DNA of 64,000 nt, taken from positions 163,268 to 227,267 of the forward strand of contig JBBIIG010000001.1 of assembly GCA_037446635.1 (NCBI GenBank). The letters are read 5' to 3'. Shown piece by piece: positions 1-64,000 of the stretch. Each line of letters starts with the position of its first letter. Position 1 is the first letter of the stretch. This DNA comes from a bacterium. Its GTDB lineage: Bacteria > Zhuqueibacterota > Zhuqueibacteria > Oceanimicrobiales > Oceanimicrobiaceae. Under the pieces are notes generated by a model that was given only the letters and a program-made list of their open reading frames with translations, had not been told where the DNA came from and made no database searches. Made by a program: the position numbers and the translations under genes.

Positions 1-753
1 CATACCGGGGACAATTGTCCACTCCTCATTTTGGCGCTGCCATTGCAAAACATCGTCCGGCCACCATTGCAAACGTCGGCCGGTTTTGGCAAGATAGCCT
101 TCAAACAGGCCGCGGCTAAACTCGGAGAAATCCGCCTCGATTCCAGAAAAACGCGCCTTATCAAAAATAATTCCGTCAACCGAATATTGTTCTAAAAATT
201 CTTTCACGACCGCAATTTCATACTCCTGCACTTCGCTCAACAACGGGTTGGCAAATGCGATGGGCCCCTGCGCCCATCGCGTAATTGGGACAACTTTCGG
301 CTGCTCTTCTTCGACCACATAAACCTGCGTTTGCCAGTTGGGGAGGCGATCGTAAATCGGGCCGCGCCGTTCCAAAACATGTCCTTCTGCAAAAACCGAG
401 AACACCGCATAAATCTGAATGTGTCGGCGTTTGCCTTCATCCAGAAATGCCTTAATGGGATCGAAGTCGATGGGCACGGAATATCCGTCCCACTGCAAAA
501 GTCGCGGTGCGAATTTGCTGGGATAAATCACTTCGCCGCTGATGGCTTTGACGCCCAGCGCGATGGCGCCAAATCCCGCACCTTCGGCATTATTGATGAT
601 ATTCGCGACGCCGGTGCGGCTGGTGATATCGCGGATGTTCAGCAGCGGATCGCACCACAACACGGCAAGCTTCTCGCCTTGAGGATAAGCGTCCGCCGGC
701 AACGAAGCGATCAAAAGAACGAGCAGAAAAATTCGCGGAAGATATTTTTTCAT
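1..753 (-). CDS. Secreted TIM-barrel glycoside-hydrolase-like protein (GHL10/DUF4015-like); 5' part only, ORF runs off the window start
   Basis: Not in the supplied track (no stop in window). Reverse complement from ATG 753..751 reads MKKYLPRIFLLVLLIASLPADAYPQGEKLAVLW...GFGAIALGVKAISGEVIYPSKFAP...DFDPIKAFLDEGKRRHIQIYAVFSVF with no stop down to position 1. N-terminal signal peptide. Family call rests on remembered motif pattern only. Confidence 0.5.
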   Translation of the reverse strand, partial: MKKYLPRIFLLVLLIASLPADAYPQGEKLAVLWCDPLLNIRDITSRTGVANIINNAEGAGFGAIALGVKAISGEVIYPSKFAPRLLQWDGYSVPIDFDPIKAFLDEGKRRHIQIYAVFSVFAEGHVLERRGPIYDRLPNWQTQVYVVEEEQPKVVPITRWAQGPIAFANPLLSEVQEYEIAVVKEFLEQYSVDGIIFDKARFSGIEADFSEFSRGLFEGYLAKTGRRLQWWPDDVLQWQRQNEEWTIVPGM

Positions 754-754
754 G

Positions 755-1045
755 TCAGATCAAAAATTTGCTGAATGCAATACAGAGGGCGCCAGCGACG
801 AATAATGCCAGCCCAAGCCAAAGCTTTTCTTTTTTGAGTGCCAACGAAATACCAACGGAGAGGAGCAGCAGCCCGGCAAATACCGAAAAGCGGTAGGCGC
901 TCAACCCCACTAACAGACAAAAGACGGCCCAGATAATCCATTTTTCTGCTGCGGTAAATCCGCGCTGGCTTTTTGCCTCGGTCGGCACAACTTTATCCTC
1001 CAAATAATAAAGAAAATGGCAGGCTGAAGAACCACCTGCCATCAT
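755..1045 (-). CDS. Small hypothetical membrane protein (96 aa, 2-3 predicted TM helices)
   Basis: ORF track. Hydrophobic stretches WIIWAVFCLLVGLSAY, FAGLLLLSVGISLAL and LGLALFVAGALCIAF. Its stop abuts the start of the downstream GH-like gene. Confidence 0.4.
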   Translation of the reverse strand: MMAGGSSACHFLYYLEDKVVPTEAKSQRGFTAAEKWIIWAVFCLLVGLSAYRFSVFAGLLLLSVGISLALKKEKLWLGLALFVAGALCIAFSKFLI

Positions 1046-1101
1046 TGCATATTTGATCTAATTCACCACAAAGAGCACGAAGTTTTAAGGAACTTCAAAT
1101 C

Positions 1102-1602
1102 TTAGTTGAGAACGACGTCAAAAAAATCGTTGAGCAGTTTCACTAACAACTCTTCGGTGAAGTGCATTGGCGTCGCGCTTCGGAGTTGGCTCTCCCGATC
1201 GTGCTTGTATCTTCGCAAGGAAATTCGGCCGTCGCTGCTCAGCAGGATTTCATAGAAAGACAAATAGCGATCGTCTTTTTGCGGCGCCTGGCTTCGCAAT
1301 TGCACTTGTCCGCTGTGGCTGTCCATTTCCACCAGATGAAAATCTTCTAAAAGATAAGTGACTTTGCTAATCAAGCGATCGGCGCGCTGCTTAAGCTGCT
1401 CAACGGCAAAATGGTTATTCGAACTTTGCAGCACGATTTCTTCGATCATAAAACTCAGCCGGTCAAAATCGCTTATTTTGAGATGCAAAGCGATTTTTTC
1501 AATGACCGTTTCGAAATGGTAGGGGGCTACCCCCCGCTTGCTATCTTTTTCGGGCAACAGAAAATCCCGAAGTTGCTGCACAAGCGATTGACCGAGACTC
1601 AT
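1102..1602 (-). CDS. Hypothetical protein (166 aa), fourth gene of the prkA-yeaH-spoVR array
   Basis: ORF track. Starts 24 bp after the spoVR stop on the same strand. I recognise no motif. Confidence 0.6.
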   Translation of the reverse strand: MSLGQSLVQQLRDFLLPEKDSKRGVAPYHFETVIEKIALHLKISDFDRLSFMIEEIVLQSSNNHFAVEQLKQRADRLISKVTYLLEDFHLVEMDSHSGQVQLRSQAPQKDDRYLSFYEILLSSDGRISLRRYKHDRESQLRSATPMHFTEELLVKLLNDFFDVVLN

Positions 1603-1626
1603 TGTAGTGGCCTCCCCTGAATAAAG

Positions 1627-3114
1627 TTAGTCGATTTCATATTCGTCATGCTCTTGACCGTCGAAACTGAGGACCGTTGTTACTTCATCGATCACGGTTT
1701 GCAGGTGGACGGTGCGCGTCCAGATTTTATACAAGTTGGTTAAGGTTTCTTTAGCCTCGTCAATTTTGAGATCGACCCCATCGTGGTCGTGAATCAAATA
1801 CAGCTCGCCGCGGTTTTCGTAATTGGCGTCTTCCACGTGAATAAACGGCTGCCCAAAATTGGTGAGGCTGAACAGAAGTCTCTCTTTGACCGCTTTAAAA
1901 TCGCGATCGGAAATTTCATAAAAGTCGGTGCGGTCGTTATAATCGTAAACGAACAGCTTGTGCTCTCGGCAAAATTCCGGCGTCAGAAACGCGTCAATGA
2001 ACGTCAGGTCATTATACAACTTCCGCACCTCGAAAATTTTTTGCTGGCCAAGGCCAAGTTTCTTATCCCAGTTTTTGCGGGCCAGCCAATCGTCGCAGTC
2101 CTCGAAATCTTTGCCGAACTTGCCTTTATTCCAACGGTCCTCGATATCGCGAAACAACTCTACGCCTAACTTATAGGGGTTGAGGCGGCCGTTGCCGGTA
2201 AGCAAGGTTCCGGAGTGATGATCGGCGTAATCGATCACTTCGGCGTCGGTGAGGCATTTTTCGGTCATGATTTTTGAATGCCAATAGGTGGCCCAGCCTT
2301 CATTCATGATTTTGGTTTGGCCTTGCGGCGCGAAATAGTAGGCCTCCTCGCGCACGATGGAGAGCACGTCCGCCTGCCAGCGATCCAGCGGGGCGTGCTC
2401 AATCAAAAATTGCAGCACGTCGCGCTCGGGTATCTCGGGGAATTTTCGTTTCCTCTGTTTCTGCTTTTGTTCGGAAAGTTTTCGCTGTTCTTCGAGAAAA
2501 TCCGCTGGGTTGATGTAGGCATCCATGTAATTTTTGCTTTTCAATTTCACCGGTGCGGTCGGTAGTGGCTCGTCTTCTACGATTTTTTGGGATGCCTGCG
2601 GCTTGCGCTGAATATAGGGCGAATGCAGGTCAATGAGATTCTCCAGCGACAAACAGACTTCGATAAAATCTTCGACGACCTCTTCGCCGTACTTTTCGCA
2701 GTAGCGGCGGATCTGGGTGGCGTGATTGGCCATTTCGTCCATCATTTTGCGATTGGTGTGGTTGAACCAGAGGTTGTTTTTGAAAAAATCGCAGTGGCCG
2801 TAAACGTGCGCCATCACTAATTTCTGATCCACCAGGTTATTGCATTTCATGAGATAGGCGTAGCAGGGATCGTTGTTGATGACCAGCTCGTAAATTTTTT
2901 GCAAGCCGTAGGTGTAACCCTTCGACAGCTCTTCGTATTCCATGCCGAAACGCCAGTGGGGGTAGCGGGTGGGAAAGCCGCCGTAACTGGCAATTTCATT
3001 CAATTCATCGAATTCAACGATCTCAAAAATCGTCTCGAAAAAATTGAGATTATAATCTTCAGCGTATCGCCGAATCTCGTCTTTGATTTTGGCTAAGTCA
3101 GTTGGTAAATTCAT
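1627..3114 (-). CDS. spoVR: SpoVR/YcgB family protein
   Basis: 495 aa. Family-typical [17 protein letters not shown] and [12 protein letters not shown]. Conserved position after yeaH. Confidence 0.9.
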
Positions 3115-3130
3115 CGCCCGCTCGCGTTCT

Positions 3131-4234
3131 TTATCTACCTTTTCCTAAAAACTCTCGGATGGAATCGTATATTTCCTCTTTGTCGGCAATTTCAGACAGC
3201 ACGACTTTTTCTTCGTCTTGGAAATTGTCATCCAAATCGCGGATGAATTGGCCGCTGCCGTAGGGGCTTTCCACCTGGCCGTAGCAAAAAAGATTGATCC
3301 TGTCCAGCAGATCGTTTGCAAGAATGGTAATACATTCTTCGGTGTCGATCTCACCCCAGTTGTCGCCGTCGGAAAAATGAAAGAGGTAAATGTTCCATTC
3401 GCTGTGATCGTAATCCTCATTGATGATCTTACTGGCTAATTTATAAGCTGACGAAATGATCGTGCCGCCGCTTTCGCGAGTGTGATAAAACGTCTCCTGA
3501 TCCACTTCGCGCGCTACAGCATCGTGAATGATGTAACGGGTTGCGATGTTTTTATACTGATAGCGCAGCCAGGTATCGATCCAAAACGACTCTATGCGCA
3601 CAATCTCTTTCTGCTCATCGCCCATCGAGCCGGAGACGTCCATCATATAAATGATGACCGCGTTGCTTTCGGGCTCGAGGGTGACTTTCCAGGAGCGGTA
3701 GCGGCGATCCTCGCGCACCGGGATGATCACCGGATCTTTGGGATTATAAGTTTGCGTGATGATCTGCCGTCTTAAAGCCTGCTTGTACGTGCGCTTGAAA
3801 TGACGCAGCGATTCCGGCCCAGTGTGGCTGATGCCAGTGTATTTGTCTTTTTGGGTCGTAATATTTTTTTTGCCTTTGGGAAGGATGTTGGGAAGCTCAA
3901 GCTCCTCTCCCAAGATTTGCGCCAGTTCTTGCAGCGGGATATCCACTTCAAGAATGTGATCGCCGGGAGAATCGCCGGCGCCGCCTTCCGCATCGCCGGC
4001 GCCGCGGCCGATGGGAGTGCCGATCTCGCCGCCCCCCTGTCCCACCCCGCCGGCCTTTTTATGGTCATAACGAAAATGCGGGATATTGATTTGCGGAATG
4101 GGGATGCTGACAAAATCACTGCCCTTTTTGCCAATCAGCTCGCCGCGGGTGATGTACTTGCGCAGGTTGCGCTTGACCTTGCCGCGAACAATCTGGTGGA
4201 AGCGCGCCAGATCTTTTTCAATCTTTTTGACCAT
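3131..4234 (-). CDS. yeaH: YeaH/YhbH family protein (DUF444, vWA-like C-terminal domain)
   Basis: 367 aa. Gly-rich acidic linker [32 protein letters not shown]-like YMMDVSGSM. Starts 1 nt after the prkA stop. Confidence 0.9.
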
Positions 4235-4235
4235 G

Positions 4236-6332
<2,097 letters not shown>

Positions 6333-6376
6333 GGGGTTACACCTCCGGGAATTCTTGAAAAGCTATTCTCTAAATT

Positions 6377-6392
6377 TACAAATTCTATGCCA
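6377..6392 (-). promoter_or_regulatory. Candidate sigma-54 (-24/-12) promoter for the prkA operon
   Basis: Minus strand reads TGGCATagaatTTGTA, with correct GG-to-G spacing versus TGGCAC-N5-TTGC and two mismatches. It lies ~45 bp upstream of the prkA ATG, with GGAGGTG as RBS in between. Confidence 0.35.
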
Positions 6393-6814
6393 CTATATTT
6401 CAGTGCAATGATTCGAACCTTTTTCTCTCATTAAACTGTCCATTAAAAATCAGCCCGTGCCATTGTGAAACGAGCAGATACAAAAAAGTCGAAATAAAAA
6501 TCTATTTCGACATTTTATTGAAAGTTTCAAAGAACTTGGAAAGTTTTATAAACTTTGATGAATTAGGTTCGCAATCCTTTGACCTTTCGTTACCTTTCGG
6601 AATTACTTTTGAATTTATAACAACCGAATTAAAAGTCAAGACATTTTTTAAACTTGCTGCACGAGATTTGATAAATACTTTTTACGTTGTCTAATTTTAG
6701 AAATTACTACTGCCATCACTCCGATTCTGTTCCAGACTATTTTTTATTTGACTAATATTGTCGCTTTCGCTATTATCAAAACACTTCACTAACAAAATCA
6801 TAAACTAACTTTTT

Positions 6815-8356
6815 ATGTTCGCAAAAGCGTTGGGCGCCGCGGTATTAGGAATCGATGCCTACCTGGTTGAGGTAGAGGCTCACCTCGAGAGCCAGCTTCC
6901 ATACTTCGCGACGGTTGGTTTACCAGAGGGCGCGGTAAAAGAGTCGAAAGAGCGTGTATCCGCTGCTATAAAAAATTGCGGTTTCAAATTTCCACAAAAG
7001 CGCATCACCATCAACCTGGCGCCAGCGGATATTAAAAAAGAGGGCTCGGCGTTCGATCTTCCCATCGCTATCGGAATTCTTGCGGCGATGGGACAGGTGT
7101 CGCCTGACCATCTTAATGATTTCGTCATCCTCGGGGAACTGTCGCTCGATGGCAGCCTGCGCCCCATTCGCGGCGCCCTACCCATCTCATTGGCGGCAAA
7201 AAAGGGCGGTAAAAAAGGAATTCTCCTACCAAAGCCCAACGCCAAGGAAGCCGCCATCACCACCGGCATCGATGTTTTTCCGATGAGCAATCTCGCGGAG
7301 ACAGTCGATTTCTTAAACAGTGCGCTCACAGCCCAACCGTTCAGACTGAATGTGCTGGAAATTTTTTCGCAAAGCCGAAATTATGTGATTGACTTTGCGG
7401 ACGTGAAAGGCCAGGAGCACGTGAAACGTGCGTTGGAAATCGCGGCCGCGGGCGGGCATAATCTGATCATGATCGGCCCTCCTGGCTCCGGTAAAACCAT
7501 GTTGGCAAAACGACTGCCCTCCATTCTGCCGGATTTGACTCTTGACGAGGCTCTGGAGACAACGAAGATCCACTCGGTTGCGGGGCTACTTCCGCCGGAC
7601 ACGGCTTTGATTGCTACGCGTCCGTTCCGTAACCCGCACCACACCATCAGCGACGCCGGACTCATCGGCGGCGGCAAGGTTCCCAAACCCGGCGAAGTCA
7701 GTTTGGCAAATCACGGCGTTCTCTTTTTGGATGAATTGCCGGAATTCAAAAAAAATGTACTTGAGGTCATGCGGCAGCCGCTTGAAGATGGCAAAGTCAC
7801 CATTTCGCGCGCATTGCTTTCGCTCACATATCCGGCTGAAATCATGTTAGTCGCCGCAATGAACCCCTGCCCGTGCGGTTTCAATGGCGATCCCAACAAC
7901 CAGTGCTCATGCACGCCACCGCAAATTCAAAAATATTTGGCCAAAGTTTCCGGACCGTTGTTAGACCGCATCGACATTCATATTGAAGTACCGGCTGTAC
8001 GCTACAAAGAATTGTCCAGCGAAATTTCCGGAGAAAATTCCGCAACGATTCGTGAGCGCGTTAAACGCGCCAGAGAGATTCAACTCCAGCGCTTTCACGC
8101 AAGGAAGAATCTATTTTGCAACGCCCGCATGGAATCGAAAGAAATTCGTCATTACTGCAAAATTGATGAACAGGGCCACGAATTGTTGAAAATGGCGATC
8201 ACAAAATTAGGTTTGTCAGCGCGCGCTTATGATCGAATCTTGAAAGTCTCTCGCACTATCGCGGATCTGGAGGGCTCAGAAGAGATTCGTCCAGAATTCG
8301 TCAGCGAAGCGATTCAATACCGCAGTTTGGATCGAGAATTGAGGACGGGATTTTAG
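6815..8356 (+). CDS. comM: ComM/YifB Mg-chelatase-like AAA+ protein (intact, 513 aa)
   Basis: N-terminal Lon-protease-like domain. Walker [18 protein letters not shown]. Cys cluster [15 protein letters not shown]. Full family length. Confidence 0.93.
7859..8356 (+). repeat. Left copy of the ~498-bp diverged direct repeat (comM 3' end)
   Basis: Aligns codon for codon with 33915..34412. Perfectly identical runs at 8129..8202 = 34185..34258 (74 bp) and 8321..8354 = 34377..34410 (34 bp). Elsewhere there are mostly synonymous differences. Confidence 0.9.
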
Positions 8357-8449
8357 TGAACACGGGTCAAAAGCTCCAGACGTTCCTTTTTGGGGACTCG
8401 ACGGCGATACTCGGGATCGTTGTGTTCTCCAGCGGTCAAGAGCGGGCAC

Positions 8450-10411
8450 TCATCGTGACCGCTCCAGCACGACGACGGACCGTGGTGCGACCTCATAATG
8501 CAACCCATCGACGGCCCGCGTTGCTAAATCCTGGCGGCTGGTATCCACGACACAGTTCCAAGGGCCAGGCTGCTGGATTTGGAATTGCACCGGCTCCCAG
8601 AAGGCGTTGATCATGACGTAAAGGTCGCTCACGCCACGCAAACAATAAGCCAGACAGCGCGAATTATAATCCACCGGGCCGGTCGCGCCGTACCAGTTCA
8701 CCGCCTCGCGCCAAAACCGGCCGGAGGCGATTTCCGGGTGAGCTTTGCGGAACGCAATCATGCGTTGAAAAAACTGAAAGATGTCCCGGTTTTTTTCCAA
8801 CAGCAACCAATCCAGCCATGTCGTCTCGTTGTCCTGGTTGTATGGGTTGTTGTTACCGCGTTGCGTGTTGAGAAATTCGTCGCCCGCGCAGAACATCGGT
8901 GTGCCGTTCGACAACATCAGCAGACAGAAGAAGTTCTTCACCTGTTGCCGGCGCAATGCGATCACCTCGGCGGGCGTGCCCGCATCGCCTTCCCAACCAC
9001 AGTTCCAGCTCACATTGTTGTCCGTGCCATCCGTGTTGTTGTGTCCATTGGCGGCGTTGTGTTTTTGGTTGTAGGCGACGAGATCGTAGAGACAGAAGCC
9101 GTCGTGGGCCGTGATGAAGTTGACGCTCTGATAGGGCCGATAAACATCGCCGGGGCCGTCGGGAAACAAATCATCGCTCCCGTACAATCGCTGCATCAGC
9201 GTGCCGACTTTGCCAGCATCGCCACGGATAAAGGCGCGCACATCATCCCGGTATTGGCCGTTCCACTGCCCCCAGAGCCAGCCCGGATAACTTCGGCCTA
9301 ACAGATTCACCCCGATGTCCCACGCTTCGGCCACGACTCGGAAATCCCCCGCGATTGCGAGGGCGGTGATCTCGCTAACGAGCGCAGCCTCCTCGGTCTG
9401 CGCTTGTCCGTGAATGTCGCGAGCCATGACCGACGCCAAATCGAAACGAAAACCATCCACGCCGAGATTCGCCCAATGACGCAGGCTTTGCAAGATCAGC
9501 GCCCGTGTGCCGTCGTGAGCGCACCGCAACGTGTTGCCGCAGCCGGTATCGTTCCAGTAGTGTCCGTCCGGTCCGAGCAGGTAGTAACTGCTGTTGTCAA
9601 TCCCGCGCCACGAATAGGTCGGGCCAGTATGATCGCCTTCGCATGTATGATTGTACACCACGTCGAGCCAGCCCTCGATTCCCGCTGCGTGAAATGCCCG
9701 GACCATCTGGCGAAACTCGGCCACCGCATCGCGCACCGCGTAACCTTGATGCGGCGCAAAAAAGTTCAACGTCATGTAGCCCCAGTAGTTGCCCTCCTGC
9801 GGATCAAACTGATGGACCGGCAACAACTCGACGACGGTCACGCCGAGCTTTTTTAGGTAAGGAATCTTCTCGATCAATCCGAGAAACGTCCCGCGCCTTT
9901 CCTTAGTCACGCCGGAGTTCGCACGCGCCGTGAAACCTTTGACATGCAACTCATAAATCACAATCTCGTGCCACGCACGCCGGGGCCGCGAGCTTTTTTC
10001 AGGCACCAGCTTCCTCATGGGCAACACCCCAAGCGGCGCGCGTCCATCGTTCGCGCCCGGCTGCATCGCGGTCGCACGCGAAAATTCCGGCGGAAAGAAC
10101 ACTTCTGTGGCAAACGGGTCGAGCAACACCTTTTGCGCGTCAAACCGGTGCATCGCCCCGGTTGGGCCTTCGACCCGGTAGGCGTAGTATCGTGCCCCTG
10201 ACGCCGCTGACTGCAACACGAAGCAATGCCAGATCCGTCCTGTTTTGTTCTGGAATGGATCGAGCCGAAGTTCGAATATTGGCTTTACGAAATCGTTGCG
10301 GTCGTACAACAGCAACGTTACGCGGGTGGCGTGTCGAGAGTACAACGTGAAGTTCCATCCATCGCCCGTCCATGTTGCTCCTGCCGGAACCGGTTGACCT
10401 TCGGTGTTCAT
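8450..10411 (-). CDS. glgX: Glycogen debranching enzyme GlgX (GH13)
   Basis: GH13 catalytic regions GVDGFRFDLASVM, VVAEAWD and NFITAHDGF. Start placed at MNTEGQ (ATG 10411..10409), which forms an ATGA overlap with the pfk stop. Confidence 0.9.
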   Translation of the reverse strand: MNTEGQPVPAGATWTGDGWNFTLYSRHATRVTLLLYDRNDFVKPIFELRLDPFQNKTGRIWHCFVLQSAASGARYYAYRVEGPTGAMHRFDAQKVLLDPFATEVFFPPEFSRATAMQPGANDGRAPLGVLPMRKLVPEKSSRPRRAWHEIVIYELHVKGFTARANSGVTKERRGTFLGLIEKIPYLKKLGVTVVELLPVHQFDPQEGNYWGYMTLNFFAPHQGYAVRDAVAEFRQMVRAFHAAGIEGWLDVVYNHTCEGDHTGPTYSWRGIDNSSYYLLGPDGHYWNDTGCGNTLRCAHDGTRALILQSLRHWANLGVDGFRFDLASVMARDIHGQAQTEEAALVSEITALAIAGDFRVVAEAWDIGVNLLGRSYPGWLWGQWNGQYRDDVRAFIRGDAGKVGTLMQRLYGSDDLFPDGPGDVYRPYQSVNFITAHDGFCLYDLVAYNQKHNAANGHNNTDGTDNNVSWNCGWEGDAGTPAEVIALRRQQVKNFFCLLMLSNGTPMFCAGDEFLNTQRGNNNPYNQDNETTWLDWLLLEKNRDIFQFFQRMIAFRKAHPEIASGRFWREAVNWYGATGPVDYNSRCLAYCLRGVSDLYVMINAFWEPVQFQIQQPGPWNCVVDTSRQDLATRAVDGLHYEVAPRSVVVLERSR

Positions 10412-11661
10412 AATTCCTCCGGTTGGCCAGTGGCGGCCAGTGTCCCGCTCCATACGGGGCCGGCGGGGTCAACGGATTTCTTGCGGCTGGCGAGCAATTC
10501 GATAGGGAGGTGAATGAACTCGTCATGCAGGAATCCAATTACCAGCCCGGTTTTGCCGGCCATGGCGGCGTGGACGGCGTTGCGGGCGAACAAATCGCAA
10601 AGGATCGAGTCTTCGCTGTTCGCTGGGCAGCTGCGCACGTGGTAACTCGGGTCGAAGTAGCGCATCACGATGGGAATCTTCTCCGCTTTGAAATACGCCT
10701 CTATCTGACCACGTAGGAAAGATCCGATATCGCCGAGTTTCACATTTCCGGAGGCATCGCGCTCCGCTCCCACGTTGCCTAACCAGTCCTGCCCAACGCC
10801 CTCGGACACGACAATCACGGCGTGCGCGCGCTTCAGAATCCGCTCCTTCAATGCCGCCAGAAAATTGTCGAGCTTAAACGGCACTTCCGGGATGAGGCAG
10901 AAGTTTACCTCTTGGCTTGCCACCGTCGCACCAACGGCGATGAAGCCGGCGTGACGCCCCATCACTTTCACCAATGCGATGCCGTTGTGCACGCTGCGGG
11001 CCTCCGCGTGCGCGCGGTCGAGCACAGACGCCGCCTCCTGGACCGCAGTCAGATAACCAAAAGTACGTGCCACGAACGCCACGTCGTTGTCTACGGTTTT
11101 GGGGATTCCGACCACCGCCAGCGCGTGACCACGCTGCTGGGCCAATTGAAAAAGCTCGTTGCCACCCCGCTGCGTGCCGTCGCCGCCGACGGTGAAGAGG
11201 ATGTTCACTCCAATCCGCGCGAGGTTTTCGACGGCAGCTACCGTGTTCACCGGCCCGCGCGAAGTGCCAAGCACTGTACCTCCGCGGCGATGAATATCGT
11301 TGACGAACTCGGGCGTCAGCCGAATCGGTGTTTGTCCGTTCTCCGGATCGAGTCCGGGATAGCCGCCGCGAAAACCGAGTACCTCTTTCACACCATAAGC
11401 GTGGTGCAGTTCGTTGAACAACGACCGGATGACGTTGTTCAGGCCAGGACACAGCCCACCGCAGGTGACAATTCCCGCCCGCGTCCGTGCTGGATTGAAG
11501 AACAATTTGGCGCGCGGCCCGGCCATCTCGAATTCCCACTCCTGCCCCGACCTCGGCTGGCCGTGAATGATCAGCTCAGGCACGGACAATTCGTCGCTAA
11601 CGAAACGGCTCAATGGCGAGGGATAGCGAGGTTCTCCCAAGGTTGTTATTCGATGAAGCAT
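10408..11661 (-). CDS. pfk: 6-phosphofructokinase, long PfkA-family type (phosphoryl-donor specificity unclear)
   Basis: TCGGLCPGLN, VGGDGTQRG, GIPKTVDND. 417 aa. Confidence 0.9.
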   Translation of the reverse strand: MLHRITTLGEPRYPSPLSRFVSDELSVPELIIHGQPRSGQEWEFEMAGPRAKLFFNPARTRAGIVTCGGLCPGLNNVIRSLFNELHHAYGVKEVLGFRGGYPGLDPENGQTPIRLTPEFVNDIHRRGGTVLGTSRGPVNTVAAVENLARIGVNILFTVGGDGTQRGGNELFQLAQQRGHALAVVGIPKTVDNDVAFVARTFGYLTAVQEAASVLDRAHAEARSVHNGIALVKVMGRHAGFIAVGATVASQEVNFCLIPEVPFKLDNFLAALKERILKRAHAVIVVSEGVGQDWLGNVGAERDASGNVKLGDIGSFLRGQIEAYFKAEKIPIVMRYFDPSYHVRSCPANSEDSILCDLFARNAVHAAMAGKTGLVIGFLHDEFIHLPIELLASRKKSVDPAGPVWSGTLAATGQPEEL

Positions 11662-11687
11662 GGTTCAGCTCCTTGTGGATTATAGCG

Positions 11688-12863
11688 TTATCGCTCCTGG
11701 AGTACGGCGACGCCTGGGAGTTCTTTCCCCTCGAGAAACTCCAACGACGCACCGCCGCCGGTCGAAATATGCGTCATCTGCTTCGCCATTCCCGCTTGCT
11801 CGACCGCAGCCGCGGAATCACCGCCGCCAATAATCGTCGTCGCTCCTGACAGTTCAGCCAGCGCACTGGCAATCGCAAACGTTCCGGCAGCGAAAGGCTC
11901 CAATTCGAAGACTCCCATTGGTCCGTTCCACACGACGGTTTTCGCCTCGCGCAGATGTTGTGTGAAGAGCTCCACCGTCTGCGGTCCGATGTCGAGGATG
12001 CGCCAGCCGGTTGGGACAGCCTCTACACTGACCACACGCATTTGCGCCTTGGCATCCAGGCTATCCGCAACTACGACATCCACCGGCAGGATTAGCTTGG
12101 AGCCGCCGTCGCGCAGCAATGTTCTGGCCTCCTCAAGTTTGTCATTCTCCACCAATGACTCTCCCACTGCTTTGCCCTGCGCTTTTAGAAAGGTGTTGGC
12201 CATGCCACCCCCAATGAGCAACGAATCCACTTTCCCCAGCAGGTTGTGAATCACCGCGATCTTGTCGGACACCTTCGCGCCTCCCAGCACGGAGACGAAC
12301 GGTCGCGCTGGTGCCGCAAGAGCCTTCCCAAGGAAGGCCAGCTCTTTCTCCATCAAAAACCCTGAGACTGCCGGCAGGTACGAAGTTACACCAACCGTTG
12401 AGGCGTGGGCACGGTGGGCAGAGCCGAAGGCGTCGTTTACGTAAATATCTGCCAACGAAGCAAGTGCCTGGGCAAACCGGGCGTCATTGGCCTCTTCCTC
12501 TGCATGAAACCGAAGGTTCTCGAGGAGCAAAACACCGCCGCGCGGCAGCTTTTTCGTCATGCCCTCTACTACCGGTCCAATACAGTCGGGAGCCATCTGC
12601 ACTGGACGATTGAGAAGTTGGCCGAGTCGCTCAGCCACGGGCCTCAGACTGTATTTTGCCTCGGGTTTTCCTTTCGGCCTGCCAAGGTGAGAGCAAAGAA
12701 TCAGTTGAGCGCCACAGCCGAGTATGTACATGATGGTTGGCAAAGCGGCGCGGATGCGCGTGTCATCACTGACCCGGCTCTTCTCTAACGGCACGTTAAA
12801 GTCCACACGGACGAGCACGCGCTTGCCGGCCATATCGATATCGCGGACCGTCTTCTTGTTCAT
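11688..12863 (-). CDS. pgk: Phosphoglycerate kinase
   Basis: 391 aa. [29 protein letters not shown]. Confidence 0.95.
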
Positions 12864-13114
12864 TGTTACATTCTCCTTAAATTATGAAGCAATTTCCTTT
12901 TGTCAATAGTTGTCTCCCAGGTGATTAGGAGCCGCCTACCTGCCGACAAGACTGGGCAGGGAAATGGTGACACGACGAACGCCAACCGCTGCCGGTGTGG
13001 GCAGGCGCCCCCGGCCATGCAAAATCGCATTGACGATGCGAGCCAGCGCGCTGCTGATGCCGTAATAGGTCGCGCCTCTGCCGCTGATCGTGCAAACCGT
13101 ACCAAAAACAACTC

Positions 13115-14131
13115 TTAACGAGTACCCTTCGTTGCCACATACTGAATCAAGTCCGCTACGCGAACGGAATAGCCCCATTCGTTGTCATACCACGACACGA
13201 CCTTCGCCAGGTTGCCGCCGATTACCAGTGTGTCGAGGGCGCTGAAGATCGAGGAGTGCGCATCGCCTTTGAGATCGCTGGAAACCAGTGGCTCTTCGGA
13301 ATAGGCCAGAATGCCTTGCATGGGGCCTTTGGCGTATTGTTTCATCGCTGCATTGATCTCTTCGACCGTTGCATTCTTCGACAGCACGGCGGTGAAGTCA
13401 ATCACCGAGACGGTGGGAGTCGGCACGCGGAACGCCATGCCGGTGAACTTTCCTTTCAGTTGCGGAATCACCAGTCCCACTGCTTTGGCCGCGCCGGTTT
13501 CGGAGGGGACGATGTTCATCGCTGCCGCACGGGCATCGCGCGGATCTTCGGCTTCGAGATCGAGTAGCCGCTGTGAGTTGGTGTAGGAATGCACCGTGGT
13601 CAGGATGCCTTTCTCGATGCCGAAATTGTCGAAAAGAACTTTGGCGACCGGAGCCAGTCCATTGGTAGTGCAGGAGGCGTTCGAAAGGATGTGATGTTTG
13701 GCGGGATCATACATCTTCTCGTTGACGCCCAGCACGATGGTCAAATCTTCCTCCTTAGCCGGCGCGGTGATGATCACTTTCTTGGCGACGGCATTCAAGT
13801 GCAGCTGGGCCTTGTCCCGTTGCCGGAATAGGCCGGTGGATTCGACGACGATCTCAACACCCAGCTTGGCCCAAGGCAAGCGTGCCGGATCCCGTTCGGC
13901 CAGAATCTTGACCTCGTCGCCGTCGGCCACGAAGCTGTCTTCACGCGCCACCACTTCGCCTGGGAAACGCCCATAGTTCGTATCATACTTGAGCAGGTAC
14001 GTCATGATTTTGATCCGGCCGATATCATTGACCGCAACGACGTCGATCTCTTTGTCGTAGCGCTCGCGGATGGCTTTGTAAACTTGGCGGCCGATCCGTC
14101 CAAAGCCGTTGATTCCGATTCGAATTGACAT
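13115..14131 (-). CDS. gap: Type I glyceraldehyde-3-phosphate dehydrogenase
   Basis: 338 aa. INGFGRIGR. Active-site [17 protein letters not shown]. Confidence 0.95.
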
Positions 14132-14291
14132 GGTTTCATCTCCTTAGTTTTTAAGTCCAAAATCGAGAGCCCAAAGAAAACACGAGCGTGAGGGCCACAA
14201 TACCAGTCGCGATACAAATCGCAGCAAAGTATCGCGAGCGGATTTGCCGCTGCGATGCTTCAGAAGAGAGAATCATATTCAAAGTCCACAA

Positions 14292-15317
14292 TTACAGACA
14301 CAGCGTGGTACCTGTTCCCCGCAACTCGCTGACAGCCTGCTTCACGCGCGCGGCCATGGCCGTTTCCGCCAGGGAGAGATAAGTGCGAGGATCGTACGCC
14401 TTTTTATTGCCAACCTCGCCATCCACCCGGAGAACACCGTCATAATTTTTGAAGAAATGATCCGCAACCGGCCGGCTGAAAGCATACTGCATGTCCGTGT
14501 CGATGTTCATCTTCACCACACCGTAGTCCACCGCTTCCTGAATCTCCTCGATGGTTGAGCCGGAGCCACCGTGAAAAACGAGATAGAAGCGGGCTTGCTC
14601 GCCGTATTTTTTCACCACCGCCTCCTGACAATCTCTAAGGACTTTTGGTTTCAGCTTGACCTGGCCGGGCTTGTAAACGCCATGAACATTGCCGAAGGTC
14701 GCTGCCAGCAGATACCGCGCTCCGGCAATGGCGTTGAGACGTTTCGCGACTTCCAGCGTGTCTTCCGGTGTCGTGTACAACTTATCCGCGGCATGGCCGG
14801 TAACACCGTCCTCCTCGCCGCCCACGACGCCCGTCTCGATTTCGAGGATAAGCTCATTCTTACGGAAGCGTTCGAGTAGTTTCACTGCAATGTCGAGATT
14901 CTCTTTCAGAGAAATGGTGCTGCCGTCGAACATATGGCTGTTGAACAGGTTCGGCTTGCCTGCCGCCCGCCGCCGTTCTGTCTCTTCCACTAACGGTATG
15001 ACGAATTTGTCGAGCTTGTCGGCCAAGCAGTGGTCGGTGTGGAGGGCGACGTAGATCGGGTAACGTTCGGCAACACGATGAACATGTTCGGCCAATGAAA
15101 TCGCACCGAGCGCCATGTCCTTGACCGACGATCCCGATGCAAACGCGCCACCGCCGGTCGAGAGTTGGATAATGCCATCACTCTTGCTTTCAGCCAAGCC
15201 CCGCAGCACGGCATTGGCAGAGGTCAGGGAGCTAACGTTGATCGCGGGATAGGCAAAATGCTTCTCCCGCGCGTGTTCCAACATTTTGCAGTAGATTTCA
15301 TAATTTGCAACTGGCAT
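14292..15317 (-). CDS. fba: Class II fructose-bisphosphate aldolase
   Basis: 341 aa. AYPAINV, LHTDHC, FHGGSGS. Confidence 0.93.
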   Translation of the reverse strand: MPVANYEIYCKMLEHAREKHFAYPAINVSSLTSANAVLRGLAESKSDGIIQLSTGGGAFASGSSVKDMALGAISLAEHVHRVAERYPIYVALHTDHCLADKLDKFVIPLVEETERRRAAGKPNLFNSHMFDGSTISLKENLDIAVKLLERFRKNELILEIETGVVGGEEDGVTGHAADKLYTTPEDTLEVAKRLNAIAGARYLLAATFGNVHGVYKPGQVKLKPKVLRDCQEAVVKKYGEQARFYLVFHGGSGSTIEEIQEAVDYGVVKMNIDTDMQYAFSRPVADHFFKNYDGVLRVDGEVGNKKAYDPRTYLSLAETAMAARVKQAVSELRGTGTTLCL

Positions 15318-15400
15318 ATTTTTTCTCCTGAGAAATTTTCATGCACGATCTTTCCGTATCGCGCCCAGGGCGGCGCTGAGCGCGACACAAAGCAATGCCA

Positions 15401-17077
15401 TCATTGAAACAGCACCAGCGCCAGAACCTGCGCGCACAGAATGCGCAGCAACGTCGTCAATGGATACACCGTCGCATAGGCCACCGTCGGGGCGTCCGAC
15501 TTGGTGATGTTCGTCGCGAACGCGAGCGCGGGCGGATCGGTGACGCTGCCGGCGATCAATCCGGTCAACATCGCGTAGTTCGTCTTCAATACGGCGCGCG
15601 CGAACAGGCCCATCAACATCAGCGGCAGAATCGTGACACACAGACCGACGCCCAACCAGAGCAGCCCATTGGAGCTGAATACGCTCGCAAAGAACCTCGG
15701 CCCGGCCGCCAGTCCGACCGCTGCGAAAAACAGCGCAATGCCAAACTCGCGGAATGCCAGGTTGGCATTCACCGGCATGTGACAGGCAAGCTTGCCGATG
15801 CGGCCGATTCGCCCGAGCACCAGCGCAACCATCAGCGGACCACCGGCCAGTCCCAGCCGGACCGGTTGCGGCAGTCCGGGAAAAGCAATCGGTATGGTCC
15901 CGGCCACGATTCCAAGAAAGATCCCGATGAACAGCGGAATGAAATGGGTTTCATTGAGTTCCTTGACTGAGTTGCCCAGCAGCTTCGTCGTCTTCTCCAG
16001 ACTGGCTTGGTCGCCCACCACCTGCACCATATCGCCGAACTGCAGGCGCAAATTGTCGACCGCGGCCAAATCGATGTCGGCGCGCGTGACGCGGCTTACG
16101 ACAGCGCCGTGGCGCGTGGCGAGCGCGAGTTCGCCGAGCGTCTTGCCAAGCACGTCCTTGTGGGTGACGACCACTCGACGGAACGTCACGTTGCCAGGCG
16201 CCCGGCGCAAATCCTCGTCGCTGCGCCGGCCGACAACGCGCTGGAATTTGTCGAGCCCGGCGCACGTGCCGACCGCGACAATCGCATCTCCGGTTTGCAG
16301 CACTGTGTTGCCGGCCGCCACATGAACTTCAGTTTCGCCGGCGCGGCGATGGCGCGACACGGTCACGCCGGTTTCCACGCGCGATGGAATGTCGTCGATC
16401 ATCACGCCGGCCAGATTCGGGTTCTCGACAACGAGCGTGCGGTTCTCCAGTGGCTCGACCCGCCCGCGTTGTTCTTCCGCGAATGCCACGGCCTCGCGCG
16501 GCGCGTCAATCCGAAATATAGCCTTCAACACGAGCAATGTGCCGATGATGCCCACAATCGCGCCGGGATATGAAACCGCGTACGCCAAGGCCGGCAGCGT
16601 CAACCGGTCTTTGGCGATACCGGGGATCGTCGCGAGCGTCTGTTGCGCTGCGCCGAGCGATGGCGTATTCGTGGTCGCGCCGGACAACAAGCCCAGCACG
16701 GCAGCAAAATCCATCTTGAGCAGCCAACCCAATGCGAGCGCCAGTGCCGTGCCCGATAATACCCCCGCCGCGGCGATGAGATTGAGCGTCAGGCCCTGTC
16801 GTCGAAACGCGGCAAAGAAGCCCGGCCCGAGTTGCAGGCCGATGGTGAAGACGAAAAGAATCAACCCGAACTCTTTCACGAACTCCAGCGTGTGGTGGTC
16901 AACCGGTTTGCCGAGATGGCCGGCGATGATTCCGGCAAACAGCACGCCCGCTGTGCCCAAGCCGACGCCGCGCACTTTGAGGCTGCCGAGCGCCATCCCA
17001 GAAAAACAAACCAGCGCGAGGACGGCAACCGCGTGCGCGACGGGGTTGATGGTGGGGAGTTGAAAAAGCCAATTCAT
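15401..17077 (-). CDS. YidE/YbjL/AspT-family putative transporter (two membrane halves flanking a cytoplasmic RCK_C-like region)
   Basis: 558 aa. Hydrophobic N- and C-terminal halves with a soluble central segment (ENRTLVVENPNLAGVMIDDIPSR...). Its ATG overlaps the pckA stop as ATGA. Confidence 0.8.
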   Translation of the reverse strand: MNWLFQLPTINPVAHAVAVLALVCFSGMALGSLKVRGVGLGTAGVLFAGIIAGHLGKPVDHHTLEFVKEFGLILFVFTIGLQLGPGFFAAFRRQGLTLNLIAAAGVLSGTALALALGWLLKMDFAAVLGLLSGATTNTPSLGAAQQTLATIPGIAKDRLTLPALAYAVSYPGAIVGIIGTLLVLKAIFRIDAPREAVAFAEEQRGRVEPLENRTLVVENPNLAGVMIDDIPSRVETGVTVSRHRRAGETEVHVAAGNTVLQTGDAIVAVGTCAGLDKFQRVVGRRSDEDLRRAPGNVTFRRVVVTHKDVLGKTLGELALATRHGAVVSRVTRADIDLAAVDNLRLQFGDMVQVVGDQASLEKTTKLLGNSVKELNETHFIPLFIGIFLGIVAGTIPIAFPGLPQPVRLGLAGGPLMVALVLGRIGRIGKLACHMPVNANLAFREFGIALFFAAVGLAAGPRFFASVFSSNGLLWLGVGLCVTILPLMLMGLFARAVLKTNYAMLTGLIAGSVTDPPALAFATNITKSDAPTVAYATVYPLTTLLRILCAQVLALVLFQ

Positions 17078-18654
17078 ACCGGCCCCGCAGCTTTGACTTC
17101 CGCGCTGACACCAGCTTCGTAGGTCTTGAAGTTCTCTTTGAAGAGGCCGGCGAGTTTCCGGGCCACAGCGTCGTACGCAGTCTTGTCAGCCCACGCGTGG
17201 CGCGGAACGAGGATTTCCGACGGCACGTTCGGACATTCGGTGATGACGTCGAAGCCGAACGTGGCGTCGCGTTGTATTTTTGCCTTCGCCAACGCGCCAC
17301 TGTGGATGGCATCGATGATCGCGCGAGTATGTTTGAGGCTGATGCGCTTGCCGGTGCCGTAAGCGCCGCCGCCCCAACCGGTGTTGACGAGCCAGATGCG
17401 GGCGTTGTGCTTTTTCATCTTCACCGCCAGCAGTTCGGCGTACTTGCTCGGGTGCCAGACCAGGAACGGGCCGCCGAAACAGGGGGAGAATGTCGCCTGG
17501 GGTTCGGTCACCCCCATCTCGGTGCCGGCAACTTTCGCGGTGTACCCGCTGATGAAGTGATACATCGCGTGTGCCGGTGAGAGCGAACTGACCGGCGGCA
17601 ACACACCAAACGCATCGCACGTCAGGAAGATCACGTCGGTCGGATGCCCGGCAATGCAGGGGATTTTCGCATTGCTGATGAACTCAATCGGATAGGCGCC
17701 GCGCGTGTTTTCCGTGATGCTGGTGTCGGCAAAGTCCACGGTGCGGTCTTCTTCGAGCACGACGTTTTCCAGCACCGCGCCGAAGCGTAAGGCCTGGAAG
17801 ATGTCCGGCTCATTCTCCGGCGTGAGGTTGATGGCTTTGGCATAACAGCCGCCTTCGATGTTGAAAACGCCGTCGTCGCTCCAGCAATGCTCGTCGTCGC
17901 CGATGAGGTGCCGCTTCGGGTCGGCGGAGAGTGTGGTCTTGCCGGTGCCGCTGAGGCCGAACAGCAGCGAGGACCGGCCATTTTGGCGGTCCGCGGTGGC
18001 GGAGCAGTGCATCGACAGAATGCCGTGCTTCGGCGCCAGATAATTAGCAATGGTGAACACGCCCTTCTTCATCTCGCCGGCGTATTCGGTGCCGAGGATG
18101 ACGAGTTCCTTGGTTTCCAGGCTCAGGTCGATGCTCGTCGTCGAGCCCATGCCGGTGGTGAGCCGGTTGGCGGGGAATGCGCCAGCGTTGTAGATGGTGA
18201 AGTCCGGTTGGCCGAAGCCCGCCAACTCCTCCTTGGTCGGGCGGATCAGCATCGTGTGCATGAACAGTGCGTGATAGGGCCGCGAGCAGATGATGCGCAC
18301 CTTGCGAGGGTACTTCGGGTCCCACCCGGCGAAGCCGTCAACGCAATAGAGCCGCTCGCGGGTGTTGAGGTAATCGAGGGCGCGCTGGCGGTTGATGGCG
18401 AACGTGCGCTCGTCACACGGAATGTTCACTGGCCCCCACCAGACGTCTTTCTCCGTGTCGGGATGTTTGACGATGCGTTTGTCCTTCGGGGATCGGCCGG
18501 TCTTTGCCCCCGAGTAGGCCACCAGTGCGCCGTTCGCGGCGATGCTGGCGTCAGGATCATAACGGATGGCGTGTTCGTAGAGCGAACTCGGTGGAAGATT
18601 CCGGTGAACTTCGCTGACGGTCAGTTCATGGTTGTTGAGGTTGAATTGATTCAT
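17074..18654 (-). CDS. pckA: Phosphoenolpyruvate carboxykinase (ATP)
   Basis: P-loop LFGLSGTGKTTLSADP, IGDDEHCW. Start moved to MNQFNL (ATG 18654), which has AGGTGA 6 nt upstream. The track's longer ORF would overlap glgP. Confidence 0.93.
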   Translation of the reverse strand: MNQFNLNNHELTVSEVHRNLPPSSLYEHAIRYDPDASIAANGALVAYSGAKTGRSPKDKRIVKHPDTEKDVWWGPVNIPCDERTFAINRQRALDYLNTRERLYCVDGFAGWDPKYPRKVRIICSRPYHALFMHTMLIRPTKEELAGFGQPDFTIYNAGAFPANRLTTGMGSTTSIDLSLETKELVILGTEYAGEMKKGVFTIANYLAPKHGILSMHCSATADRQNGRSSLLFGLSGTGKTTLSADPKRHLIGDDEHCWSDDGVFNIEGGCYAKAINLTPENEPDIFQALRFGAVLENVVLEEDRTVDFADTSITENTRGAYPIEFISNAKIPCIAGHPTDVIFLTCDAFGVLPPVSSLSPAHAMYHFISGYTAKVAGTEMGVTEPQATFSPCFGGPFLVWHPSKYAELLAVKMKKHNARIWLVNTGWGGGAYGTGKRISLKHTRAIIDAIHSGALAKAKIQRDATFGFDVITECPNVPSEILVPRHAWADKTAYDAVARKLAGLFKENFKTYEAGVSAEVKAAGPV

Positions 18655-18670
18655 ATTTTCACCTATTTTG

Positions 18671-21154
18671 TTATTCAATGGAGCATGGTGTGGCGTTCCA
18701 AATTTCCTTTGCGTACTCGGCAATCGTGCGGTCGCTGGAGAACCTACCGGAGGCGGCGATGTTCAAAATCGCTTTGCGAGTCCACGCCTCCGGGTTTGAG
18801 TACAACTCGCCCAAGCGTCGGTGCGCCTGAGCGTAACTGGTGAGGTCAGCCAGATGCCGGTATTGGTCGCCGTTGTTCAAGAGCGCATCGAGGATCGGCG
18901 TAAAAACGCCGGGTTCGTTTCGGCTGAAATGATTGCCGGCAATCAAGTCGAGCGCGGCACGCGTTTCCGGTTCATTGTCGTAGTGGTGGCGCGGGTTGTA
19001 CCAACCGCGACTGCTCTCAACCTGCTCAGCAGTCAGGCCGAACAGGAAGAAGTTCTCCTCACCAGCGGCTTCCGCCATTTCGATGGTCGCGCCGTCGCGC
19101 GTGCCGATGGTCAGCGCGCCGTTCATCATGAATTTCATGTTGCTCGTGCCGCTGGCCTCGTAGCCGGCCGTCGAGATTTGCTCGGACACGTCACTGGCCG
19201 GAATCAAATACTCCGCGACCGAGACGCGGTAGTCCGGCACAAACACGATCTTCAACCGGCCTTTGGTGATCGGATCACCGTCGAGCGTCACGGCCAGGTT
19301 GTTGATAAACTTGATGACGAGCTTGGCGAAGTGGTACGCGGGTGCGGCCTTGCCGCCGAAGAAAAAGGTGCGCGGCGGCAGGTCGAGGTTTGGATTTTCC
19401 CGCAGGCGGTTGTAGAGCACAACGATGTGGAGCGCATTCAACAGTTGCCGTTTGTATTCGTGGATGCGTTTGATTTGCGTGTCGAAAATCGTGTCGGGAT
19501 CAATTCCTGGCATGTCTAGCCATCGGATGAAGCGCACCTTCGCGTCGCGTTTCGCCTTGCGGACAGCGGTGCAAAACTTTTTGTCGTCGGCGAGCGGTTT
19601 CAATTTCTCCAACTGCGCGAGGTCGGTGATCCAGCCGTCGCCGATGGCCTCGGTTATGACTCCCGCCAGCGATGGATTGGCCAGTAGCAGCCAGCGGCGC
19701 GGGGTAACGCCGTTGGTTTTGTTGTTGAAACGTTCCGGGAACATGGCCGAGAAGTCCGGCACGACGCGCTGTTTGAGCAGCTCCGAATGCAACGCGGCGA
19801 CGCCGTTCGTGCTGTGCGAGCCGACGATGGCCAGATGCGCCATGCGAACTTGCCGGTTTGCGCCTTCCTCGATGAGGCTGACGCGCGCGATGCGGCCATC
19901 GTCGCCAGGATGGCGGGCGCGGACCTCGTCGAGGAATCGGCGATTGATTTCGTAAATGATTTCGAGATGGCGCGGCAGAAAATCCTGAAACCATTGGACC
20001 GGCCATTTCTCCAGGGCCTCTGGTAAGAGGGTGTGATTGGTATACGCCAGCGTGCGTTGCGTGAGATTCCAGGCGTCGTCCCAGCCGAGCTTCGCGTCAT
20101 CAAGCAGCAGCCGCATCAACTCCGGCACGGCGAGCGTCGGATGGGTGTCGTTGAGTTGAATCGCAACTTTTTCCGGCAAGGCCGACCAATCATTCCCGGC
20201 CGCGCGGAAACGACGGACGAGATCGGCGAGCGAGCACGCGACCAGAAAGTACTCCTGGAGAAACCGCAGACCTTTGCCCTCCGTCGTATGATCGTCGGGA
20301 TACAAGACGCGCGTCACCGTTTCGGCGGTAAGTGTTTCAGCCAGTGCGCCGACGAAATCGCCGCTGCTGAATTGAGCGAAGTCGAAGTCGTTCGACGCTT
20401 TGGCGGCCCACAAGCGCAGTGTATTGATCGTCCGGCCACCGTAGCCAACCACGGGCCGGTCAAACGGAATGCCGATCAGCGAGGACGGCCGGCCTTCCAC
20501 GACACGCAGGGTGCCGCCGCGAATCTTAAAAGACACGTTTAGTTTCACTTCGACGGCTTCGTTCGGTCGCGCCACCTCCCACGGGTCGCGCCGGGCGAGC
20601 CAGTGGTCCGGCTGTTCACTTTGCCAGCCGTCGCGAATGTGTTGCCGGAAGATCCCGTACTCGTAGCGCAAGCCATAGCCCATGCCCGGGATGCCTATTG
20701 TCGCCATCGAATCCAGAAAACACGCGGCCAACCGGCCGAGGCCGCCGTTGCCGAGGCCAGCATCCGGTTCCTGCTCAAAGATCTTGAGCGGATCGAGCCG
20801 GTGCTGCTTCGCGAACTGTTGCGCCTCTGCTTTGAGTTGGAGGTTCGTGATGTTGTTGGCGAGCATCCGGCCGAGCAGAAACTCCATCGAAAGATAGTAC
20901 ACGCGCTTGGTGTTGCGCTGCCGGTAGGTCTGTTCGGTTTTCAGCCAACGCTGCGACAGCACGTCCCTCACGGAACGGGCGATGGCTTCGAATTTGTCGC
21001 GGTCGGTCGTCTCCGTGTCGGCGACGGCGTGATCGAAGGTTACGTGCCGCTCATACAGCGCGTTGGGATCGCCGGACAATTTGACCGGTCCGCAGTTGTA
21101 ACGTGCGAGGGGATTCTCCTTTTCAATCGATCTTTTTTTCAGCCTTGTATTCAT
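18671..21154 (-). CDS. glgP: Glycogen/alpha-glucan phosphorylase (GT35)
   Basis: 827 aa. PLP-lysine motif EASGTSNMKFMMNGALTIGT. Confidence 0.95.
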   Translation of the reverse strand: MNTRLKKRSIEKENPLARYNCGPVKLSGDPNALYERHVTFDHAVADTETTDRDKFEAIARSVRDVLSQRWLKTEQTYRQRNTKRVYYLSMEFLLGRMLANNITNLQLKAEAQQFAKQHRLDPLKIFEQEPDAGLGNGGLGRLAACFLDSMATIGIPGMGYGLRYEYGIFRQHIRDGWQSEQPDHWLARRDPWEVARPNEAVEVKLNVSFKIRGGTLRVVEGRPSSLIGIPFDRPVVGYGGRTINTLRLWAAKASNDFDFAQFSSGDFVGALAETLTAETVTRVLYPDDHTTEGKGLRFLQEYFLVACSLADLVRRFRAAGNDWSALPEKVAIQLNDTHPTLAVPELMRLLLDDAKLGWDDAWNLTQRTLAYTNHTLLPEALEKWPVQWFQDFLPRHLEIIYEINRRFLDEVRARHPGDDGRIARVSLIEEGANRQVRMAHLAIVGSHSTNGVAALHSELLKQRVVPDFSAMFPERFNNKTNGVTPRRWLLLANPSLAGVITEAIGDGWITDLAQLEKLKPLADDKKFCTAVRKAKRDAKVRFIRWLDMPGIDPDTIFDTQIKRIHEYKRQLLNALHIVVLYNRLRENPNLDLPPRTFFFGGKAAPAYHFAKLVIKFINNLAVTLDGDPITKGRLKIVFVPDYRVSVAEYLIPASDVSEQISTAGYEASGTSNMKFMMNGALTIGTRDGATIEMAEAAGEENFFLFGLTAEQVESSRGWYNPRHHYDNEPETRAALDLIAGNHFSRNEPGVFTPILDALLNNGDQYRHLADLTSYAQAHRRLGELYSNPEAWTRKAILNIAASGRFSSDRTIAEYAKEIWNATPCSIE

Positions 21155-21252
21155 GTATTCACCTTTATAATTGCACCATACTGAAGTCCTTTAGAAAACC
21201 CGACAGGCCAAGGCCTTTTGAGTCATGAGTGATCTGGCCGAGCAAGTCAGCT

Positions 21253-24200
21253 TCACCTTCTTTTCGCGAGGACTCCCTGGATTCGGTCGAGCTCGGCAAG
21301 GGCCAACTGGTATTGCAGCGAAGCCTGAAGCTGATTCGCTTCCGCCTTTTTCAGTGCCGCCACTGTCTCGGCGTGTTTGGCCGCGGTCACCGTCCCCGCC
21401 CGGGTTCCGTCTTCGCTGATCCGCACATTCTCCCTGGATAACGCCAGCGCCTCCCGGGCGACGTCGACCATCTGTTTCGAGCGTTCCAGATTGCGGAACG
21501 CCTTGTCGATTTCGATCCCGATCCGTCTCTCTGTTTCCGCCAGCTTTTCTCGCGCCTGCGATCTTTGGGCGGCCCGCTGGCGGATTTCCCCCTTGCGCCT
21601 TCCCCAATCGAAAATGTTCCAGGTCAGTTCGGCGCCGAAGATGCCGATGTTCTCCTTCAGAAACGGCGCTCCGTCCTGGTAGCCGTGCCTGGCAAAGAGC
21701 GTTACGTCAGGGATATACTCATATTTGGCCGCCCGCACCGCATGCCGTGACTTCTCCAGTGTTTCGCGGGCTGCAATAAGTTCGCCGTTTTCGGCGAGGG
21801 CCTGCTCGTGGGCCTCTTCCCTTGATGGTTCCGCCAAATCCGGCAATCCGGACTCGGTCACTTCGAGGGTGTCGTCGCCTGGAAGACCCAGAAGGTCGTT
21901 GAGGTCGGCGGTGAGATCCGAAATCTGTTTCTCCGCGACGATCAGGGTCTGCCTGCGCTGAAGCAGATTAGCTCTGGCTCCAGTGACCGCCATTTCGAGA
22001 AGGTTCCCAGCCCGCACCCCCTCCTCCGCCTCGCGCAGGTACTCCTGCGCGGCAAGGAGCGACGCCTCGACGGCCTCCTTGTCCTTGGTGGCGATCAACA
22101 GCGCGTAATAAAGTTGGTAGATCGAAAGAACGATTTCGTTTTCCGACCGTTTCAAATCCGCTACCACGATGCTGCGATCAGCCCGGGCAATCTTATTGGC
22201 CTCATGGATCTTTAAGATCTGCGTCGTCGGCTGGGCCAGCGTGGTCTCGGTGTACAGAATAGTCGATGAACTCTGGTTCACGCTGACGTCATGGTCCGGG
22301 AAGGGGCTTCCATTGATGTTCCCCAGACTGCCGGCCGGAATGGTCACAAGCTGCTTGTCCGACAGGGCCATGTATTTGGTGTTGTTGTAAAGTTGCGGGA
22401 AATACTGGGACCGGGTGGAGACGATTTTCCCCTGGGTTTCCGATATTCTTTCCCGGGCGATTTTGACCGCGGCGTTCTGCTGCAGAGCCAGTTCCACCGC
22501 CTGAGGGAGGGTCAGGGAGCGCCTCACCGGCTGGGCGGAGGCCTCCCGCCCTCCGGCAAGGAGGGCACAGGCCGCGAGCACGACGGCGACCGCCACCCGA
22601 TTCAGGGAGCGGGACTTGATGACCACGAAGAGGACGGGAATGACCAGCAGCGTGAAGAACATGGAGAAAATAAGGCCGAAGGCGATGACGCTCGCCAGCG
22701 GGCTCCAGAGGCTCGATCCGGAGAGAATCATCGGCGTCACCCCCACGGCGGCGGCCATGGTGGTGAGGAAAATCGGACGCAGCCGCCGCGCCCCCGCCTC
22801 CCGAGCCGCCTGCTCCAGGGTTTCCCCCTCGGCGACTTTTTCGTTGCAGTAGTCGACGAGGATGATGCCGTTTCTCACGACGATCCCGCACAGGCTGATC
22901 ATCCCCATGAAGGCGGTGAACCCGAACGGGTTATGCGTGATGAGCAACCCGAAGACCGCCCCGAAAAGCGTGAGCGGGATCGACGCCATGACCACGAGCG
23001 GATCCGAGATGCTTTTGAACTGGACGAGCAGGACGAGGAAGATCGCCAAGAGGCTGATCGCGAGTGCAACGAGCATCTGGGGGAAGGTCTCGTTCTGATT
23101 GAATTCTTCTCCGCCGTATTCAATCCGGTAGCCCGCCGAGAGCTCCAGGGCCTCGAGCTGAGGCCTGGCCTGCTCCAGGATCTTCGAGGCGTAGATTCCC
23201 GGCTTCGCGAAGGCGCGGACCGTCAGGGTGCGCACGCCGTTTCGCCGGACGATTCTGCTGGTCTGCCACTCCGGCTCGAGCGTGGCGATGGCCCGGAGCG
23301 GAACCCTGGCACGGGTCAACTCAGAGTCTAAATAGGTATCCCAGATGTCCTCGAAGGAGGAACGTGAGGCCGGGTCGAGTCGCAGCTTGATGGTCACGGC
23401 GCGGTCGCCTTCCCAGAATGTACTCACCGCAGCTCCGTCGAACGCCCCGTAGAGGATCTGCGATACCGAGGCATTCCTTATGCCGAGGCGGTTTGCCAAC
23501 TCGTCGTTGACCTTCACGTCCAACATGTACGAATCGTTGAAGTAGTCCCGGTGCACGTACTGGGAACCGGGGATGTCCTCCAGAATTTCCCGCACCTCTT
23601 CCCCCAGCCGCTTCAGCTCGTCGATGTCGTCGCCCGAGATGCGCACCTCGATCGGCGCTTCCACTTGGGCGCCCTGCTGGAGTTCCTTGACAATCACCAT
23701 CGCTTCCGGCACCAGGGCGGCCAGGGAGGAGCGCAGCTCCTTCACCAGCCGACTGGTAGCCTCCACCGAGGCGGTATTGACGATGAACTGGCCGTAGGCG
23801 CCGTCGGGCTGCTGCGGATTGACGTTGTAGTAGAACCTCGGAGCGCTCTGACCTACGAAAGTTGCGTAATGGGCGACTCCGTTGCTTGAACTCAGGGCCT
23901 TTTCGATTCGTTGCATGATGGCGTCGGTGGCCTCGATTCGCGTTCCCTGCGGCATCCACACGTCGATCACGAACTGGTTGCGCTCCGCGGAAGGAAAGAA
24001 CTGCTGCGGCACCAGGGTGAAGAGCATGACCCCGAAAGCGAAGGCGCCCCCACCGAGAACGAAAGCCAGCCCCTTCCGGTTCATGAAGAGGTTGATCAGC
24101 GTTCCATAGCCGCGCTGGAGCCGGTCGAGGAGGCTCACTTTCTCCTTGCCATCGCTCTTCACGGCTTCGTGGTCGTGCAGGCCTTTTTTGATGAATGTTC

Positions 24201-25662
24201 GGCAGAGCATGGGCGTCAGCAGGACCGCCACAAGGAAAGACACCGCCAGCGCGATCGCCACGCTCACGGGGAGCGCCGCGATGAACTCGCCGGCGGAGCC
24301 TGTGATGATCAAGAGCGGCAGAAACGAGCAGATGATCGTTACGGTCGCAGTGAGGACGGGGACCAGAACCTCGGTGGCGCATCTCCAAGCCGCCTCGCTT
24401 CTCGGGACCTTGTGGTCCAGAAGCTCGACGTAGTTGTCGGCGATCACGATGGCGTCGTCCACCACGATCCCGAGCACCACGATGAGGGCCGCGATGGAGA
24501 CCTGATGTAGGGCGATCCCCAGGGCGTTCATGACGCCAAGAGTCCCGCACAGGGTGACCGGGATGGCCAGGGCCGCGATGAGAGCAACTCGAAACGGGAG
24601 AAGGAAAAGAGTGACGATGATGACCGAACCGATGGCCAGCAGGAACTCGTGCGATAGGTGCGTGATCCGCTCCTCGACGACTCCGGGCTGGTTGGCGACG
24701 AGATCCAACTGAACGTCAGGGGGAAGGAGCCCTCTGAGGTGGTGGAAGACCTTTTCGAGTTGCTCGCCGAGCTCAACGATGTTCTTTCCCTTCTGCATCT
24801 CGACGGAGAGGAGCAAGCAGGGCTCGCCGTCGTAGCGCACCAGGAAGTTCGGATCTTGGTATCGCCGCTCGACGTTGGCGAAGTCCTTGATGTAGGTCGG
24901 ATGGCCCTCTCTGGAAACGTCCACAAGCACGTTACGTATTTCGTCTTCGGTATTGAAGATCCCGCTAGTCCTCATTGGGATCTTGGTCTGGTCCGCTTCG
25001 AAATTCCCTGCGCTCTGAATGGCGTTTCGCTGCATGAGCGCATTCGCCACCTGCCGCGGATTGGCGAAGTACTGCGCCATCCTTTCCATGCTGCTGGTGA
25101 CCCAGATCTCTTCTCCCTGCGTCCCGTACGTCACGAGCTTTCCCACTTCGCGCACCGTGCGCATTTCATCATGGATCTTATCCGCGTAGTCCCGCAGTTC
25201 CCGGTAGCCGTAGCGCTTCCCGTGGATGGCGATCAGCATCGCCACCGTGTCGCCGAAATCGGAGTCAACCACCGGCCCTCTGACGCCGTCGGGGAGCTCG
25301 GTGGCGCGTACCAGGTTCATTTCATGCCGCAGCTTCGCCCAGAACTGGTCGGAATTCTTGATGTTGTCCTCCAGCTCGACGTTGATGATGACGAGACCGG
25401 GACGGCTCGTCGAATAGGTCTTGTCCTTCCGCACCTCCGGAAACTTGAAGATGTGTTTTTCCAGGGTTTTCGTGACCTGCTTTTCCACCTGCTCGGAGGT
25501 CGCTCCCGGGTAAATCGCGGCGACAAGCCCGGTCCTGATGGTAATCGTCGGATCTTCCGTGCGCTGCATTTTCAGGAAGGCGTGAATGCCGATAGAGACC
25601 ACCATGGCGGTCAGGATCAGCGTGACGGAGGGATAGCGAAGTGAAGATTTTATCGGAGTCAT
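21253..25662 (-). CDS. RND (AcrB/HAE1-like) inner-membrane pump fused in frame to a TolC/NodT-type outer-membrane factor
   Basis: Single 1469-aa ORF. About 1022 aa are RND, ending ...LVIPVLFVVIKSRSLNR. The next segment, VAVAVVLAACALLAGG, is a signal peptide with lipobox LAAC, followed by ~430 aa of coiled OMF sequence. The junction GTG codon is at 22596..22594, with no stop in frame. Confidence 0.85.
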   Translation of the reverse strand: MTPIKSSLRYPSVTLILTAMVVSIGIHAFLKMQRTEDPTITIRTGLVAAIYPGATSEQVEKQVTKTLEKHIFKFPEVRKDKTYSTSRPGLVIINVELEDNIKNSDQFWAKLRHEMNLVRATELPDGVRGPVVDSDFGDTVAMLIAIHGKRYGYRELRDYADKIHDEMRTVREVGKLVTYGTQGEEIWVTSSMERMAQYFANPRQVANALMQRNAIQSAGNFEADQTKIPMRTSGIFNTEDEIRNVLVDVSREGHPTYIKDFANVERRYQDPNFLVRYDGEPCLLLSVEMQKGKNIVELGEQLEKVFHHLRGLLPPDVQLDLVANQPGVVEERITHLSHEFLLAIGSVIIVTLFLLPFRVALIAALAIPVTLCGTLGVMNALGIALHQVSIAALIVVLGIVVDDAIVIADNYVELLDHKVPRSEAAWRCATEVLVPVLTATVTIICSFLPLLIITGSAGEFIAALPVSVAIALAVSFLVAVLLTPMLCRTFIKKGLHDHEAVKSDGKEKVSLLDRLQRGYGTLINLFMNRKGLAFVLGGGAFAFGVMLFTLVPQQFFPSAERNQFVIDVWMPQGTRIEATDAIMQRIEKALSSSNGVAHYATFVGQSAPRFYYNVNPQQPDGAYGQFIVNTASVEATSRLVKELRSSLAALVPEAMVIVKELQQGAQVEAPIEVRISGDDIDELKRLGEEVREILEDIPGSQYVHRDYFNDSYMLDVKVNDELANRLGIRNASVSQILYGAFDGAAVSTFWEGDRAVTIKLRLDPASRSSFEDIWDTYLDSELTRARVPLRAIATLEPEWQTSRIVRRNGVRTLTVRAFAKPGIYASKILEQARPQLEALELSAGYRIEYGGEEFNQNETFPQMLVALAISLLAIFLVLLVQFKSISDPLVVMASIPLTLFGAVFGLLITHNPFGFTAFMGMISLCGIVVRNGIILVDYCNEKVAEGETLEQAAREAGARRLRPIFLTTMAAAVGVTPMILSGSSLWSPLASVIAFGLIFSMFFTLLVIPVLFVVIKSRSLNRVAVAVVLAACALLAGGREASAQPVRRSLTLPQAVELALQQNAAVKIARERISETQGKIVSTRSQYFPQLYNNTKYMALSDKQLVTIPAGSLGNINGSPFPDHDVSVNQSSSTILYTETTLAQPTTQILKIHEANKIARADRSIVVADLKRSENEIVLSIYQLYYALLIATKDKEAVEASLLAAQEYLREAEEGVRAGNLLEMAVTGARANLLQRRQTLIVAEKQISDLTADLNDLLGLPGDDTLEVTESGLPDLAEPSREEAHEQALAENGELIAARETLEKSRHAVRAAKYEYIPDVTLFARHGYQDGAPFLKENIGIFGAELTWNIFDWGRRKGEIRQRAAQRSQAREKLAETERRIGIEIDKAFRNLERSKQMVDVAREALALSRENVRISEDGTRAGTVTAAKHAETVAALKKAEANQLQASLQYQLALAELDRIQGVLAKRR

Positions 25663-25687
25663 GACTCTGTTCCTTTTTAGGTTAAAT

Positions 25688-26800
25688 TCATCTGCTGGTC
25701 TGCTCTTCCGTTGCCGATACAGCCAGCCCGTCTCTGAGCTTTGTCTGTCCGGCCAGCACGATCAGTTCGTCACCGGAAAGCCCGCTTTTTATCTCGACGT
25801 CGTTGTCGATGAGCGCTCCGACGTCCACACGCTTGGCATACACCCGCTTCTGGTCGGGATAATAGACGAAGACCTGCGTCGCGCCTTGTGGATCACGGAC
25901 CACCGCACCCCCCGGAAGCGTCACCATCGCTATCGTCCGGTCCCCGCGGATGGTTGCTTTCGCGACCATCCCAACACGCAAGAGGTGTTCGGGATTTGCC
26001 ACGGTGATTCTGGTCATGTAGGTCCGGGTGTTGGGATCGGCTGAAACGTTGATGACGCGAACCGTGCCCCGGAAAGACTTTCCCGGGAGGGCGGGAACGG
26101 TGATATCCGCTTGTTGCCCGATCCTAACGCTGTGAACGTCCGTCTCCGGTACGCCAACATTCACCTCCATCGGATCCATCTGGACGATCTCAAAGACGGG
26201 GTGTCCGGCAGCGGCGACGTCGCCGGGTTCAATCAACCTTTTGGCGATGTAGCCGCTGGCGGGGGCACGCAGGGTCCCATCCGTAAGACGCTTCCTGGAC
26301 AGTTTCTCCGAGGCAACGGCGTGCTCGTGTTGCTGTACGGCGGCATCATACGCAGCCTTGTAGTTCAGAAAGTCGTTTGGAGCCAGGCTCTTCGAGTCGT
26401 AGAGCATCTTCATGCGCTGGAACTCGTCCTCTGCCCGCTCCAGGCGGACGCGGGCCTGATCTGCTTGCGCTTTGGCCGCCGCCAGGGCCAGATGGTAATC
26501 GGTCGAGTCAATTAAGGCAAGCACCTGCCCCTTCTTCACGAATTCCCCTTCCCGCGGCCCCACGAACACCACCTTGCCGGATACGAGAAAACCCACCTGC
26601 GCAGGGGAGTTCGGCGTCGAAACCGTCCCGCTCACGGAGACGGTTTCCCTCTCCTGAACCTTTTGGACCCGTCCGACAATCACGGGGACGGCGACACTGT
26701 TCGATTCCTTGCTTTGTTTGTCACCTGTGCAGGCGGTCAGCGAGACCCCCAAAAAGGACAGGCAGACCGCTGCGACAACGGATGTAAGACTACTTTTCAT
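25688..26800 (-). CDS. RND efflux periplasmic adaptor (MFP/HlyD family) lipoprotein
   Basis: Start placed at MKSSLTSVVAAVCLSFLGVSLTAC (ATG 26800, AAGGAG upstream). Lipobox LTAC. Coiled-coil hairpin and C-terminal beta-barrel pattern. Confidence 0.88.
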   Translation of the reverse strand: MKSSLTSVVAAVCLSFLGVSLTACTGDKQSKESNSVAVPVIVGRVQKVQERETVSVSGTVSTPNSPAQVGFLVSGKVVFVGPREGEFVKKGQVLALIDSTDYHLALAAAKAQADQARVRLERAEDEFQRMKMLYDSKSLAPNDFLNYKAAYDAAVQQHEHAVASEKLSRKRLTDGTLRAPASGYIAKRLIEPGDVAAAGHPVFEIVQMDPMEVNVGVPETDVHSVRIGQQADITVPALPGKSFRGTVRVINVSADPNTRTYMTRITVANPEHLLRVGMVAKATIRGDRTIAMVTLPGGAVVRDPQGATQVFVYYPDQKRVYAKRVDVGALIDNDVEIKSGLSGDELIVLAGQTKLRDGLAVSATEEQTSR

Positions 26801-26847
26801 TTTATGGCGCTCCTTTACCTTAAATAAGAATGAACTGATTTGTCGGC

Positions 26848-27204
26848 TTAGTTGATTTTGTTTCGATTTAGAATTTTCTGGATGCAATAGTTGATAGCAT
26901 CGTCATCCTGACTCCCCTGAATAATGTCGTCAGCAATCCACGAACGAAAATCATGTTGCATATCATCGTTACCCCCCAGAAATAAAATCTTGACGCCCTT
27001 CAAATTGGGTGCTATTTGCACAACTTCATCGAGACTGTGCTCGTCCATGTCAACAACGAGCATATCCAACTGTGATTTTGTTATCACTGCGGGAATTTGG
27101 TCGAGTGTGTCAGTGATAGAGACGGTGTGTCCTTGGCGCTGTAAAAGGGCAGTCAGCAAGCTGTTTCTTTGCGCGTCACTTTTAACTAGGATGATTCGAG
27201 ACAT
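26848..27204 (-). CDS. Stand-alone receiver-domain protein, atypical
   Basis: Start at MSRIILV (ATG 27204, GGGAG upstream). CheY-like beta/alpha pattern with the phospho-Asp context MLVVDMD. The usual Thr/Ser (ILFLGGN) and Lys-Pro (ADDIIQGS) positions appear substituted. Confidence 0.7.
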   Translation of the reverse strand: MSRIILVKSDAQRNSLLTALLQRQGHTVSITDTLDQIPAVITKSQLDMLVVDMDEHSLDEVVQIAPNLKGVKILFLGGNDDMQHDFRSWIADDIIQGSQDDDAINYCIQKILNRNKIN

Positions 27205-27298
27205 TTTGATTACTCCCTTCAAATTTGACCGTTCAATCAAAACAAGAATATTTGTTCTTGCCGCCATCGCCCCGGTCTCTCTACCCTTGCTATGGCAT

Positions 27299-27324
27299 CT
27301 CCGGCTGGATCGCTCCAGCCGGAG
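27299..27324. repeat. Perfect 11-bp-stem hairpin (CTCCGGCTGGA tcgc TCCAGCCGGAG)
   Basis: Read directly. Lies between the candidate sigma-54 promoter (27417..27432) and the receiver gene start. No flanking U-tract on either strand. Confidence 0.6.
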
Positions 27325-27416
27325 ATGAGGAGGAAGGGATGTTGGGGGCTCTGCTCAAAGCAACTCAGATTATGATTTGCGCTGGCTGAACTGTTGTTTG
27401 CTCTGGCCATACTTTA

Positions 27417-27432
27417 CCAAGTGTCGTGCCAA
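27417..27432 (-). promoter_or_regulatory. Candidate sigma-54 promoter (copy 2 of the paralogous module)
   Basis: Minus strand reads TTGGCACgacacTTGG with correct -24/-12 spacing. The surrounding ~50 bp is homologous to the region around 31415..31430. Confidence 0.45.
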
Positions 27433-27568
27433 GTGTATTTTGGCAGAATTTAGGTCTATGTAAGCGCTTTTTATATATGGAGTTATGTAGAATGATAAAA
27501 GAACGCGGTCAAGGCATGAAAAACGACGGGCTTTGTGAGATATCAAAAGTTTTATGATATATCATAAT

Positions 27569-27945
27569 TCATAAAAACATGAGACGAATTCCTAATTTTT
27601 TCATGCGGAAAGCAGGGTTCAGACAATTGATTCCGAGAATTTAGGCAGCACATCCAGACCGCTAACCCGGCGCGTGAAGTCGAGGGCTTTCAAATGTGCG
27701 GCGTTCCAATTCAGTCAATTGGCACTACGAAGAAAATGGGCGGATCGTCATCGAGGGAAGAAACCAAAGTAATCATGGATGAATTTGAGCAAGTCATCGA
27801 TGATGGCCTGCGCGGTGACTTCGCCTTTGTCGTAGCCGTATTATTAGTTGAGGAAACGATGCAGGAGCAACCGGTGGAGACTCTTTGATTTAGATGATGA
27901 CGTGTGGGAAAAGCCGGGTCCCATCTCGTGTTTGGTGCCGCGTCA
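27569..27945 (-). pseudogene. Decayed remnant of a sigma-54-dependent activator (C-terminal part, paralog of 31563..32984)
   Basis: The minus strand gives recognisable pieces in shifting frames with stops. LLLHRFLN**YGYDKGEVTAQAIIDDLLKF matches the AAA+ C-terminal region. LTELERR / NAAHLKALDFTRRVSG compares with [28 protein letters not shown]....RMKKLGI compares with [21 protein letters not shown]. Confidence 0.6.
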
Positions 27946-28035
27946 TATTTTTAACTCCATTTTGCTGCTTCTTTAGTATGAAACGCGGTAAAGTGACCGC
28001 TAACTAGCAGGCGCATGTGAAGCTAAACCTTTGCG

Positions 28036-28414
28036 TCAGTCCCAACTTTTAATCCGCAATGGAGCCAACTTCCAGCGTTCGTTTTCCACGAAGGCTGCCA
28101 AAGCGGTCAGAACGATGGTCATTGGCAGGGCGAAAAACTCACCACGAATGATATGGAGTATGGATGCGCTCGTCATAATGAACCCGAGGCCACCGGCAGC
28201 GACCGCTGTCAACTGTGGAAAAACCCCCGTGGCCGCTGGCACAATCAGTCCAATGGCAGCGAGCAACTCGCCGATGCCAATAAAACGCACCAATCCGGCC
28301 GGCACGTCGGCTACCCAGTGGATCGTCTTCGCCAGGAAGTCAAGTTGAAACGTCATCATGAAACCCGCTATCAAGAAGAATCGCGAGGAAAGCCTGAGCA
28401 ATCCACAAGAGCAT
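28036..28414 (-). pseudogene. DoxX_2-like membrane protein with an apparent frameshift near 28370..28385
   Basis: The body (FLIAGFMMTFQLDFLAKTIHWVADVPAGLVRFIGIGELLAAIGLIVPA...) is in one frame. The family-typical N-terminus MLLWIAQAFLAIL (ATG 28414) is in another frame, where it forms the tail of ORF 28340..28873. Confidence 0.55.
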
Positions 28415-28873
28415 ATTCGAGTAGCTGCTGATTGGCAGATTGCTATCCTCAGAAATGAGTCTTACCTTATCACCATCCTTAATTTTGGAGCCACCTCCGG
28501 TGACAATCAGGTCGCCTTCCTCAATCCCTTGCAGTATCCTCAAACCTTTTGAGGAAAAATCACTTATTTCGACGACTTGTCGTCGGGCAATTCCGAATCC
28601 CGGCTCGGTCGGTTCAATTAGGTACACGTAGGGGCCGCGGTAATCGGCATTAACTGCATGAGATGGAACATAAATAGCTCCATCTTGCTCCTCGCTGGCA
28701 AATACTTTTTCATAATACACGGGATGAATGAGAGGTTGAGCCACCTTTTCCTCCTTCGTGCAAGAGCACAATGTTACTGCTGTCAGGAAAGCCATAATGG
28801 CGGGCAGGAACCAAATACTATGGGATTGTAAATTCATTGTCATTGTTGAGGTCCTCATTTTATTTTCTGTCAT
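28340..28873 (-). CDS. Small lipoprotein resembling only the C-terminal domain of an RND periplasmic adaptor (likely a truncated remnant)
   Basis: Signal peptide and lipobox (AFLTAVTLCSC; probable start M at 28837). YVYLIEP...GIARRQVVEISDFSSKGLRILQGIEEGDLIVTGGGSKIKDGDKVRL resembles the adaptor C-terminal barrel. Reads through into the DoxX N-terminus. Confidence 0.5.
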   Translation of the reverse strand: MTENKMRTSTMTMNLQSHSIWFLPAIMAFLTAVTLCSCTKEEKVAQPLIHPVYYEKVFASEEQDGAIYVPSHAVNADYRGPYVYLIEPTEPGFGIARRQVVEISDFSSKGLRILQGIEEGDLIVTGGGSKIKDGDKVRLISEDSNLPISSYSNMLLWIAQAFLAILLDSGFHDDVST

Positions 28874-28980
28874 TAAACCTGGACGGCCAACTCTGATCTA
28901 GTCTTCCTCGTACCTTTTTTTGTATAAAACCATTGTCTCGTTGTGACTTTCTCAAAGAATGGCGCTGATACCGGCCAGCG

Positions 28981-29193
28981 CTAATGTTTACTCACCAAGA
29001 AGCCGGACACAATAAATGCGATCACCACGAACATCAGGGCTTCATAGTGCGGGTTACTGAACCATGTGCAACATCTGTCAAGCAGGCCCTGGAGTTTGCC
29101 ATTTTGATCGAGCAAAGAGCGCATGATACCCATTACAATTGTCCAGCCAAACCAGCGTTTGATACTTCGCATGTAAAATCTCCTTTCACTCAA
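28981..29193 (-). CDS. Small hypothetical membrane protein (about 63-70 aa)
   Basis: ORF track. Two hydrophobic segments (WFGWTIVMGIM and LMFVVIAFIVSGFLV). Co-directional with its neighbours. Confidence 0.4.
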   Translation of the reverse strand: MSERRFYMRSIKRWFGWTIVMGIMRSLLDQNGKLQGLLDRCCTWFSNPHYEALMFVVIAFIVSGFLVSKH

Positions 29194-29243
29194 CTTTTGA
29201 CATCAAGATTAATTCTCCACCCTTACGAAAGCCAGGATTCCAA

Positions 29244-29792
29244 TCAGATCGTCGGCGGAAACTTTGCGAGAATTTCGACAATGGCTTCATCGAGTTTTCT
29301 ATTAAGCGCTTTGGCTGATGCGTTCGGATCGAGCGTTCCAATCGCGACGCCACGCCACACCAACTGTTTAGTACGGGCATCGATGATGTCGAGGATCAAC
29401 GTCCCTTCTTTGAATTGATGGACATCAACGCGGTCGCCACCAAACCACCGGCCAAAGCGTCCATGACCATACCCCCAATCCGTGACATCGATCCTGTCTT
29501 GCGCGCCCACGTGATAAGCGACCAGGAAGTCCGGGCTGGTTGCATCCTTGGTGAATCCTTTGGCGGCCAAATGGCGATCAGCGGATTGTTTGATGCGCTT
29601 GTCCAACAGGCTGTTACTCTGCAAGGCAGCTTCCACGCTGCCTGTGCCGTTGATTGGCGCAGACATCCAGGCGTAGGTTTTGAAGGCCGCAAAGTTGGCT
29701 TCACTGTCATAGTCATGCTTGACGCTCACGGGTGAACAACCGATGGCCAACGCCAGCAGACTTAGGGTCAGAGACAGAACTGTGGTTTTCAT
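29244..29792 (-). CDS. DUF4136 family lipoprotein
   Basis: Start at MKTTVLSLTLSLLALAIGCS (ATG 29792; lipobox AIGC). Family-typical DYDSEANFAAFKTYAW and GTLILDIIDARTKQLVWRGVA. Confidence 0.8.
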   Translation of the reverse strand: MKTTVLSLTLSLLALAIGCSPVSVKHDYDSEANFAAFKTYAWMSAPINGTGSVEAALQSNSLLDKRIKQSADRHLAAKGFTKDATSPDFLVAYHVGAQDRIDVTDWGYGHGRFGRWFGGDRVDVHQFKEGTLILDIIDARTKQLVWRGVAIGTLDPNASAKALNRKLDEAIVEILAKFPPTI

Positions 29793-29808
29793 ATAAGACT
29801 CCCCTGTT

Positions 29809-30369
29809 TCAATGAATCGCCTGGCTTGCCGGAGGTGTGCGGTATTTAACCAGGCGGACTTGCGTTCCCTTTCTGCGTTCAGAGGCAAAGTAAACCTGAT
29901 CCATCACTAAGATCATCAGTAGGACGCCGCAATCTCCTTGCTGCAGTCTTGAAAGAAGCCTCCTGGCGTTTCGCTTTTTGTACTGCTTGTGATAAAAGCC
30001 TTGACCTTGATCACTCACTGCCACCGTCAGCTTTTGATTGTCAATTGTTATCCGAAGGTGAAGACGCTTGCTCTCGTCTTTAGTCTGTAGGTGTTTAATC
30101 GCCTTCACGCAGGCCTGCTCAACCGCAACCTCAATATCTATCACCGCCGTTTCGTCAAAACCCGCTTTTTGAGAAATCGTGGCGACGAAGCTGCGAATTG
30201 GTTCCAGATTTTCGGTATGGCTCGGGATTGTCAGCTCATAAACGTCCCCCATATTGGCTAAGCCAGTCACTGTCTTTGAGAGATCATTGGGCGCGCTCGC
30301 AAGAACATCTGTGGAAACGTCACTTGCATTCGCCACAAAGCCCCTGAGTGTAGTTTGATTTTGAAACAT
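29809..30369 (-). CDS. RsbW/SpoIIAB-like HATPase_c_2 protein (anti-sigma-factor kinase fold), atypical N-box
   Basis: Start at MFQNQ (ATG 30369, AGGAAA upstream). VAVEQACVKAIKH sits where E..tNa..H is expected. G1-like VSDQGQGF. LVMDQV. No STAS partner nearby. Confidence 0.65.
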   Translation of the reverse strand: MFQNQTTLRGFVANASDVSTDVLASAPNDLSKTVTGLANMGDVYELTIPSHTENLEPIRSFVATISQKAGFDETAVIDIEVAVEQACVKAIKHLQTKDESKRLHLRITIDNQKLTVAVSDQGQGFYHKQYKKRNARRLLSRLQQGDCGVLLMILVMDQVYFASERRKGTQVRLVKYRTPPASQAIH

Positions 30370-30511
30370 CGCTTTTTCCTTTCCAAGTACATAACTTGAG
30401 CGTAAACGGCCTGATAAGCAAAGCGGAAGATGAAGTTTGATTGCAGAACAGACGTCGGAATTACCGATCATAGCAAATGTACCTCTGCTTGCCAGTCCGC
30501 CATATTGGGCG

Positions 30512-30976
30512 TCAAGTCCTTTCTTCTATCAGCCATTCCATTACTCCTTCTCTCCCTTGCACGCGCTGTATGCGTTGCTCTGAATGTGCTTTCTGCCGTC
30601 CATCCAAGCTCAACGCGCCAGCGCCGAAGTAAGAGATGAGAAGCGCAGCACCCAACATAGAGAGATTCTTCATAAACATCACCTGATGCATCTGGGCCAA
30701 CATGCTATCCTGTACAGCCCAGAAGTTGTGCATCATCACCGTGACCGGCAACAGGAACAATACCAGTAGCGACGCGCCCAATTTGGCTTTATAACCGAGG
30801 GCGATGCTGAGACCTCCCAAGAGTGCGATCACTCCGGAGAGCGGAACTGCCATCGAAGCCAATGGGATTCCCTGTGCTGCTGCATGTTCAATTGTCTGCT
30901 TCGAAAAAAGGCTGATGCCGGCCATCATGAAGATGAGCGAGAAGAAAATTCTTCCAATCAGTACTGTGTACTTCAT
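30512..30976 (-). CDS. DoxX family membrane protein
   Basis: 154 aa. Four hydrophobic helices. Typical LIGRIFFSLIFMMAGISLF and HNFW motifs. Confidence 0.85.
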   Translation of the reverse strand: MKYTVLIGRIFFSLIFMMAGISLFSKQTIEHAAAQGIPLASMAVPLSGVIALLGGLSIALGYKAKLGASLLVLFLLPVTVMMHNFWAVQDSMLAQMHQVMFMKNLSMLGAALLISYFGAGALSLDGRQKAHSEQRIQRVQGREGVMEWLIEERT

Positions 30977-30992
30977 TGTTGTAATCTCCTTG

Positions 30993-31361
30993 TTAGCTTC
31001 TTGAAGGAGACAATCGGTCTCCTTCTTTTTTAGTGATCAGTTTCCGAATAATGCTTTCGACCTCAACGCGCGGAAACGTGCCCGCCAACGACTCAACCAG
31101 TTTTCCATCCCGGAAAAAAAGAATCGTCGGGCTAGTAAAAATTCGAAAGCGTTCGGCGGTTTTTGGGTTTTCACGCGTATTGATGCGGCAGAACTTCACC
31201 CGTTGGTTATACTGTTCGTCCAGTTTCACCAAACCCGGTTCGATGAGATAGCGGTTACTGAAATTCTCATCGTAAAATATGACCAATACAATTCTGCCCG
31301 GAGCCACAAGCTCAGCATCAAAATTTCGGTCTGTCAATGCCTTCGAAGCCATTCGAATCAC
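30993..31361 (-). CDS. Thioredoxin-fold protein lacking the CxxC active site
   Basis: 122 aa. Aligns to thioredoxin (LTDRNFDAEL..., VLVIFYDENFSNRYLIEP where VDFWAEWCGPCKxxxP is expected, FRIFTSPTILFFRDGKLV). No Cys at the active-site position. Confidence 0.75.
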   Translation of the reverse strand: MIRMASKALTDRNFDAELVAPGRIVLVIFYDENFSNRYLIEPGLVKLDEQYNQRVKFCRINTRENPKTAERFRIFTSPTILFFRDGKLVESLAGTFPRVEVESIIRKLITKKEGDRLSPSRS

Positions 31362-31414
31362 CCCACGTTGGTTACCATCTGCTGACTTTTGTTAATCACT
31401 CGCCATATCAGATA

Positions 31415-31430
31415 TCAATTGATGTGCCAA
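31415..31430 (-). promoter_or_regulatory. Candidate sigma-54 promoter (copy 1) upstream of the Trx-like/DoxX array
   Basis: Minus strand reads TTGGCACatcaaTTGA with correct spacing. It lies ~55 bp upstream of ATG 31361 and ~135 bp downstream of the activator gene. Confidence 0.5.
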
Positions 31431-31562
31431 CGGTATTTTTGGGAGATTGTAGCCGATGTAAGTAGCTTTTCCTACATGATGTTGCGGGATAAATCAAAAA
31501 AGGGAAGCAAGGAGGGAAGACAGCAAGTTTTTATGAAATATCAAAAATTTTATGACACCTCA

Positions 31563-32984
31563 TCATTCGTTTGATGCAACACGTTGAATCCCCAATTTCT
31601 TCATGCGGGAAACCAAAGTTTGGGGATTGATTCCGAGGATTTGAGCAGCGCCATTCGGACCACTGACACGCCAGCGTGTGGAATCCAGCACCTGCAAGAT
31701 GTGAGCACGTTCCACTTCCGTCAAGGTGCGATGTCGCTTCTCATCTTCTCTCTGCGATTCGCCCCGAAACCAATTGCCGATTTCGAGCCGATTGCCATGA
31801 GACAGTATCACGCCGCGTTCGATGATATTTTCCAACTCACGAATATTGCCGGGCCAATTGTAATTCTCCAAAGTAGACAAAACACTGCGGGGGATGACTT
31901 TGATTTCCCGTCCAATTTTCTTGGCGTATTTCCGGACAAAGTAATCCACCAGCAGCGGGATGTCTTCCCGTCTTTCGCAGAGCGGCGGGACATGGATGGG
32001 AAAAACGTTCAGGCGATAGAACAGATCTTCGCGGAAGGTCTTTTCGGCAACAGCCTTTTCCAGGTCGCGGTTGGTTGCCGCAATGATACGCACATCGGTG
32101 CTTAACGTTTGGGTGCCACCGAGACGTTCAAACTCACTGCTTTGGATTACCCGCAGTAATTTGACCTGCATCTCAACCGGCAGTTCGCCGATTTCATCAA
32201 GAAAGATCGTGCCGCCGTTTGCCAGCTCGAAGCGCCCAACCTTGGATTTCAGCGCGCCAGTAAAAGCACCCTTTTCATGGCCGAAAAGCTCGCTTTCGAT
32301 CAGGCTGGCTGGAAGCGCCGCACAGTTGACCTTAACCAAAGGGCGGTTATGACGCAAGCTAATGTTATGGATGGCGCGCGCGATGAGCTCTTTGCCGGTG
32401 CCAGTTTCGCCCTGGATGAGAACGGTCGCGTCCGTCTCCGCGACGTGCTCGACCGCGTGCAGCACCTCTTGAATCCGACGGCTCTTACCGATAATCGCTT
32501 CAAAATTGTGCGTGAGCTTGATCTCCTGCTGCAAATAAACATTTTCCTCCTGCAGACGATTTTTTAACTGCTCTATTTCATTGAATGCTTTTTTTAGAGC
32601 TGCTTCAGCCTGGCGCCGTTCGGTGATGTCGCGCGCAAACCAGCAAACATATTCCTGGTTTTCGAATTCGACCAGACTACCCGCGACTTCAACAGGAAGC
32701 TCCCGACCGTCCCTGGTCTCAATGGTTCGCTCGAATCGCACAGTACCATGCTGTCTCATATTCTCCCGAAGTTCCTCGACATAGGCGGGATCGAGTCCAA
32801 AGCCAAGTTCTGGCGGCTTTTTACCTACCATCTCCTCCGGCGCATAACCAACCATTCGGCAGGTTGCATCGTTGACGCGACGTATCGTATCTTCGGAGTC
32901 GATCCAGAGAATAGCGTCAGGATCTTTTTCGATGGTAAAGTGGGAAAGAAGTATGGTCCTTTCGAATTCTTTTGAGGCTTCCAT
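31563..32984 (-). CDS. Sigma-54-dependent transcriptional activator (PAS sensor + AAA+ + Fis-type HTH; no receiver domain)
   Basis: 473 aa. Walker A GETGTGKE. Sigma-54 contact loop EKGAFTGA. C-terminal [21 protein letters not shown]. Confidence 0.92.
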
Positions 32985-33627
32985 AATTGGTTCCTACCTT
33001 CAAATTTTTTGGCAATTCTTACGGATTTCTGCGGTGCAACCTATGCCGTGGATGGTATGAGATCGTTTCTCCCGTCGCAACGAGAGATGTTCTCGCTATG
33101 ATCAAATATACGAAAGCCGGTTCTCAAATCAAGCACATTTATTTAAATGGCAGGATAAGAACGACGGCCCAGGGCGAGTAACGTCATCCCACAATATTTT
33201 TGAGAAATCGAATCCGTTCTCTTGCCTTTTCCCAAAGCCCAGAACGCCTAAAATGCAGTCACTGGAAATGAGCAAAAGGATCCAAGCAACTTTGACTTCT
33301 GTCTTCTGACAACCCGTCTTGACATGAGCGCTGATTCTATTAGGTCAACAAAGTTTCCCAAGACGACTTTGCGTAGTAAAGCCCGCTACAGACTATTGGG
33401 AAATCGATCCAGGAAAGCCACACCGTGTTACTCGCCGAATCGTCGAGCAGATAAACCGGCTAAATACTTCGGCATCACCCTCCCAAGGCAGACAGAGGAA
33501 CTCCCGCAGACTGGAGGGTCCGAGGGCAACAGATTGTTGACTTCTGACTGGAGGCACGACCGGTTACGCTCGGCGCCAGTTGCTACTGGTGGGGCTGAGT
33601 CTCCTAAAAATAGAAAGCCATAAATGT

Positions 33628-33828
33628 TCAGACACTATTGATGTTAGCCACTAACACCTTTTCATCTATCCCAACCACCTCGGCCAACTTACGCACATGT
33701 TTCCTCCTCGGCACCACCCTATCCAGTTCCCAATGGACGACGGACATTTCGTTGACGCCAAGAAGGTTCGCCAGTTGCACCTGGGAAAGGCCTTGTTCCT
33801 GACGGAATCTTTTGATATATTGCCCCAA
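33628..33828 (-). CDS. XRE-family helix-turn-helix protein (66 aa)
   Basis: GLSQVQLANLLGVNEMSVVHWE is a classic HTH_3 core. Confidence 0.8.
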   Translation of the reverse strand: MGQYIKRFRQEQGLSQVQLANLLGVNEMSVVHWELDRVVPRRKHVRKLAEVVGIDEKVLVANINSV

Positions 33829-33914
33829 TGTCTTTGCTTCGATAGGCTGAATGGGTTCGACCTTAGGAATGCGGAAGCTGATTTTGAAGCACTTTTGGTA
33901 TTTGTTAATGGGAG

Positions 33915-34412
33915 ATGAACGGGTGCCCGTGCGGGTTTAATGGCGATCCTCACAATGAATGCTCGTGCACGCCGCCGCAGATCCAAAAATACCTGGCCAA
34001 AGTTTCCGGGCCGCTTTTGGATCGCATCGATATTCACATCGAGGTACCGGCGGTGCGGTATAAAGAACTGGCCAGCGACATTTCTGGGGAAAACTCTGCT
34101 ACGATCCGTGAACGCGTCAAGCGGGCTCGAGAGCTCCAACTCAAACGCTTTCAGTCAAGGAAGAATCTCTTCTGCAACGCGCGGATGGAATCGAAAGAAA
34201 TTCGTCATTACTGCAAAATTGATGAACAGGGCCACGAATTGTTGAAAATGGCGATCACGAAATTAGGGTTGTCGGCGCGCGCCTATGATCGCATTCTCAA
34301 AGTCTCGCGCACCATTGCCGATCTCGAAGGCTCCGAAGAAATACGCCCGGAGTGTGTCAGCGAGGCGATTCAGTATCGCAGTTTGGATCGAGAATTGAGG
34401 ACGGGATTTTGA
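33915..34412 (+). pseudogene. comM: Displaced comM 3' fragment (last 165 codons only; right copy of the direct repeat)
   Basis: Begins abruptly at the codon equivalent to Met349 of the intact comM. By manual alignment there are about 10 aa differences and many synonymous ones. Its own stop is TGA, versus TAG in the intact copy. No upstream comM sequence. Confidence 0.88.
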
Positions 34413-34578
34413 AGCGCCAAACGTTTCCGCAAAAAGTTGGCTGGCACCGGGTAACCATTCCGGAGTAAACCCAACCGAAATCTGCTAAGCTTAAGGGAAT
34501 GAATCTCGACCCTGCTACCTATATTGCGCTTCAACGAGTTATTAAGTGGATTTAGTTGAATTTTTGCCAACTGAAATA

Positions 34579-34608
34579 AAACAAGCCCTTTCAATGAAGG
34601 GCTTGTTT
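34579..34608 (-). terminator. Rho-independent terminator hairpin (better on the minus strand)
   Basis: AAACAAGCCCTT tcaatg AAGGGCTTGTTT. On the minus strand the stem is followed by TTTTATTT. Confidence 0.6.
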
Positions 34609-34711
34609 CGGGTGAATATCGCGATTGATGTGTCCGATCATTCCGCCGGGCTAATATAGCACGGGGCTTCCTCGCCTAACCAATATGGCTTCAGATCAGA
34701 AGGGATGATGC

Positions 34712-34819
34712 CTAACCTTCGTCATCACCATTATCGTCATCGCCATCATCGTCCTCGTCTTCTCCCGCATCATCGCAGACCTGAAGGTTGCGCGTTCTGA
34801 ATTCGTCGGCGCTTACCAT
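34712..34819 (-). CDS. Possible 35-aa highly acidic micro-protein
   Basis: Below the track cutoff. ATG 34819: MVSADEFRTRNLQVCDDAGEDEDDDGDDDNGDDEG, stop 34714..34712. A terminator lies ~100 bp downstream on the same strand. Weak RBS. Confidence 0.25.
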   Translation of the reverse strand: MVSADEFRTRNLQVCDDAGEDEDDDGDDDNGDDEG

Positions 34820-34891
34820 CAGGAACCTTTGTTTCAGCCGTAAGTATTAGATCACAGCATATTACTCATTTAAAAAATGAAGGGGTGTCAA

Positions 34892-35077
34892 ATGATTGTT
34901 GTAAATGTGAAAAAGGGAGAATCGTTAGACCACGCTCTCAAACGCTTCAAGCAGCAGTGTCAACGAGCGGGCATTCAAAAAGATCTGAAAAAGGTGAGTT
35001 TCTATCTCAAGCCAAGCGAACGCAGAAAAATCGCGCGGCGTTTGGCGAGTCGTCGGCATCGCAAGAACGAGGATTAA
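34892..35077 (+). CDS. rpsU: 30S ribosomal protein S21
   Basis: MIVVNVKKGESLDHALKRFKQQCQRAGIQKDLKKVSFYLKPSERRK. Start at the second Met of the track ORF. Confidence 0.93.
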   Translation: MIVVNVKKGESLDHALKRFKQQCQRAGIQKDLKKVSFYLKPSERRKIARRLASRRHRKNED

Positions 35078-35101
35078 CTGATTTACCGCGTTGATAAAAA
35101 T

Positions 35102-35287
35102 AAATCCCTGCATCTCAGTGTGGTGTGATCGAAAAGAACTCCGACCAACACGGTGGGCACCGCCTGAACGTTTTTTGCGTCCACTACCCTAAAGGGTGAG
35201 GCATGCAATACGCGCCCAGAGCTGAGTTCCCATATTAAAGGTGTTAGCTCTTTTTAATTAAAGGCCACACCAAGTATGCAGGGATTT
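35102..35287. ncRNA. Candidate structured RNA, 6S (SsrS)-like rod
   Basis: The 12-bp terminal stem AAATCCCTGCAT / ATGCAGGGATTT encloses ~160 nt. Further co-linear pairings: GTGTGG/CCACAC, AAAAGA/TCTTTT, AACAC/GTGTT. Internal hairpins GGTG-GG-CACC and CCCT-AA-AGGG. No ORF. Strand not decidable by eye. Confidence 0.4.
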
Positions 35288-35451
35288 TCTGAGGTGCATG
35301 TTAATAAAATTCCCCAAAAAAGTCAAGGGGAAAATCCCGCGATTTTTTCTCTCGAAAATATCTTAGTCGTCGGTTTTCACACTTCCGAAAAATAGTTGAT
35401 TTTGATCCCACAAATCTTTAAGTTAGCTCGCATCTTGTTTGAAACAGGGCC

Positions 35452-36624
35452 ATGGGAAAAACCAAAATTCAACTCTTCACAAATATCTTTTCGTTCCTGA
35501 TTATTTTGTACTCACCGCTAAATGCTCACGAAGCACGGCCGCGGGCCAGAGACATTGGCATCGAGGTCGGCATCTTTCGAACCGGAACCTGGAACGCCAT
35601 CACTGATGTTGCTGGCGTAACAGTCGGGCACACTACGATCATAAAGCCCGATATCTGCACCGGCATAACCGCCATCTTACCTCACGGGGGAAATCTTTTT
35701 CAAATGAAAACGCCGGCCGCCATTTACGTCGGCAATGGCTTCGGCAAATTGAGCGGGGTTACACAAGTAGAGGAATTGGGCAACGTTGAAACGCCCATCC
35801 TCCTGACCAACACGCTTGGCGTGCCGCGCGTCGCCGACGCGGTGATCGAGTATATGCTGGCGCAAAAAGGCAACGACGACGTTCGCTCCATCAATCCGGT
35901 GGTTGGCGAAACCAACGACGGCTGGCTGAATGACATCCGCAAACAAGTGCTTGGAAAAGATGAGGTATTTAACGCCATCGATTCGGCGCGAACCGGCCCG
36001 GTGGAAGAAGGCTGCGTGGGCGCCGGCGCCGGTGTGATTTGCCTTGGGTTCAAAGGCGGGATTGGCACCTCATCGCGGCGGCTTCCAAAAAATTTGGGCG
36101 GATACACTGTCGGCGTTTTGGTGCAAACCAACTTCGGCGGCAGCCTCGAAATCAACGGCGCCCCGGTGGGAAGAGAACTCGGCCGCTACAGTTTCAAAAA
36201 CGACCTCAAATATGAGGAGGGCGACGGCTCCTGCATGATCGTGGTCGCAACCGACGCCCCCCTATCATCGCGAAATCTGAAACGATTGGCGAAGCGCGCC
36301 TACTTAGCTCTGGCCAAAACCGGCGCGTTCTCTGCAAATGGCAGCGGCGATTACGTGATAGCTTTTTCAAATTATCCAGCCAATCTAATTGATCACAGCC
36401 AGCAAAACAGCGTGAAAAAAATTGATGACCTCCAAAACGAAGCCCTCTCTCCCCTGTTTCTCGCGGTTGTCGAAGCCACTCAGGAGGCAATTTATAATTC
36501 ACTTCTTAAAGCGACGACCACCACTGGCCGCGATGGACGCACCGTTGAAGCCATTCCTATCGATCAGGTTATCGCCATTTGCAAAAAGTATAATGTCTTG
36601 AAAACCCTTTCGAGGTCCGAATAG
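35452..36624 (+). CDS. Secreted peptidase family S58 (DmpA/L-aminopeptidase-like)
   Basis: 390 aa. Signal peptide. NAITDVAGVTVGHTT, GITAILPHGG, VVGETNDGWLND. Confidence 0.85.
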   Translation: MGKTKIQLFTNIFSFLIILYSPLNAHEARPRARDIGIEVGIFRTGTWNAITDVAGVTVGHTTIIKPDICTGITAILPHGGNLFQMKTPAAIYVGNGFGKLSGVTQVEELGNVETPILLTNTLGVPRVADAVIEYMLAQKGNDDVRSINPVVGETNDGWLNDIRKQVLGKDEVFNAIDSARTGPVEEGCVGAGAGVICLGFKGGIGTSSRRLPKNLGGYTVGVLVQTNFGGSLEINGAPVGRELGRYSFKNDLKYEEGDGSCMIVVATDAPLSSRNLKRLAKRAYLALAKTGAFSANGSGDYVIAFSNYPANLIDHSQQNSVKKIDDLQNEALSPLFLAVVEATQEAIYNSLLKATTTTGRDGRTVEAIPIDQVIAICKKYNVLKTLSRSE

Positions 36625-36628
36625 TCGC

Positions 36629-36841
36629 ATGGATTCGTTTGGAAAAATTTTTATTCTGGTCGGCGCCCTCTTTCTTTTGATTGGCGGGGCATTGCTGCTC
36701 TTTAAACATATCCCATTTTTCGGAAAACTTCCCGGCGATATTCTGATTCAAAAGAAAAATTTTACTTTCTATTTTCCACTGACAACATCGATACTGCTCA
36801 GCTTACTTTTGACGTTGATCTTGTATTTGTTCAAACGCTAA
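36629..36841 (+). CDS. DUF2905 family small membrane protein
   Basis: 70 aa. FGKLPGDI motif between two TM helices. Confidence 0.8.
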   Translation: MDSFGKIFILVGALFLLIGGALLLFKHIPFFGKLPGDILIQKKNFTFYFPLTTSILLSLLLTLILYLFKR

Positions 36842-36852
36842 CTCTGCCCTTT

Positions 36853-38184
36853 ATGAAAACGAATTTTAAAACCTCCGGCATCTTTTTCAGAACGTTGCTT
36901 TTGTTTGCCATTGTCTTTATCAGCAGTGCGATGATACTCCAGGCCGAAGAAGACAAACCCATCGTGCACGTCATTGAAGTGGAAAGCATCATTGGTCCGG
37001 TCTCCGCTGAGTTCATCACCAAGTCCATCATCCGCGCCGAGGAAGAAAAAGCAGAGTGCCTGATCATTCAGTTGGACACGCCGGGCGGCTTGCTCTCCTC
37101 GACGCGCGACATCATCAAAAGCTTTCTTTCCGCTCACGTTCCGATTGTGGTGTATGTCTGGCCCTCGGGTGCGCACGCCGGTTCGGCCGGTGTTTTCATT
37201 TGTTATGCGGCGCATTTCGTGGCGATGGCGCCCAGCACCAACATCGGCTCGGCCACTCCCGTGGATATAGAAGGCAAATCTGACAGCCTGAGCGCGTTAT
37301 CGCGCAAAATCACCAACGACGCCGTCGCCCAGATCAAAGGGCTGGCGGAAAAGCGCGGCCGCAACGTCGAGTGGGCAGAAAAGGCGGTGCGCGAAGCGGT
37401 GAACATCCCTGAAAGCGAAGCGCTTGCGCTCAACGTCATCAATTTTATCTCGCCGTCGTTGGACTCGCTGCTGGCACAGTTGCACGGCCGCGAAGCCGAG
37501 GTGGCGTCCGGGAAAGCCACCCTCAAAACCAAAAACGCGCACGTCATCCAGAAGCAGATGAACTTGCGCTATCGCATCCTCGAAAAAATCTCCAACCCCA
37601 ACGTCGCCTACATTTTGTTGATGTTGGGAATTTACGGCATCTTCTTCGAGCTCTCCAACCCCGGCGCGATCTTCCCGGGCGTGGTGGGCGCGATTTTTTT
37701 GATTTTGGCGTTTTTTGCGCTGGAAACGCTGCCGGTGAATTACGCCGGTTTGCTGCTGATTTTATTGGCGATCGTGCTGTTCATTTTAGAAGTCAAAATC
37801 ACCAGCTTCGGACTATTAACCATTGGCGGAATCCTATCTATGATCCTCGGCTCACTCATGCTGATCGAACAACCGCCGGACAATTTTCAACCGGTGGTCT
37901 CCATTTCTATAAGCTTGATTATTTCTGTCGTCATTATCACCGCGGCATTTTTTATTTTTGCTTTTGGAATGGCCTTCAAAACTCATCGCAAAAAAGTGAC
38001 CACCGGCGTCGAGGGCATGATTGGTGAAACCGGCCTGGCGCAAACGGCCATCAACCCCCATGGCACAGTAAAAGTTCACGGCGAAATTTGGAAGGCCGCG
38101 AGCTCGCAGCCCATTAAAAAAGGCGAGCGCATTCGTGTGGCGAGTGTAGATGGCCTGACGTTGGTCGTCGAAAAACTTAATTGA
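36853..38184 (+). CDS. NfeD-family membrane-bound ClpP-class serine protease
   Basis: 443 aa. ClpP-like N domain, central TM block, C-terminal NfeD OB domain (GTVKVHGEIWKAAS). Precedes the SPFH gene. Confidence 0.9.
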   Translation: MKTNFKTSGIFFRTLLLFAIVFISSAMILQAEEDKPIVHVIEVESIIGPVSAEFITKSIIRAEEEKAECLIIQLDTPGGLLSSTRDIIKSFLSAHVPIVVYVWPSGAHAGSAGVFICYAAHFVAMAPSTNIGSATPVDIEGKSDSLSALSRKITNDAVAQIKGLAEKRGRNVEWAEKAVREAVNIPESEALALNVINFISPSLDSLLAQLHGREAEVASGKATLKTKNAHVIQKQMNLRYRILEKISNPNVAYILLMLGIYGIFFELSNPGAIFPGVVGAIFLILAFFALETLPVNYAGLLLILLAIVLFILEVKITSFGLLTIGGILSMILGSLMLIEQPPDNFQPVVSISISLIISVVIITAAFFIFAFGMAFKTHRKKVTTGVEGMIGETGLAQTAINPHGTVKVHGEIWKAASSQPIKKGERIRVASVDGLTLVVEKLN

Positions 38185-38214
38185 GTTGCAAACACAAACT
38201 TCAGGAGGGAGATC

Positions 38215-38982
38215 ATGTCACTCTATTTAATTCTAATTCTTGGCTTAATGCTTCTTTCCAGCGCCGTACGGGTTCTGCGGGAGTACGAAAGAGGGGTGGT
38301 TTTCCGGCTCGGGCGGCTGGTGGGTTCCCGCGGCCCCGGATTGATTTTGCTCATCCCACTCATCGACCGCATGGTTAAGGTCAGCCTGCGCACCGTGGCG
38401 ATGGATATTCCGCCGCAGGATGTGATCACCAAAGACAACGTCTCGGTGAAAGTGAACGCGGTTCTCTATTTCCGCGTGATGGACCCATCGAAGGCGATCA
38501 CTGAAGTTGAGGACTATTTGTATGCCACCTCGCAGTTGGCGCAAACTACTCTGCGCAGCGTGTTGGGCGGGCACGAATTAGATGAAATGCTCGCCGAGCG
38601 CGAAAAGATCAACAGCAACCTGCAAGAAATTATCGACAACCACAGCGATCCCTGGGGCGTGAAAGTCACGCTGGTGGAAATCAAACACGTCGATCTGCCG
38701 CAAGAAATGCAGCGCGCGATTGCCCGCCAGGCCGAAGCCGAGCGCGAGCGCCGCGCCAAAATCATCCACGCGGAGGGCGAATACCAGGCCTCGCAAAAAT
38801 TGCGCGACGCCGCGGCCGTGATCAGCGATTACCCGCAGGCGCTGCAACTGCGCTTTTTGCAAACGCTGACGGAAGTGGCGGCGGAAAACAATTCCACGAT
38901 CGTCTTCCCGCTGCCTATCGATCTGTTGAAAAATTTTATGACCAGCGACGATTCCAAAAAAGTCCGCGCCCGCTCTAAATAA
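38215..38982 (+). CDS. SPFH/band-7 (stomatin-like) protein
   Basis: 255 aa. N-terminal [14 protein letters not shown], conserved SPFH core and [11 protein letters not shown] coiled tail. Confidence 0.93.
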
Positions 38983-39010
38983 ATCGCTGGCGTGACTATT
39001 TCTGACTAAA

Positions 39011-40309
39011 ATGGATCTCCGAGACAAGCTGCGCCAAATTGAATCGGCGCGCCTCAAAAGGCCGGCCGCGAGCGGGCCCGAGGTGCGCAGTTTGTCTTAT
39101 TCCGCCAATTTTGAAGTTGGCAGCGTCCTCACCGGCGATGAAATGCCAACCCCCTTCGGCGCCTTTTTCTGCTACCGAAAGGATTGCCCGGCAAATTATC
39201 GCCACGGCAGCATTGAAATTTCCACCCTTCTTTCCAAGCGCTCCGAGCTGCTGGGCGTGATCGGGCAAAACCCGGCTCTCGCCAATCTCGATCTAAAAAA
39301 AATCCTTTTCTTTGACACAGAAACCACCGGCATTTCCGGCGGCGCTGGCATGTTGGCGTTTTTAATCGGGCTGGGATATTTCACGGACGACGGCTTCACG
39401 GTGGTGCAGTTTTTTTTAGACGAGGTCCAAGACGAGCGCGCCCTGCTTTACGAATTCAACAACCTGCTCGCAAACTGTGAGCTGGTGGTGAGCTACAACG
39501 GCAAATCGTTCGATGCGCCGCTGCTCGAAACCCGCAACATTTTTCACCGCCTCCATAACCGCTTAAGCCAGCTCCCCCACCTCGATCTTTTACATTGCGC
39601 CCGCAGACTGTGGCGGCAGGCGCTGCCGGACTGCGCCCTCACCACCATCGAAGCGCAAATTTTGAGGCACCAACGTTTAGGCGACATCCCCAGCTTTTTG
39701 ATCCCGCATCTCTATTTTGATTATCTGCGCGCCCGCGACGCCCGTCCGCTGCTGCCGGTTTTTTACCACAATCAGCAGGACGTGCTGGCGATGGCGGCGC
39801 TGCTGGTTAAGCTGTGCAATTTGTTTGAAAACCCGTTTGAGGAAGCGGAGGCGCCAGCGGTGATTATATCGTTGGCAAAAATTTTTGAGAACCTCTTTCA
39901 GCACGAGCGCGCAATTGAATTGTACAACCAACTGCTGCAAACCCAACTCGAAACCAATCTGCGGCGGGAAGCGCTGATGCGCCTGGCCTTTGGTTACAAA
40001 CGAATGGGGGATTGGCCGCAGGCGGCGCAGGCGTGGAAGCGCTATTTAAGCGGCGAATCCTTCCACCCGCTCCCCTATATCGAGTTGGCCAAATACTACG
40101 AACACCGGCAGCAGCGGCTCGACCAAGCGAAGACCTTGGTGGAAAAAGCGTTGACGGAGGTGCAGATCATCGAAGGGTTGGGAAGAAAAAACGATTGGCT
40201 GGTTTACAAAGAAGATCTGGAATACCGCCGCAAACGGCTGATCAGAAAATTACACGCGCGCCGTCCATCCCCGGCCTGCGCGCCGCTGCTCGACGTTAGC
40301 AGCGAATAG
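39011..40309 (+). CDS. YprB-type RNase H-like exonuclease domain protein with C-terminal TPR-like repeats
   Basis: 432 aa. ILFFDTETTG and SYNGKSFDAPLLE motifs. Helical-repeat C-terminus. Confidence 0.8.
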   Translation: MDLRDKLRQIESARLKRPAASGPEVRSLSYSANFEVGSVLTGDEMPTPFGAFFCYRKDCPANYRHGSIEISTLLSKRSELLGVIGQNPALANLDLKKILFFDTETTGISGGAGMLAFLIGLGYFTDDGFTVVQFFLDEVQDERALLYEFNNLLANCELVVSYNGKSFDAPLLETRNIFHRLHNRLSQLPHLDLLHCARRLWRQALPDCALTTIEAQILRHQRLGDIPSFLIPHLYFDYLRARDARPLLPVFYHNQQDVLAMAALLVKLCNLFENPFEEAEAPAVIISLAKIFENLFQHERAIELYNQLLQTQLETNLRREALMRLAFGYKRMGDWPQAAQAWKRYLSGESFHPLPYIELAKYYEHRQQRLDQAKTLVEKALTEVQIIEGLGRKNDWLVYKEDLEYRRKRLIRKLHARRPSPACAPLLDVSSE

Positions 40310-40311
40310 CA

Positions 40312-41859
40312 TCAATTGCGTTCCGCGGCGCCATTGGTCATCACGCGATTTTTGCTCATCCCAATCTCAAGATCAACATACTCCCCTTTCCTCACTTTAA
40401 CATTGGGAATGATTTTCGTGGCGTAGTCCGCGCTGCGAATTTCAACGGTATAACTTCCGGGGGAAACCACCCGATAAAACCCTCCGAAGTCGGCGTCGGT
40501 CTTTCGAGAGGCGACGTAATCGGAGGCGTACTCCAGCACCTCAATCTCGGCGGCCAGCGGCGCCTTGGTTTTGGCGTCGAAGACGTGGCCGCGAATGCCG
40601 GTTTCCAGAACTCGGTCCAAAAGATAAAACGCGCCGTTCTGATTTTCCTGCACAATAAACGGGATGCTCTCTTCGGCGGGGAAATATTCGTTTCCCACTT
40701 CGATGATGAAATCGATCACCCGCAGTTGGCCGTACATCCAAATGGAGCTTTGCCCGACGCGCCCGTTGAGGGGCAAAATCGAATAGCGGCCGCGCCCGGA
40801 TTGCCGACGAATGTTGGCCGCCATCTCGCTGGCAATGGTCACAATCAAATCGATATCTGGCGGACGCTTGTAGTTGCCCCACGGAAAAAGAATCGACTCG
40901 CCGTAGCTGTGGTAGGAGACGCCGAACACGAAATTTTCGCGAATGGCCAAATTCATAATCGCGCGGGTTTCGTTTTCCGAAAACGGCAGCCGGCCGCGAT
41001 AAAACCAACTGCCGGGTTTGCCGTCGCCGCCGTCGCCCCAATTATAATCGTAATTGCGGTTCAAATCCACGCCATCGACCAGCGGATTGAACACGCCATC
41101 GCCGTCGTTGTCGCGCAAATTTTTTCGCCACCACGGGAACGACAAATTGTTTTCCATCACATATTTGTAGCCGTCGGGGTTCACCACCGGCACAAACCAG
41201 ATTTCGATGTTATCAACCCAGCGGGTGATTTGATCGTCGTGGCCATATTTTTCGCAAAGGGTGTTGATAATTTTAAAGCAAATGTTGGCGCCAATGGGTT
41301 CGCGCGCGTGATGCACACCGGCAAAGAAAACTCGCGGCTCGTCTTCGCGCGTGCGGGCGTTATCAGATATTTTGATGGCCCAGATGGGCAGGCGCAGCGT
41401 CGTGCTTTCCCCGATCTTCTCAACCAAAACCAGGTGCGGATATTTCGATTTGAGGGATTGGATATCGTCTTCGATTTCCAAGTGGGTTCTGTAGGAAGGT
41501 GGAATTGAAAAATTGCGCCGCGGCGAGTTGGAGTGCACCGTAACCAGAAAGCCGCTGTTTTTGATTCGCGCCAGCTCGTTTTCGGAAACAACGGCGTCGA
41601 TATATTTTCCGCCATTACGGCTTTTAATTTTTAAATCGAATTTTTTTAGGCGCAGGGTATCGCGCGGACCGGGCGTAAAAATTCGCACATCAATCTCGTT
41701 CTCTCCGCTTCTTGCATAAAGCGTGGTCAATAAAATGTAGCCCGAAATGAGGGCCAGCAGACTTAAAAGAAACGTCCGCAACGAATGCAGTGCATGATCC
41801 TTCATACAAGTCGTCTGGTTTGTTAATGAGGAAATTTCGTTTACTACTTTTTTAAACAA
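40312..41859 (-). CDS. M14 family zinc carboxypeptidase with C-terminal CarboxypepD_reg-like domain
   Basis: 515 aa. GVHHAREP (HxxE zinc ligands), VVNPDGY, SYHSYGE. N-terminal TM/signal anchor. Confidence 0.88.
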   Translation of the reverse strand: MFKKVVNEISSLTNQTTCMKDHALHSLRTFLLSLLALISGYILLTTLYARSGENEIDVRIFTPGPRDTLRLKKFDLKIKSRNGGKYIDAVVSENELARIKNSGFLVTVHSNSPRRNFSIPPSYRTHLEIEDDIQSLKSKYPHLVLVEKIGESTTLRLPIWAIKISDNARTREDEPRVFFAGVHHAREPIGANICFKIINTLCEKYGHDDQITRWVDNIEIWFVPVVNPDGYKYVMENNLSFPWWRKNLRDNDGDGVFNPLVDGVDLNRNYDYNWGDGGDGKPGSWFYRGRLPFSENETRAIMNLAIRENFVFGVSYHSYGESILFPWGNYKRPPDIDLIVTIASEMAANIRRQSGRGRYSILPLNGRVGQSSIWMYGQLRVIDFIIEVGNEYFPAEESIPFIVQENQNGAFYLLDRVLETGIRGHVFDAKTKAPLAAEIEVLEYASDYVASRKTDADFGGFYRVVSPGSYTVEIRSADYATKIIPNVKVRKGEYVDLEIGMSKNRVMTNGAAERN

Positions 41860-41890
41860 CTCAGAGCTTTTACAAAATTCCGAAGAGAAA

Positions 41891-43414
41891 TTAGAGCATG
41901 TTAAAAATGCTGGCGGAATGGTTGCGCAAGAAATCGAACAACCAACGCCAATAGACGCCCAGCACCAGGGTAGGAATAACCAAAACCGAAAGCAGAACTA
42001 CGTAATACGGAGATACTGCTATTTTTGAAGTTGTTTGGCCTTCCGAGCTTTCAAAAAACATTGCCTTCAAAATCCGCGCGTAGTAATAAAGTGAAATAAC
42101 GCTGTTAATGATTCCAATCACAGCCAAAAAATAATGAAACGACTCACCACGTTGAACCAAAGATGCAAACAGATAAAACTTGCCGACAAATCCACCCGTT
42201 GGCGGCAAACCAGTGAGAGAAAATAAAAATACCCCCATGGCGACAGCAGGAATCGGCGCGCGCCAGGCCAGACCTTTGTAATCGTTGATGCTTTCGCTGC
42301 GCAGCAAATCCTGGTTGATGATCACCACCAGAAACGCGCCGAGATTCATCAGGTAATATACCGTCAAATAAAACAGAGTTGCGGAAACGCCCAACTCACT
42401 GAGAACAACCACGCCCATGAGGGCGTAGCCGGCGTGGGCGATGCTGGAATACGCCAGCAGCCGCTTGACATTGTTCTGCATGATGGCGATCAAATTCCCG
42501 AGCGTCATGGTGGCGGCGGAGATCATCGCCAGCAGTTGCGGCCAGTTCAAACCGGAGAGCGCAAACCAGGCTTCCGAGTCGCCGTTGGTTCCACTTTCGA
42601 TTAGCGACACATTAAAGAAGCGCAGCAAAACCGCAAAGCCGGCGGCCTTCGGGCCCACCGAAAGCAGTGCCGTGATCGGAGTCGGCGCGCCTTCGTAAAC
42701 ATCGGGCGCCCAAAAGTGAAATGGCACGGCAGAAATTTTGTAACCGAATCCGGCCAGCATCAACAAAACTGCAATAAACAACGTTAACGGCTCGGGAGAA
42801 GTTGAATTGAGGATGCGGCTGATTTCATAAATGTTGAACGTCCCCGTCAAGCCGTAAATCAAAGACATTCCGTAGAGCATCAGGCCGGAAGAGAACGCTC
42901 CGTAGATGGCATATTTTAAGCCGGCCTCGCTGGAGCGGCGGCGGGTTTTCAAATAGGTGGCGAGGATGAACGACACCACGCTCACCATTTCAATCGAGAT
43001 AAAAATCGTCAAAAGATTGGTGGCCGATGCCATCAAAAACATGCCTAACGTCAGCGCAACAATCAACGTGAAATATTCGCCCACCGGACGGCCAGACAAT
43101 TCCACCGAGCCAATCGAAAGGAAAATTGCAAACACGCTCGAGGCGAGAAAGAGTATCTTAAAAAAGAAGGCAAACGGATCCACCACTAACATGTCGCTGA
43201 AAATGGTACGACTGCCCATTTGGTACTGACCTAACACCGCCACGAACGCCGCGAGCAACCCCGCCAACGCAATGACCGACGTCCATGCCGAGCGCTCGCT
43301 CTTCAATAGCAAATCGGCGATGATCAAAACCAGAATCACGCCCGTGAGAATCAGCTCGGGCACAAAATAACTCAGACTGCCGATGTTGTGTTGGATGATA
43401 GTCGAATAGTCCAT
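41891..43414 (-). CDS. nuoN: NADH-quinone oxidoreductase subunit N
   Basis: Polytopic antiporter-like subunit. Start at MDYSTIIQ (ATG 43414), 1 nt after the nuoM stop. Position last in the array. Confidence 0.9.
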   Translation of the reverse strand: MDYSTIIQHNIGSLSYFVPELILTGVILVLIIADLLLKSERSAWTSVIALAGLLAAFVAVLGQYQMGSRTIFSDMLVVDPFAFFFKILFLASSVFAIFLSIGSVELSGRPVGEYFTLIVALTLGMFLMASATNLLTIFISIEMVSVVSFILATYLKTRRRSSEAGLKYAIYGAFSSGLMLYGMSLIYGLTGTFNIYEISRILNSTSPEPLTLFIAVLLMLAGFGYKISAVPFHFWAPDVYEGAPTPITALLSVGPKAAGFAVLLRFFNVSLIESGTNGDSEAWFALSGLNWPQLLAMISAATMTLGNLIAIMQNNVKRLLAYSSIAHAGYALMGVVVLSELGVSATLFYLTVYYLMNLGAFLVVIINQDLLRSESINDYKGLAWRAPIPAVAMGVFLFSLTGLPPTGGFVGKFYLFASLVQRGESFHYFLAVIGIINSVISLYYYARILKAMFFESSEGQTTSKIAVSPYYVVLLSVLVIPTLVLGVYWRWLFDFLRNHSASIFNML

Positions 43415-43415
43415 G

Positions 43416-44990
43416 TTATTGCAAACCCAGCAAAGAACCGGTTCCTGTTGCGGCAACAACTTCAACCAGATTATTCAACGAAACTTTGATCAAATTCAAA
43501 AGCGGCGCCGGATACACACCCAGAATGATAATGATCACCGCCAGCGGAATCAGCGTGAACAACTCGCGGCCATTGATCTCCGGCAGCTCCGCGTATTTGG
43601 GATTGAGCTGTCCGAGAAACATGCGCTGGAACGTCCACAGGAAATAGCCCGCGGTCAGCACGATTCCCAAAGTGGATACAATTGTGATGGCCTTGAGGTT
43701 GAACAGGGTCGAACCGAAGGCGCCGAGGAACGAAAACGCTTCGCTGATGAAACTGGAGAGTCCGGGCAACCCGAGTCCGGCGAAGAACGCCACACTCACC
43801 ACGGCGGCGTAAATCGGCATGCGCACCGCCAGCCCGCCGAAGCCGTCGATTTGCCGGTGGTGGGCGCGATCGTAAATGACGCCTACCAAAAGGAATAACA
43901 TTGCGGTGCCGGTGCCGTGATTAAACATCTGCATCACCGCACCGTTCATTCCCAGCGAAGTCAGGCCGGACATGCCCAAGAGCACAATTCCCATGTGGCT
44001 GATACTGGAATACGCCACAAGCTTTTTCAGATCCTTTTGCGCCATGGCGCACAGCGCGCCATAGACGATGTTGATCAACCCTAAAATTGCCATACCGTAA
44101 GCGAAGTATTCGTACTTCATGGCGTCGGGCAGCATGGGGAAACTGATGCGCAGCATGCCGTAGGTTCCCATCTTCAGCAGCACGCCGGCCAGAATCACGC
44201 TGATGGCGGTAGGAGCTTCGACGTGGGCATCCGGGAGCCACGTGTGGAACGGAAACACCGGCACTTTGATCGCGAAGCCAATGAAGAGCGCAACGTAAAT
44301 CAACAACCGAATATTGAACACGTTGAGCAGCCCGCCGTGATTATTCTGATCCATCATATGAAGCATGTTGAAAGTGTGGCCGCCGGTCACCGGATCGGTG
44401 ACATTAAAATAAAACACCAGCATCGCCAGCAGCATCAGCACGCTGCCGAACAGCGTGTAGAGGAAGAACTTGATCGCCGCGTACGGGCCGCCGCGCACCA
44501 TGCCGTCTTCATCTTTGCGCGAGGGGCTGCCCCAGATGCCGATGAGAAAATACATCGGCAGCAGCATCACTTCCCAGAAAATATAGAACAGGAAAAAGTC
44601 CAGCGCGCAGAACACGCCCATCATGCCGGTGTCCAACAGCAGGAACATCGCGAAATAGCCCTTCACTCCTTTGTCGATGCCCCATGACGCGAAGATGCAG
44701 AGAAACGAAAGCAGCGCGGTGAGCAACACCATGGGCACGCTCAGACCGTCGATGCCCATGAAGTACTCAATGTTAAAAGAAGGAATCCACTGGTACTGCT
44801 CGCGGAATTGAATGGCCGTGGTGCCGCGATCGAAATTCAAAAACAGCCAAACTGCCAGCAGCAATTGCAGGCCGGTGAAAACCGCCGCAATGATGCGAAT
44901 GACATTTTTGTTTTCTTTCGGCACTGGAAGGATAAACAAAATACCGGCGATGGGCAAAAACGTAATCAGGGTTAAAACATGATTCTCCAT
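43416..44990 (-). CDS. nuoM: NADH-quinone oxidoreductase subunit M
   Basis: 524 aa. Typical FHTWLPDAHVEAPT motif. Confidence 0.93.
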   Translation of the reverse strand: MENHVLTLITFLPIAGILFILPVPKENKNVIRIIAAVFTGLQLLLAVWLFLNFDRGTTAIQFREQYQWIPSFNIEYFMGIDGLSVPMVLLTALLSFLCIFASWGIDKGVKGYFAMFLLLDTGMMGVFCALDFFLFYIFWEVMLLPMYFLIGIWGSPSRKDEDGMVRGGPYAAIKFFLYTLFGSVLMLLAMLVFYFNVTDPVTGGHTFNMLHMMDQNNHGGLLNVFNIRLLIYVALFIGFAIKVPVFPFHTWLPDAHVEAPTAISVILAGVLLKMGTYGMLRISFPMLPDAMKYEYFAYGMAILGLINIVYGALCAMAQKDLKKLVAYSSISHMGIVLLGMSGLTSLGMNGAVMQMFNHGTGTAMLFLLVGVIYDRAHHRQIDGFGGLAVRMPIYAAVVSVAFFAGLGLPGLSSFISEAFSFLGAFGSTLFNLKAITIVSTLGIVLTAGYFLWTFQRMFLGQLNPKYAELPEINGRELFTLIPLAVIIIILGVYPAPLLNLIKVSLNNLVEVVAATGTGSLLGLQ

Positions 44991-45017
44991 GTTTGAATTT
45001 CCTCTTTCCTAACGTGA

Positions 45018-45075
45018 AACTCTGACAGGGTTTTGAACTTCCAAAACTTTGACCGTCCTAAACCCTGTCAGAGTT
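45018..45075. repeat. Perfect 16-bp inverted repeat with 26-nt spacer in the nuoM-nuoL spacer
   Basis: AACTCTGACAGGGTTT (45018..45033) and AAACCCTGTCAGAGTT (45060..45075). Confidence 0.8.
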
Positions 45076-45082
45076 ATTGGTT

Positions 45083-47065
45083 TCATAACAGCTGAATGAT
45101 CGAAATCACCACCACCACAAACAGCGCCATCAAGATGTAACTCTGCACGCGGCCAGTTTGCAACTCGCGCAATTGCGCCCCAAAGAATTGGATCGTCCGT
45201 CCAACCCAATTCACCAGGCCATCGACGATGCGCAGATCGTGCCAGCCGCCCGCAAACGAGAGCTTGGCGGTCCAACGCGCAACACCATTCACCACGCCAT
45301 CGATGATACGCAAATCGAACCAACCGGAAACCCGGCTGAGGAGCAGCGTGCCGGCGATCGCCGTGGCGCTGTACATTTCGTCAAAATAGTATTTGTTCCA
45401 AAGTAAATTGTAAACCGGGCGCAGACGACTGCCCCATGCCTCGGCGGAAATTTTCTTCCAATAGTAAGTCGCGGTGGAAATCAGAATTCCCAAACCGGCG
45501 ATCAGAATGGAAAGAATCAGCGCGAGGTTGTGAGCCGAATGCGCGACCTCGTGGCCGGCTTCGTGCGCCGGCTCGACCGCCGCTGCTACCGTCGCATACG
45601 CCGCTAAATCCGGCTTCGCCACCAAATGCTCGTACCAGCCCCACCAGATTGTGCCCACCGAGAAAACCGCCAGCACCGTCAACGGAATCGTCATCACTTT
45701 GGGCGACTCGTGGGCATGCTCGTATTTGTGATGATCGCGGGCTTCGCCAAAAAATGTCAAGTAAACTAAGCGGAACATGTAAAACGCCGTGATGCCCGCG
45801 GACAAAAACATGATCACAGGGATGATGAAATGACTCGGGTGCAGCATCCCGAATTCCAGCGTCGAGGCGAGGATGGCGTCTTTGCTCCAAAATCCGGACA
45901 GCGGCGGCACGCCGGAAATCGCCAGCGTGGCGATCAGAAATGTCCAGAAGGTAATAGGCATTTTCTTTTTGAGGCCGCCCATCTCGGTCATATCCTGCGT
46001 GTGCACGGCGTGGATGACGCTGCCGGAACCGAGGAACAACAGCGCTTTGAAAAATGCGTGAGTGGTGAGATGAAAAAGTCCCGCGGTGTAGCCGCCGGTA
46101 CCAAGTCCTACCATCATGTAGCCGAGCTGGCTGATGGTGGAATAGGCCAGCACGCGTTTGATGTCCGTTTGCACGATGGCGATGGTCGCGGCCATAAACG
46201 CGGTGATGGTGCCGATGTACGCGATGAACAGCAGCGCCTCCGCGGTGAAGAAAACGAAGATGCGGCCTACGAGGTAAACGCCCGCGGCCACCATCGTCGC
46301 GGCGTGAATGAGCGCGCTGACGGGCGTGGGGCCTTCCATCGCGTCCGGCAGCCAAACGTGCAGCGGAAATTGCGCGGACTTGCCGATGGCGCCGCCGAAG
46401 AGTAACAAGCCGGTTGCGGTCAACAGGCCGCCGGCGAGTTTGCCGTCAGCGACGCCGCGAAAGACGTCTTCGAATTTGAAGACACCAAGCGTTGTAAATA
46501 AAATCAAAATGCCGACGAACATGCAGATGTCGCCGATGCGATTGGTGATGAACGCTTTCTTGCCGGCATTCGCCGCGGAATCTTTTTCAAACCAGAAACC
46601 GATGAGCAGATAGGAACAAAGTCCGACCAATTCCCAGAAAACGTAGATGCCCAAAAAATTATCGACGAGGACGAGGCCGAGCATGGAGAACGAAAACAAC
46701 GCGAGGTAGGCGAAGTAGCGGCTGTAACGCGGGTCGCCGTGCATGTAGCCGATGGAGTAGAGATGAATCAGCGCGCTGATCAGAGTGACGACAATCAGCA
46801 TCACGGAGGTGAGATTGTCGATGTGAATTCCGAACGAAACGACCACCGGCCCGAAGTTGATCCACTCCCAACTGGCTTGGATTTTGAAATTGGGATCGTA
46901 TGCTGAGAGTGATTGGAAGAAAATTGGCACCGCAAACAGGAAAGCGGCGAACATCGCGCCGGTGGGCAGCCACGCGCCCTGTTTCGGCAGCCGCTTGCCG
47001 ATAAAAATCTGAATCGTGAAAGCCGCGAGCGGAAGAAGTAAAATGATGATGGCGTTGGTTATCAT
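45083..47065 (-). CDS. nuoL: NADH-quinone oxidoreductase subunit L
   Basis: 660 aa. PLHVWLPDAMEGPTPVSALIHAATMV. C-terminal extension typical of NuoL. Confidence 0.93.
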   Translation of the reverse strand: MITNAIIILLLPLAAFTIQIFIGKRLPKQGAWLPTGAMFAAFLFAVPIFFQSLSAYDPNFKIQASWEWINFGPVVVSFGIHIDNLTSVMLIVVTLISALIHLYSIGYMHGDPRYSRYFAYLALFSFSMLGLVLVDNFLGIYVFWELVGLCSYLLIGFWFEKDSAANAGKKAFITNRIGDICMFVGILILFTTLGVFKFEDVFRGVADGKLAGGLLTATGLLLFGGAIGKSAQFPLHVWLPDAMEGPTPVSALIHAATMVAAGVYLVGRIFVFFTAEALLFIAYIGTITAFMAATIAIVQTDIKRVLAYSTISQLGYMMVGLGTGGYTAGLFHLTTHAFFKALLFLGSGSVIHAVHTQDMTEMGGLKKKMPITFWTFLIATLAISGVPPLSGFWSKDAILASTLEFGMLHPSHFIIPVIMFLSAGITAFYMFRLVYLTFFGEARDHHKYEHAHESPKVMTIPLTVLAVFSVGTIWWGWYEHLVAKPDLAAYATVAAAVEPAHEAGHEVAHSAHNLALILSILIAGLGILISTATYYWKKISAEAWGSRLRPVYNLLWNKYYFDEMYSATAIAGTLLLSRVSGWFDLRIIDGVVNGVARWTAKLSFAGGWHDLRIVDGLVNWVGRTIQFFGAQLRELQTGRVQSYILMALFVVVVISIIQLL

Positions 47066-47189
47066 ATTTTTCAGTATTGAAATCTCTTTTTAGTGCGTGT
47101 CGTTTCGAGCGAAGCGGAGTCGAGGAACCTGATGAAAGTGTATACCGCAAATCCGCTCATAACTATTTTTGCGTGATCCATTCATTGCC

Positions 47190-47230
47190 TCATTTCTCAC
47201 CTCGACAAAAAACGTCGAGGTGAGAAATGA
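47190..47230. repeat. Perfect 17-bp-stem hairpin in the 217-bp nuoK-nuoL spacer
   Basis: TCATTTCTCACCTCGAC aaaaaac GTCGAGGTGAGAAATGA. Confidence 0.8.
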
Positions 47231-47240
47231 CAAACTCACA

Positions 47241-47274
47241 GACGTTTACGAAACCTTGAAGGTTTAGTAAACGT
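47241..47274. repeat. Hairpin of the GACGTTTAC...GTAAA family (copy 1)
   Basis: ACGTTTACGAAACC ttgaa GGTTTAGTAAACGT (14-bp stem, 1 mismatch). Sequence-related to 56125..56158. Confidence 0.7.
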
Positions 47275-47282
47275 GTCCTCTG

Positions 47283-47594
47283 CTATCTTGCCAGCGAATC
47301 GGCCTCATCCAAATTGATGGATTTGAGCCGCTCGTACAAATTCAACACAATCGCCAGCGCCACGGCTGCTGCTGCCGCTGCGGTAACGATCACAAATACC
47401 GCAAACACTTGGCCGTCGAGATCGGTATCTACGAAACGCGCGAAGGCGATGAAGTTGATGTTCGCCGCGTTCAAAATCAGCTCGATGCCCATGAGCACGG
47501 TGACGGCGTTTTTCTTGGTGATCACGCACAGCAGTCCCAGCGAAAACAGCACGGCGCTCAGCGCCAAATAATGCGTCAAGCCAATCGAGCTCAT
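47283..47594 (-). CDS. nuoK: NADH-quinone oxidoreductase subunit K
   Basis: 103 aa, three TM helices. ATGA overlap with nuoJ. Confidence 0.93.
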   Translation of the reverse strand: MSSIGLTHYLALSAVLFSLGLLCVITKKNAVTVLMGIELILNAANINFIAFARFVDTDLDGQVFAVFVIVTAAAAAAVALAIVLNLYERLKSINLDEADSLAR

Positions 47595-48088
47595 CCTCTC
47601 TCCTTCCGCGCGATGAACGCCGCGCCAATCAACGCGGCGAGCAACAGCACCGAAACGATTTCAAACGGAATCAAATAATCGGTCATAAAGTGTGTGCCCA
47701 ATTTGGCGGAGGTGGGATTGAATTCCGCGGGCGCGTACGATGCCCACGGCGTTTTATACACCATCCGCAGCAGCACCGCCAGCACACCAGCCACCACCAC
47801 CAAAGCCGGCAGCAGTTGCAGCGTGCCGGTGCGCATTTCGATGTTGGTGATGCGCTGCGTCAGCATTACGCCGAACACCAGAAGAATGAGAATCCCGCCA
47901 ACATAAACCAGAATTTGCACCACCGCCACAAAATCCGCGGCCAGCAGAACATAAATTCCCGCCACCCCAAAAAACGCAAACAACAGCCCGACGGCCGAGT
48001 AAATGACGTTCCGCGAAAAAACCAGAACAAGTGCGGACACAACGGTCAACGCAGCCAGAGCGTAAAAAAAGAGGTCAAATAAGTTCAT
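47591..48088 (-). CDS. nuoJ: NADH-quinone oxidoreductase subunit J
   Basis: 165 aa. Typical NuoJ hydrophobic profile and position. Confidence 0.9.
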   Translation of the reverse strand: MNLFDLFFYALAALTVVSALVLVFSRNVIYSAVGLLFAFFGVAGIYVLLAADFVAVVQILVYVGGILILLVFGVMLTQRITNIEMRTGTLQLLPALVVVAGVLAVLLRMVYKTPWASYAPAEFNPTSAKLGTHFMTDYLIPFEIVSVLLLAALIGAAFIARKERG

Positions 48089-48107
48089 GGACTTAGCTTT
48101 TTTAAAT

Positions 48108-48250
48108 GGAATGGATCAATGGATCGTTGGATCAATGAATCAAAGTCAAGACTTGAGCATTGATCCATTAATCCACTACTCCATTACTCCACGTTCTAAG
48201 CAACTGAGATTCCATTAACGTAAGCTTTTCAAACTTGCGAAATTATTCAG
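48108..48250 (+). repeat. Intergenic repeat element, copy A (nuoJ-nuoH spacer)
   Basis: Shares CATTGATCCATTAATCCA (48158..48175) and CCATTACTCCACGTTCTAA (48181..48199), plus flanking similarity, with 52909..53047. Same orientation on the plus strand. Confidence 0.8.
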
Positions 48251-48251
48251 G

Positions 48252-49295
48252 TCAGAGTATCATATAGACTCCGACGCCCACAATCGCCACGAAGCCGAAC
48301 GGCAGCAGTACCTTCCAGCACACGTACATCAATTGATCGACGCGCACCCGCGGCAAAGTCCAGCGCAGCCACATTTGCACGAAGATCAAGAACGCGGCTT
48401 TAGCCACTATCCAGAAGATTTGAAACGGCCCCGAATTCAAGAAATTTCCAAACGGACTCGACCAGCCGCCGAGGAACAGGGTCGCGCCAATCACACCCAC
48501 CAAAAACATATTGGCGTATTCCGCGAGAAAAAACATCGCCCATTTCATGCCGCTGTACTCGGTATGAAAGCCGGCTACGATTTCGGACTCGGCTTCGGGG
48601 ATGTCGAATGGCGCGCGGTTGACTTCGGCCAGTGAAGCGACGAAATAAATAATGAACGCAATAAAATTGAACGGGAAAAATTGCCACACCAGCCACTTGT
48701 GAAATCCCCCCACTTGATAACTCACAATGGCGCCCAGATTCATGCTGCCAACGGTCATAATCGCGGCAAGCACCGCCAGCGTGGCCGGCACCTCGAAGCT
48801 CACCACCTGCGCCGCGGAGCGCATCGCGCCTAACAGCGACCACTTGTTATTCGATGCCCAGCCGGCCAAAATAATTCCCACCACCACAAACGAAGAGATG
48901 GCGATGACGTACAACACGCCCACGTTCAAATCGCTGGCAACGATGTTTTGACCAAAGGGCAAAACCGCAAACGCGGCAAGGGTGGCAGCGAAGACGATGA
49001 CCGGCGCCAACAGGTGCAGCTTTTTATCGGCGGCGGCGGGTACGATGTCTTCCTTCAGTAAAAGCTTGATAGCATCCGCGAAGGTTTGCACCACCCCATG
49101 CCATCCGACGTACATCGGGCCGAGGCGGTTCTGCATGTGCGCGGAAACTTTGCGCTCGGCATAGACGCCCACCAGTGCCAATACCGCAGCAAAAACAGTG
49201 AGCACCACCGCGCTCAACACCATGGCTAAAATAGTGAGAGTTGTAACGGAGAGGAACGACTGACGACTGGCTAACTCATTGATGAATTCTTGCAT
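48252..49295 (-). CDS. nuoH: NADH-quinone oxidoreductase subunit H
   Basis: 347 aa. [19 protein letters not shown] and [26 protein letters not shown]. Confidence 0.93.
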
Positions 49296-49323
49296 CCGCG
49301 CTTCGGTCTTCCTTTCCCCTCAG

Positions 49324-49749
49324 TTATGAGGCCAGTTCTTCGGAAAGAATTTTGTAAGATGGAATGAGTTTCGGGTCTGGAACGGCTTGAGGTTTATCCC
49401 ACTCCAGATCTCCCTTCGCCCACACGTACGCCAGCCCAACCAGCAGAATGAAAACAAATATCATCATTTCCACTAAGGCAAAGGCGCCCAAATTTTTGAA
49501 CACCTCCGCCCACGGAAAGAGGAACACAATTTCGACTTCAAAGATCAGAAACACCAACGCAATGACATAAAACCGGATATTGAATTGAATCCACGATTGG
49601 CCGACGGGGAGCTCGCCGCATTCATAGGTACTGATTTTGCCGGGGTGCGGGTTGCGCGTTTGGATGATTCGCGAAAGAATCACGTTCCCAACCACAAACA
49701 GCCCTCCGAAAATCAGGAAGACCAAAATCGTGGCGAAATCGAATAACAT
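49324..49749 (-). CDS. nuoA: NADH-quinone oxidoreductase subunit A
   Basis: Start at MLFDFATILVF (ATG 49749). YECGE and FLIFEVEIVFLFPWA motifs. The track's longer N-terminus is rejected. Confidence 0.88.
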   Translation of the reverse strand: MLFDFATILVFLIFGGLFVVGNVILSRIIQTRNPHPGKISTYECGELPVGQSWIQFNIRFYVIALVFLIFEVEIVFLFPWAEVFKNLGAFALVEMMIFVFILLVGLAYVWAKGDLEWDKPQAVPDPKLIPSYKILSEELAS

Positions 49750-49972
49750 AAAATTCCTTTTGAACGAAACGGGGTAAGACGACTGGTGAAAATTCAACGG
49801 GCGTAGTATAATAAATTTTTGATTTTTAGTCAAGACATAAAAATAAAAAATCGCTTGGCAAGTACAGACAGGCAAACCAAAACAGCTGAAAATAAACACT
49901 TGCCCCTGTCTATTGAATGGTTTATATTCCAGCCATTAAAATCACTCCAATTAAAATGAAAGGGGACAGCCC

Positions 49973-51412
49973 ATGCCCATGAGACGAATGGTTCTCTGTT
50001 TTTTACTGCTACTCACCGCCAGCGCTTTAGCCCAACCGCTGCAATTGGATATGGAGGTGTTCGCCAAACGCCGCGCCGATTTCATGGAAAAAATGGAACC
50101 CAACAGCGTCGCCTTTTTTCCGTGCAAGCCGGTCTATCTGCGCAACCTTGACGTGGAATACGTCTATCGCCAGGAAAGCAATTTCTACTACCTCAGCGGC
50201 TTCGAGGAACCCGAATCGGTTCTGCTTATTAACCCCTCCCACCCAAAATATAAATTCGTGATGTTCGTCCGCAAACGGGATTTGCGCCGGGAGACGTACG
50301 ACGGCCCCCGCGCCGGCATCGAAGGCGCCATGACCACCTTCCGCGCTGATACTGTTTTATATTATGATGACTTCCCCCGCGCCGCCTGGCAATTCATTCA
50401 ATTCGACCGCCCGCTTTATTACACCTTCGGAATCAATCCGGAGCTTGACGACAAAATGCGCGAGTCCTTTGTTGAGCGCCGCGCCGGCGGCAACTGGCCC
50501 ATCAACGATCCGTCGCCCATTCTGGCGCGGATGCGGCTTATCAAGAACGACGGCGATTGGACAATGGGGCTGAAAAAAGCCATCGAGATTTCGGCGCTGG
50601 CGCACCTCGAGGCCATCAAATCCATCGAGCCCGGGATGAACGAGTGCGAAATTCAGGCGGTGTTTGAATACGTCTATCGTAAAAACGGCTCGCCCCGCAA
50701 CGGCTACCCCTGCATCGTCGGCTCCGGACCCAACAGCACCATTTTGCATTACAACATCAACAATCGCCAGATGCGCGACGGCGAAGTGATTTTGATGGAT
50801 TGCGCCGCGGAGTACGGCTACTATTCCGCCGACATCACCCGCACCGTGCCGGTGAACGGCAAATTCAGCAATGAGCAGCGGGAGATTTATGAAATCGTTT
50901 TGGCAGCGCAGGAGGCCGGCATCAAAATGGTGAAGCCGGGCATCAAGAAAAGTGAGATCGACGACGCCATCAGCGAAATTCTCGGCAGCGGGCTGGTGAA
51001 GTTAGGGTTCATCAAAGATAAAAAAGATCACCGCCTGTTCACGCTGCATGGCTACGCCCACTGGATTGGACTGGAGGTGCACGACGTCGGTAGTTACACC
51101 GAAAACGGCAAATCGGTGACGCTGCAGCCCGGCATGGTGTTCACCATCGAGCCGGGGATTTACGTGCGCCCGGACGTGTTCGACAAAATGAAAGAGCGCG
51201 GCTACGGCGAAGAAGAGATTGCGAACATTCGCCCGAAGGTTGAAAAGTACATGCACATCGGCGTGCGCATTGAGGATGATATTGTGGTTACAGAAAGCGG
51301 TTACGAAAACCTCAGCGCCGCGGTGCCGCGGGAGATCGACGCCATCGAAAAACTGATGCGGGAAAAGGGCATCGGCAACGAGGCGCTCACGAATTCAGTC
51401 ACCCAAAAATAG
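49973..51412 (+). CDS. Secreted Xaa-Pro aminopeptidase (M24B)
   Basis: 479 aa. Signal peptide. N-terminal AMP_N-like domain. Metal-ligand pattern DCAAEYGYYSADITRT, HWIGLEVHD, TIEPG, VRIEDD. Confidence 0.9.
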   Translation: MPMRRMVLCFLLLLTASALAQPLQLDMEVFAKRRADFMEKMEPNSVAFFPCKPVYLRNLDVEYVYRQESNFYYLSGFEEPESVLLINPSHPKYKFVMFVRKRDLRRETYDGPRAGIEGAMTTFRADTVLYYDDFPRAAWQFIQFDRPLYYTFGINPELDDKMRESFVERRAGGNWPINDPSPILARMRLIKNDGDWTMGLKKAIEISALAHLEAIKSIEPGMNECEIQAVFEYVYRKNGSPRNGYPCIVGSGPNSTILHYNINNRQMRDGEVILMDCAAEYGYYSADITRTVPVNGKFSNEQREIYEIVLAAQEAGIKMVKPGIKKSEIDDAISEILGSGLVKLGFIKDKKDHRLFTLHGYAHWIGLEVHDVGSYTENGKSVTLQPGMVFTIEPGIYVRPDVFDKMKERGYGEEEIANIRPKVEKYMHIGVRIEDDIVVTESGYENLSAAVPREIDAIEKLMREKGIGNEALTNSVTQK

Positions 51413-51418
51413 GCGGGG

Positions 51419-51814
51419 TCAGGGCCAGACATCCGGCGTGGCCAGCTCCAGCGAGTTGCCGCTGGGATCGCGAAAATAGATCGATCGGCCGCCCTCAGGC
51501 CACTGGTGTTCAATTTCAATGGGAATGTTCAACTCGGCCAGCCGCATTCGCCAAAAATCCAAATCCTTGTGCGCGATGGTAAAGGCGGCGTGCCCCTCGC
51601 CGACCGCGCCGTGGGTGGCCGCCGCGGAACCGGGCTGGCGGGTTTCTTCCGGGTTAAAAAGCAGCAGCATGCTTTCCCCCACGCGAAAAAAGACGTGGCG
51701 GTTGCCGCTTTTAGAATAAGTCGCCAACTCAAAGAGGGTTCGATAAAATCGCTCGGACTCATCGATGTCGGTGACGTAGAGCGCGGTTTCAAGAATTTGG
51801 TTGATCAGCGCCAT
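51419..51814 (-). CDS. VOC/glyoxalase-family protein
   Basis: 131 aa. Paired beta-alpha-beta-beta-beta pattern, FRDPSGNSLEL. Confidence 0.8.
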   Translation of the reverse strand: MALINQILETALYVTDIDESERFYRTLFELATYSKSGNRHVFFRVGESMLLLFNPEETRQPGSAAATHGAVGEGHAAFTIAHKDLDFWRMRLAELNIPIEIEHQWPEGGRSIYFRDPSGNSLELATPDVWP

Positions 51815-52170
51815 ATTTTTTCAGAATACATGCGGGCACGACTTGCAAAATACTCATATTTTGTGGTGGCATGTGATAAAAGTAAAGAAATCAAGTCATT
51901 TTCTTTCAGCCAATCCGGAACGTTGACTGTTTTCTTATGTAACATGGGTTTCACCGCTACTTAAATTTAAGCAAAAAATAATTCAATGAGCGCTAAATAG
52001 CAAGTGTCAAATAAAGTTTAAAAGATGACAAAAAATTGCTCGCGAAAATTTCCCCACCCTTCCCTTGCTTTTTAAATCTCCCTGCCTTATATTCAGCACG
52101 GCAAAATTAAACCGCCTGCCTCATGATTCGTCTCAAAGCCATACTGATTAAAAACTCTGGAGCTTGACCT

Positions 52171-52848
52171 ATGCTGCCACTTGCCAAAGCGCTGTGGTCT
52201 TCGGTAGGCAAGAAATTTATCATGGCCCTCACGGGTTTAGCCATGGTGATTTTCCTCGTCGAACACCTCAGCGGCAACCTACTTTTGTTCAGTCCAAATC
52301 CCAATCCCTACAACAAATATTCGCATTTTCTACTGAGCTTTGGCTGGCTGCTCTATGTTGCTGAGTTTATTCTGATCGCGATTCTGCTTTTTCACATGGT
52401 TTCCGCTATCAGCATCACGCTCGGCAAAAAGAAAGCGCGGCCCATCGATTACGCCAAAACTGCCAACGCCGGCGGCCCCAGCAAAAAGTCCATCGCTTCC
52501 ACAACCATGATTTACACCGGCATCGCGCTGTTTATCTTTCTAGTGATTCATTTGAAGACGTTCAAGTTTGGCCCGGTTTACCTCACCGATGTCGATGGCC
52601 AGGAGATGCGCGACTTGCATGCATTAGTCTGGGAGGTCTTCCGCAAACCTGGCTACGTCATCTGGTACGTCGCCGCGATGATCTTCCTCGGCTCGCATTT
52701 ATGGCACGGCTTCTGGAGCGCGTTCCAATCGCTGGGCATCAGCCATCCGCGCTACACGCCGATCATTTACGGCGCCGGCATTTTCGTGGCTGTGGTTTTG
52801 GCGGTGGGATTTCTCGGCATTCCACTCTGGATATTTTTTATGGGCTGA
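52171..52848 (+). CDS. sdhC: Succinate dehydrogenase/fumarate reductase cytochrome b subunit (b558 single-anchor type)
   Basis: 225 aa, five TM helices, conserved His residues. First gene of sdhCAB. Confidence 0.88.
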   Translation: MLPLAKALWSSVGKKFIMALTGLAMVIFLVEHLSGNLLLFSPNPNPYNKYSHFLLSFGWLLYVAEFILIAILLFHMVSAISITLGKKKARPIDYAKTANAGGPSKKSIASTTMIYTGIALFIFLVIHLKTFKFGPVYLTDVDGQEMRDLHALVWEVFRKPGYVIWYVAAMIFLGSHLWHGFWSAFQSLGISHPRYTPIIYGAGIFVAVVLAVGFLGIPLWIFFMG

Positions 52849-52908
52849 ACTATTCCTAAACTGTTAAGAAACGACAAGGGCACTCGTGACTAAGGCTCAT
52901 CAAATACA

Positions 52909-53047
52909 GTGGATGGATGGATCACTGGATTAATGCCGACCTGTCATTGATCCATTAATCCAAAGCTCCATTACTCCACGTTCTAATCAACCGAGATTTT
53001 ATTAACATAGAACTTGGCAGTTTTAAAAGCTGTGTTATTAATTCAGG
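52909..53047 (+). repeat. Intergenic repeat element, copy B (sdhC-sdhA spacer)
   Basis: CATTGATCCATTAATCCA (52945..52962) and CCATTACTCCACGTTCTAA (52968..52986), identical to copy A. Ends just before the sdhA RBS. Confidence 0.8.
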
Positions 53048-53062
53048 ATAGGAGCATGATAG

Positions 53063-54976
<1,914 letters not shown>

Positions 54977-54997
54977 GTATTGCTGTGAGGAATTTCA

Positions 54998-55336
54998 ATG
55001 AAGAATCTAACGCGAATAACCTTTCATCCAAACGTCATGGGTGGCAAACCTTGCATTCGCGGAATGCGAGTGACCGTCGGTACGATTGTGGGACTTGTTG
55101 CTGGCTTTTTTAAGAAACAAAGAATGGAAGCACAGCACTGGTCGATGATAGGTGATCCGAGAGCATCCGATAGCACAATAATGGAGTGGGCACGAGCAAA
55201 TGGTTATGTTCTATTTACCCATGATCTGGACTTTGGGACATTATTAGCAACGACAAAAGCACAAACAGGCTCTCGAAAAAGAGCGTTGATAACCATAGAC
55301 GAATCTAAATCTCGAGTACGCGTATTGCCGTTTTAG
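54998..55336 (+). pseudogene. In-frame deletion-fusion remnant of a DUF433 antitoxin / DUF5615 (PIN-like) toxin pair
   Basis: Residues 1-36 (ITFHPNVMGGKPCIRGMRVTVGTIVGLVAG) match the DUF433 N-terminal half. The rest (ASDSTIMEWARANGYVLFTHDLDFGTLLA ... [17 protein letters not shown]) matches internal and C-terminal DUF5615 pieces. Each part is too short for a full domain. Confidence 0.6.
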
Positions 55337-55370
55337 TAATCACGTAAAACATTGGAGAGTTAAGAAAACA

Positions 55371-56120
55371 ATGCAAAACATGACCCTCAACCTCAAAATC
55401 TGGCGGCAAAAAAATTCACACAGCAAAGGCCAGTTCGTCACTTACAAACTCGAGAACGTATCTCAGCACATGTCCTTTCTGGAAATGTTGGACGTCCTCA
55501 ACGAGAAGCTCATCAAAGAAGGACAGGATCCGGTGGAATTCGACAACGACTGCCGCGAGGGCATCTGCGGCATGTGCAGCATGGTGATCAACGGCGTGGC
55601 GCACGGCCCGTGGAAAGCCACCGCCACCTGCCAGCTTCACATGCGGCAGTACAAGGACGGCGACACCATCGTCATCGAGCCGTGGCGGGCGCGCGGCTTT
55701 CCAGTTATCAAAGATTTGGTGGTGGACCGCAGCGCGTTCGATCGCATCATCGCCGCAGGCGGCTACATTTCCATGAACGTCGGTGGCGCGCCGGACGCCA
55801 ACGCCCTCCCCATTCCCAAAGACATCGCCGAGGAAGCGATGGACGCGGCAGCCTGCATTGGCTGCGGCGCGTGCGTGGCGGCGTGTCCCAACGCTTCGGC
55901 GTCGCTATTTGTGGCCGCCAAAATCTCGCAGCTTGCGCTGCTGCCGCAGGGGCAACCCGAACGCAAACGCCGTGTGCTGCGCATGGTGGAACAAATGGAC
56001 AAAGAGGGCTTCGGCGATTGCTCCAATCATGGGGAATGCGAAGCCGTTTGCCCGAAGGAAATTTCCATTTCCCACATCGCGCGCATGAGGCGGGAGTATT
56101 GGCGGGCGATGTTCAGTTGA
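55371..56120 (+). CDS. sdhB: Succinate dehydrogenase/fumarate reductase iron-sulfur subunit
   Basis: 249 aa. Cys clusters [23 protein letters not shown] and [12 protein letters not shown]. Confidence 0.95.
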
Positions 56121-56129
56121 CATCGGACG

Positions 56130-56156
56130 TTTACTAAACTTTGGAAGTTTAGTAAA
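56130..56156 (+). terminator. Hairpin after sdhB, GACGTTTAC...GTAAA family (copy 2)
   Basis: TTTACTAAACTT tgg AAGTTTAGTAAA starts 10 nt after the sdhB stop. AT-rich stem, no clear U-tract, so terminator function is uncertain. Confidence 0.45.
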
Positions 56157-56234
56157 ACATGATGCTTCACGCGGATTCAAAAACCACACGGAAAAGCCGG
56201 TGTGGTTTTTTTTGTTCATGTATGCTTTTCCGAA

Positions 56235-56261
56235 AAATATTTGGTTGACAACCAAATATTT
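56235..56261. promoter_or_regulatory. Perfect palindrome (12-bp arms, 3-bp spacer), putative operator
   Basis: AAATATTTGGTT gac AACCAAATATTT. A third half-site, AACCAAATATT, is at 56282..56292, next to the ATPase start. Confidence 0.5.
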
Positions 56262-56301
56262 TCTCAATATTTTCGACTGAAAACCAAATATTGTGCGGCA
56301 C

Positions 56302-57564
56302 ATGAAAGAAATACTCCACTTGCTGAATCCCCATTGGAGAGGCGCGGAACTCAAACTGGGAGTCACGCGGCTGGACTATTTGCAGGCGCTACTTTCTAAC
56401 CTTGAACGACAGGAAGTGAGCATACTCGTCGGCTCACGCCGCGTTGGCAAAACCACTCTCATGTTTCAAGCCATTCACCATTTGATCGCCCACAAAGGGA
56501 TTACGCCAAATCAAATCCTCTACGTCTCCCTCGATCATCTGGCGCTGGCAGATTTTACTATACCAAAAATAATCGAAGGCTTTCGAGCTGAGTTTCGGCA
56601 TCCCCGTGACCGACCTTTGTATCTGTTTTTCGATGAAATTCAAAACGTCTCCGAATGGTCACAGCACTTGAAAAATCTGGTTGATTTCGAAAAGGTGAGA
56701 ATATGTGTCGCTGGCTCCTCGTCCTTGCTGCTGAAACAACAGGAAAGCTATTTGACCGGGCGCACGCTGCGTATGATGATTTTCCCACTGAGCTACCGTG
56801 AGTTTTTGACGTTCAAAAACGTGATGCCCGGTCCGACGGAATTGTATCGTCATGATGGACTGTTGATCGACTATCTTTATCAAGGGGGGTATCCGGAACA
56901 AATTCTTTCTCCCCATCCCACTTACCTCGTGGACTTGCTCGATAATGTGATCAATAAAGACATAGTCCGTGTCTATAGCATCAAAAGTCCGGAAGTTTTA
57001 AACAAGCTTTTGCTGCTGCTTGCCCAACGCCTTGGCCAGCGCACCAGCCATAGCAAGCTGAAAAATATTCTACGCGTATCACACGATATGGTACGCGATT
57101 ACATCGGGCATTTGAAGGACGCATATCTCATCTACGAGGTACCGAAATTTTCCTATTCGGTAAACGAGCAAGTTTATGCCGAGAAAAAATATTACTTCGC
57201 CGATACCGGACTGCGCACGGCTCTGCTTGGACAGCGAGACCTCGGCGGGCTAGCGGAAAACGCGCTTTTCCTTTATTTACAAAAACGATTTGGCCAGGTC
57301 TTCTACGGCCGCGCCAATAGCTACGAAGCCGATTTCGTTGTTCTGGAGCACGGACAGCCGCGCATTTATGAATCAAAATTCAGCGAGCAAATCAATGACG
57401 ACGAGCTGAAACCACTGCTGAAATTCTTGAACAAGTTCAAACCAGAAGCCCATGCTGCCGAAGCAACCGTGGCCACTCGCTCTATTCGTGAATCTCGTGT
57501 CAGCGCAGAGAAGCCGATACAGTTCATCCCGCTTTGGATGCTTTTCATGCAAGGCAACTATTGA
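56302..57564 (+). CDS. AAA-family ATPase with DUF4143 C-terminal domain
   Basis: Walker A GSRRVGKTT. Walker B-like LFFDEIQ. Family-typical N-terminal LLNPHW. Start at MKEILHL. Confidence 0.85.
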   Translation: MKEILHLLNPHWRGAELKLGVTRLDYLQALLSNLERQEVSILVGSRRVGKTTLMFQAIHHLIAHKGITPNQILYVSLDHLALADFTIPKIIEGFRAEFRHPRDRPLYLFFDEIQNVSEWSQHLKNLVDFEKVRICVAGSSSLLLKQQESYLTGRTLRMMIFPLSYREFLTFKNVMPGPTELYRHDGLLIDYLYQGGYPEQILSPHPTYLVDLLDNVINKDIVRVYSIKSPEVLNKLLLLLAQRLGQRTSHSKLKNILRVSHDMVRDYIGHLKDAYLIYEVPKFSYSVNEQVYAEKKYYFADTGLRTALLGQRDLGGLAENALFLYLQKRFGQVFYGRANSYEADFVVLEHGQPRIYESKFSEQINDDELKPLLKFLNKFKPEAHAAEATVATRSIRESRVSAEKPIQFIPLWMLFMQGNY

Positions 57565-57757
57565 CGAGCGCAGTGGCCAAACCGACTGGCGTTTTTAACT
57601 CCGTCAAAAACCCGCGAAATTTTAGTTTCTAACTAAAAATCCTGTAAAGAAATCTCTACAACTGTTTTATAGAATTGATAGAAACGATTTCGAATTAATA
57701 CAAATCATTCGTCTTTAAATTGACGACATTCACACCCCAAACCGAAAGGAGCAAATC

Positions 57758-58105
57758 ATGGCAGCGCCAGTTGTTCATTTTGAAGTCATCGGAAAGGATG
57801 GCAAAAAATTGCAGAACTTCTACAGCAAACTATTCGACTGGAAAATCAACGCCGACAATCCCCTGAATTACGGACTGGTGGAAGCAGGATCGGGCGGCAT
57901 CGGCGGCGGCATTGGCGCCGCGCAGCCCGGACAACCCGCATCCGTAACGTTTTACGTGGGCGTGCCAGACGTCAAAGCGGCATTGAAAAAGGCCGAAAGC
58001 CTGGGCGGAAAAACCGTGGTGCCCGAAACCGAGATTCCTAACATGGTCACGTTCGGAATGTTCGCGGATCCGGAAGGCAACCACGTGGGGGTGGTGCAGC
58101 AGTAA
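57758..58105 (+). CDS. VOC/glyoxalase-family protein
   Basis: 115 aa. VVHFEV...FYSKLFDW...FADPEGNHVGVV. Confidence 0.8.
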   Translation: MAAPVVHFEVIGKDGKKLQNFYSKLFDWKINADNPLNYGLVEAGSGGIGGGIGAAQPGQPASVTFYVGVPDVKAALKKAESLGGKTVVPETEIPNMVTFGMFADPEGNHVGVVQQ

Positions 58106-58178
58106 TTGCTGGTGGTTCCTCCCTCATTTTCGCTTTTTTAAAAATGGAGGAGGTTCGTACCATTACCTACGGTTCACA

Positions 58179-58204
58179 ATTTGTTTTTTAGAAATAAAAA
58201 ACAA
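58179..58204. repeat. AT-rich 11-bp-stem hairpin between convergent genes
   Basis: TTTGTTTTTTA gaaa TAAAAAACAAA. Flanked by the 10-bp inverted repeat GTTCACAATT (58171..58180) / AATTGTGAAC (58239..58248). Confidence 0.6.
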
Positions 58205-58217
58205 ACTGCAAATGGAG

Positions 58218-58245
58218 AATTGTGAATTGTCAATTGTCAATTGTG
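58218..58245. repeat. Four tandem heptamers AATTGTS
   Basis: AATTGTG AATTGTC AATTGTC AATTGTG, read directly. Confidence 0.8.
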
Positions 58246-58254
58246 AACTATGGA

Positions 58255-60747
58255 TTAAAGCAATGACACCGGATCCACATCCACCGAAAGCTGGATGCCG
58301 CGAGTTTGAAACTCGGCGCGAAATTTTTTCTCCGCGTCGCGTACCGCCTGCCGGATGACTTTGCCGGCGGGATCGCGGCGTTTGCTTTCTTTGATGAGAA
58401 TGTGCCAGCGGTACTTGTTCTGAATTTTCACCAGCGGTGAGGGCGTCGGGCCGAGCACCTCAAATGGACCCTTTTGACTTTTTAAAACCTGAGCAAAATT
58501 CTCCGCCGACTCCATCACCTTCTTTTCATCCTTGCCTTTGAAAAGGATCGAAATGATTCGTCCGAACGGCGGATAAAGCAGCTCTCGGCGATCTTCAATT
58601 TCTTTGTTAAAAAATTTCACGAAGTCATGGGTTTTGGCGCAGACGAGACAGAAATGGAAGGGTGAATAGGTTTGGATGATCACCTCGCCGGGCAAATCCT
58701 TACGCCCGGCGCGGCCCGCAACCTGAGTCAAAAGTTGGAAGGCGCGCTCGCTGGCGCGGAAGTCGGGCAGAAACAAACCGATGTCGGCGTTGATTACTCC
58801 AACCAATGTCACTTTCTGGAAATCCAAGCCTTTGGCGATCATTTGGGTGCCGAGGAGGATATCGTATTTGCCGCGCTCGAAATCCTGCAAAATGCGATCG
58901 TGCGCCCACTTGCGGCCGGTGGTATCTAAATCCATGCGCACCGCCCGCGCTTCGGGAAAACGGAGCTTAATTTCTTCTTCCACTTGCTGGGTGCCGAGCC
59001 CTCGAAACAGAATATCGACGCCGCCGCACTCGGGGCAAACTTCGGGTGCCTTTTTTGAGTAACCGCAGTAGTGGCAGCGCAAACGCCGACCGCGTAAATG
59101 ATAGGTCAACGAAATCTGGCAATTTTTGCAATTCTCGATAAAACCGCACTCTTTGCATTTAATAAAATTAGAAAAACCGCGCCGGTTGAGTAGCAAAATA
59201 ACCTGCTGGTGATGGGCGAGGCGTTTTTCAATTTCCTGCACCAGCAGCCGGGAAAACACCGGCATCTCTTTTTTGCCGGATAACCGCTGCTCCTTTTGCA
59301 GCTCGATGATTTCAACTTTCGGCATCGGCACATCATCCACGCGCCGGCGCAATTCCAGTAATTGATATTTGCCAATTTTTGCGTTGTAATACGATTCCGC
59401 CGAAGGAGTGGCCGAGCCGAGGATCACAACGGCGTTGTTCAACTTGGCGCGCATCACCGCCACATCGCGGCCGTGATAGCGTGGATTGGGTTCCGCCTGT
59501 TTGTAGGAATCCTCCTGCTCCTCATCCACGACAATTAACCCTAACTTTCGCACCGGCGCAAAAATCGCCGAACGCGGCCCAATCGCCACCCGCGCCTCGC
59601 CGCTTTTGAGTCTGCGCCAGGAATCATAACGTTCTTCCGGGGACATGGCGCTGTGCAGCACCGCCACTTTCTCTTTGAAATGAGAACGGAAGCGCTGCAC
59701 GGTTTGCGGGGTCAACGAAATTTCCGGCACCAGCACAATGGCGTCTTTTCCCTTTTCCAAAATCGCATAAATGGCTTCGATATAAACCTGCGTCTTGCCG
59801 CTGCCGGTGACGCCGTGCAGCAAAAAGGGGGTGAATTGGTTTTGTTCGATGGCGGCCGCGATGCGCGCGAAAGCGGCTTGTTGCTCTTCATTAAGAGTAA
59901 TTTTGGGCGGCTCGAAAATTTCCGCGTGTTGATAATAATCCCGCGGCGCCTCTTTTTCATAAAATTCGACCAGCGAGCGTTTTTGGAGAGATTTCAACGT
60001 GCTCAAGCCGATGCCGCTAATGAACAGCAAATCTTTCTGGCTAATTTCGGCCGCGGTTTCTTTCAAAAACTGTAAGCAGCGAATCTGGCGCGCGGTTAAT
60101 TTTCGTTTGCCGTCTATTTTTGAATTCCAATCGTCCGTGTCGCTAATTGCTGGGTTCAGCCGCACGCATTTCACCAGTCGGGCTTGAGTTTTGGATTTTG
60201 GCAGGAGGTGCTGGAGGTGGACAAATCCCTGCGCCTGTAGTTCATTAATGCTGGACATCAAGTTGCGCGCGCCGATTCGTTTCATCAGCTGGGTCACTGG
60301 CAGCCGGCCGCTCTTGGCCAGATAGCGCACAATTTGCGCCTGGCGCGGGGCGGCGTTTTTCAACATCCAACCGAGGGACGAAACATGTTGCGCCGCCAAT
60401 TCCACGTATTGTTTGGATCGTTGAAACAAAATGGCGGGGAGGGCGGCGCGCAGGGCGTCGCCCAGCGGGCTTAGATAGTAATCGGAAATCCAAAGGGCTA
60501 AGCGATAAAGTTCCTCCGAAAACAGCGGCTGGGAGTCCAACACGTCCTGGATGTCCCGCAATTCAGACTCTGGCAAATCTGTGCGCTCTTTGCGCTCGAC
60601 GATAAAGCCGGTGAGCCGACGTTTGCCAAAGGGCGCCAGCACCCGACTGCCAATTTTGGCAAGAGGAGCCAGCTCCGGTGGCAAACGATAGGTGAAGGCG
60701 CGATCGATAGTTTGCGGAAAAACAACGTCGGCGAATGGGGCTTCCAT
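58255..60747 (-). CDS. priA: Primosomal protein N' (replication restart helicase PriA)
   Basis: Walker A GVTGSGKT, VVDEEQ, Cys-rich zinc region CKECGFIENCKNCQISLTYH...CHYCGY...CPECG. Start at MEAPFADV. Confidence 0.93.
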   Translation of the reverse strand: MEAPFADVVFPQTIDRAFTYRLPPELAPLAKIGSRVLAPFGKRRLTGFIVERKERTDLPESELRDIQDVLDSQPLFSEELYRLALWISDYYLSPLGDALRAALPAILFQRSKQYVELAAQHVSSLGWMLKNAAPRQAQIVRYLAKSGRLPVTQLMKRIGARNLMSSINELQAQGFVHLQHLLPKSKTQARLVKCVRLNPAISDTDDWNSKIDGKRKLTARQIRCLQFLKETAAEISQKDLLFISGIGLSTLKSLQKRSLVEFYEKEAPRDYYQHAEIFEPPKITLNEEQQAAFARIAAAIEQNQFTPFLLHGVTGSGKTQVYIEAIYAILEKGKDAIVLVPEISLTPQTVQRFRSHFKEKVAVLHSAMSPEERYDSWRRLKSGEARVAIGPRSAIFAPVRKLGLIVVDEEQEDSYKQAEPNPRYHGRDVAVMRAKLNNAVVILGSATPSAESYYNAKIGKYQLLELRRRVDDVPMPKVEIIELQKEQRLSGKKEMPVFSRLLVQEIEKRLAHHQQVILLLNRRGFSNFIKCKECGFIENCKNCQISLTYHLRGRRLRCHYCGYSKKAPEVCPECGGVDILFRGLGTQQVEEEIKLRFPEARAVRMDLDTTGRKWAHDRILQDFERGKYDILLGTQMIAKGLDFQKVTLVGVINADIGLFLPDFRASERAFQLLTQVAGRAGRKDLPGEVIIQTYSPFHFCLVCAKTHDFVKFFNKEIEDRRELLYPPFGRIISILFKGKDEKKVMESAENFAQVLKSQKGPFEVLGPTPSPLVKIQNKYRWHILIKESKRRDPAGKVIRQAVRDAEKKFRAEFQTRGIQLSVDVDPVSLL

Positions 60748-60806
60748 GAAAATCAATATAAAAGATTAATCGGACTGCCGCAATCGCGATTTTCGTTTTG
60801 GGGAAA

Positions 60807-60841
60807 TAAAAAACCCCGGAGTCTTTGAGGCTCCGGGGTTT
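60807..60841 (-). terminator. Rho-independent terminator of rpoD
   Basis: Minus strand: AAACCCCGGAG cctcaaaga CTCCGGGGTTTTTTATTT, 22 nt after the rpoD stop. Confidence 0.75.
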
Positions 60842-60862
60842 GCCGTTCCAAAGCGCGGGCTA

Positions 60863-61720
60863 CTAACCGAGATACTTTCGCAGCGGTTCCAGCCGCGAAC
60901 GGTGCCGCATGCGGCGCAATGCCTTCTCTTTGATTTGGCGAACACGCTCACGGGTGAGTTGGAAATGCTCGCCAATTTCTTCCAGAGTCAGCGGGCGATC
61001 ACCCTCGAGGCCGAAATAGAGCCGGATGATCTCCGCTTCGCGCGGCTTGAGAGTCACCAACACTTTGTCAATTTCCTCTTTTAGCGACTCCTGCATCAAC
61101 GAGTCGTCGGGAGGGGCGTACTTGTCGCTCTCCAGCACGTCGAGCAGGTTGTTGCCTTCATCTTCTTTGAATGGCTCATCCAACGAGAGATGGCGCGCGG
61201 AGGTTTTCAAGACATCGGCTACTTCGTAATCGGTCATTTCCATGGTGTCCGCCACTTCCGACATGCTGGGCTCGCGGCCAAATTCTTTTTCCAACTTTTC
61301 CAGCACGCGGCCAACCTTATTGATGGCGCCGACGCGGTTCAACGGCAGCCGCACCACCCGCGACTGCTCGGCCAATGCCTGCAAGATCGACTGACGAATC
61401 CACCACACAGCATAAGAAATGAATTTAAAGCCGCGGGTTTCGTCAAACCGCTGAGCGGCTTTGATGAGACCGAGGTTCCCCTCGCTGATCAAATCCTGCA
61501 GCGGCAGCCCCTGGCCCTGGTATTCCTTGGCCACGCTGATCACGAACCGCAAATTCGCTTTCACCAACTTATCCAGCGCCTTGGATTCACCCTTACGGAT
61601 GCGGCGCGTCAACTCGATTTCTTCAGCAGGAGGAAGCGGGGTAAAACCGCCAATCTCCTCAAGATATTTTTCAATGGATTGTTTTGGCCGGTTATCTACT
61701 TTTTTTTGCTTTTTTGCCAT
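60863..61720 (-). CDS. rpoD: Primary-type sigma-70 factor, short (~285 aa) form
   Basis: Region 2 (NLRFVISVAKEYQGQGL, FISYAVWWIRQSI), region 3, region 4.2 (TLEEIGEHFQLTRERVRQIKEKAL). Start at MAKKQKK. Confidence 0.88.
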   Translation of the reverse strand: MAKKQKKVDNRPKQSIEKYLEEIGGFTPLPPAEEIELTRRIRKGESKALDKLVKANLRFVISVAKEYQGQGLPLQDLISEGNLGLIKAAQRFDETRGFKFISYAVWWIRQSILQALAEQSRVVRLPLNRVGAINKVGRVLEKLEKEFGREPSMSEVADTMEMTDYEVADVLKTSARHLSLDEPFKEDEGNNLLDVLESDKYAPPDDSLMQESLKEEIDKVLVTLKPREAEIIRLYFGLEGDRPLTLEEIGEHFQLTRERVRQIKEKALRRMRHRSRLEPLRKYLG

Positions 61721-62188
61721 GACCAATTCGTTTACCCTTTCAATATATGATTTTATCTATAGTTAAATATAGTCTCTTTCTTTAGGCTGTTTTCGACCAC
61801 TTTATACCAGCACAGCCAATATTTTGTTTCCCATGAATTAAGATTAGCGGAGACAAACTGAGCGCTTAAATTTTCGCTGAGGGTTAGTTTAAAATCCACT
61901 GTTGTAGCTGACGGGCCGCCTGACTTCCTTTTTAGAAGCCACGCCAGTATCGTTAGATAACGACTCCTGACGCTCTCTCCTCCCTTCACCTCAAGTTTAA
62001 AACAGCCGTAAATATAATGTCCTAAATAGGCGTTGTCAAGTTATATTTTCGTTTTGGCGGTTTCATTTTGGCTGTCTATATATAGCGCTTATGGAATCGA
62101 ATTGCATAAAATATGCTAATTTTACTTATGTTACCATTTAGCGGCTAAAGAAAACAAGAAAGTAGCCGATGAACAAGAGACCAATAAG

Positions 62189-63082
62189 ATGATGAAAACT
62201 TCAAAAACCACCCTTCCGCTGGCCGAACGCCCTGCTTACAAAGGCTTAGTCCAGCTTAGCGAGCACCTCATAAAAGTGGTTCGCGAGAAAAAAGAGCACC
62301 TGAAAATGGCGCAGGAGCAGTTGTCGCAAACCGGCAAATTGGCTACTCTGGGCACGCTGGGCGCGGAAATCGCCCACGAGCTCAACAACCTGCTGACCAT
62401 CATCAGCGCGGAGGCGGATGAAATTCAAGATTCCGTAAATGACGGGCGGCTGGATTGGCAGCAGACCTCCAATTCCGCCAAAAATATCAAACATTATGCC
62501 CAACGCATGCGCTTGATTGTCGATCACATCCGCGAGTACACCTGGGACGACAGCCATTCCAATCGCATCCCGGTGGATATAAATGATGTCATCCGAGATT
62601 CCCTCATCTTGCTGAATTCTTCGCTAAAAAAAGACGGGATTGAGGTGAGAGCGGGGCTGACGGAAAATCTTCCCCATATTTGGGGCCATCGCAACAAATT
62701 GGAGTCGGTCTTTCAAAACTTGATCGCCAACGCGCGCGATGCCCTGCGGGCCTCTGGCAAAAAAGAAAATAAAACCATCCAAATTCTGACTCAAAAAATA
62801 AACGAAGAACAAATTGCAGTTAAAATTTCCGACAACGGCTGCGGCATGACCGACGAAGTGCAACGTAAAGTCTTCCAACCGTTTTTTACCACAAAAGGCC
62901 GCGGTGAAGGTACCGGACTGGGTTTATCTATCGCTTACTCAATTATCAAAGAACATCAAGGTGACATTTTTCTGCAATCTGAAGTGGGCGCAGGAACGGA
63001 ATTTATTGTCGTGCTTCCAGTGGAGAGAAGACACATCAATGAGGCTGAACGGAGTGAAAAAAAACATTTTGATCATCGATGA
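62189..63082 (+). CDS. Cytoplasmic sensor histidine kinase (HisKA + HATPase_c)
   Basis: H-box EIAHELNNLL. N-box NLIANARDA. G1 DNGCGM. G2 GTGLGLSI. Confidence 0.88.
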   Translation: MMKTSKTTLPLAERPAYKGLVQLSEHLIKVVREKKEHLKMAQEQLSQTGKLATLGTLGAEIAHELNNLLTIISAEADEIQDSVNDGRLDWQQTSNSAKNIKHYAQRMRLIVDHIREYTWDDSHSNRIPVDINDVIRDSLILLNSSLKKDGIEVRAGLTENLPHIWGHRNKLESVFQNLIANARDALRASGKKENKTIQILTQKINEEQIAVKISDNGCGMTDEVQRKVFQPFFTTKGRGEGTGLGLSIAYSIIKEHQGDIFLQSEVGAGTEFIVVLPVERRHINEAERSEKKHFDHR

Positions 63083-63464
63083 CGAACAAATCATCCGCGA
63101 TATTTTGACCCGCCGGCTCGAGCGGCTGGGGTTTCAGGTGTTGACGGCGGGCGACGGCTCACAGGGAATCGAGATCATCAAAAACATCGGACTGGATTTG
63201 GTTATTTGCGATATCAAATTGCCCAACGGGGTATCGGGAATGGAGGTGCTGTGTGCGCTGAAGCAAAGCCAGCCGCTGACGCCTTTCGTGGCCACCTCCG
63301 GGCTCCATTCCACCAGCTCCACCGTGCAGGAAATCATTCAAAACGGCGCGGCGCTTTTTTTGAAAAAGCCCTTCTCGTCTCTAAACGAAGTGGCCGACCA
63401 AATTAGCCGCTTGCTCAACGTTCCCACGCCGTCAAATCGTCCACCGACCACCGCGGTCGCCTGA
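63039..63464 (+). CDS. Single-domain response regulator (CheY-like)
   Basis: Start at MRLNGVKKNILIIDDEQ. Canonical DD, D (LVICDIKLP), S/T (VATSG) and K (FLKKPF). Overlaps the end of the kinase gene. Confidence 0.85.
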   Translation: MRLNGVKKNILIIDDEQIIRDILTRRLERLGFQVLTAGDGSQGIEIIKNIGLDLVICDIKLPNGVSGMEVLCALKQSQPLTPFVATSGLHSTSSTVQEIIQNGAALFLKKPFSSLNEVADQISRLLNVPTPSNRPPTTAVA

Positions 63465-64000
63465 AAAGCGGTTGGAAATCACCACAACCGTTCCAATCAG
63501 AATAAACAAAAATACGCTGTACGCTGCCGCCGAACCGAGATTGAAAATCCGCAGTTGCGAAATGATTTCCACGGAAATCGGGCGGTTGGAATAATTATAA
63601 AGCAAAATGGAAGCGACGAACTCCCCCACTGCCAACACATACGCCAACAGCGCGCCCGAAACCACCCCCGGCGCAATCAACGGCAGCATCACTTTGCGGA
63701 AACTAAACCACCACGAAGCGCCCAAATTGCGCGCCGATTCCTCCAGCGACGGATCAAATTGTTCCAACGCGGCATACGTGGAACGGAACACCACCGGCAG
63801 GTTGCGGATGAAATAGGCCAGCGGCAAAATCCAGAACGTGCCCACTAAAATTTTTCCGGCCGACAAAAAACTGGGCCGATTGAACGCAACAATCAACCCG
63901 ATGGCCACCACCGTGCCGGGGATCGCCCACGGCAGCATGGTAAGCGCCTCCACCACCTTCTTTCCCCAAAATCGTTTTCGAATCAGCAAATACGCCGCAA
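63432..64000 (-). CDS. ABC transporter permease (3' part; ORF continues past the window end)
   Basis: EAA-loop-like LEESARNLGASWWFSFRKVMLP. Multiple TM segments. No stop upstream of 63989 in frame. Confidence 0.8.
   Translation of the reverse strand, partial: AAYLLIRKRFWGKKVVEALTMLPWAIPGTVVAIGLIVAFNRPSFLSAGKILVGTFWILPLAYFIRNLPVVFRSTYAALEQFDPSLEESARNLGASWWFSFRKVMLPLIAPGVVSGALLAYVLAVGEFVASILLYNYSNRPISVEIISQLRIFNLGSAAAYSVFLFILIGTVVVISNRFSGDRGGRWTI

Follow-up and report, generated by a model that had tools for sequence, protein, structure and literature searches.

The comM gene is a known target of Tn7-like elements in Acinetobacter, where islands of the AbaR/Tn6022 type, which carry tni/tns genes, transpose into the gene, interrupt it and leave a 5-bp duplication. 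Tyrosine-integrase elements such as e14 and phage 21 (icd, E. coli) and ICESt1/ICESt3 (fda) instead replace the 3' end of their target. In elements of the e14 type, the integrase adjoins the att site and the duplicate spans tens to ~165 nt and is nearly identical. Croucher et al. reportedly proposed in 2016 that transformation cures cells of mobile parasites, and that the parasites therefore target competence genes. Homologues of Mg-chelatases/ATP-dependent proteases are the target of 12.4% of predicted site-specific large serine recombinases (LSRs; PMC10083194), and in the literature LSRs have no other target as frequent as genes of the comM family. Phage WO sr1WO integrates into a Mg-chelatase gene, and sr1WO prophages have HTH_XRE regulators at their 3' end, the end that adjoins the Mg-chelatase fragment (PMC9203015).

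Here we examined a 64-kb stretch of bacterial DNA, called the window, in which the 3' end of comM occurs twice. The genes concerned and their right flank are:
6815..8356, + strand: intact comM, an uninterrupted 513-aa ORF with Pfam domains ChlI, Mg_chelatase and Mg_chelatase_C
7859..8356, + strand: copy 1, codons 349-513, by GC3 and codon usage the imported and now functional 3' end of comM
33915..34412, + strand: copy 2, the apparently displaced native comM 3' end, its ORF intact and closed by TGA
34578..34609, no strand: hairpin with a 13-bp stem, 3' of copy 2
34877-35077, + strand: rpsU (S21; Pfam Ribosomal_S21), the next gene after copy 2, native right flank
35101-35287, - strand: 6S RNA gene (Rfam RF00013, 54.8 bits), native right flank

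The comM gene shares 74-76% identity with its counterparts in KSB1 MAGs. A preliminary description of this DNA had called comM intact, and this holds, with one open frame and all three Mg-chelatase/ComM domains present. Its last 165 codons recur at 33915-34412 as also claimed, the repeat being found separately by a repeat finder and by alignment, with a copy spacing of 26,056 bp. The two copies are identical at 155 of 165 residues by BLASTP, so that the estimate of about ten differences is exactly right, and they do end on different stop codons, TAG in copy 1 and TGA in copy 2. At the nucleotide level, 79 of 495 positions differ (84% identity; pS = 0.61, dS = 1.24, dN = 0.034, omega = 0.028). 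By this combination of high dS and low omega, the comM ends accumulated their differences under selection, each as a functional gene in its own genome, and an old duplication in place is ruled out. Copy 2 has no excess of derived amino-acid changes over copy 1 (~4 each) and no stop codon within, suggesting that its displacement was recent. The hairpin beyond copy 2 is probably the original comM terminator, and no terminator was found 3' of copy 1.

Base composition was used to assign parentage. GC3 is 0.51 in copy 1 and 0.60 in both copy 2 and the 5' part of comM. Across 154 intact comM genes, the GC3 of the 3' part minus that of the 5' part is +0.015±0.043, the corresponding values being -0.089 for copy 1 and +0.008 for copy 2; a drop like that of copy 1 occurs in only 1.3% of these genes. 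Of the sites with unequal GC in the two copies, 44 are richer in copy 2 and 21 in copy 1 (p = 0.006). Codon-usage likelihood places copy 1 with the backbone of the insert, not the host, and copy 2 with the host. GC bias, GC3 and codon usage together show copy 2, by composition, to be the displaced native end and copy 1 the imported one, in agreement with the earlier assignment of the distal and proximal copies. Codons 1-351 of comM are native, and from about codon 352 on the imported 3' end continues in frame.

In the KSB1 relatives L001 and L002, comM is followed within ~1 kb by the 6S RNA gene, a neighbour conserved in both. In L002 this gene is followed by dmpA-nfeD-SPFH, which matches the right flank of the window, and both flanks of the insert are syntenic with L002. 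Judged by these empty sites, 8357-33914 is shown to be inserted DNA when set against the nearest relatives sampled, as the preliminary description had held. It had also predicted that at an empty site comM would be followed directly by rpsU. The site is indeed empty, comM being uninterrupted by the insert in both relatives, but what follows is the 6S RNA gene, and rpsU was not detected at the empty site of L001 or L002. Neither an intact element in any genome nor an empty site in the same species was found. The closest comM is 76% identical, compared with 90% for the comM fragment of L161, a JGI contig from another metagenome.

The insert comprises the following:
8357..8402, no strand: 46-bp segment after the comM stop
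8450..26887, - strand: GC-rich block of 18.4 kb with 10 co-oriented genes (Pfam), namely
8450-10453, - strand: glgX
10408-11661, - strand: pfk
11688-12863, - strand: pgk
13115-14131, - strand: gap
14292-15317, - strand: fba
15401-17077, - strand: AspT/YidE-type transporter
17074-18654, - strand: pckA
18671-21154, - strand: glgP
21253-25662, - strand: fused RND pump and outer-membrane factor
25688-26800, - strand: MFP from an ATG start (26887 is the end of a longer ORF with a TTG start)
26848..33168, - strand: low-GC3 backbone of chromosomal-type genes (GC3 0.54±0.07; Pfam), with a 139-aa ORF, DoxX_2, a degenerate MFP-like lipoprotein, DUF4136, HATPase_c_2, DoxX and thioredoxin
27584-27718, - strand: sigma-54 activator tail remnant, in the backbone
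31563-32984, - strand: PAS-sigma54 activator, in the backbone
33628..33828, - strand: XRE-family HTH regulator (HTH_3/HTH_31; PHROG phage repressors)

These 25.5 kb are a mosaic of an imported comM end, a younger nested GC-rich block and chromosomal-type genes, not one coherent element. The earlier reading of 8357..33914 as a single element conflicts with this make-up and with the presence of orthologues of some genes in ordinary chromosomal contexts of relatives. The 46-bp segment, ~87% shared with L161 and absent after copy 2 (alignment, blastn), is the left edge of the block-linked DNA. The block, whose functions are glycogen metabolism, glycolysis, gluconeogenesis and RND efflux, has a GC of 0.56-0.66 and a GC3 of 0.65-0.79 (host GC3 0.65±0.07), and its RND-OMF protein shares 78% identity with the one in Geobacter sp. 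AOG1. L161 is colinear with the block at 90-96% nucleotide identity (dS 0.12-0.35). On sequence comparison, the block is shown as nested and evolutionarily younger. In the backbone, the sigma54-Trx-DoxX genes have orthologues (72-85% nucleotide identity) in other chromosomal contexts in L168-L171, with ftsH the next gene in L168, L170 and L171.

Two sites are of interest for the way the insert is joined to comM:
33904..33948, + strand: attR-type junction, with element arm …GTTAATGGGAGATGAACGGG, central TG (33924-33925) and comM arm CCCGTGCGGG…
7844..7893, + strand: apparently regenerated attB-like site, …ATGAACCCC TG CCCGTGCGG…, codons 344-360, around the NPCPCG motif

Copy 2 had been described as starting at the Met349 codon. 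It does begin with ATG AAC, but then has GGG in place of CCC, which gives three mismatches at Pro351; since this Pro is invariant in all relatives, true homology starts only at the TGC of codon 352 (33924). The sequence before copy 2 is unrelated to comM as claimed, the junction at 33923/33924 sharing no k-mer with comM upstream sequence. The right junction forms a perfect 5-nt dyad, ACGGG-TG-CCCGT, of a kind present at only 0.15% of the TG dinucleotides of the window, whereas the native comM arms are without dyad symmetry (2/5 inner positions). Residues N350, P351, C352, C354 and G355 of comM are invariant. The attB-like site in comM has the same position as proviral junctions, and copy 1 nearly matches the native comM arm over the 24 nt that follow the TG, so that the present comM site looks like a plain attB and not like an element arm.

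In IMG/VR, ~20 contigs carry an internal comM fragment that starts at residues 335-352 and is preceded by 4 kb or more of other DNA (~5 kb except in one contig). About ten proviruses break where the window does and have Pro351 replaced alike (CAC GGN / TGY CCN TGY GG). The join reads H-G/A/D-C-P-C-G in ~10 of the contigs and N-G-C-P-C-G in the window, whose element arm keeps ATG AAC like native comM, most proviral arms having CAC/CAT. LSR genes (Resolvase, Recombinase and Zn_ribbon_recom) adjoin the junctions in L258, L239, L241, L226, L246, L252, L254 and L237, and LSR ORFs occur in 33 of 80 viral comM loci. A second class of LSR junction lies at codon 341/342 (L226, L246, L252, L248, L256). 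Given the shared proviral break and signature, the LSRs beside the junctions and the rank of the comM family among LSR targets, the right junction is best read as an LSR attR scar. By its att-site signature, the site-specific join probably lies where the repeat begins on the left (codon 351/352). The join does not resemble that of a tyrosine-integrase element whose identical core is long.

The XRE gene at the right edge, correctly noted before, lies 86 nt from copy 2. It resembles the HTH at the C-terminus of LSRs in L183 (E 9e-8), and L249 has the same arrangement, with its XRE gene ~60 nt from attR. It is likely the last surviving gene of a serine-recombinase element, of which at most ~0.75 kb likely remains in the insert. 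No integrase, transposase or transfer gene was detected by Pfam on the larger ORFs between ~1.6 and 63 kb of the window or in six frames of ORF-poor stretches, and a profile of 43 comM-targeting serine recombinases found no recombinase or remnant in any frame of the whole 64 kb. The absence of such genes, on which the preliminary description had remarked, is thus upheld by the remnant search that it suggested. PHROG matches in the insert are limited to the XRE gene and one weak hit on a family whose function is unknown.

L161 independently has the arrangement comM-46 bp-block, with comM cut at codon 341/342, the same place as the second LSR junction class. The dS between copy 1 and the L161 comM end is 1.59, but that of the adjoining block is only 0.12-0.35, so further exchange between lineages is required. 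A three-way comparison is mosaic: over the initial 120-165 nt L161 agrees more with copy 2 (16:5), over 8024-8078 more with copy 1 (8:3), which could reflect a crossover inside the repeat.

Alignment of the copies returned the two perfectly identical runs at the positions reported before:
8129..8202, + strand: 74-bp run, identical to 34185-34258
8321..8354, + strand: 34-bp run, identical to 34377-34410

The 74-bp run covers codons 439-463, a part of the protein that varies among relatives, and the probability that its ~16 synonymous sites remained unchanged at pS 0.61 is ~3e-7, so that its identity goes far past what chance would give. The run is not identical in L161, which is a third related comM end. 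The runs had been put forward as crossover cores. This does not agree with the difference in L161 or with the GC bias, in which copy 2 is the richer to the left (29:15) as well as to the right (15:6) of the 74-bp run, indicating that parentage does not switch there. The 74-bp run is probably a gene-conversion tract between the copies.

We marginally favour a history in which DNA of a relative repaired comM and took the place of most of an LSR element that lay in it. The element would have integrated at the NPCPCG codons, with crossover at the TG of codon 352, splitting comM and creating a right junction of XRE gene, element arm and, together with its terminator, the native 3' end (copy 2), beyond which lie rpsU and 6S. 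DNA of a related bacterium that had an intact comM followed by the GC-rich carbon-metabolism/efflux block and further chromosomal genes would later have displaced most of the element, recombinase and left junction included. This replacement may have been anchored on the left by comM homology and have ended non-homologously on the right, inside the element. The outcome would be a whole comM (native 5' part and imported copy 1) with a regenerated attB, an immobile 25.5-kb composite island and an old 3' end left stranded and undecayed, the 74-bp and 34-bp runs being gene-conversion patches between the copies. We infer both the sequence of events and the replacement by recombination, which demands a 25-kb import with one illegitimate end; under this model, the two long identical runs require gene conversion as a separate explanation. 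Two features of the junction count against it: the element arm has the ATG AAC of native comM, and the change of CCC to GGG at codon 351 could also have come about by quasi-palindrome correction in an unselected fragment.

Another history, that of the preliminary description, is a single integrative element that targeted comM with copy 1 in its attP as a full replacement 3' end, and whose recombinase, serine or tyrosine, was later lost or acts in trans from another place in the genome. The geometry would follow directly, with copy 1 wholly foreign, copy 2 wholly native and the join at a recombinase hot spot; L161 too has a comM fragment linked to the same block, and e14 and phage 21 at icd are tyrosine-integrase precedents for replaced gene ends. 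However, none of the 80 viral comM loci has a full replacement end, comM being simply split in them, and the inner 24 nt of copy 1 resemble a B'-type arm, as in comM, and not the arm of an element. Divergence between copy 1 and the L161 fragment is also far greater than the block-like dS expected had they travelled together, and the cargo is metabolic and of chromosomal type, with a sigma54-Trx-DoxX module that is core-chromosomal in relatives and hardly any PHROG matches. We regard this history as possible but doubtful. Campbell-type integration seems unlikely. Here, a circle from a relative with an LSR element in comM, in content like specialised transduction (element right end, attR, the relative's comM 3' end, block and downstream genes), would have recombined through the 0.5-kb comM homology, perhaps inside an identical run. 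No recombinase would be needed in this genome, and the direct repeat and abrupt right junction would be accounted for; the 74-bp run is a favoured place for RecA-dependent exchange between 84%-identical sequences, and the mosaic affinity to L161 fits a crossover near 8020. Against it, the GC bias should reverse across the crossover and does not, and codon usage puts all of copy 1 in the foreign class and all of copy 2 in the host class.

It is more improbable still that the locus is an assembly artefact, either a circle threaded into the chromosome through the 74-bp run or a strain-chimeric contig. The organism is uncultured, the best comM matches are all MAGs, an exact 74-bp repeat can mislead short-read assemblers and the copy spacing would equal the size of the circle. 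Yet the comM-46 bp-glgX junction recurs in the independent contig L161, both flanks are syntenic with L002, and the right junction, having no k-mer in common with the sequence upstream in comM, cannot be the product of a graph mis-join. The GC bias in the left segment contradicts the other pairing, with the chromosomal gene made of the left part of copy 1 and the right part of copy 2, and a circle of 26 kb that lacks replication genes would hardly be abundant. Next to no probability remains for a tandem duplication made in place long ago and followed by insertions, or for an insertion of the Tn7-like/AbaR type, although a gene end is directly repeated and comM is a Tn7-like target in Acinetobacter. 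The duplication is refuted by the substitution pattern, a dN/dS of 0.03 at dS 1.24 being incompatible with a long-free fragment, as well as by the few derived amino-acid changes in copy 2 and the empty sites in relatives. For the Tn7-like insertion, there are no Tns/Tni genes and no short target-site duplication, and comM is uninterrupted.

In comparison with AbaR/Tn6022-type islands, the favoured replacement history leaves only the host gene family in common, the window having no interruption, duplication or tni/tns genes. Elements of the e14 type are alike in that the target stays intact through an imported 3' end and the displaced native end, slightly different, forms a direct repeat at the far junction; the window differs in its 498-bp repeat at 84% identity, its missing integrase and the serine-recombinase signature at the join. 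The idea of Croucher et al. would be matched by a competence gene hit by an element and restored with a relative's DNA, the recombinase being removed. The cure would here be imprecise, since a non-homologous end would have left attR, the XRE gene and the old gene end behind, and would have brought in 25 kb of new DNA. The closest systems are LSR prophages and elements in comM/Mg-chelatase-family genes, namely sr1WO of Wolbachia (PMC9203015), those of the LSR survey by Durrant et al. 2022 (PMC10083194) and IMG/VR proviruses (L258, L239-L241, L230, L251, L253, L249). Unlike these, the window is without recombinase or phage genes, its comM is not split but runs on into another 3' end that has diverged, the interior of 25 kb holds genes of carbon metabolism, efflux and regulation, and the left junction looks like an ordinary attB. 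Shared with them are the target gene, the breakpoint at codon 351/352 in the NPCPCG motif, the change of the invariant Pro codon to GGN with a dyad around the central TG, and an XRE-type regulator adjoining the comM 3' fragment, which is followed by native downstream DNA.

Pfam searches confirmed that comM (6815-8356) is intact, as an uninterrupted ORF of 513 aa with ChlI, Mg_chelatase and Mg_chelatase_C domains. Its last 165 codons recur at 33915-34412 (copy 2), on which a repeat finder and direct alignment to the current end of the gene, 7859-8356 (copy 1), agreed. BLASTP gave 155/165 aa identities between the copies, so that the approximately ten differences counted in the preliminary description proved to be exactly 10. 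The nucleotide sequences differ at 79/495 positions and, as had been described, terminate in different stop codons (TAG in copy 1, TGA in copy 2). Nei-Gojobori analysis of the copies gave a pS of 0.61, a dS of 1.24, a dN of 0.034 and an omega of 0.028. The abrupt start of copy 2 had been placed at the codon equivalent to Met349. After ATG AAC, copy 2 has GGG in place of the CCC of comM, and since Pro351 is invariant across all relatives examined, true homology begins from the TGC of codon 352, at position 33924. A strong hairpin was found 3' of copy 2 at 34578-34609 and none 3' of copy 1, which is convergent with glgX. None of the 164 loci checked showed a second comM copy, and looking up the exact sequences of comM and the fragment returned no record.

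The best comM matches were to metagenome-assembled genomes of candidate division KSB1, at 74-76% identity, and no relative closer than 76% was found in the genome scan or the metagenome scan. The KSB1 relative L002 has the gene order SpoVR-DUF444-PrkA, comM, 6S RNA gene and dmpA-nfeD-SPFH, as in the outer flanks of the window, with only 1.5 kb from comM to dmpA. In a second relative, L001, the 6S gene lies ~0.8 kb after comM. This compact arrangement shows that 8357-33914 is missing from the nearest sampled relatives and bears out its earlier description as an insertion. The predicted empty site was therefore found, with comM followed by the 6S gene; rpsU, which had been expected directly after comM, was not detected there in the relatives. 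It is only in this genome that the S21 gene (34877-35077), located after copy 2, separates comM from 6S. The 6S RNA gene itself (35101-35287, minus strand; Rfam RF00013, 54.8 bits) keeps its position after comM in L001 and L002, and the SpoVR-DUF444-PrkA operon (1627-6332, minus strand) directly upstream of comM is syntenic with L002. The window contains no tRNA or tmRNA gene.

We compared third-position G+C content (GC3) across the locus, which separated three compositional classes.

Gene classes of the locus by composition
Host flanks: 30 genes, GC3 0.65±0.07
8450-26800, GC-rich block, all genes on the minus strand: 10 genes, GC3 0.73±0.05
26848-33900, backbone: 8 genes, GC3 0.54±0.07 (copy 1, 0.51)

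The block encodes GlgX, phosphofructokinase, PGK, GAPDH, class II FBA, an AspT/YidE-type transporter, ATP-PEPCK, glycogen phosphorylase, a 1469-aa fusion of an RND pump with an outer-membrane factor, and the membrane-fusion protein (MFP) of that pump. The backbone encodes a PAS-sigma54 activator, a thioredoxin, two DoxX proteins, a DUF4136 protein, a HATPase_c_2 protein and a 139-aa ORF, and at its right edge the XRE regulator noted previously was confirmed (33628-33828). The cargo had been described as central metabolism; this holds for the block, together with efflux. The backbone genes are of chromosomal type. Orthologues of the sigma54-thioredoxin(-DoxX) genes were found at 72-85% nucleotide identity on four related contigs in ordinary, mutually different chromosomal contexts, with ftsH downstream in three of the four. 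On one of these contigs, a short GAPDH-like fragment (L169:10138-10293; 44% over 52 aa to the gap gene of the block) sits among small ORFs downstream of the activator orthologue. The backbone also includes a decayed stretch at 27268-28873 with 0.77 kb free of ORFs, inside which a second sigma-54 activator has left its HTH_8 tail (27584-27718; 45% to the one at 31563-32984), and with an MFP-like lipoprotein ORF (28340-28873) that retains a lipobox and a C-terminal domain and lacks the middle. This 177-aa ORF was considered as a link to the MFP of the block and rejected, the similarity being 25% over 80 aa. A PHROGs scan of the backbone ORFs matched the XRE gene and, weakly (E 1.3e-5), the MFP-like ORF, the latter to a family without assigned function; families of structural, packaging, lysis or replication proteins gave no match.

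The block has a different history from the comM ends. Close relatives of its PckA are numerous (97%, 95%, 93% and so on; 83-97% for the closest), whereas comM lacks any. The same gene series, from the RND pump through to glgX, is present at 90-96% nucleotide identity on L161, a 17.4-kb JGI contig. Per-gene dS between the window and L161 is 0.12-0.35 for the block genes and 1.59 for the adjoining comM ends, indicating that the block was exchanged between lineages much more recently than comM diverged. Entire gene blocks for glycolysis and gluconeogenesis thus move between related environmental bacteria. Beyond glgX, L161 has a scrap of ~690 bp, a more diverged (79-85%) duplicate of the region upstream of pckA together with the pckA 5' end, then the 46 bp that in the window come after the comM stop, and then a comM 3' fragment, 90% identical in aa to that of the window, which extends from about codon 342 and is bounded by unrelated sequence. 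The arrangement of comM, these 46 bp and the block therefore exists independently of this assembly. The scrap (L161:16060-16603), which reaches the first ~113 codons of pckA, looks like a remnant of an older, largely deleted copy of the block. The description of the insert as one integrated element was not supported, as it comprises more than one compositional class and its block is younger than the comM ends. A hint of the wider origin of the block, and the sole one, may lie in its pump pair: the AcrB-type pump with OEP domains (21253-25662, minus strand) is 78% identical in aa to a gene of Geobacter sp. AOG1 (L040:14142-19822), and its MFP partner 67%. The AOG1 pump operon lies a few kb downstream of comM, but in opposite orientation and with no other synteny, and we treated this proximity as coincidence.

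We then asked which comM end is native. Copy 1, copy 2 and the L161 end are mutually about equidistant (dS 1.0-1.6, omega 0.03-0.04), and an omega of 0.03 means that both ends in the window evolved within functional genes, each in a different genome. Copy 2 has gathered about four derived aa changes, as many as copy 1, and lacks an interrupting stop codon, indicating that its displacement was recent on this time scale. Of the sites at which the copies differ in G+C, 44 have the G or C in copy 2 and 21 in copy 1 (p = 0.006). As a control, we subtracted the GC3 of the first 348 codons from that of the last ~161 in 154 intact comM genes and obtained +0.015±0.043. The corresponding difference is +0.008 with copy 2 and -0.089 with copy 1, a drop reached by 1.3% of the 154 genes. 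A codon-usage likelihood grouped copy 2 with the host flanks and copy 1 with the low-GC3 insert DNA; at the 61 synonymously different codons, the log-likelihood difference was 9.4. Collectively, these results indicate that copy 2 is the native end, now displaced, and that copy 1 arrived with the insert, in agreement with the earlier proposal of a replacement end in comM and a native end at the distal junction.

The two identical runs reported previously are present, at 8129-8202 = 34185-34258 (74 bp) and 8321-8354 = 34377-34410 (34 bp). At the synonymous divergence of the copies, a 74-bp run is very unlikely by chance, and it is not explained by coding constraint because it spans codons 439-463, where the protein is variable among relatives. 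The runs had been put forward as crossover cores. This was rejected, since the GC excess of copy 2 is kept on either side of the 74-bp run (29:15 and 15:6) and L161 differs from both copies within it. The runs are best read as gene-conversion patches. A three-way comparison with L161 along the repeat gave a mosaic pattern of affinity that does not place a crossover.

The right junction was compared with comM loci of viral and proviral contigs in IMG/VR. A first scan with ComM recovered two contigs in which the fragment begins at residue 343; in one (L176), two large serine recombinases (LSRs) lie nearby. A second scan with a 19-sequence ComM alignment recovered 80 loci (L179-L258). About 20 of these carry a comM fragment with an internal 5' boundary at residues 335-352, preceded by no less than 4 kb of other DNA (~5 kb, with a single exception), and the contig usually stops just past the comM stop, a layout characteristic of an attR. 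Translated in frame, about ten of the joins give x-H-G-C-P-C-G, with the variants HACPCG, HDCPCG and HPCPCG; native ComM reads M-N-P-C-P-C-G and copy 2 M-N-G-C-P-C-G. In nucleotides, with a slash at the join, the proviral sequence is CAC GGN / TGY CCN TGY GG and that of the window AAC GGG / TGC CCG TGC GG. This codon 351/352 join is common to L228, L235, L253, L258, L251, L230, L231, L239-L241, L249 and the window. The element-side ACGGG is an inverted repeat of the CCCGT of the comM arm about the central TG (33924-33925). The dyad at 33904-33948 matches at 5/5 inner and 9/20 overall positions, compared to 2/5 and 4/20 in native comM, and a 5/5 inner dyad surrounds 0.15% of the TG dinucleotides in the window. 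An LSR lies within the flank in 33/80 loci, and LSR ORFs with Resolvase, Recombinase and Zn_ribbon_recom domains adjoin the 351/352 join in L258 and L239-L241, and also the joins in L226, L246, L252, L254/L255 and L237. The XRE gene is 86 nt from the join in the window; in the provirus L249 an XRE gene lies ~60 nt from the join in the same orientation. The window XRE is similar to the C-terminal HTH of LSRs in L183 (E 9e-8), and the element side (33000-33923) showed no nucleotide similarity to the proviral loci. The comM/Mg-chelatase family is the most frequent LSR target reported (PMC10083194). As judged from these sequence features, the right junction is a probable serine-recombinase scar.

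Several further observations were made on the comM fragments. The L161 breakpoint at codons 341/342 matches a second junction class (L226, L246, L248, L252, L256). Overall, the viral fragments break at comM residues ~215-222, 274-283, 296-307, 341/342, 351/352 and 386-390, and LSR genes adjoin the junctions in every break class; comM thus seems to hold at least 5-6 distinct serine-recombinase attB sites, mostly at conserved motifs (e.g. Walker A). In four loci the LSR ORF runs across the join into the comM fragment (L258:3343-5172, L239:3343-5100, L241:3358-5112, L240:3604-5100), which places attP at or inside the 3' end of the recombinase gene, so that integration alters the C-terminus of the recombinase. 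L254:5001-5126 and L255:5001-5114 carry a 40-codon comM piece (~345-386) between two LSR genes on opposite strands, probably two tandem prophages at two neighbouring attB sites. Recurrent ORFs of 160-170 aa annotated 'Mg chelatase' were considered as repeated integrations at Met349 and rejected as a gene-calling artefact: in L164:8955-10498, L165:8971-10510 and L166:8956-10495, comM is split by a frameshift and restarts at the internal Met349, and the two halves in L164 overlap by ATGA exactly at that codon. Many public 160-170-aa 'magnesium chelatase family' proteins are downstream halves of frameshift-split comM, while a stray Mg-chelatase C-terminal ORF that opens with "G-C-P-C-G" marks a serine-recombinase junction, which makes the motif an aid to annotation.

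The earlier statement that no integrase or transposase is left was confirmed. Pfam searches for Resolvase, Recombinase and Zn_ribbon found no recombinase in the larger ORFs across ~1.6-63 kb of the window, and six-frame tblastn and HMM searches built from 43 comM-associated LSRs found no LSR or remnant of one in the whole 64 kb (best E = 0.5). Phage_integrase was absent from the ORFs and from six-frame scans of 27200-28400 and 32950-33950, in which Pfam detected DoxX_2 and the XRE HTH only. comM is simply split in all viral loci, with a full replacement end in none of them. Next to the TG, copy 1 is nearly identical over 24 nt to the arm of native comM. The left site as it now stands (7844-7893) therefore resembles a plain attB rather than an element arm, and LSR excision is not expected.

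Together, these results demonstrate that a recent event parted the native 3' end of comM from its 5' part at an LSR site, and that the DNA now between the parts is foreign and mosaic and lacks a recombinase. On balance, we favour LSR integration followed by replacement of the element with DNA of a relative. An LSR element would have integrated into comM and split it. A related bacterium in which an intact comM was followed by the block and chromosomal genes would then have donated DNA that took the place of the left junction and almost the whole element, anchored at its left end by comM homology and joined illegitimately at its right end, just left of the XRE gene. Such an exchange would have restored comM and attB and left attR, XRE and copy 2 behind. 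This history explains why each copy is of one parentage throughout, why the recombinase is lost, why the content is of chromosomal type and why comM and the block are also found together, independently, in L161. An alternative is a single comM-restoring element that has lost its recombinase or is served by one in trans; it is unlikely, as the block and the comM ends differ in age and the left site is attB-like.

Homologous integration of the Campbell type, by a circle carrying attR and a comM end, would fit the mosaic affinity to L161, but the GC-bias pattern runs against it and we regard it as rather improbable. There is little chance that the structure was assembled artefactually through the 74-bp run, given that L161 reproduces the comM-block arrangement, both flanks are syntenic and the right junction is of the nature described. 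In-place duplication or a Tn7-like insertion has a negligible probability and is refuted by the substitution pattern and gene content: a duplicate would gather aa changes, of which copy 2 has about four, and an ancient tandem duplication does not agree with an omega of 0.03 and empty sites in relatives. A bolder proposal, which we consider doubtful, is that the insert is a recombinase-less 'comM-restoring' island that parasitises in trans the LSR landing site most often used in bacteria, carries a full replacement comM 3' end and ferries the block between KSB1-related species. If so, the host would keep its competence helicase, L161 would be a second instance, and an 18-kb block for central carbon metabolism (glycogen, glycolysis, gluconeogenesis) and efflux would have passed from species to species within an uncultured clade related to KSB1.

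By targeting competence genes, mobile elements are believed to avoid their own deletion by transformation. Under the favoured history of integration and replacement, the locus may record the aftermath of such a conflict in an uncultured phylum: the element would have been cut down to a junction and a repressor gene, comM rebuilt from the DNA of a relative with a usable attB back in place, and 18 kb of central-carbon and efflux genes brought in alongside. LSR integration into comM is itself already well documented. The main value of the locus lies in this possible record of conflict, the movement of the block, the junction signature and the warning on short Mg-chelatase ORFs.

Compared to known systems, the locus works like LSR integration into comM and most probably derives from such an event. 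It shares with that class the target family, the 351/352 junction and the imperfect inverted half-sites around a dinucleotide. It differs in having no LSR gene of its own and in that LSR elements split their target without duplication, whereas here comM is whole and has a second 3' end; because the recombinase is absent and the target is not split, it is not a current member. As in elements in which a tyrosine integrase replaces the 3' end of the target, an imported end keeps the target whole and the native end is displaced. However, no integrase lies beside the att site, and the replacement end and cargo, which share a history in those elements, do not do so here (dS 0.12-0.35 versus 1.59; three compositional classes). 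Tn7-like/AbaR islands have Tns/Tni genes, a 5-bp target duplication and an interrupted comM, none of which is present, and the sole repeats flanking the insert are the comM ends, with no other terminal repeats. Unlike a prophage, the insert yielded no structural, packaging, lysis or replication genes, and its block consists of metabolic enzymes and an efflux pump. We therefore class the locus as a remodelled, immobilised island at a canonical LSR site, with its target gene repaired.
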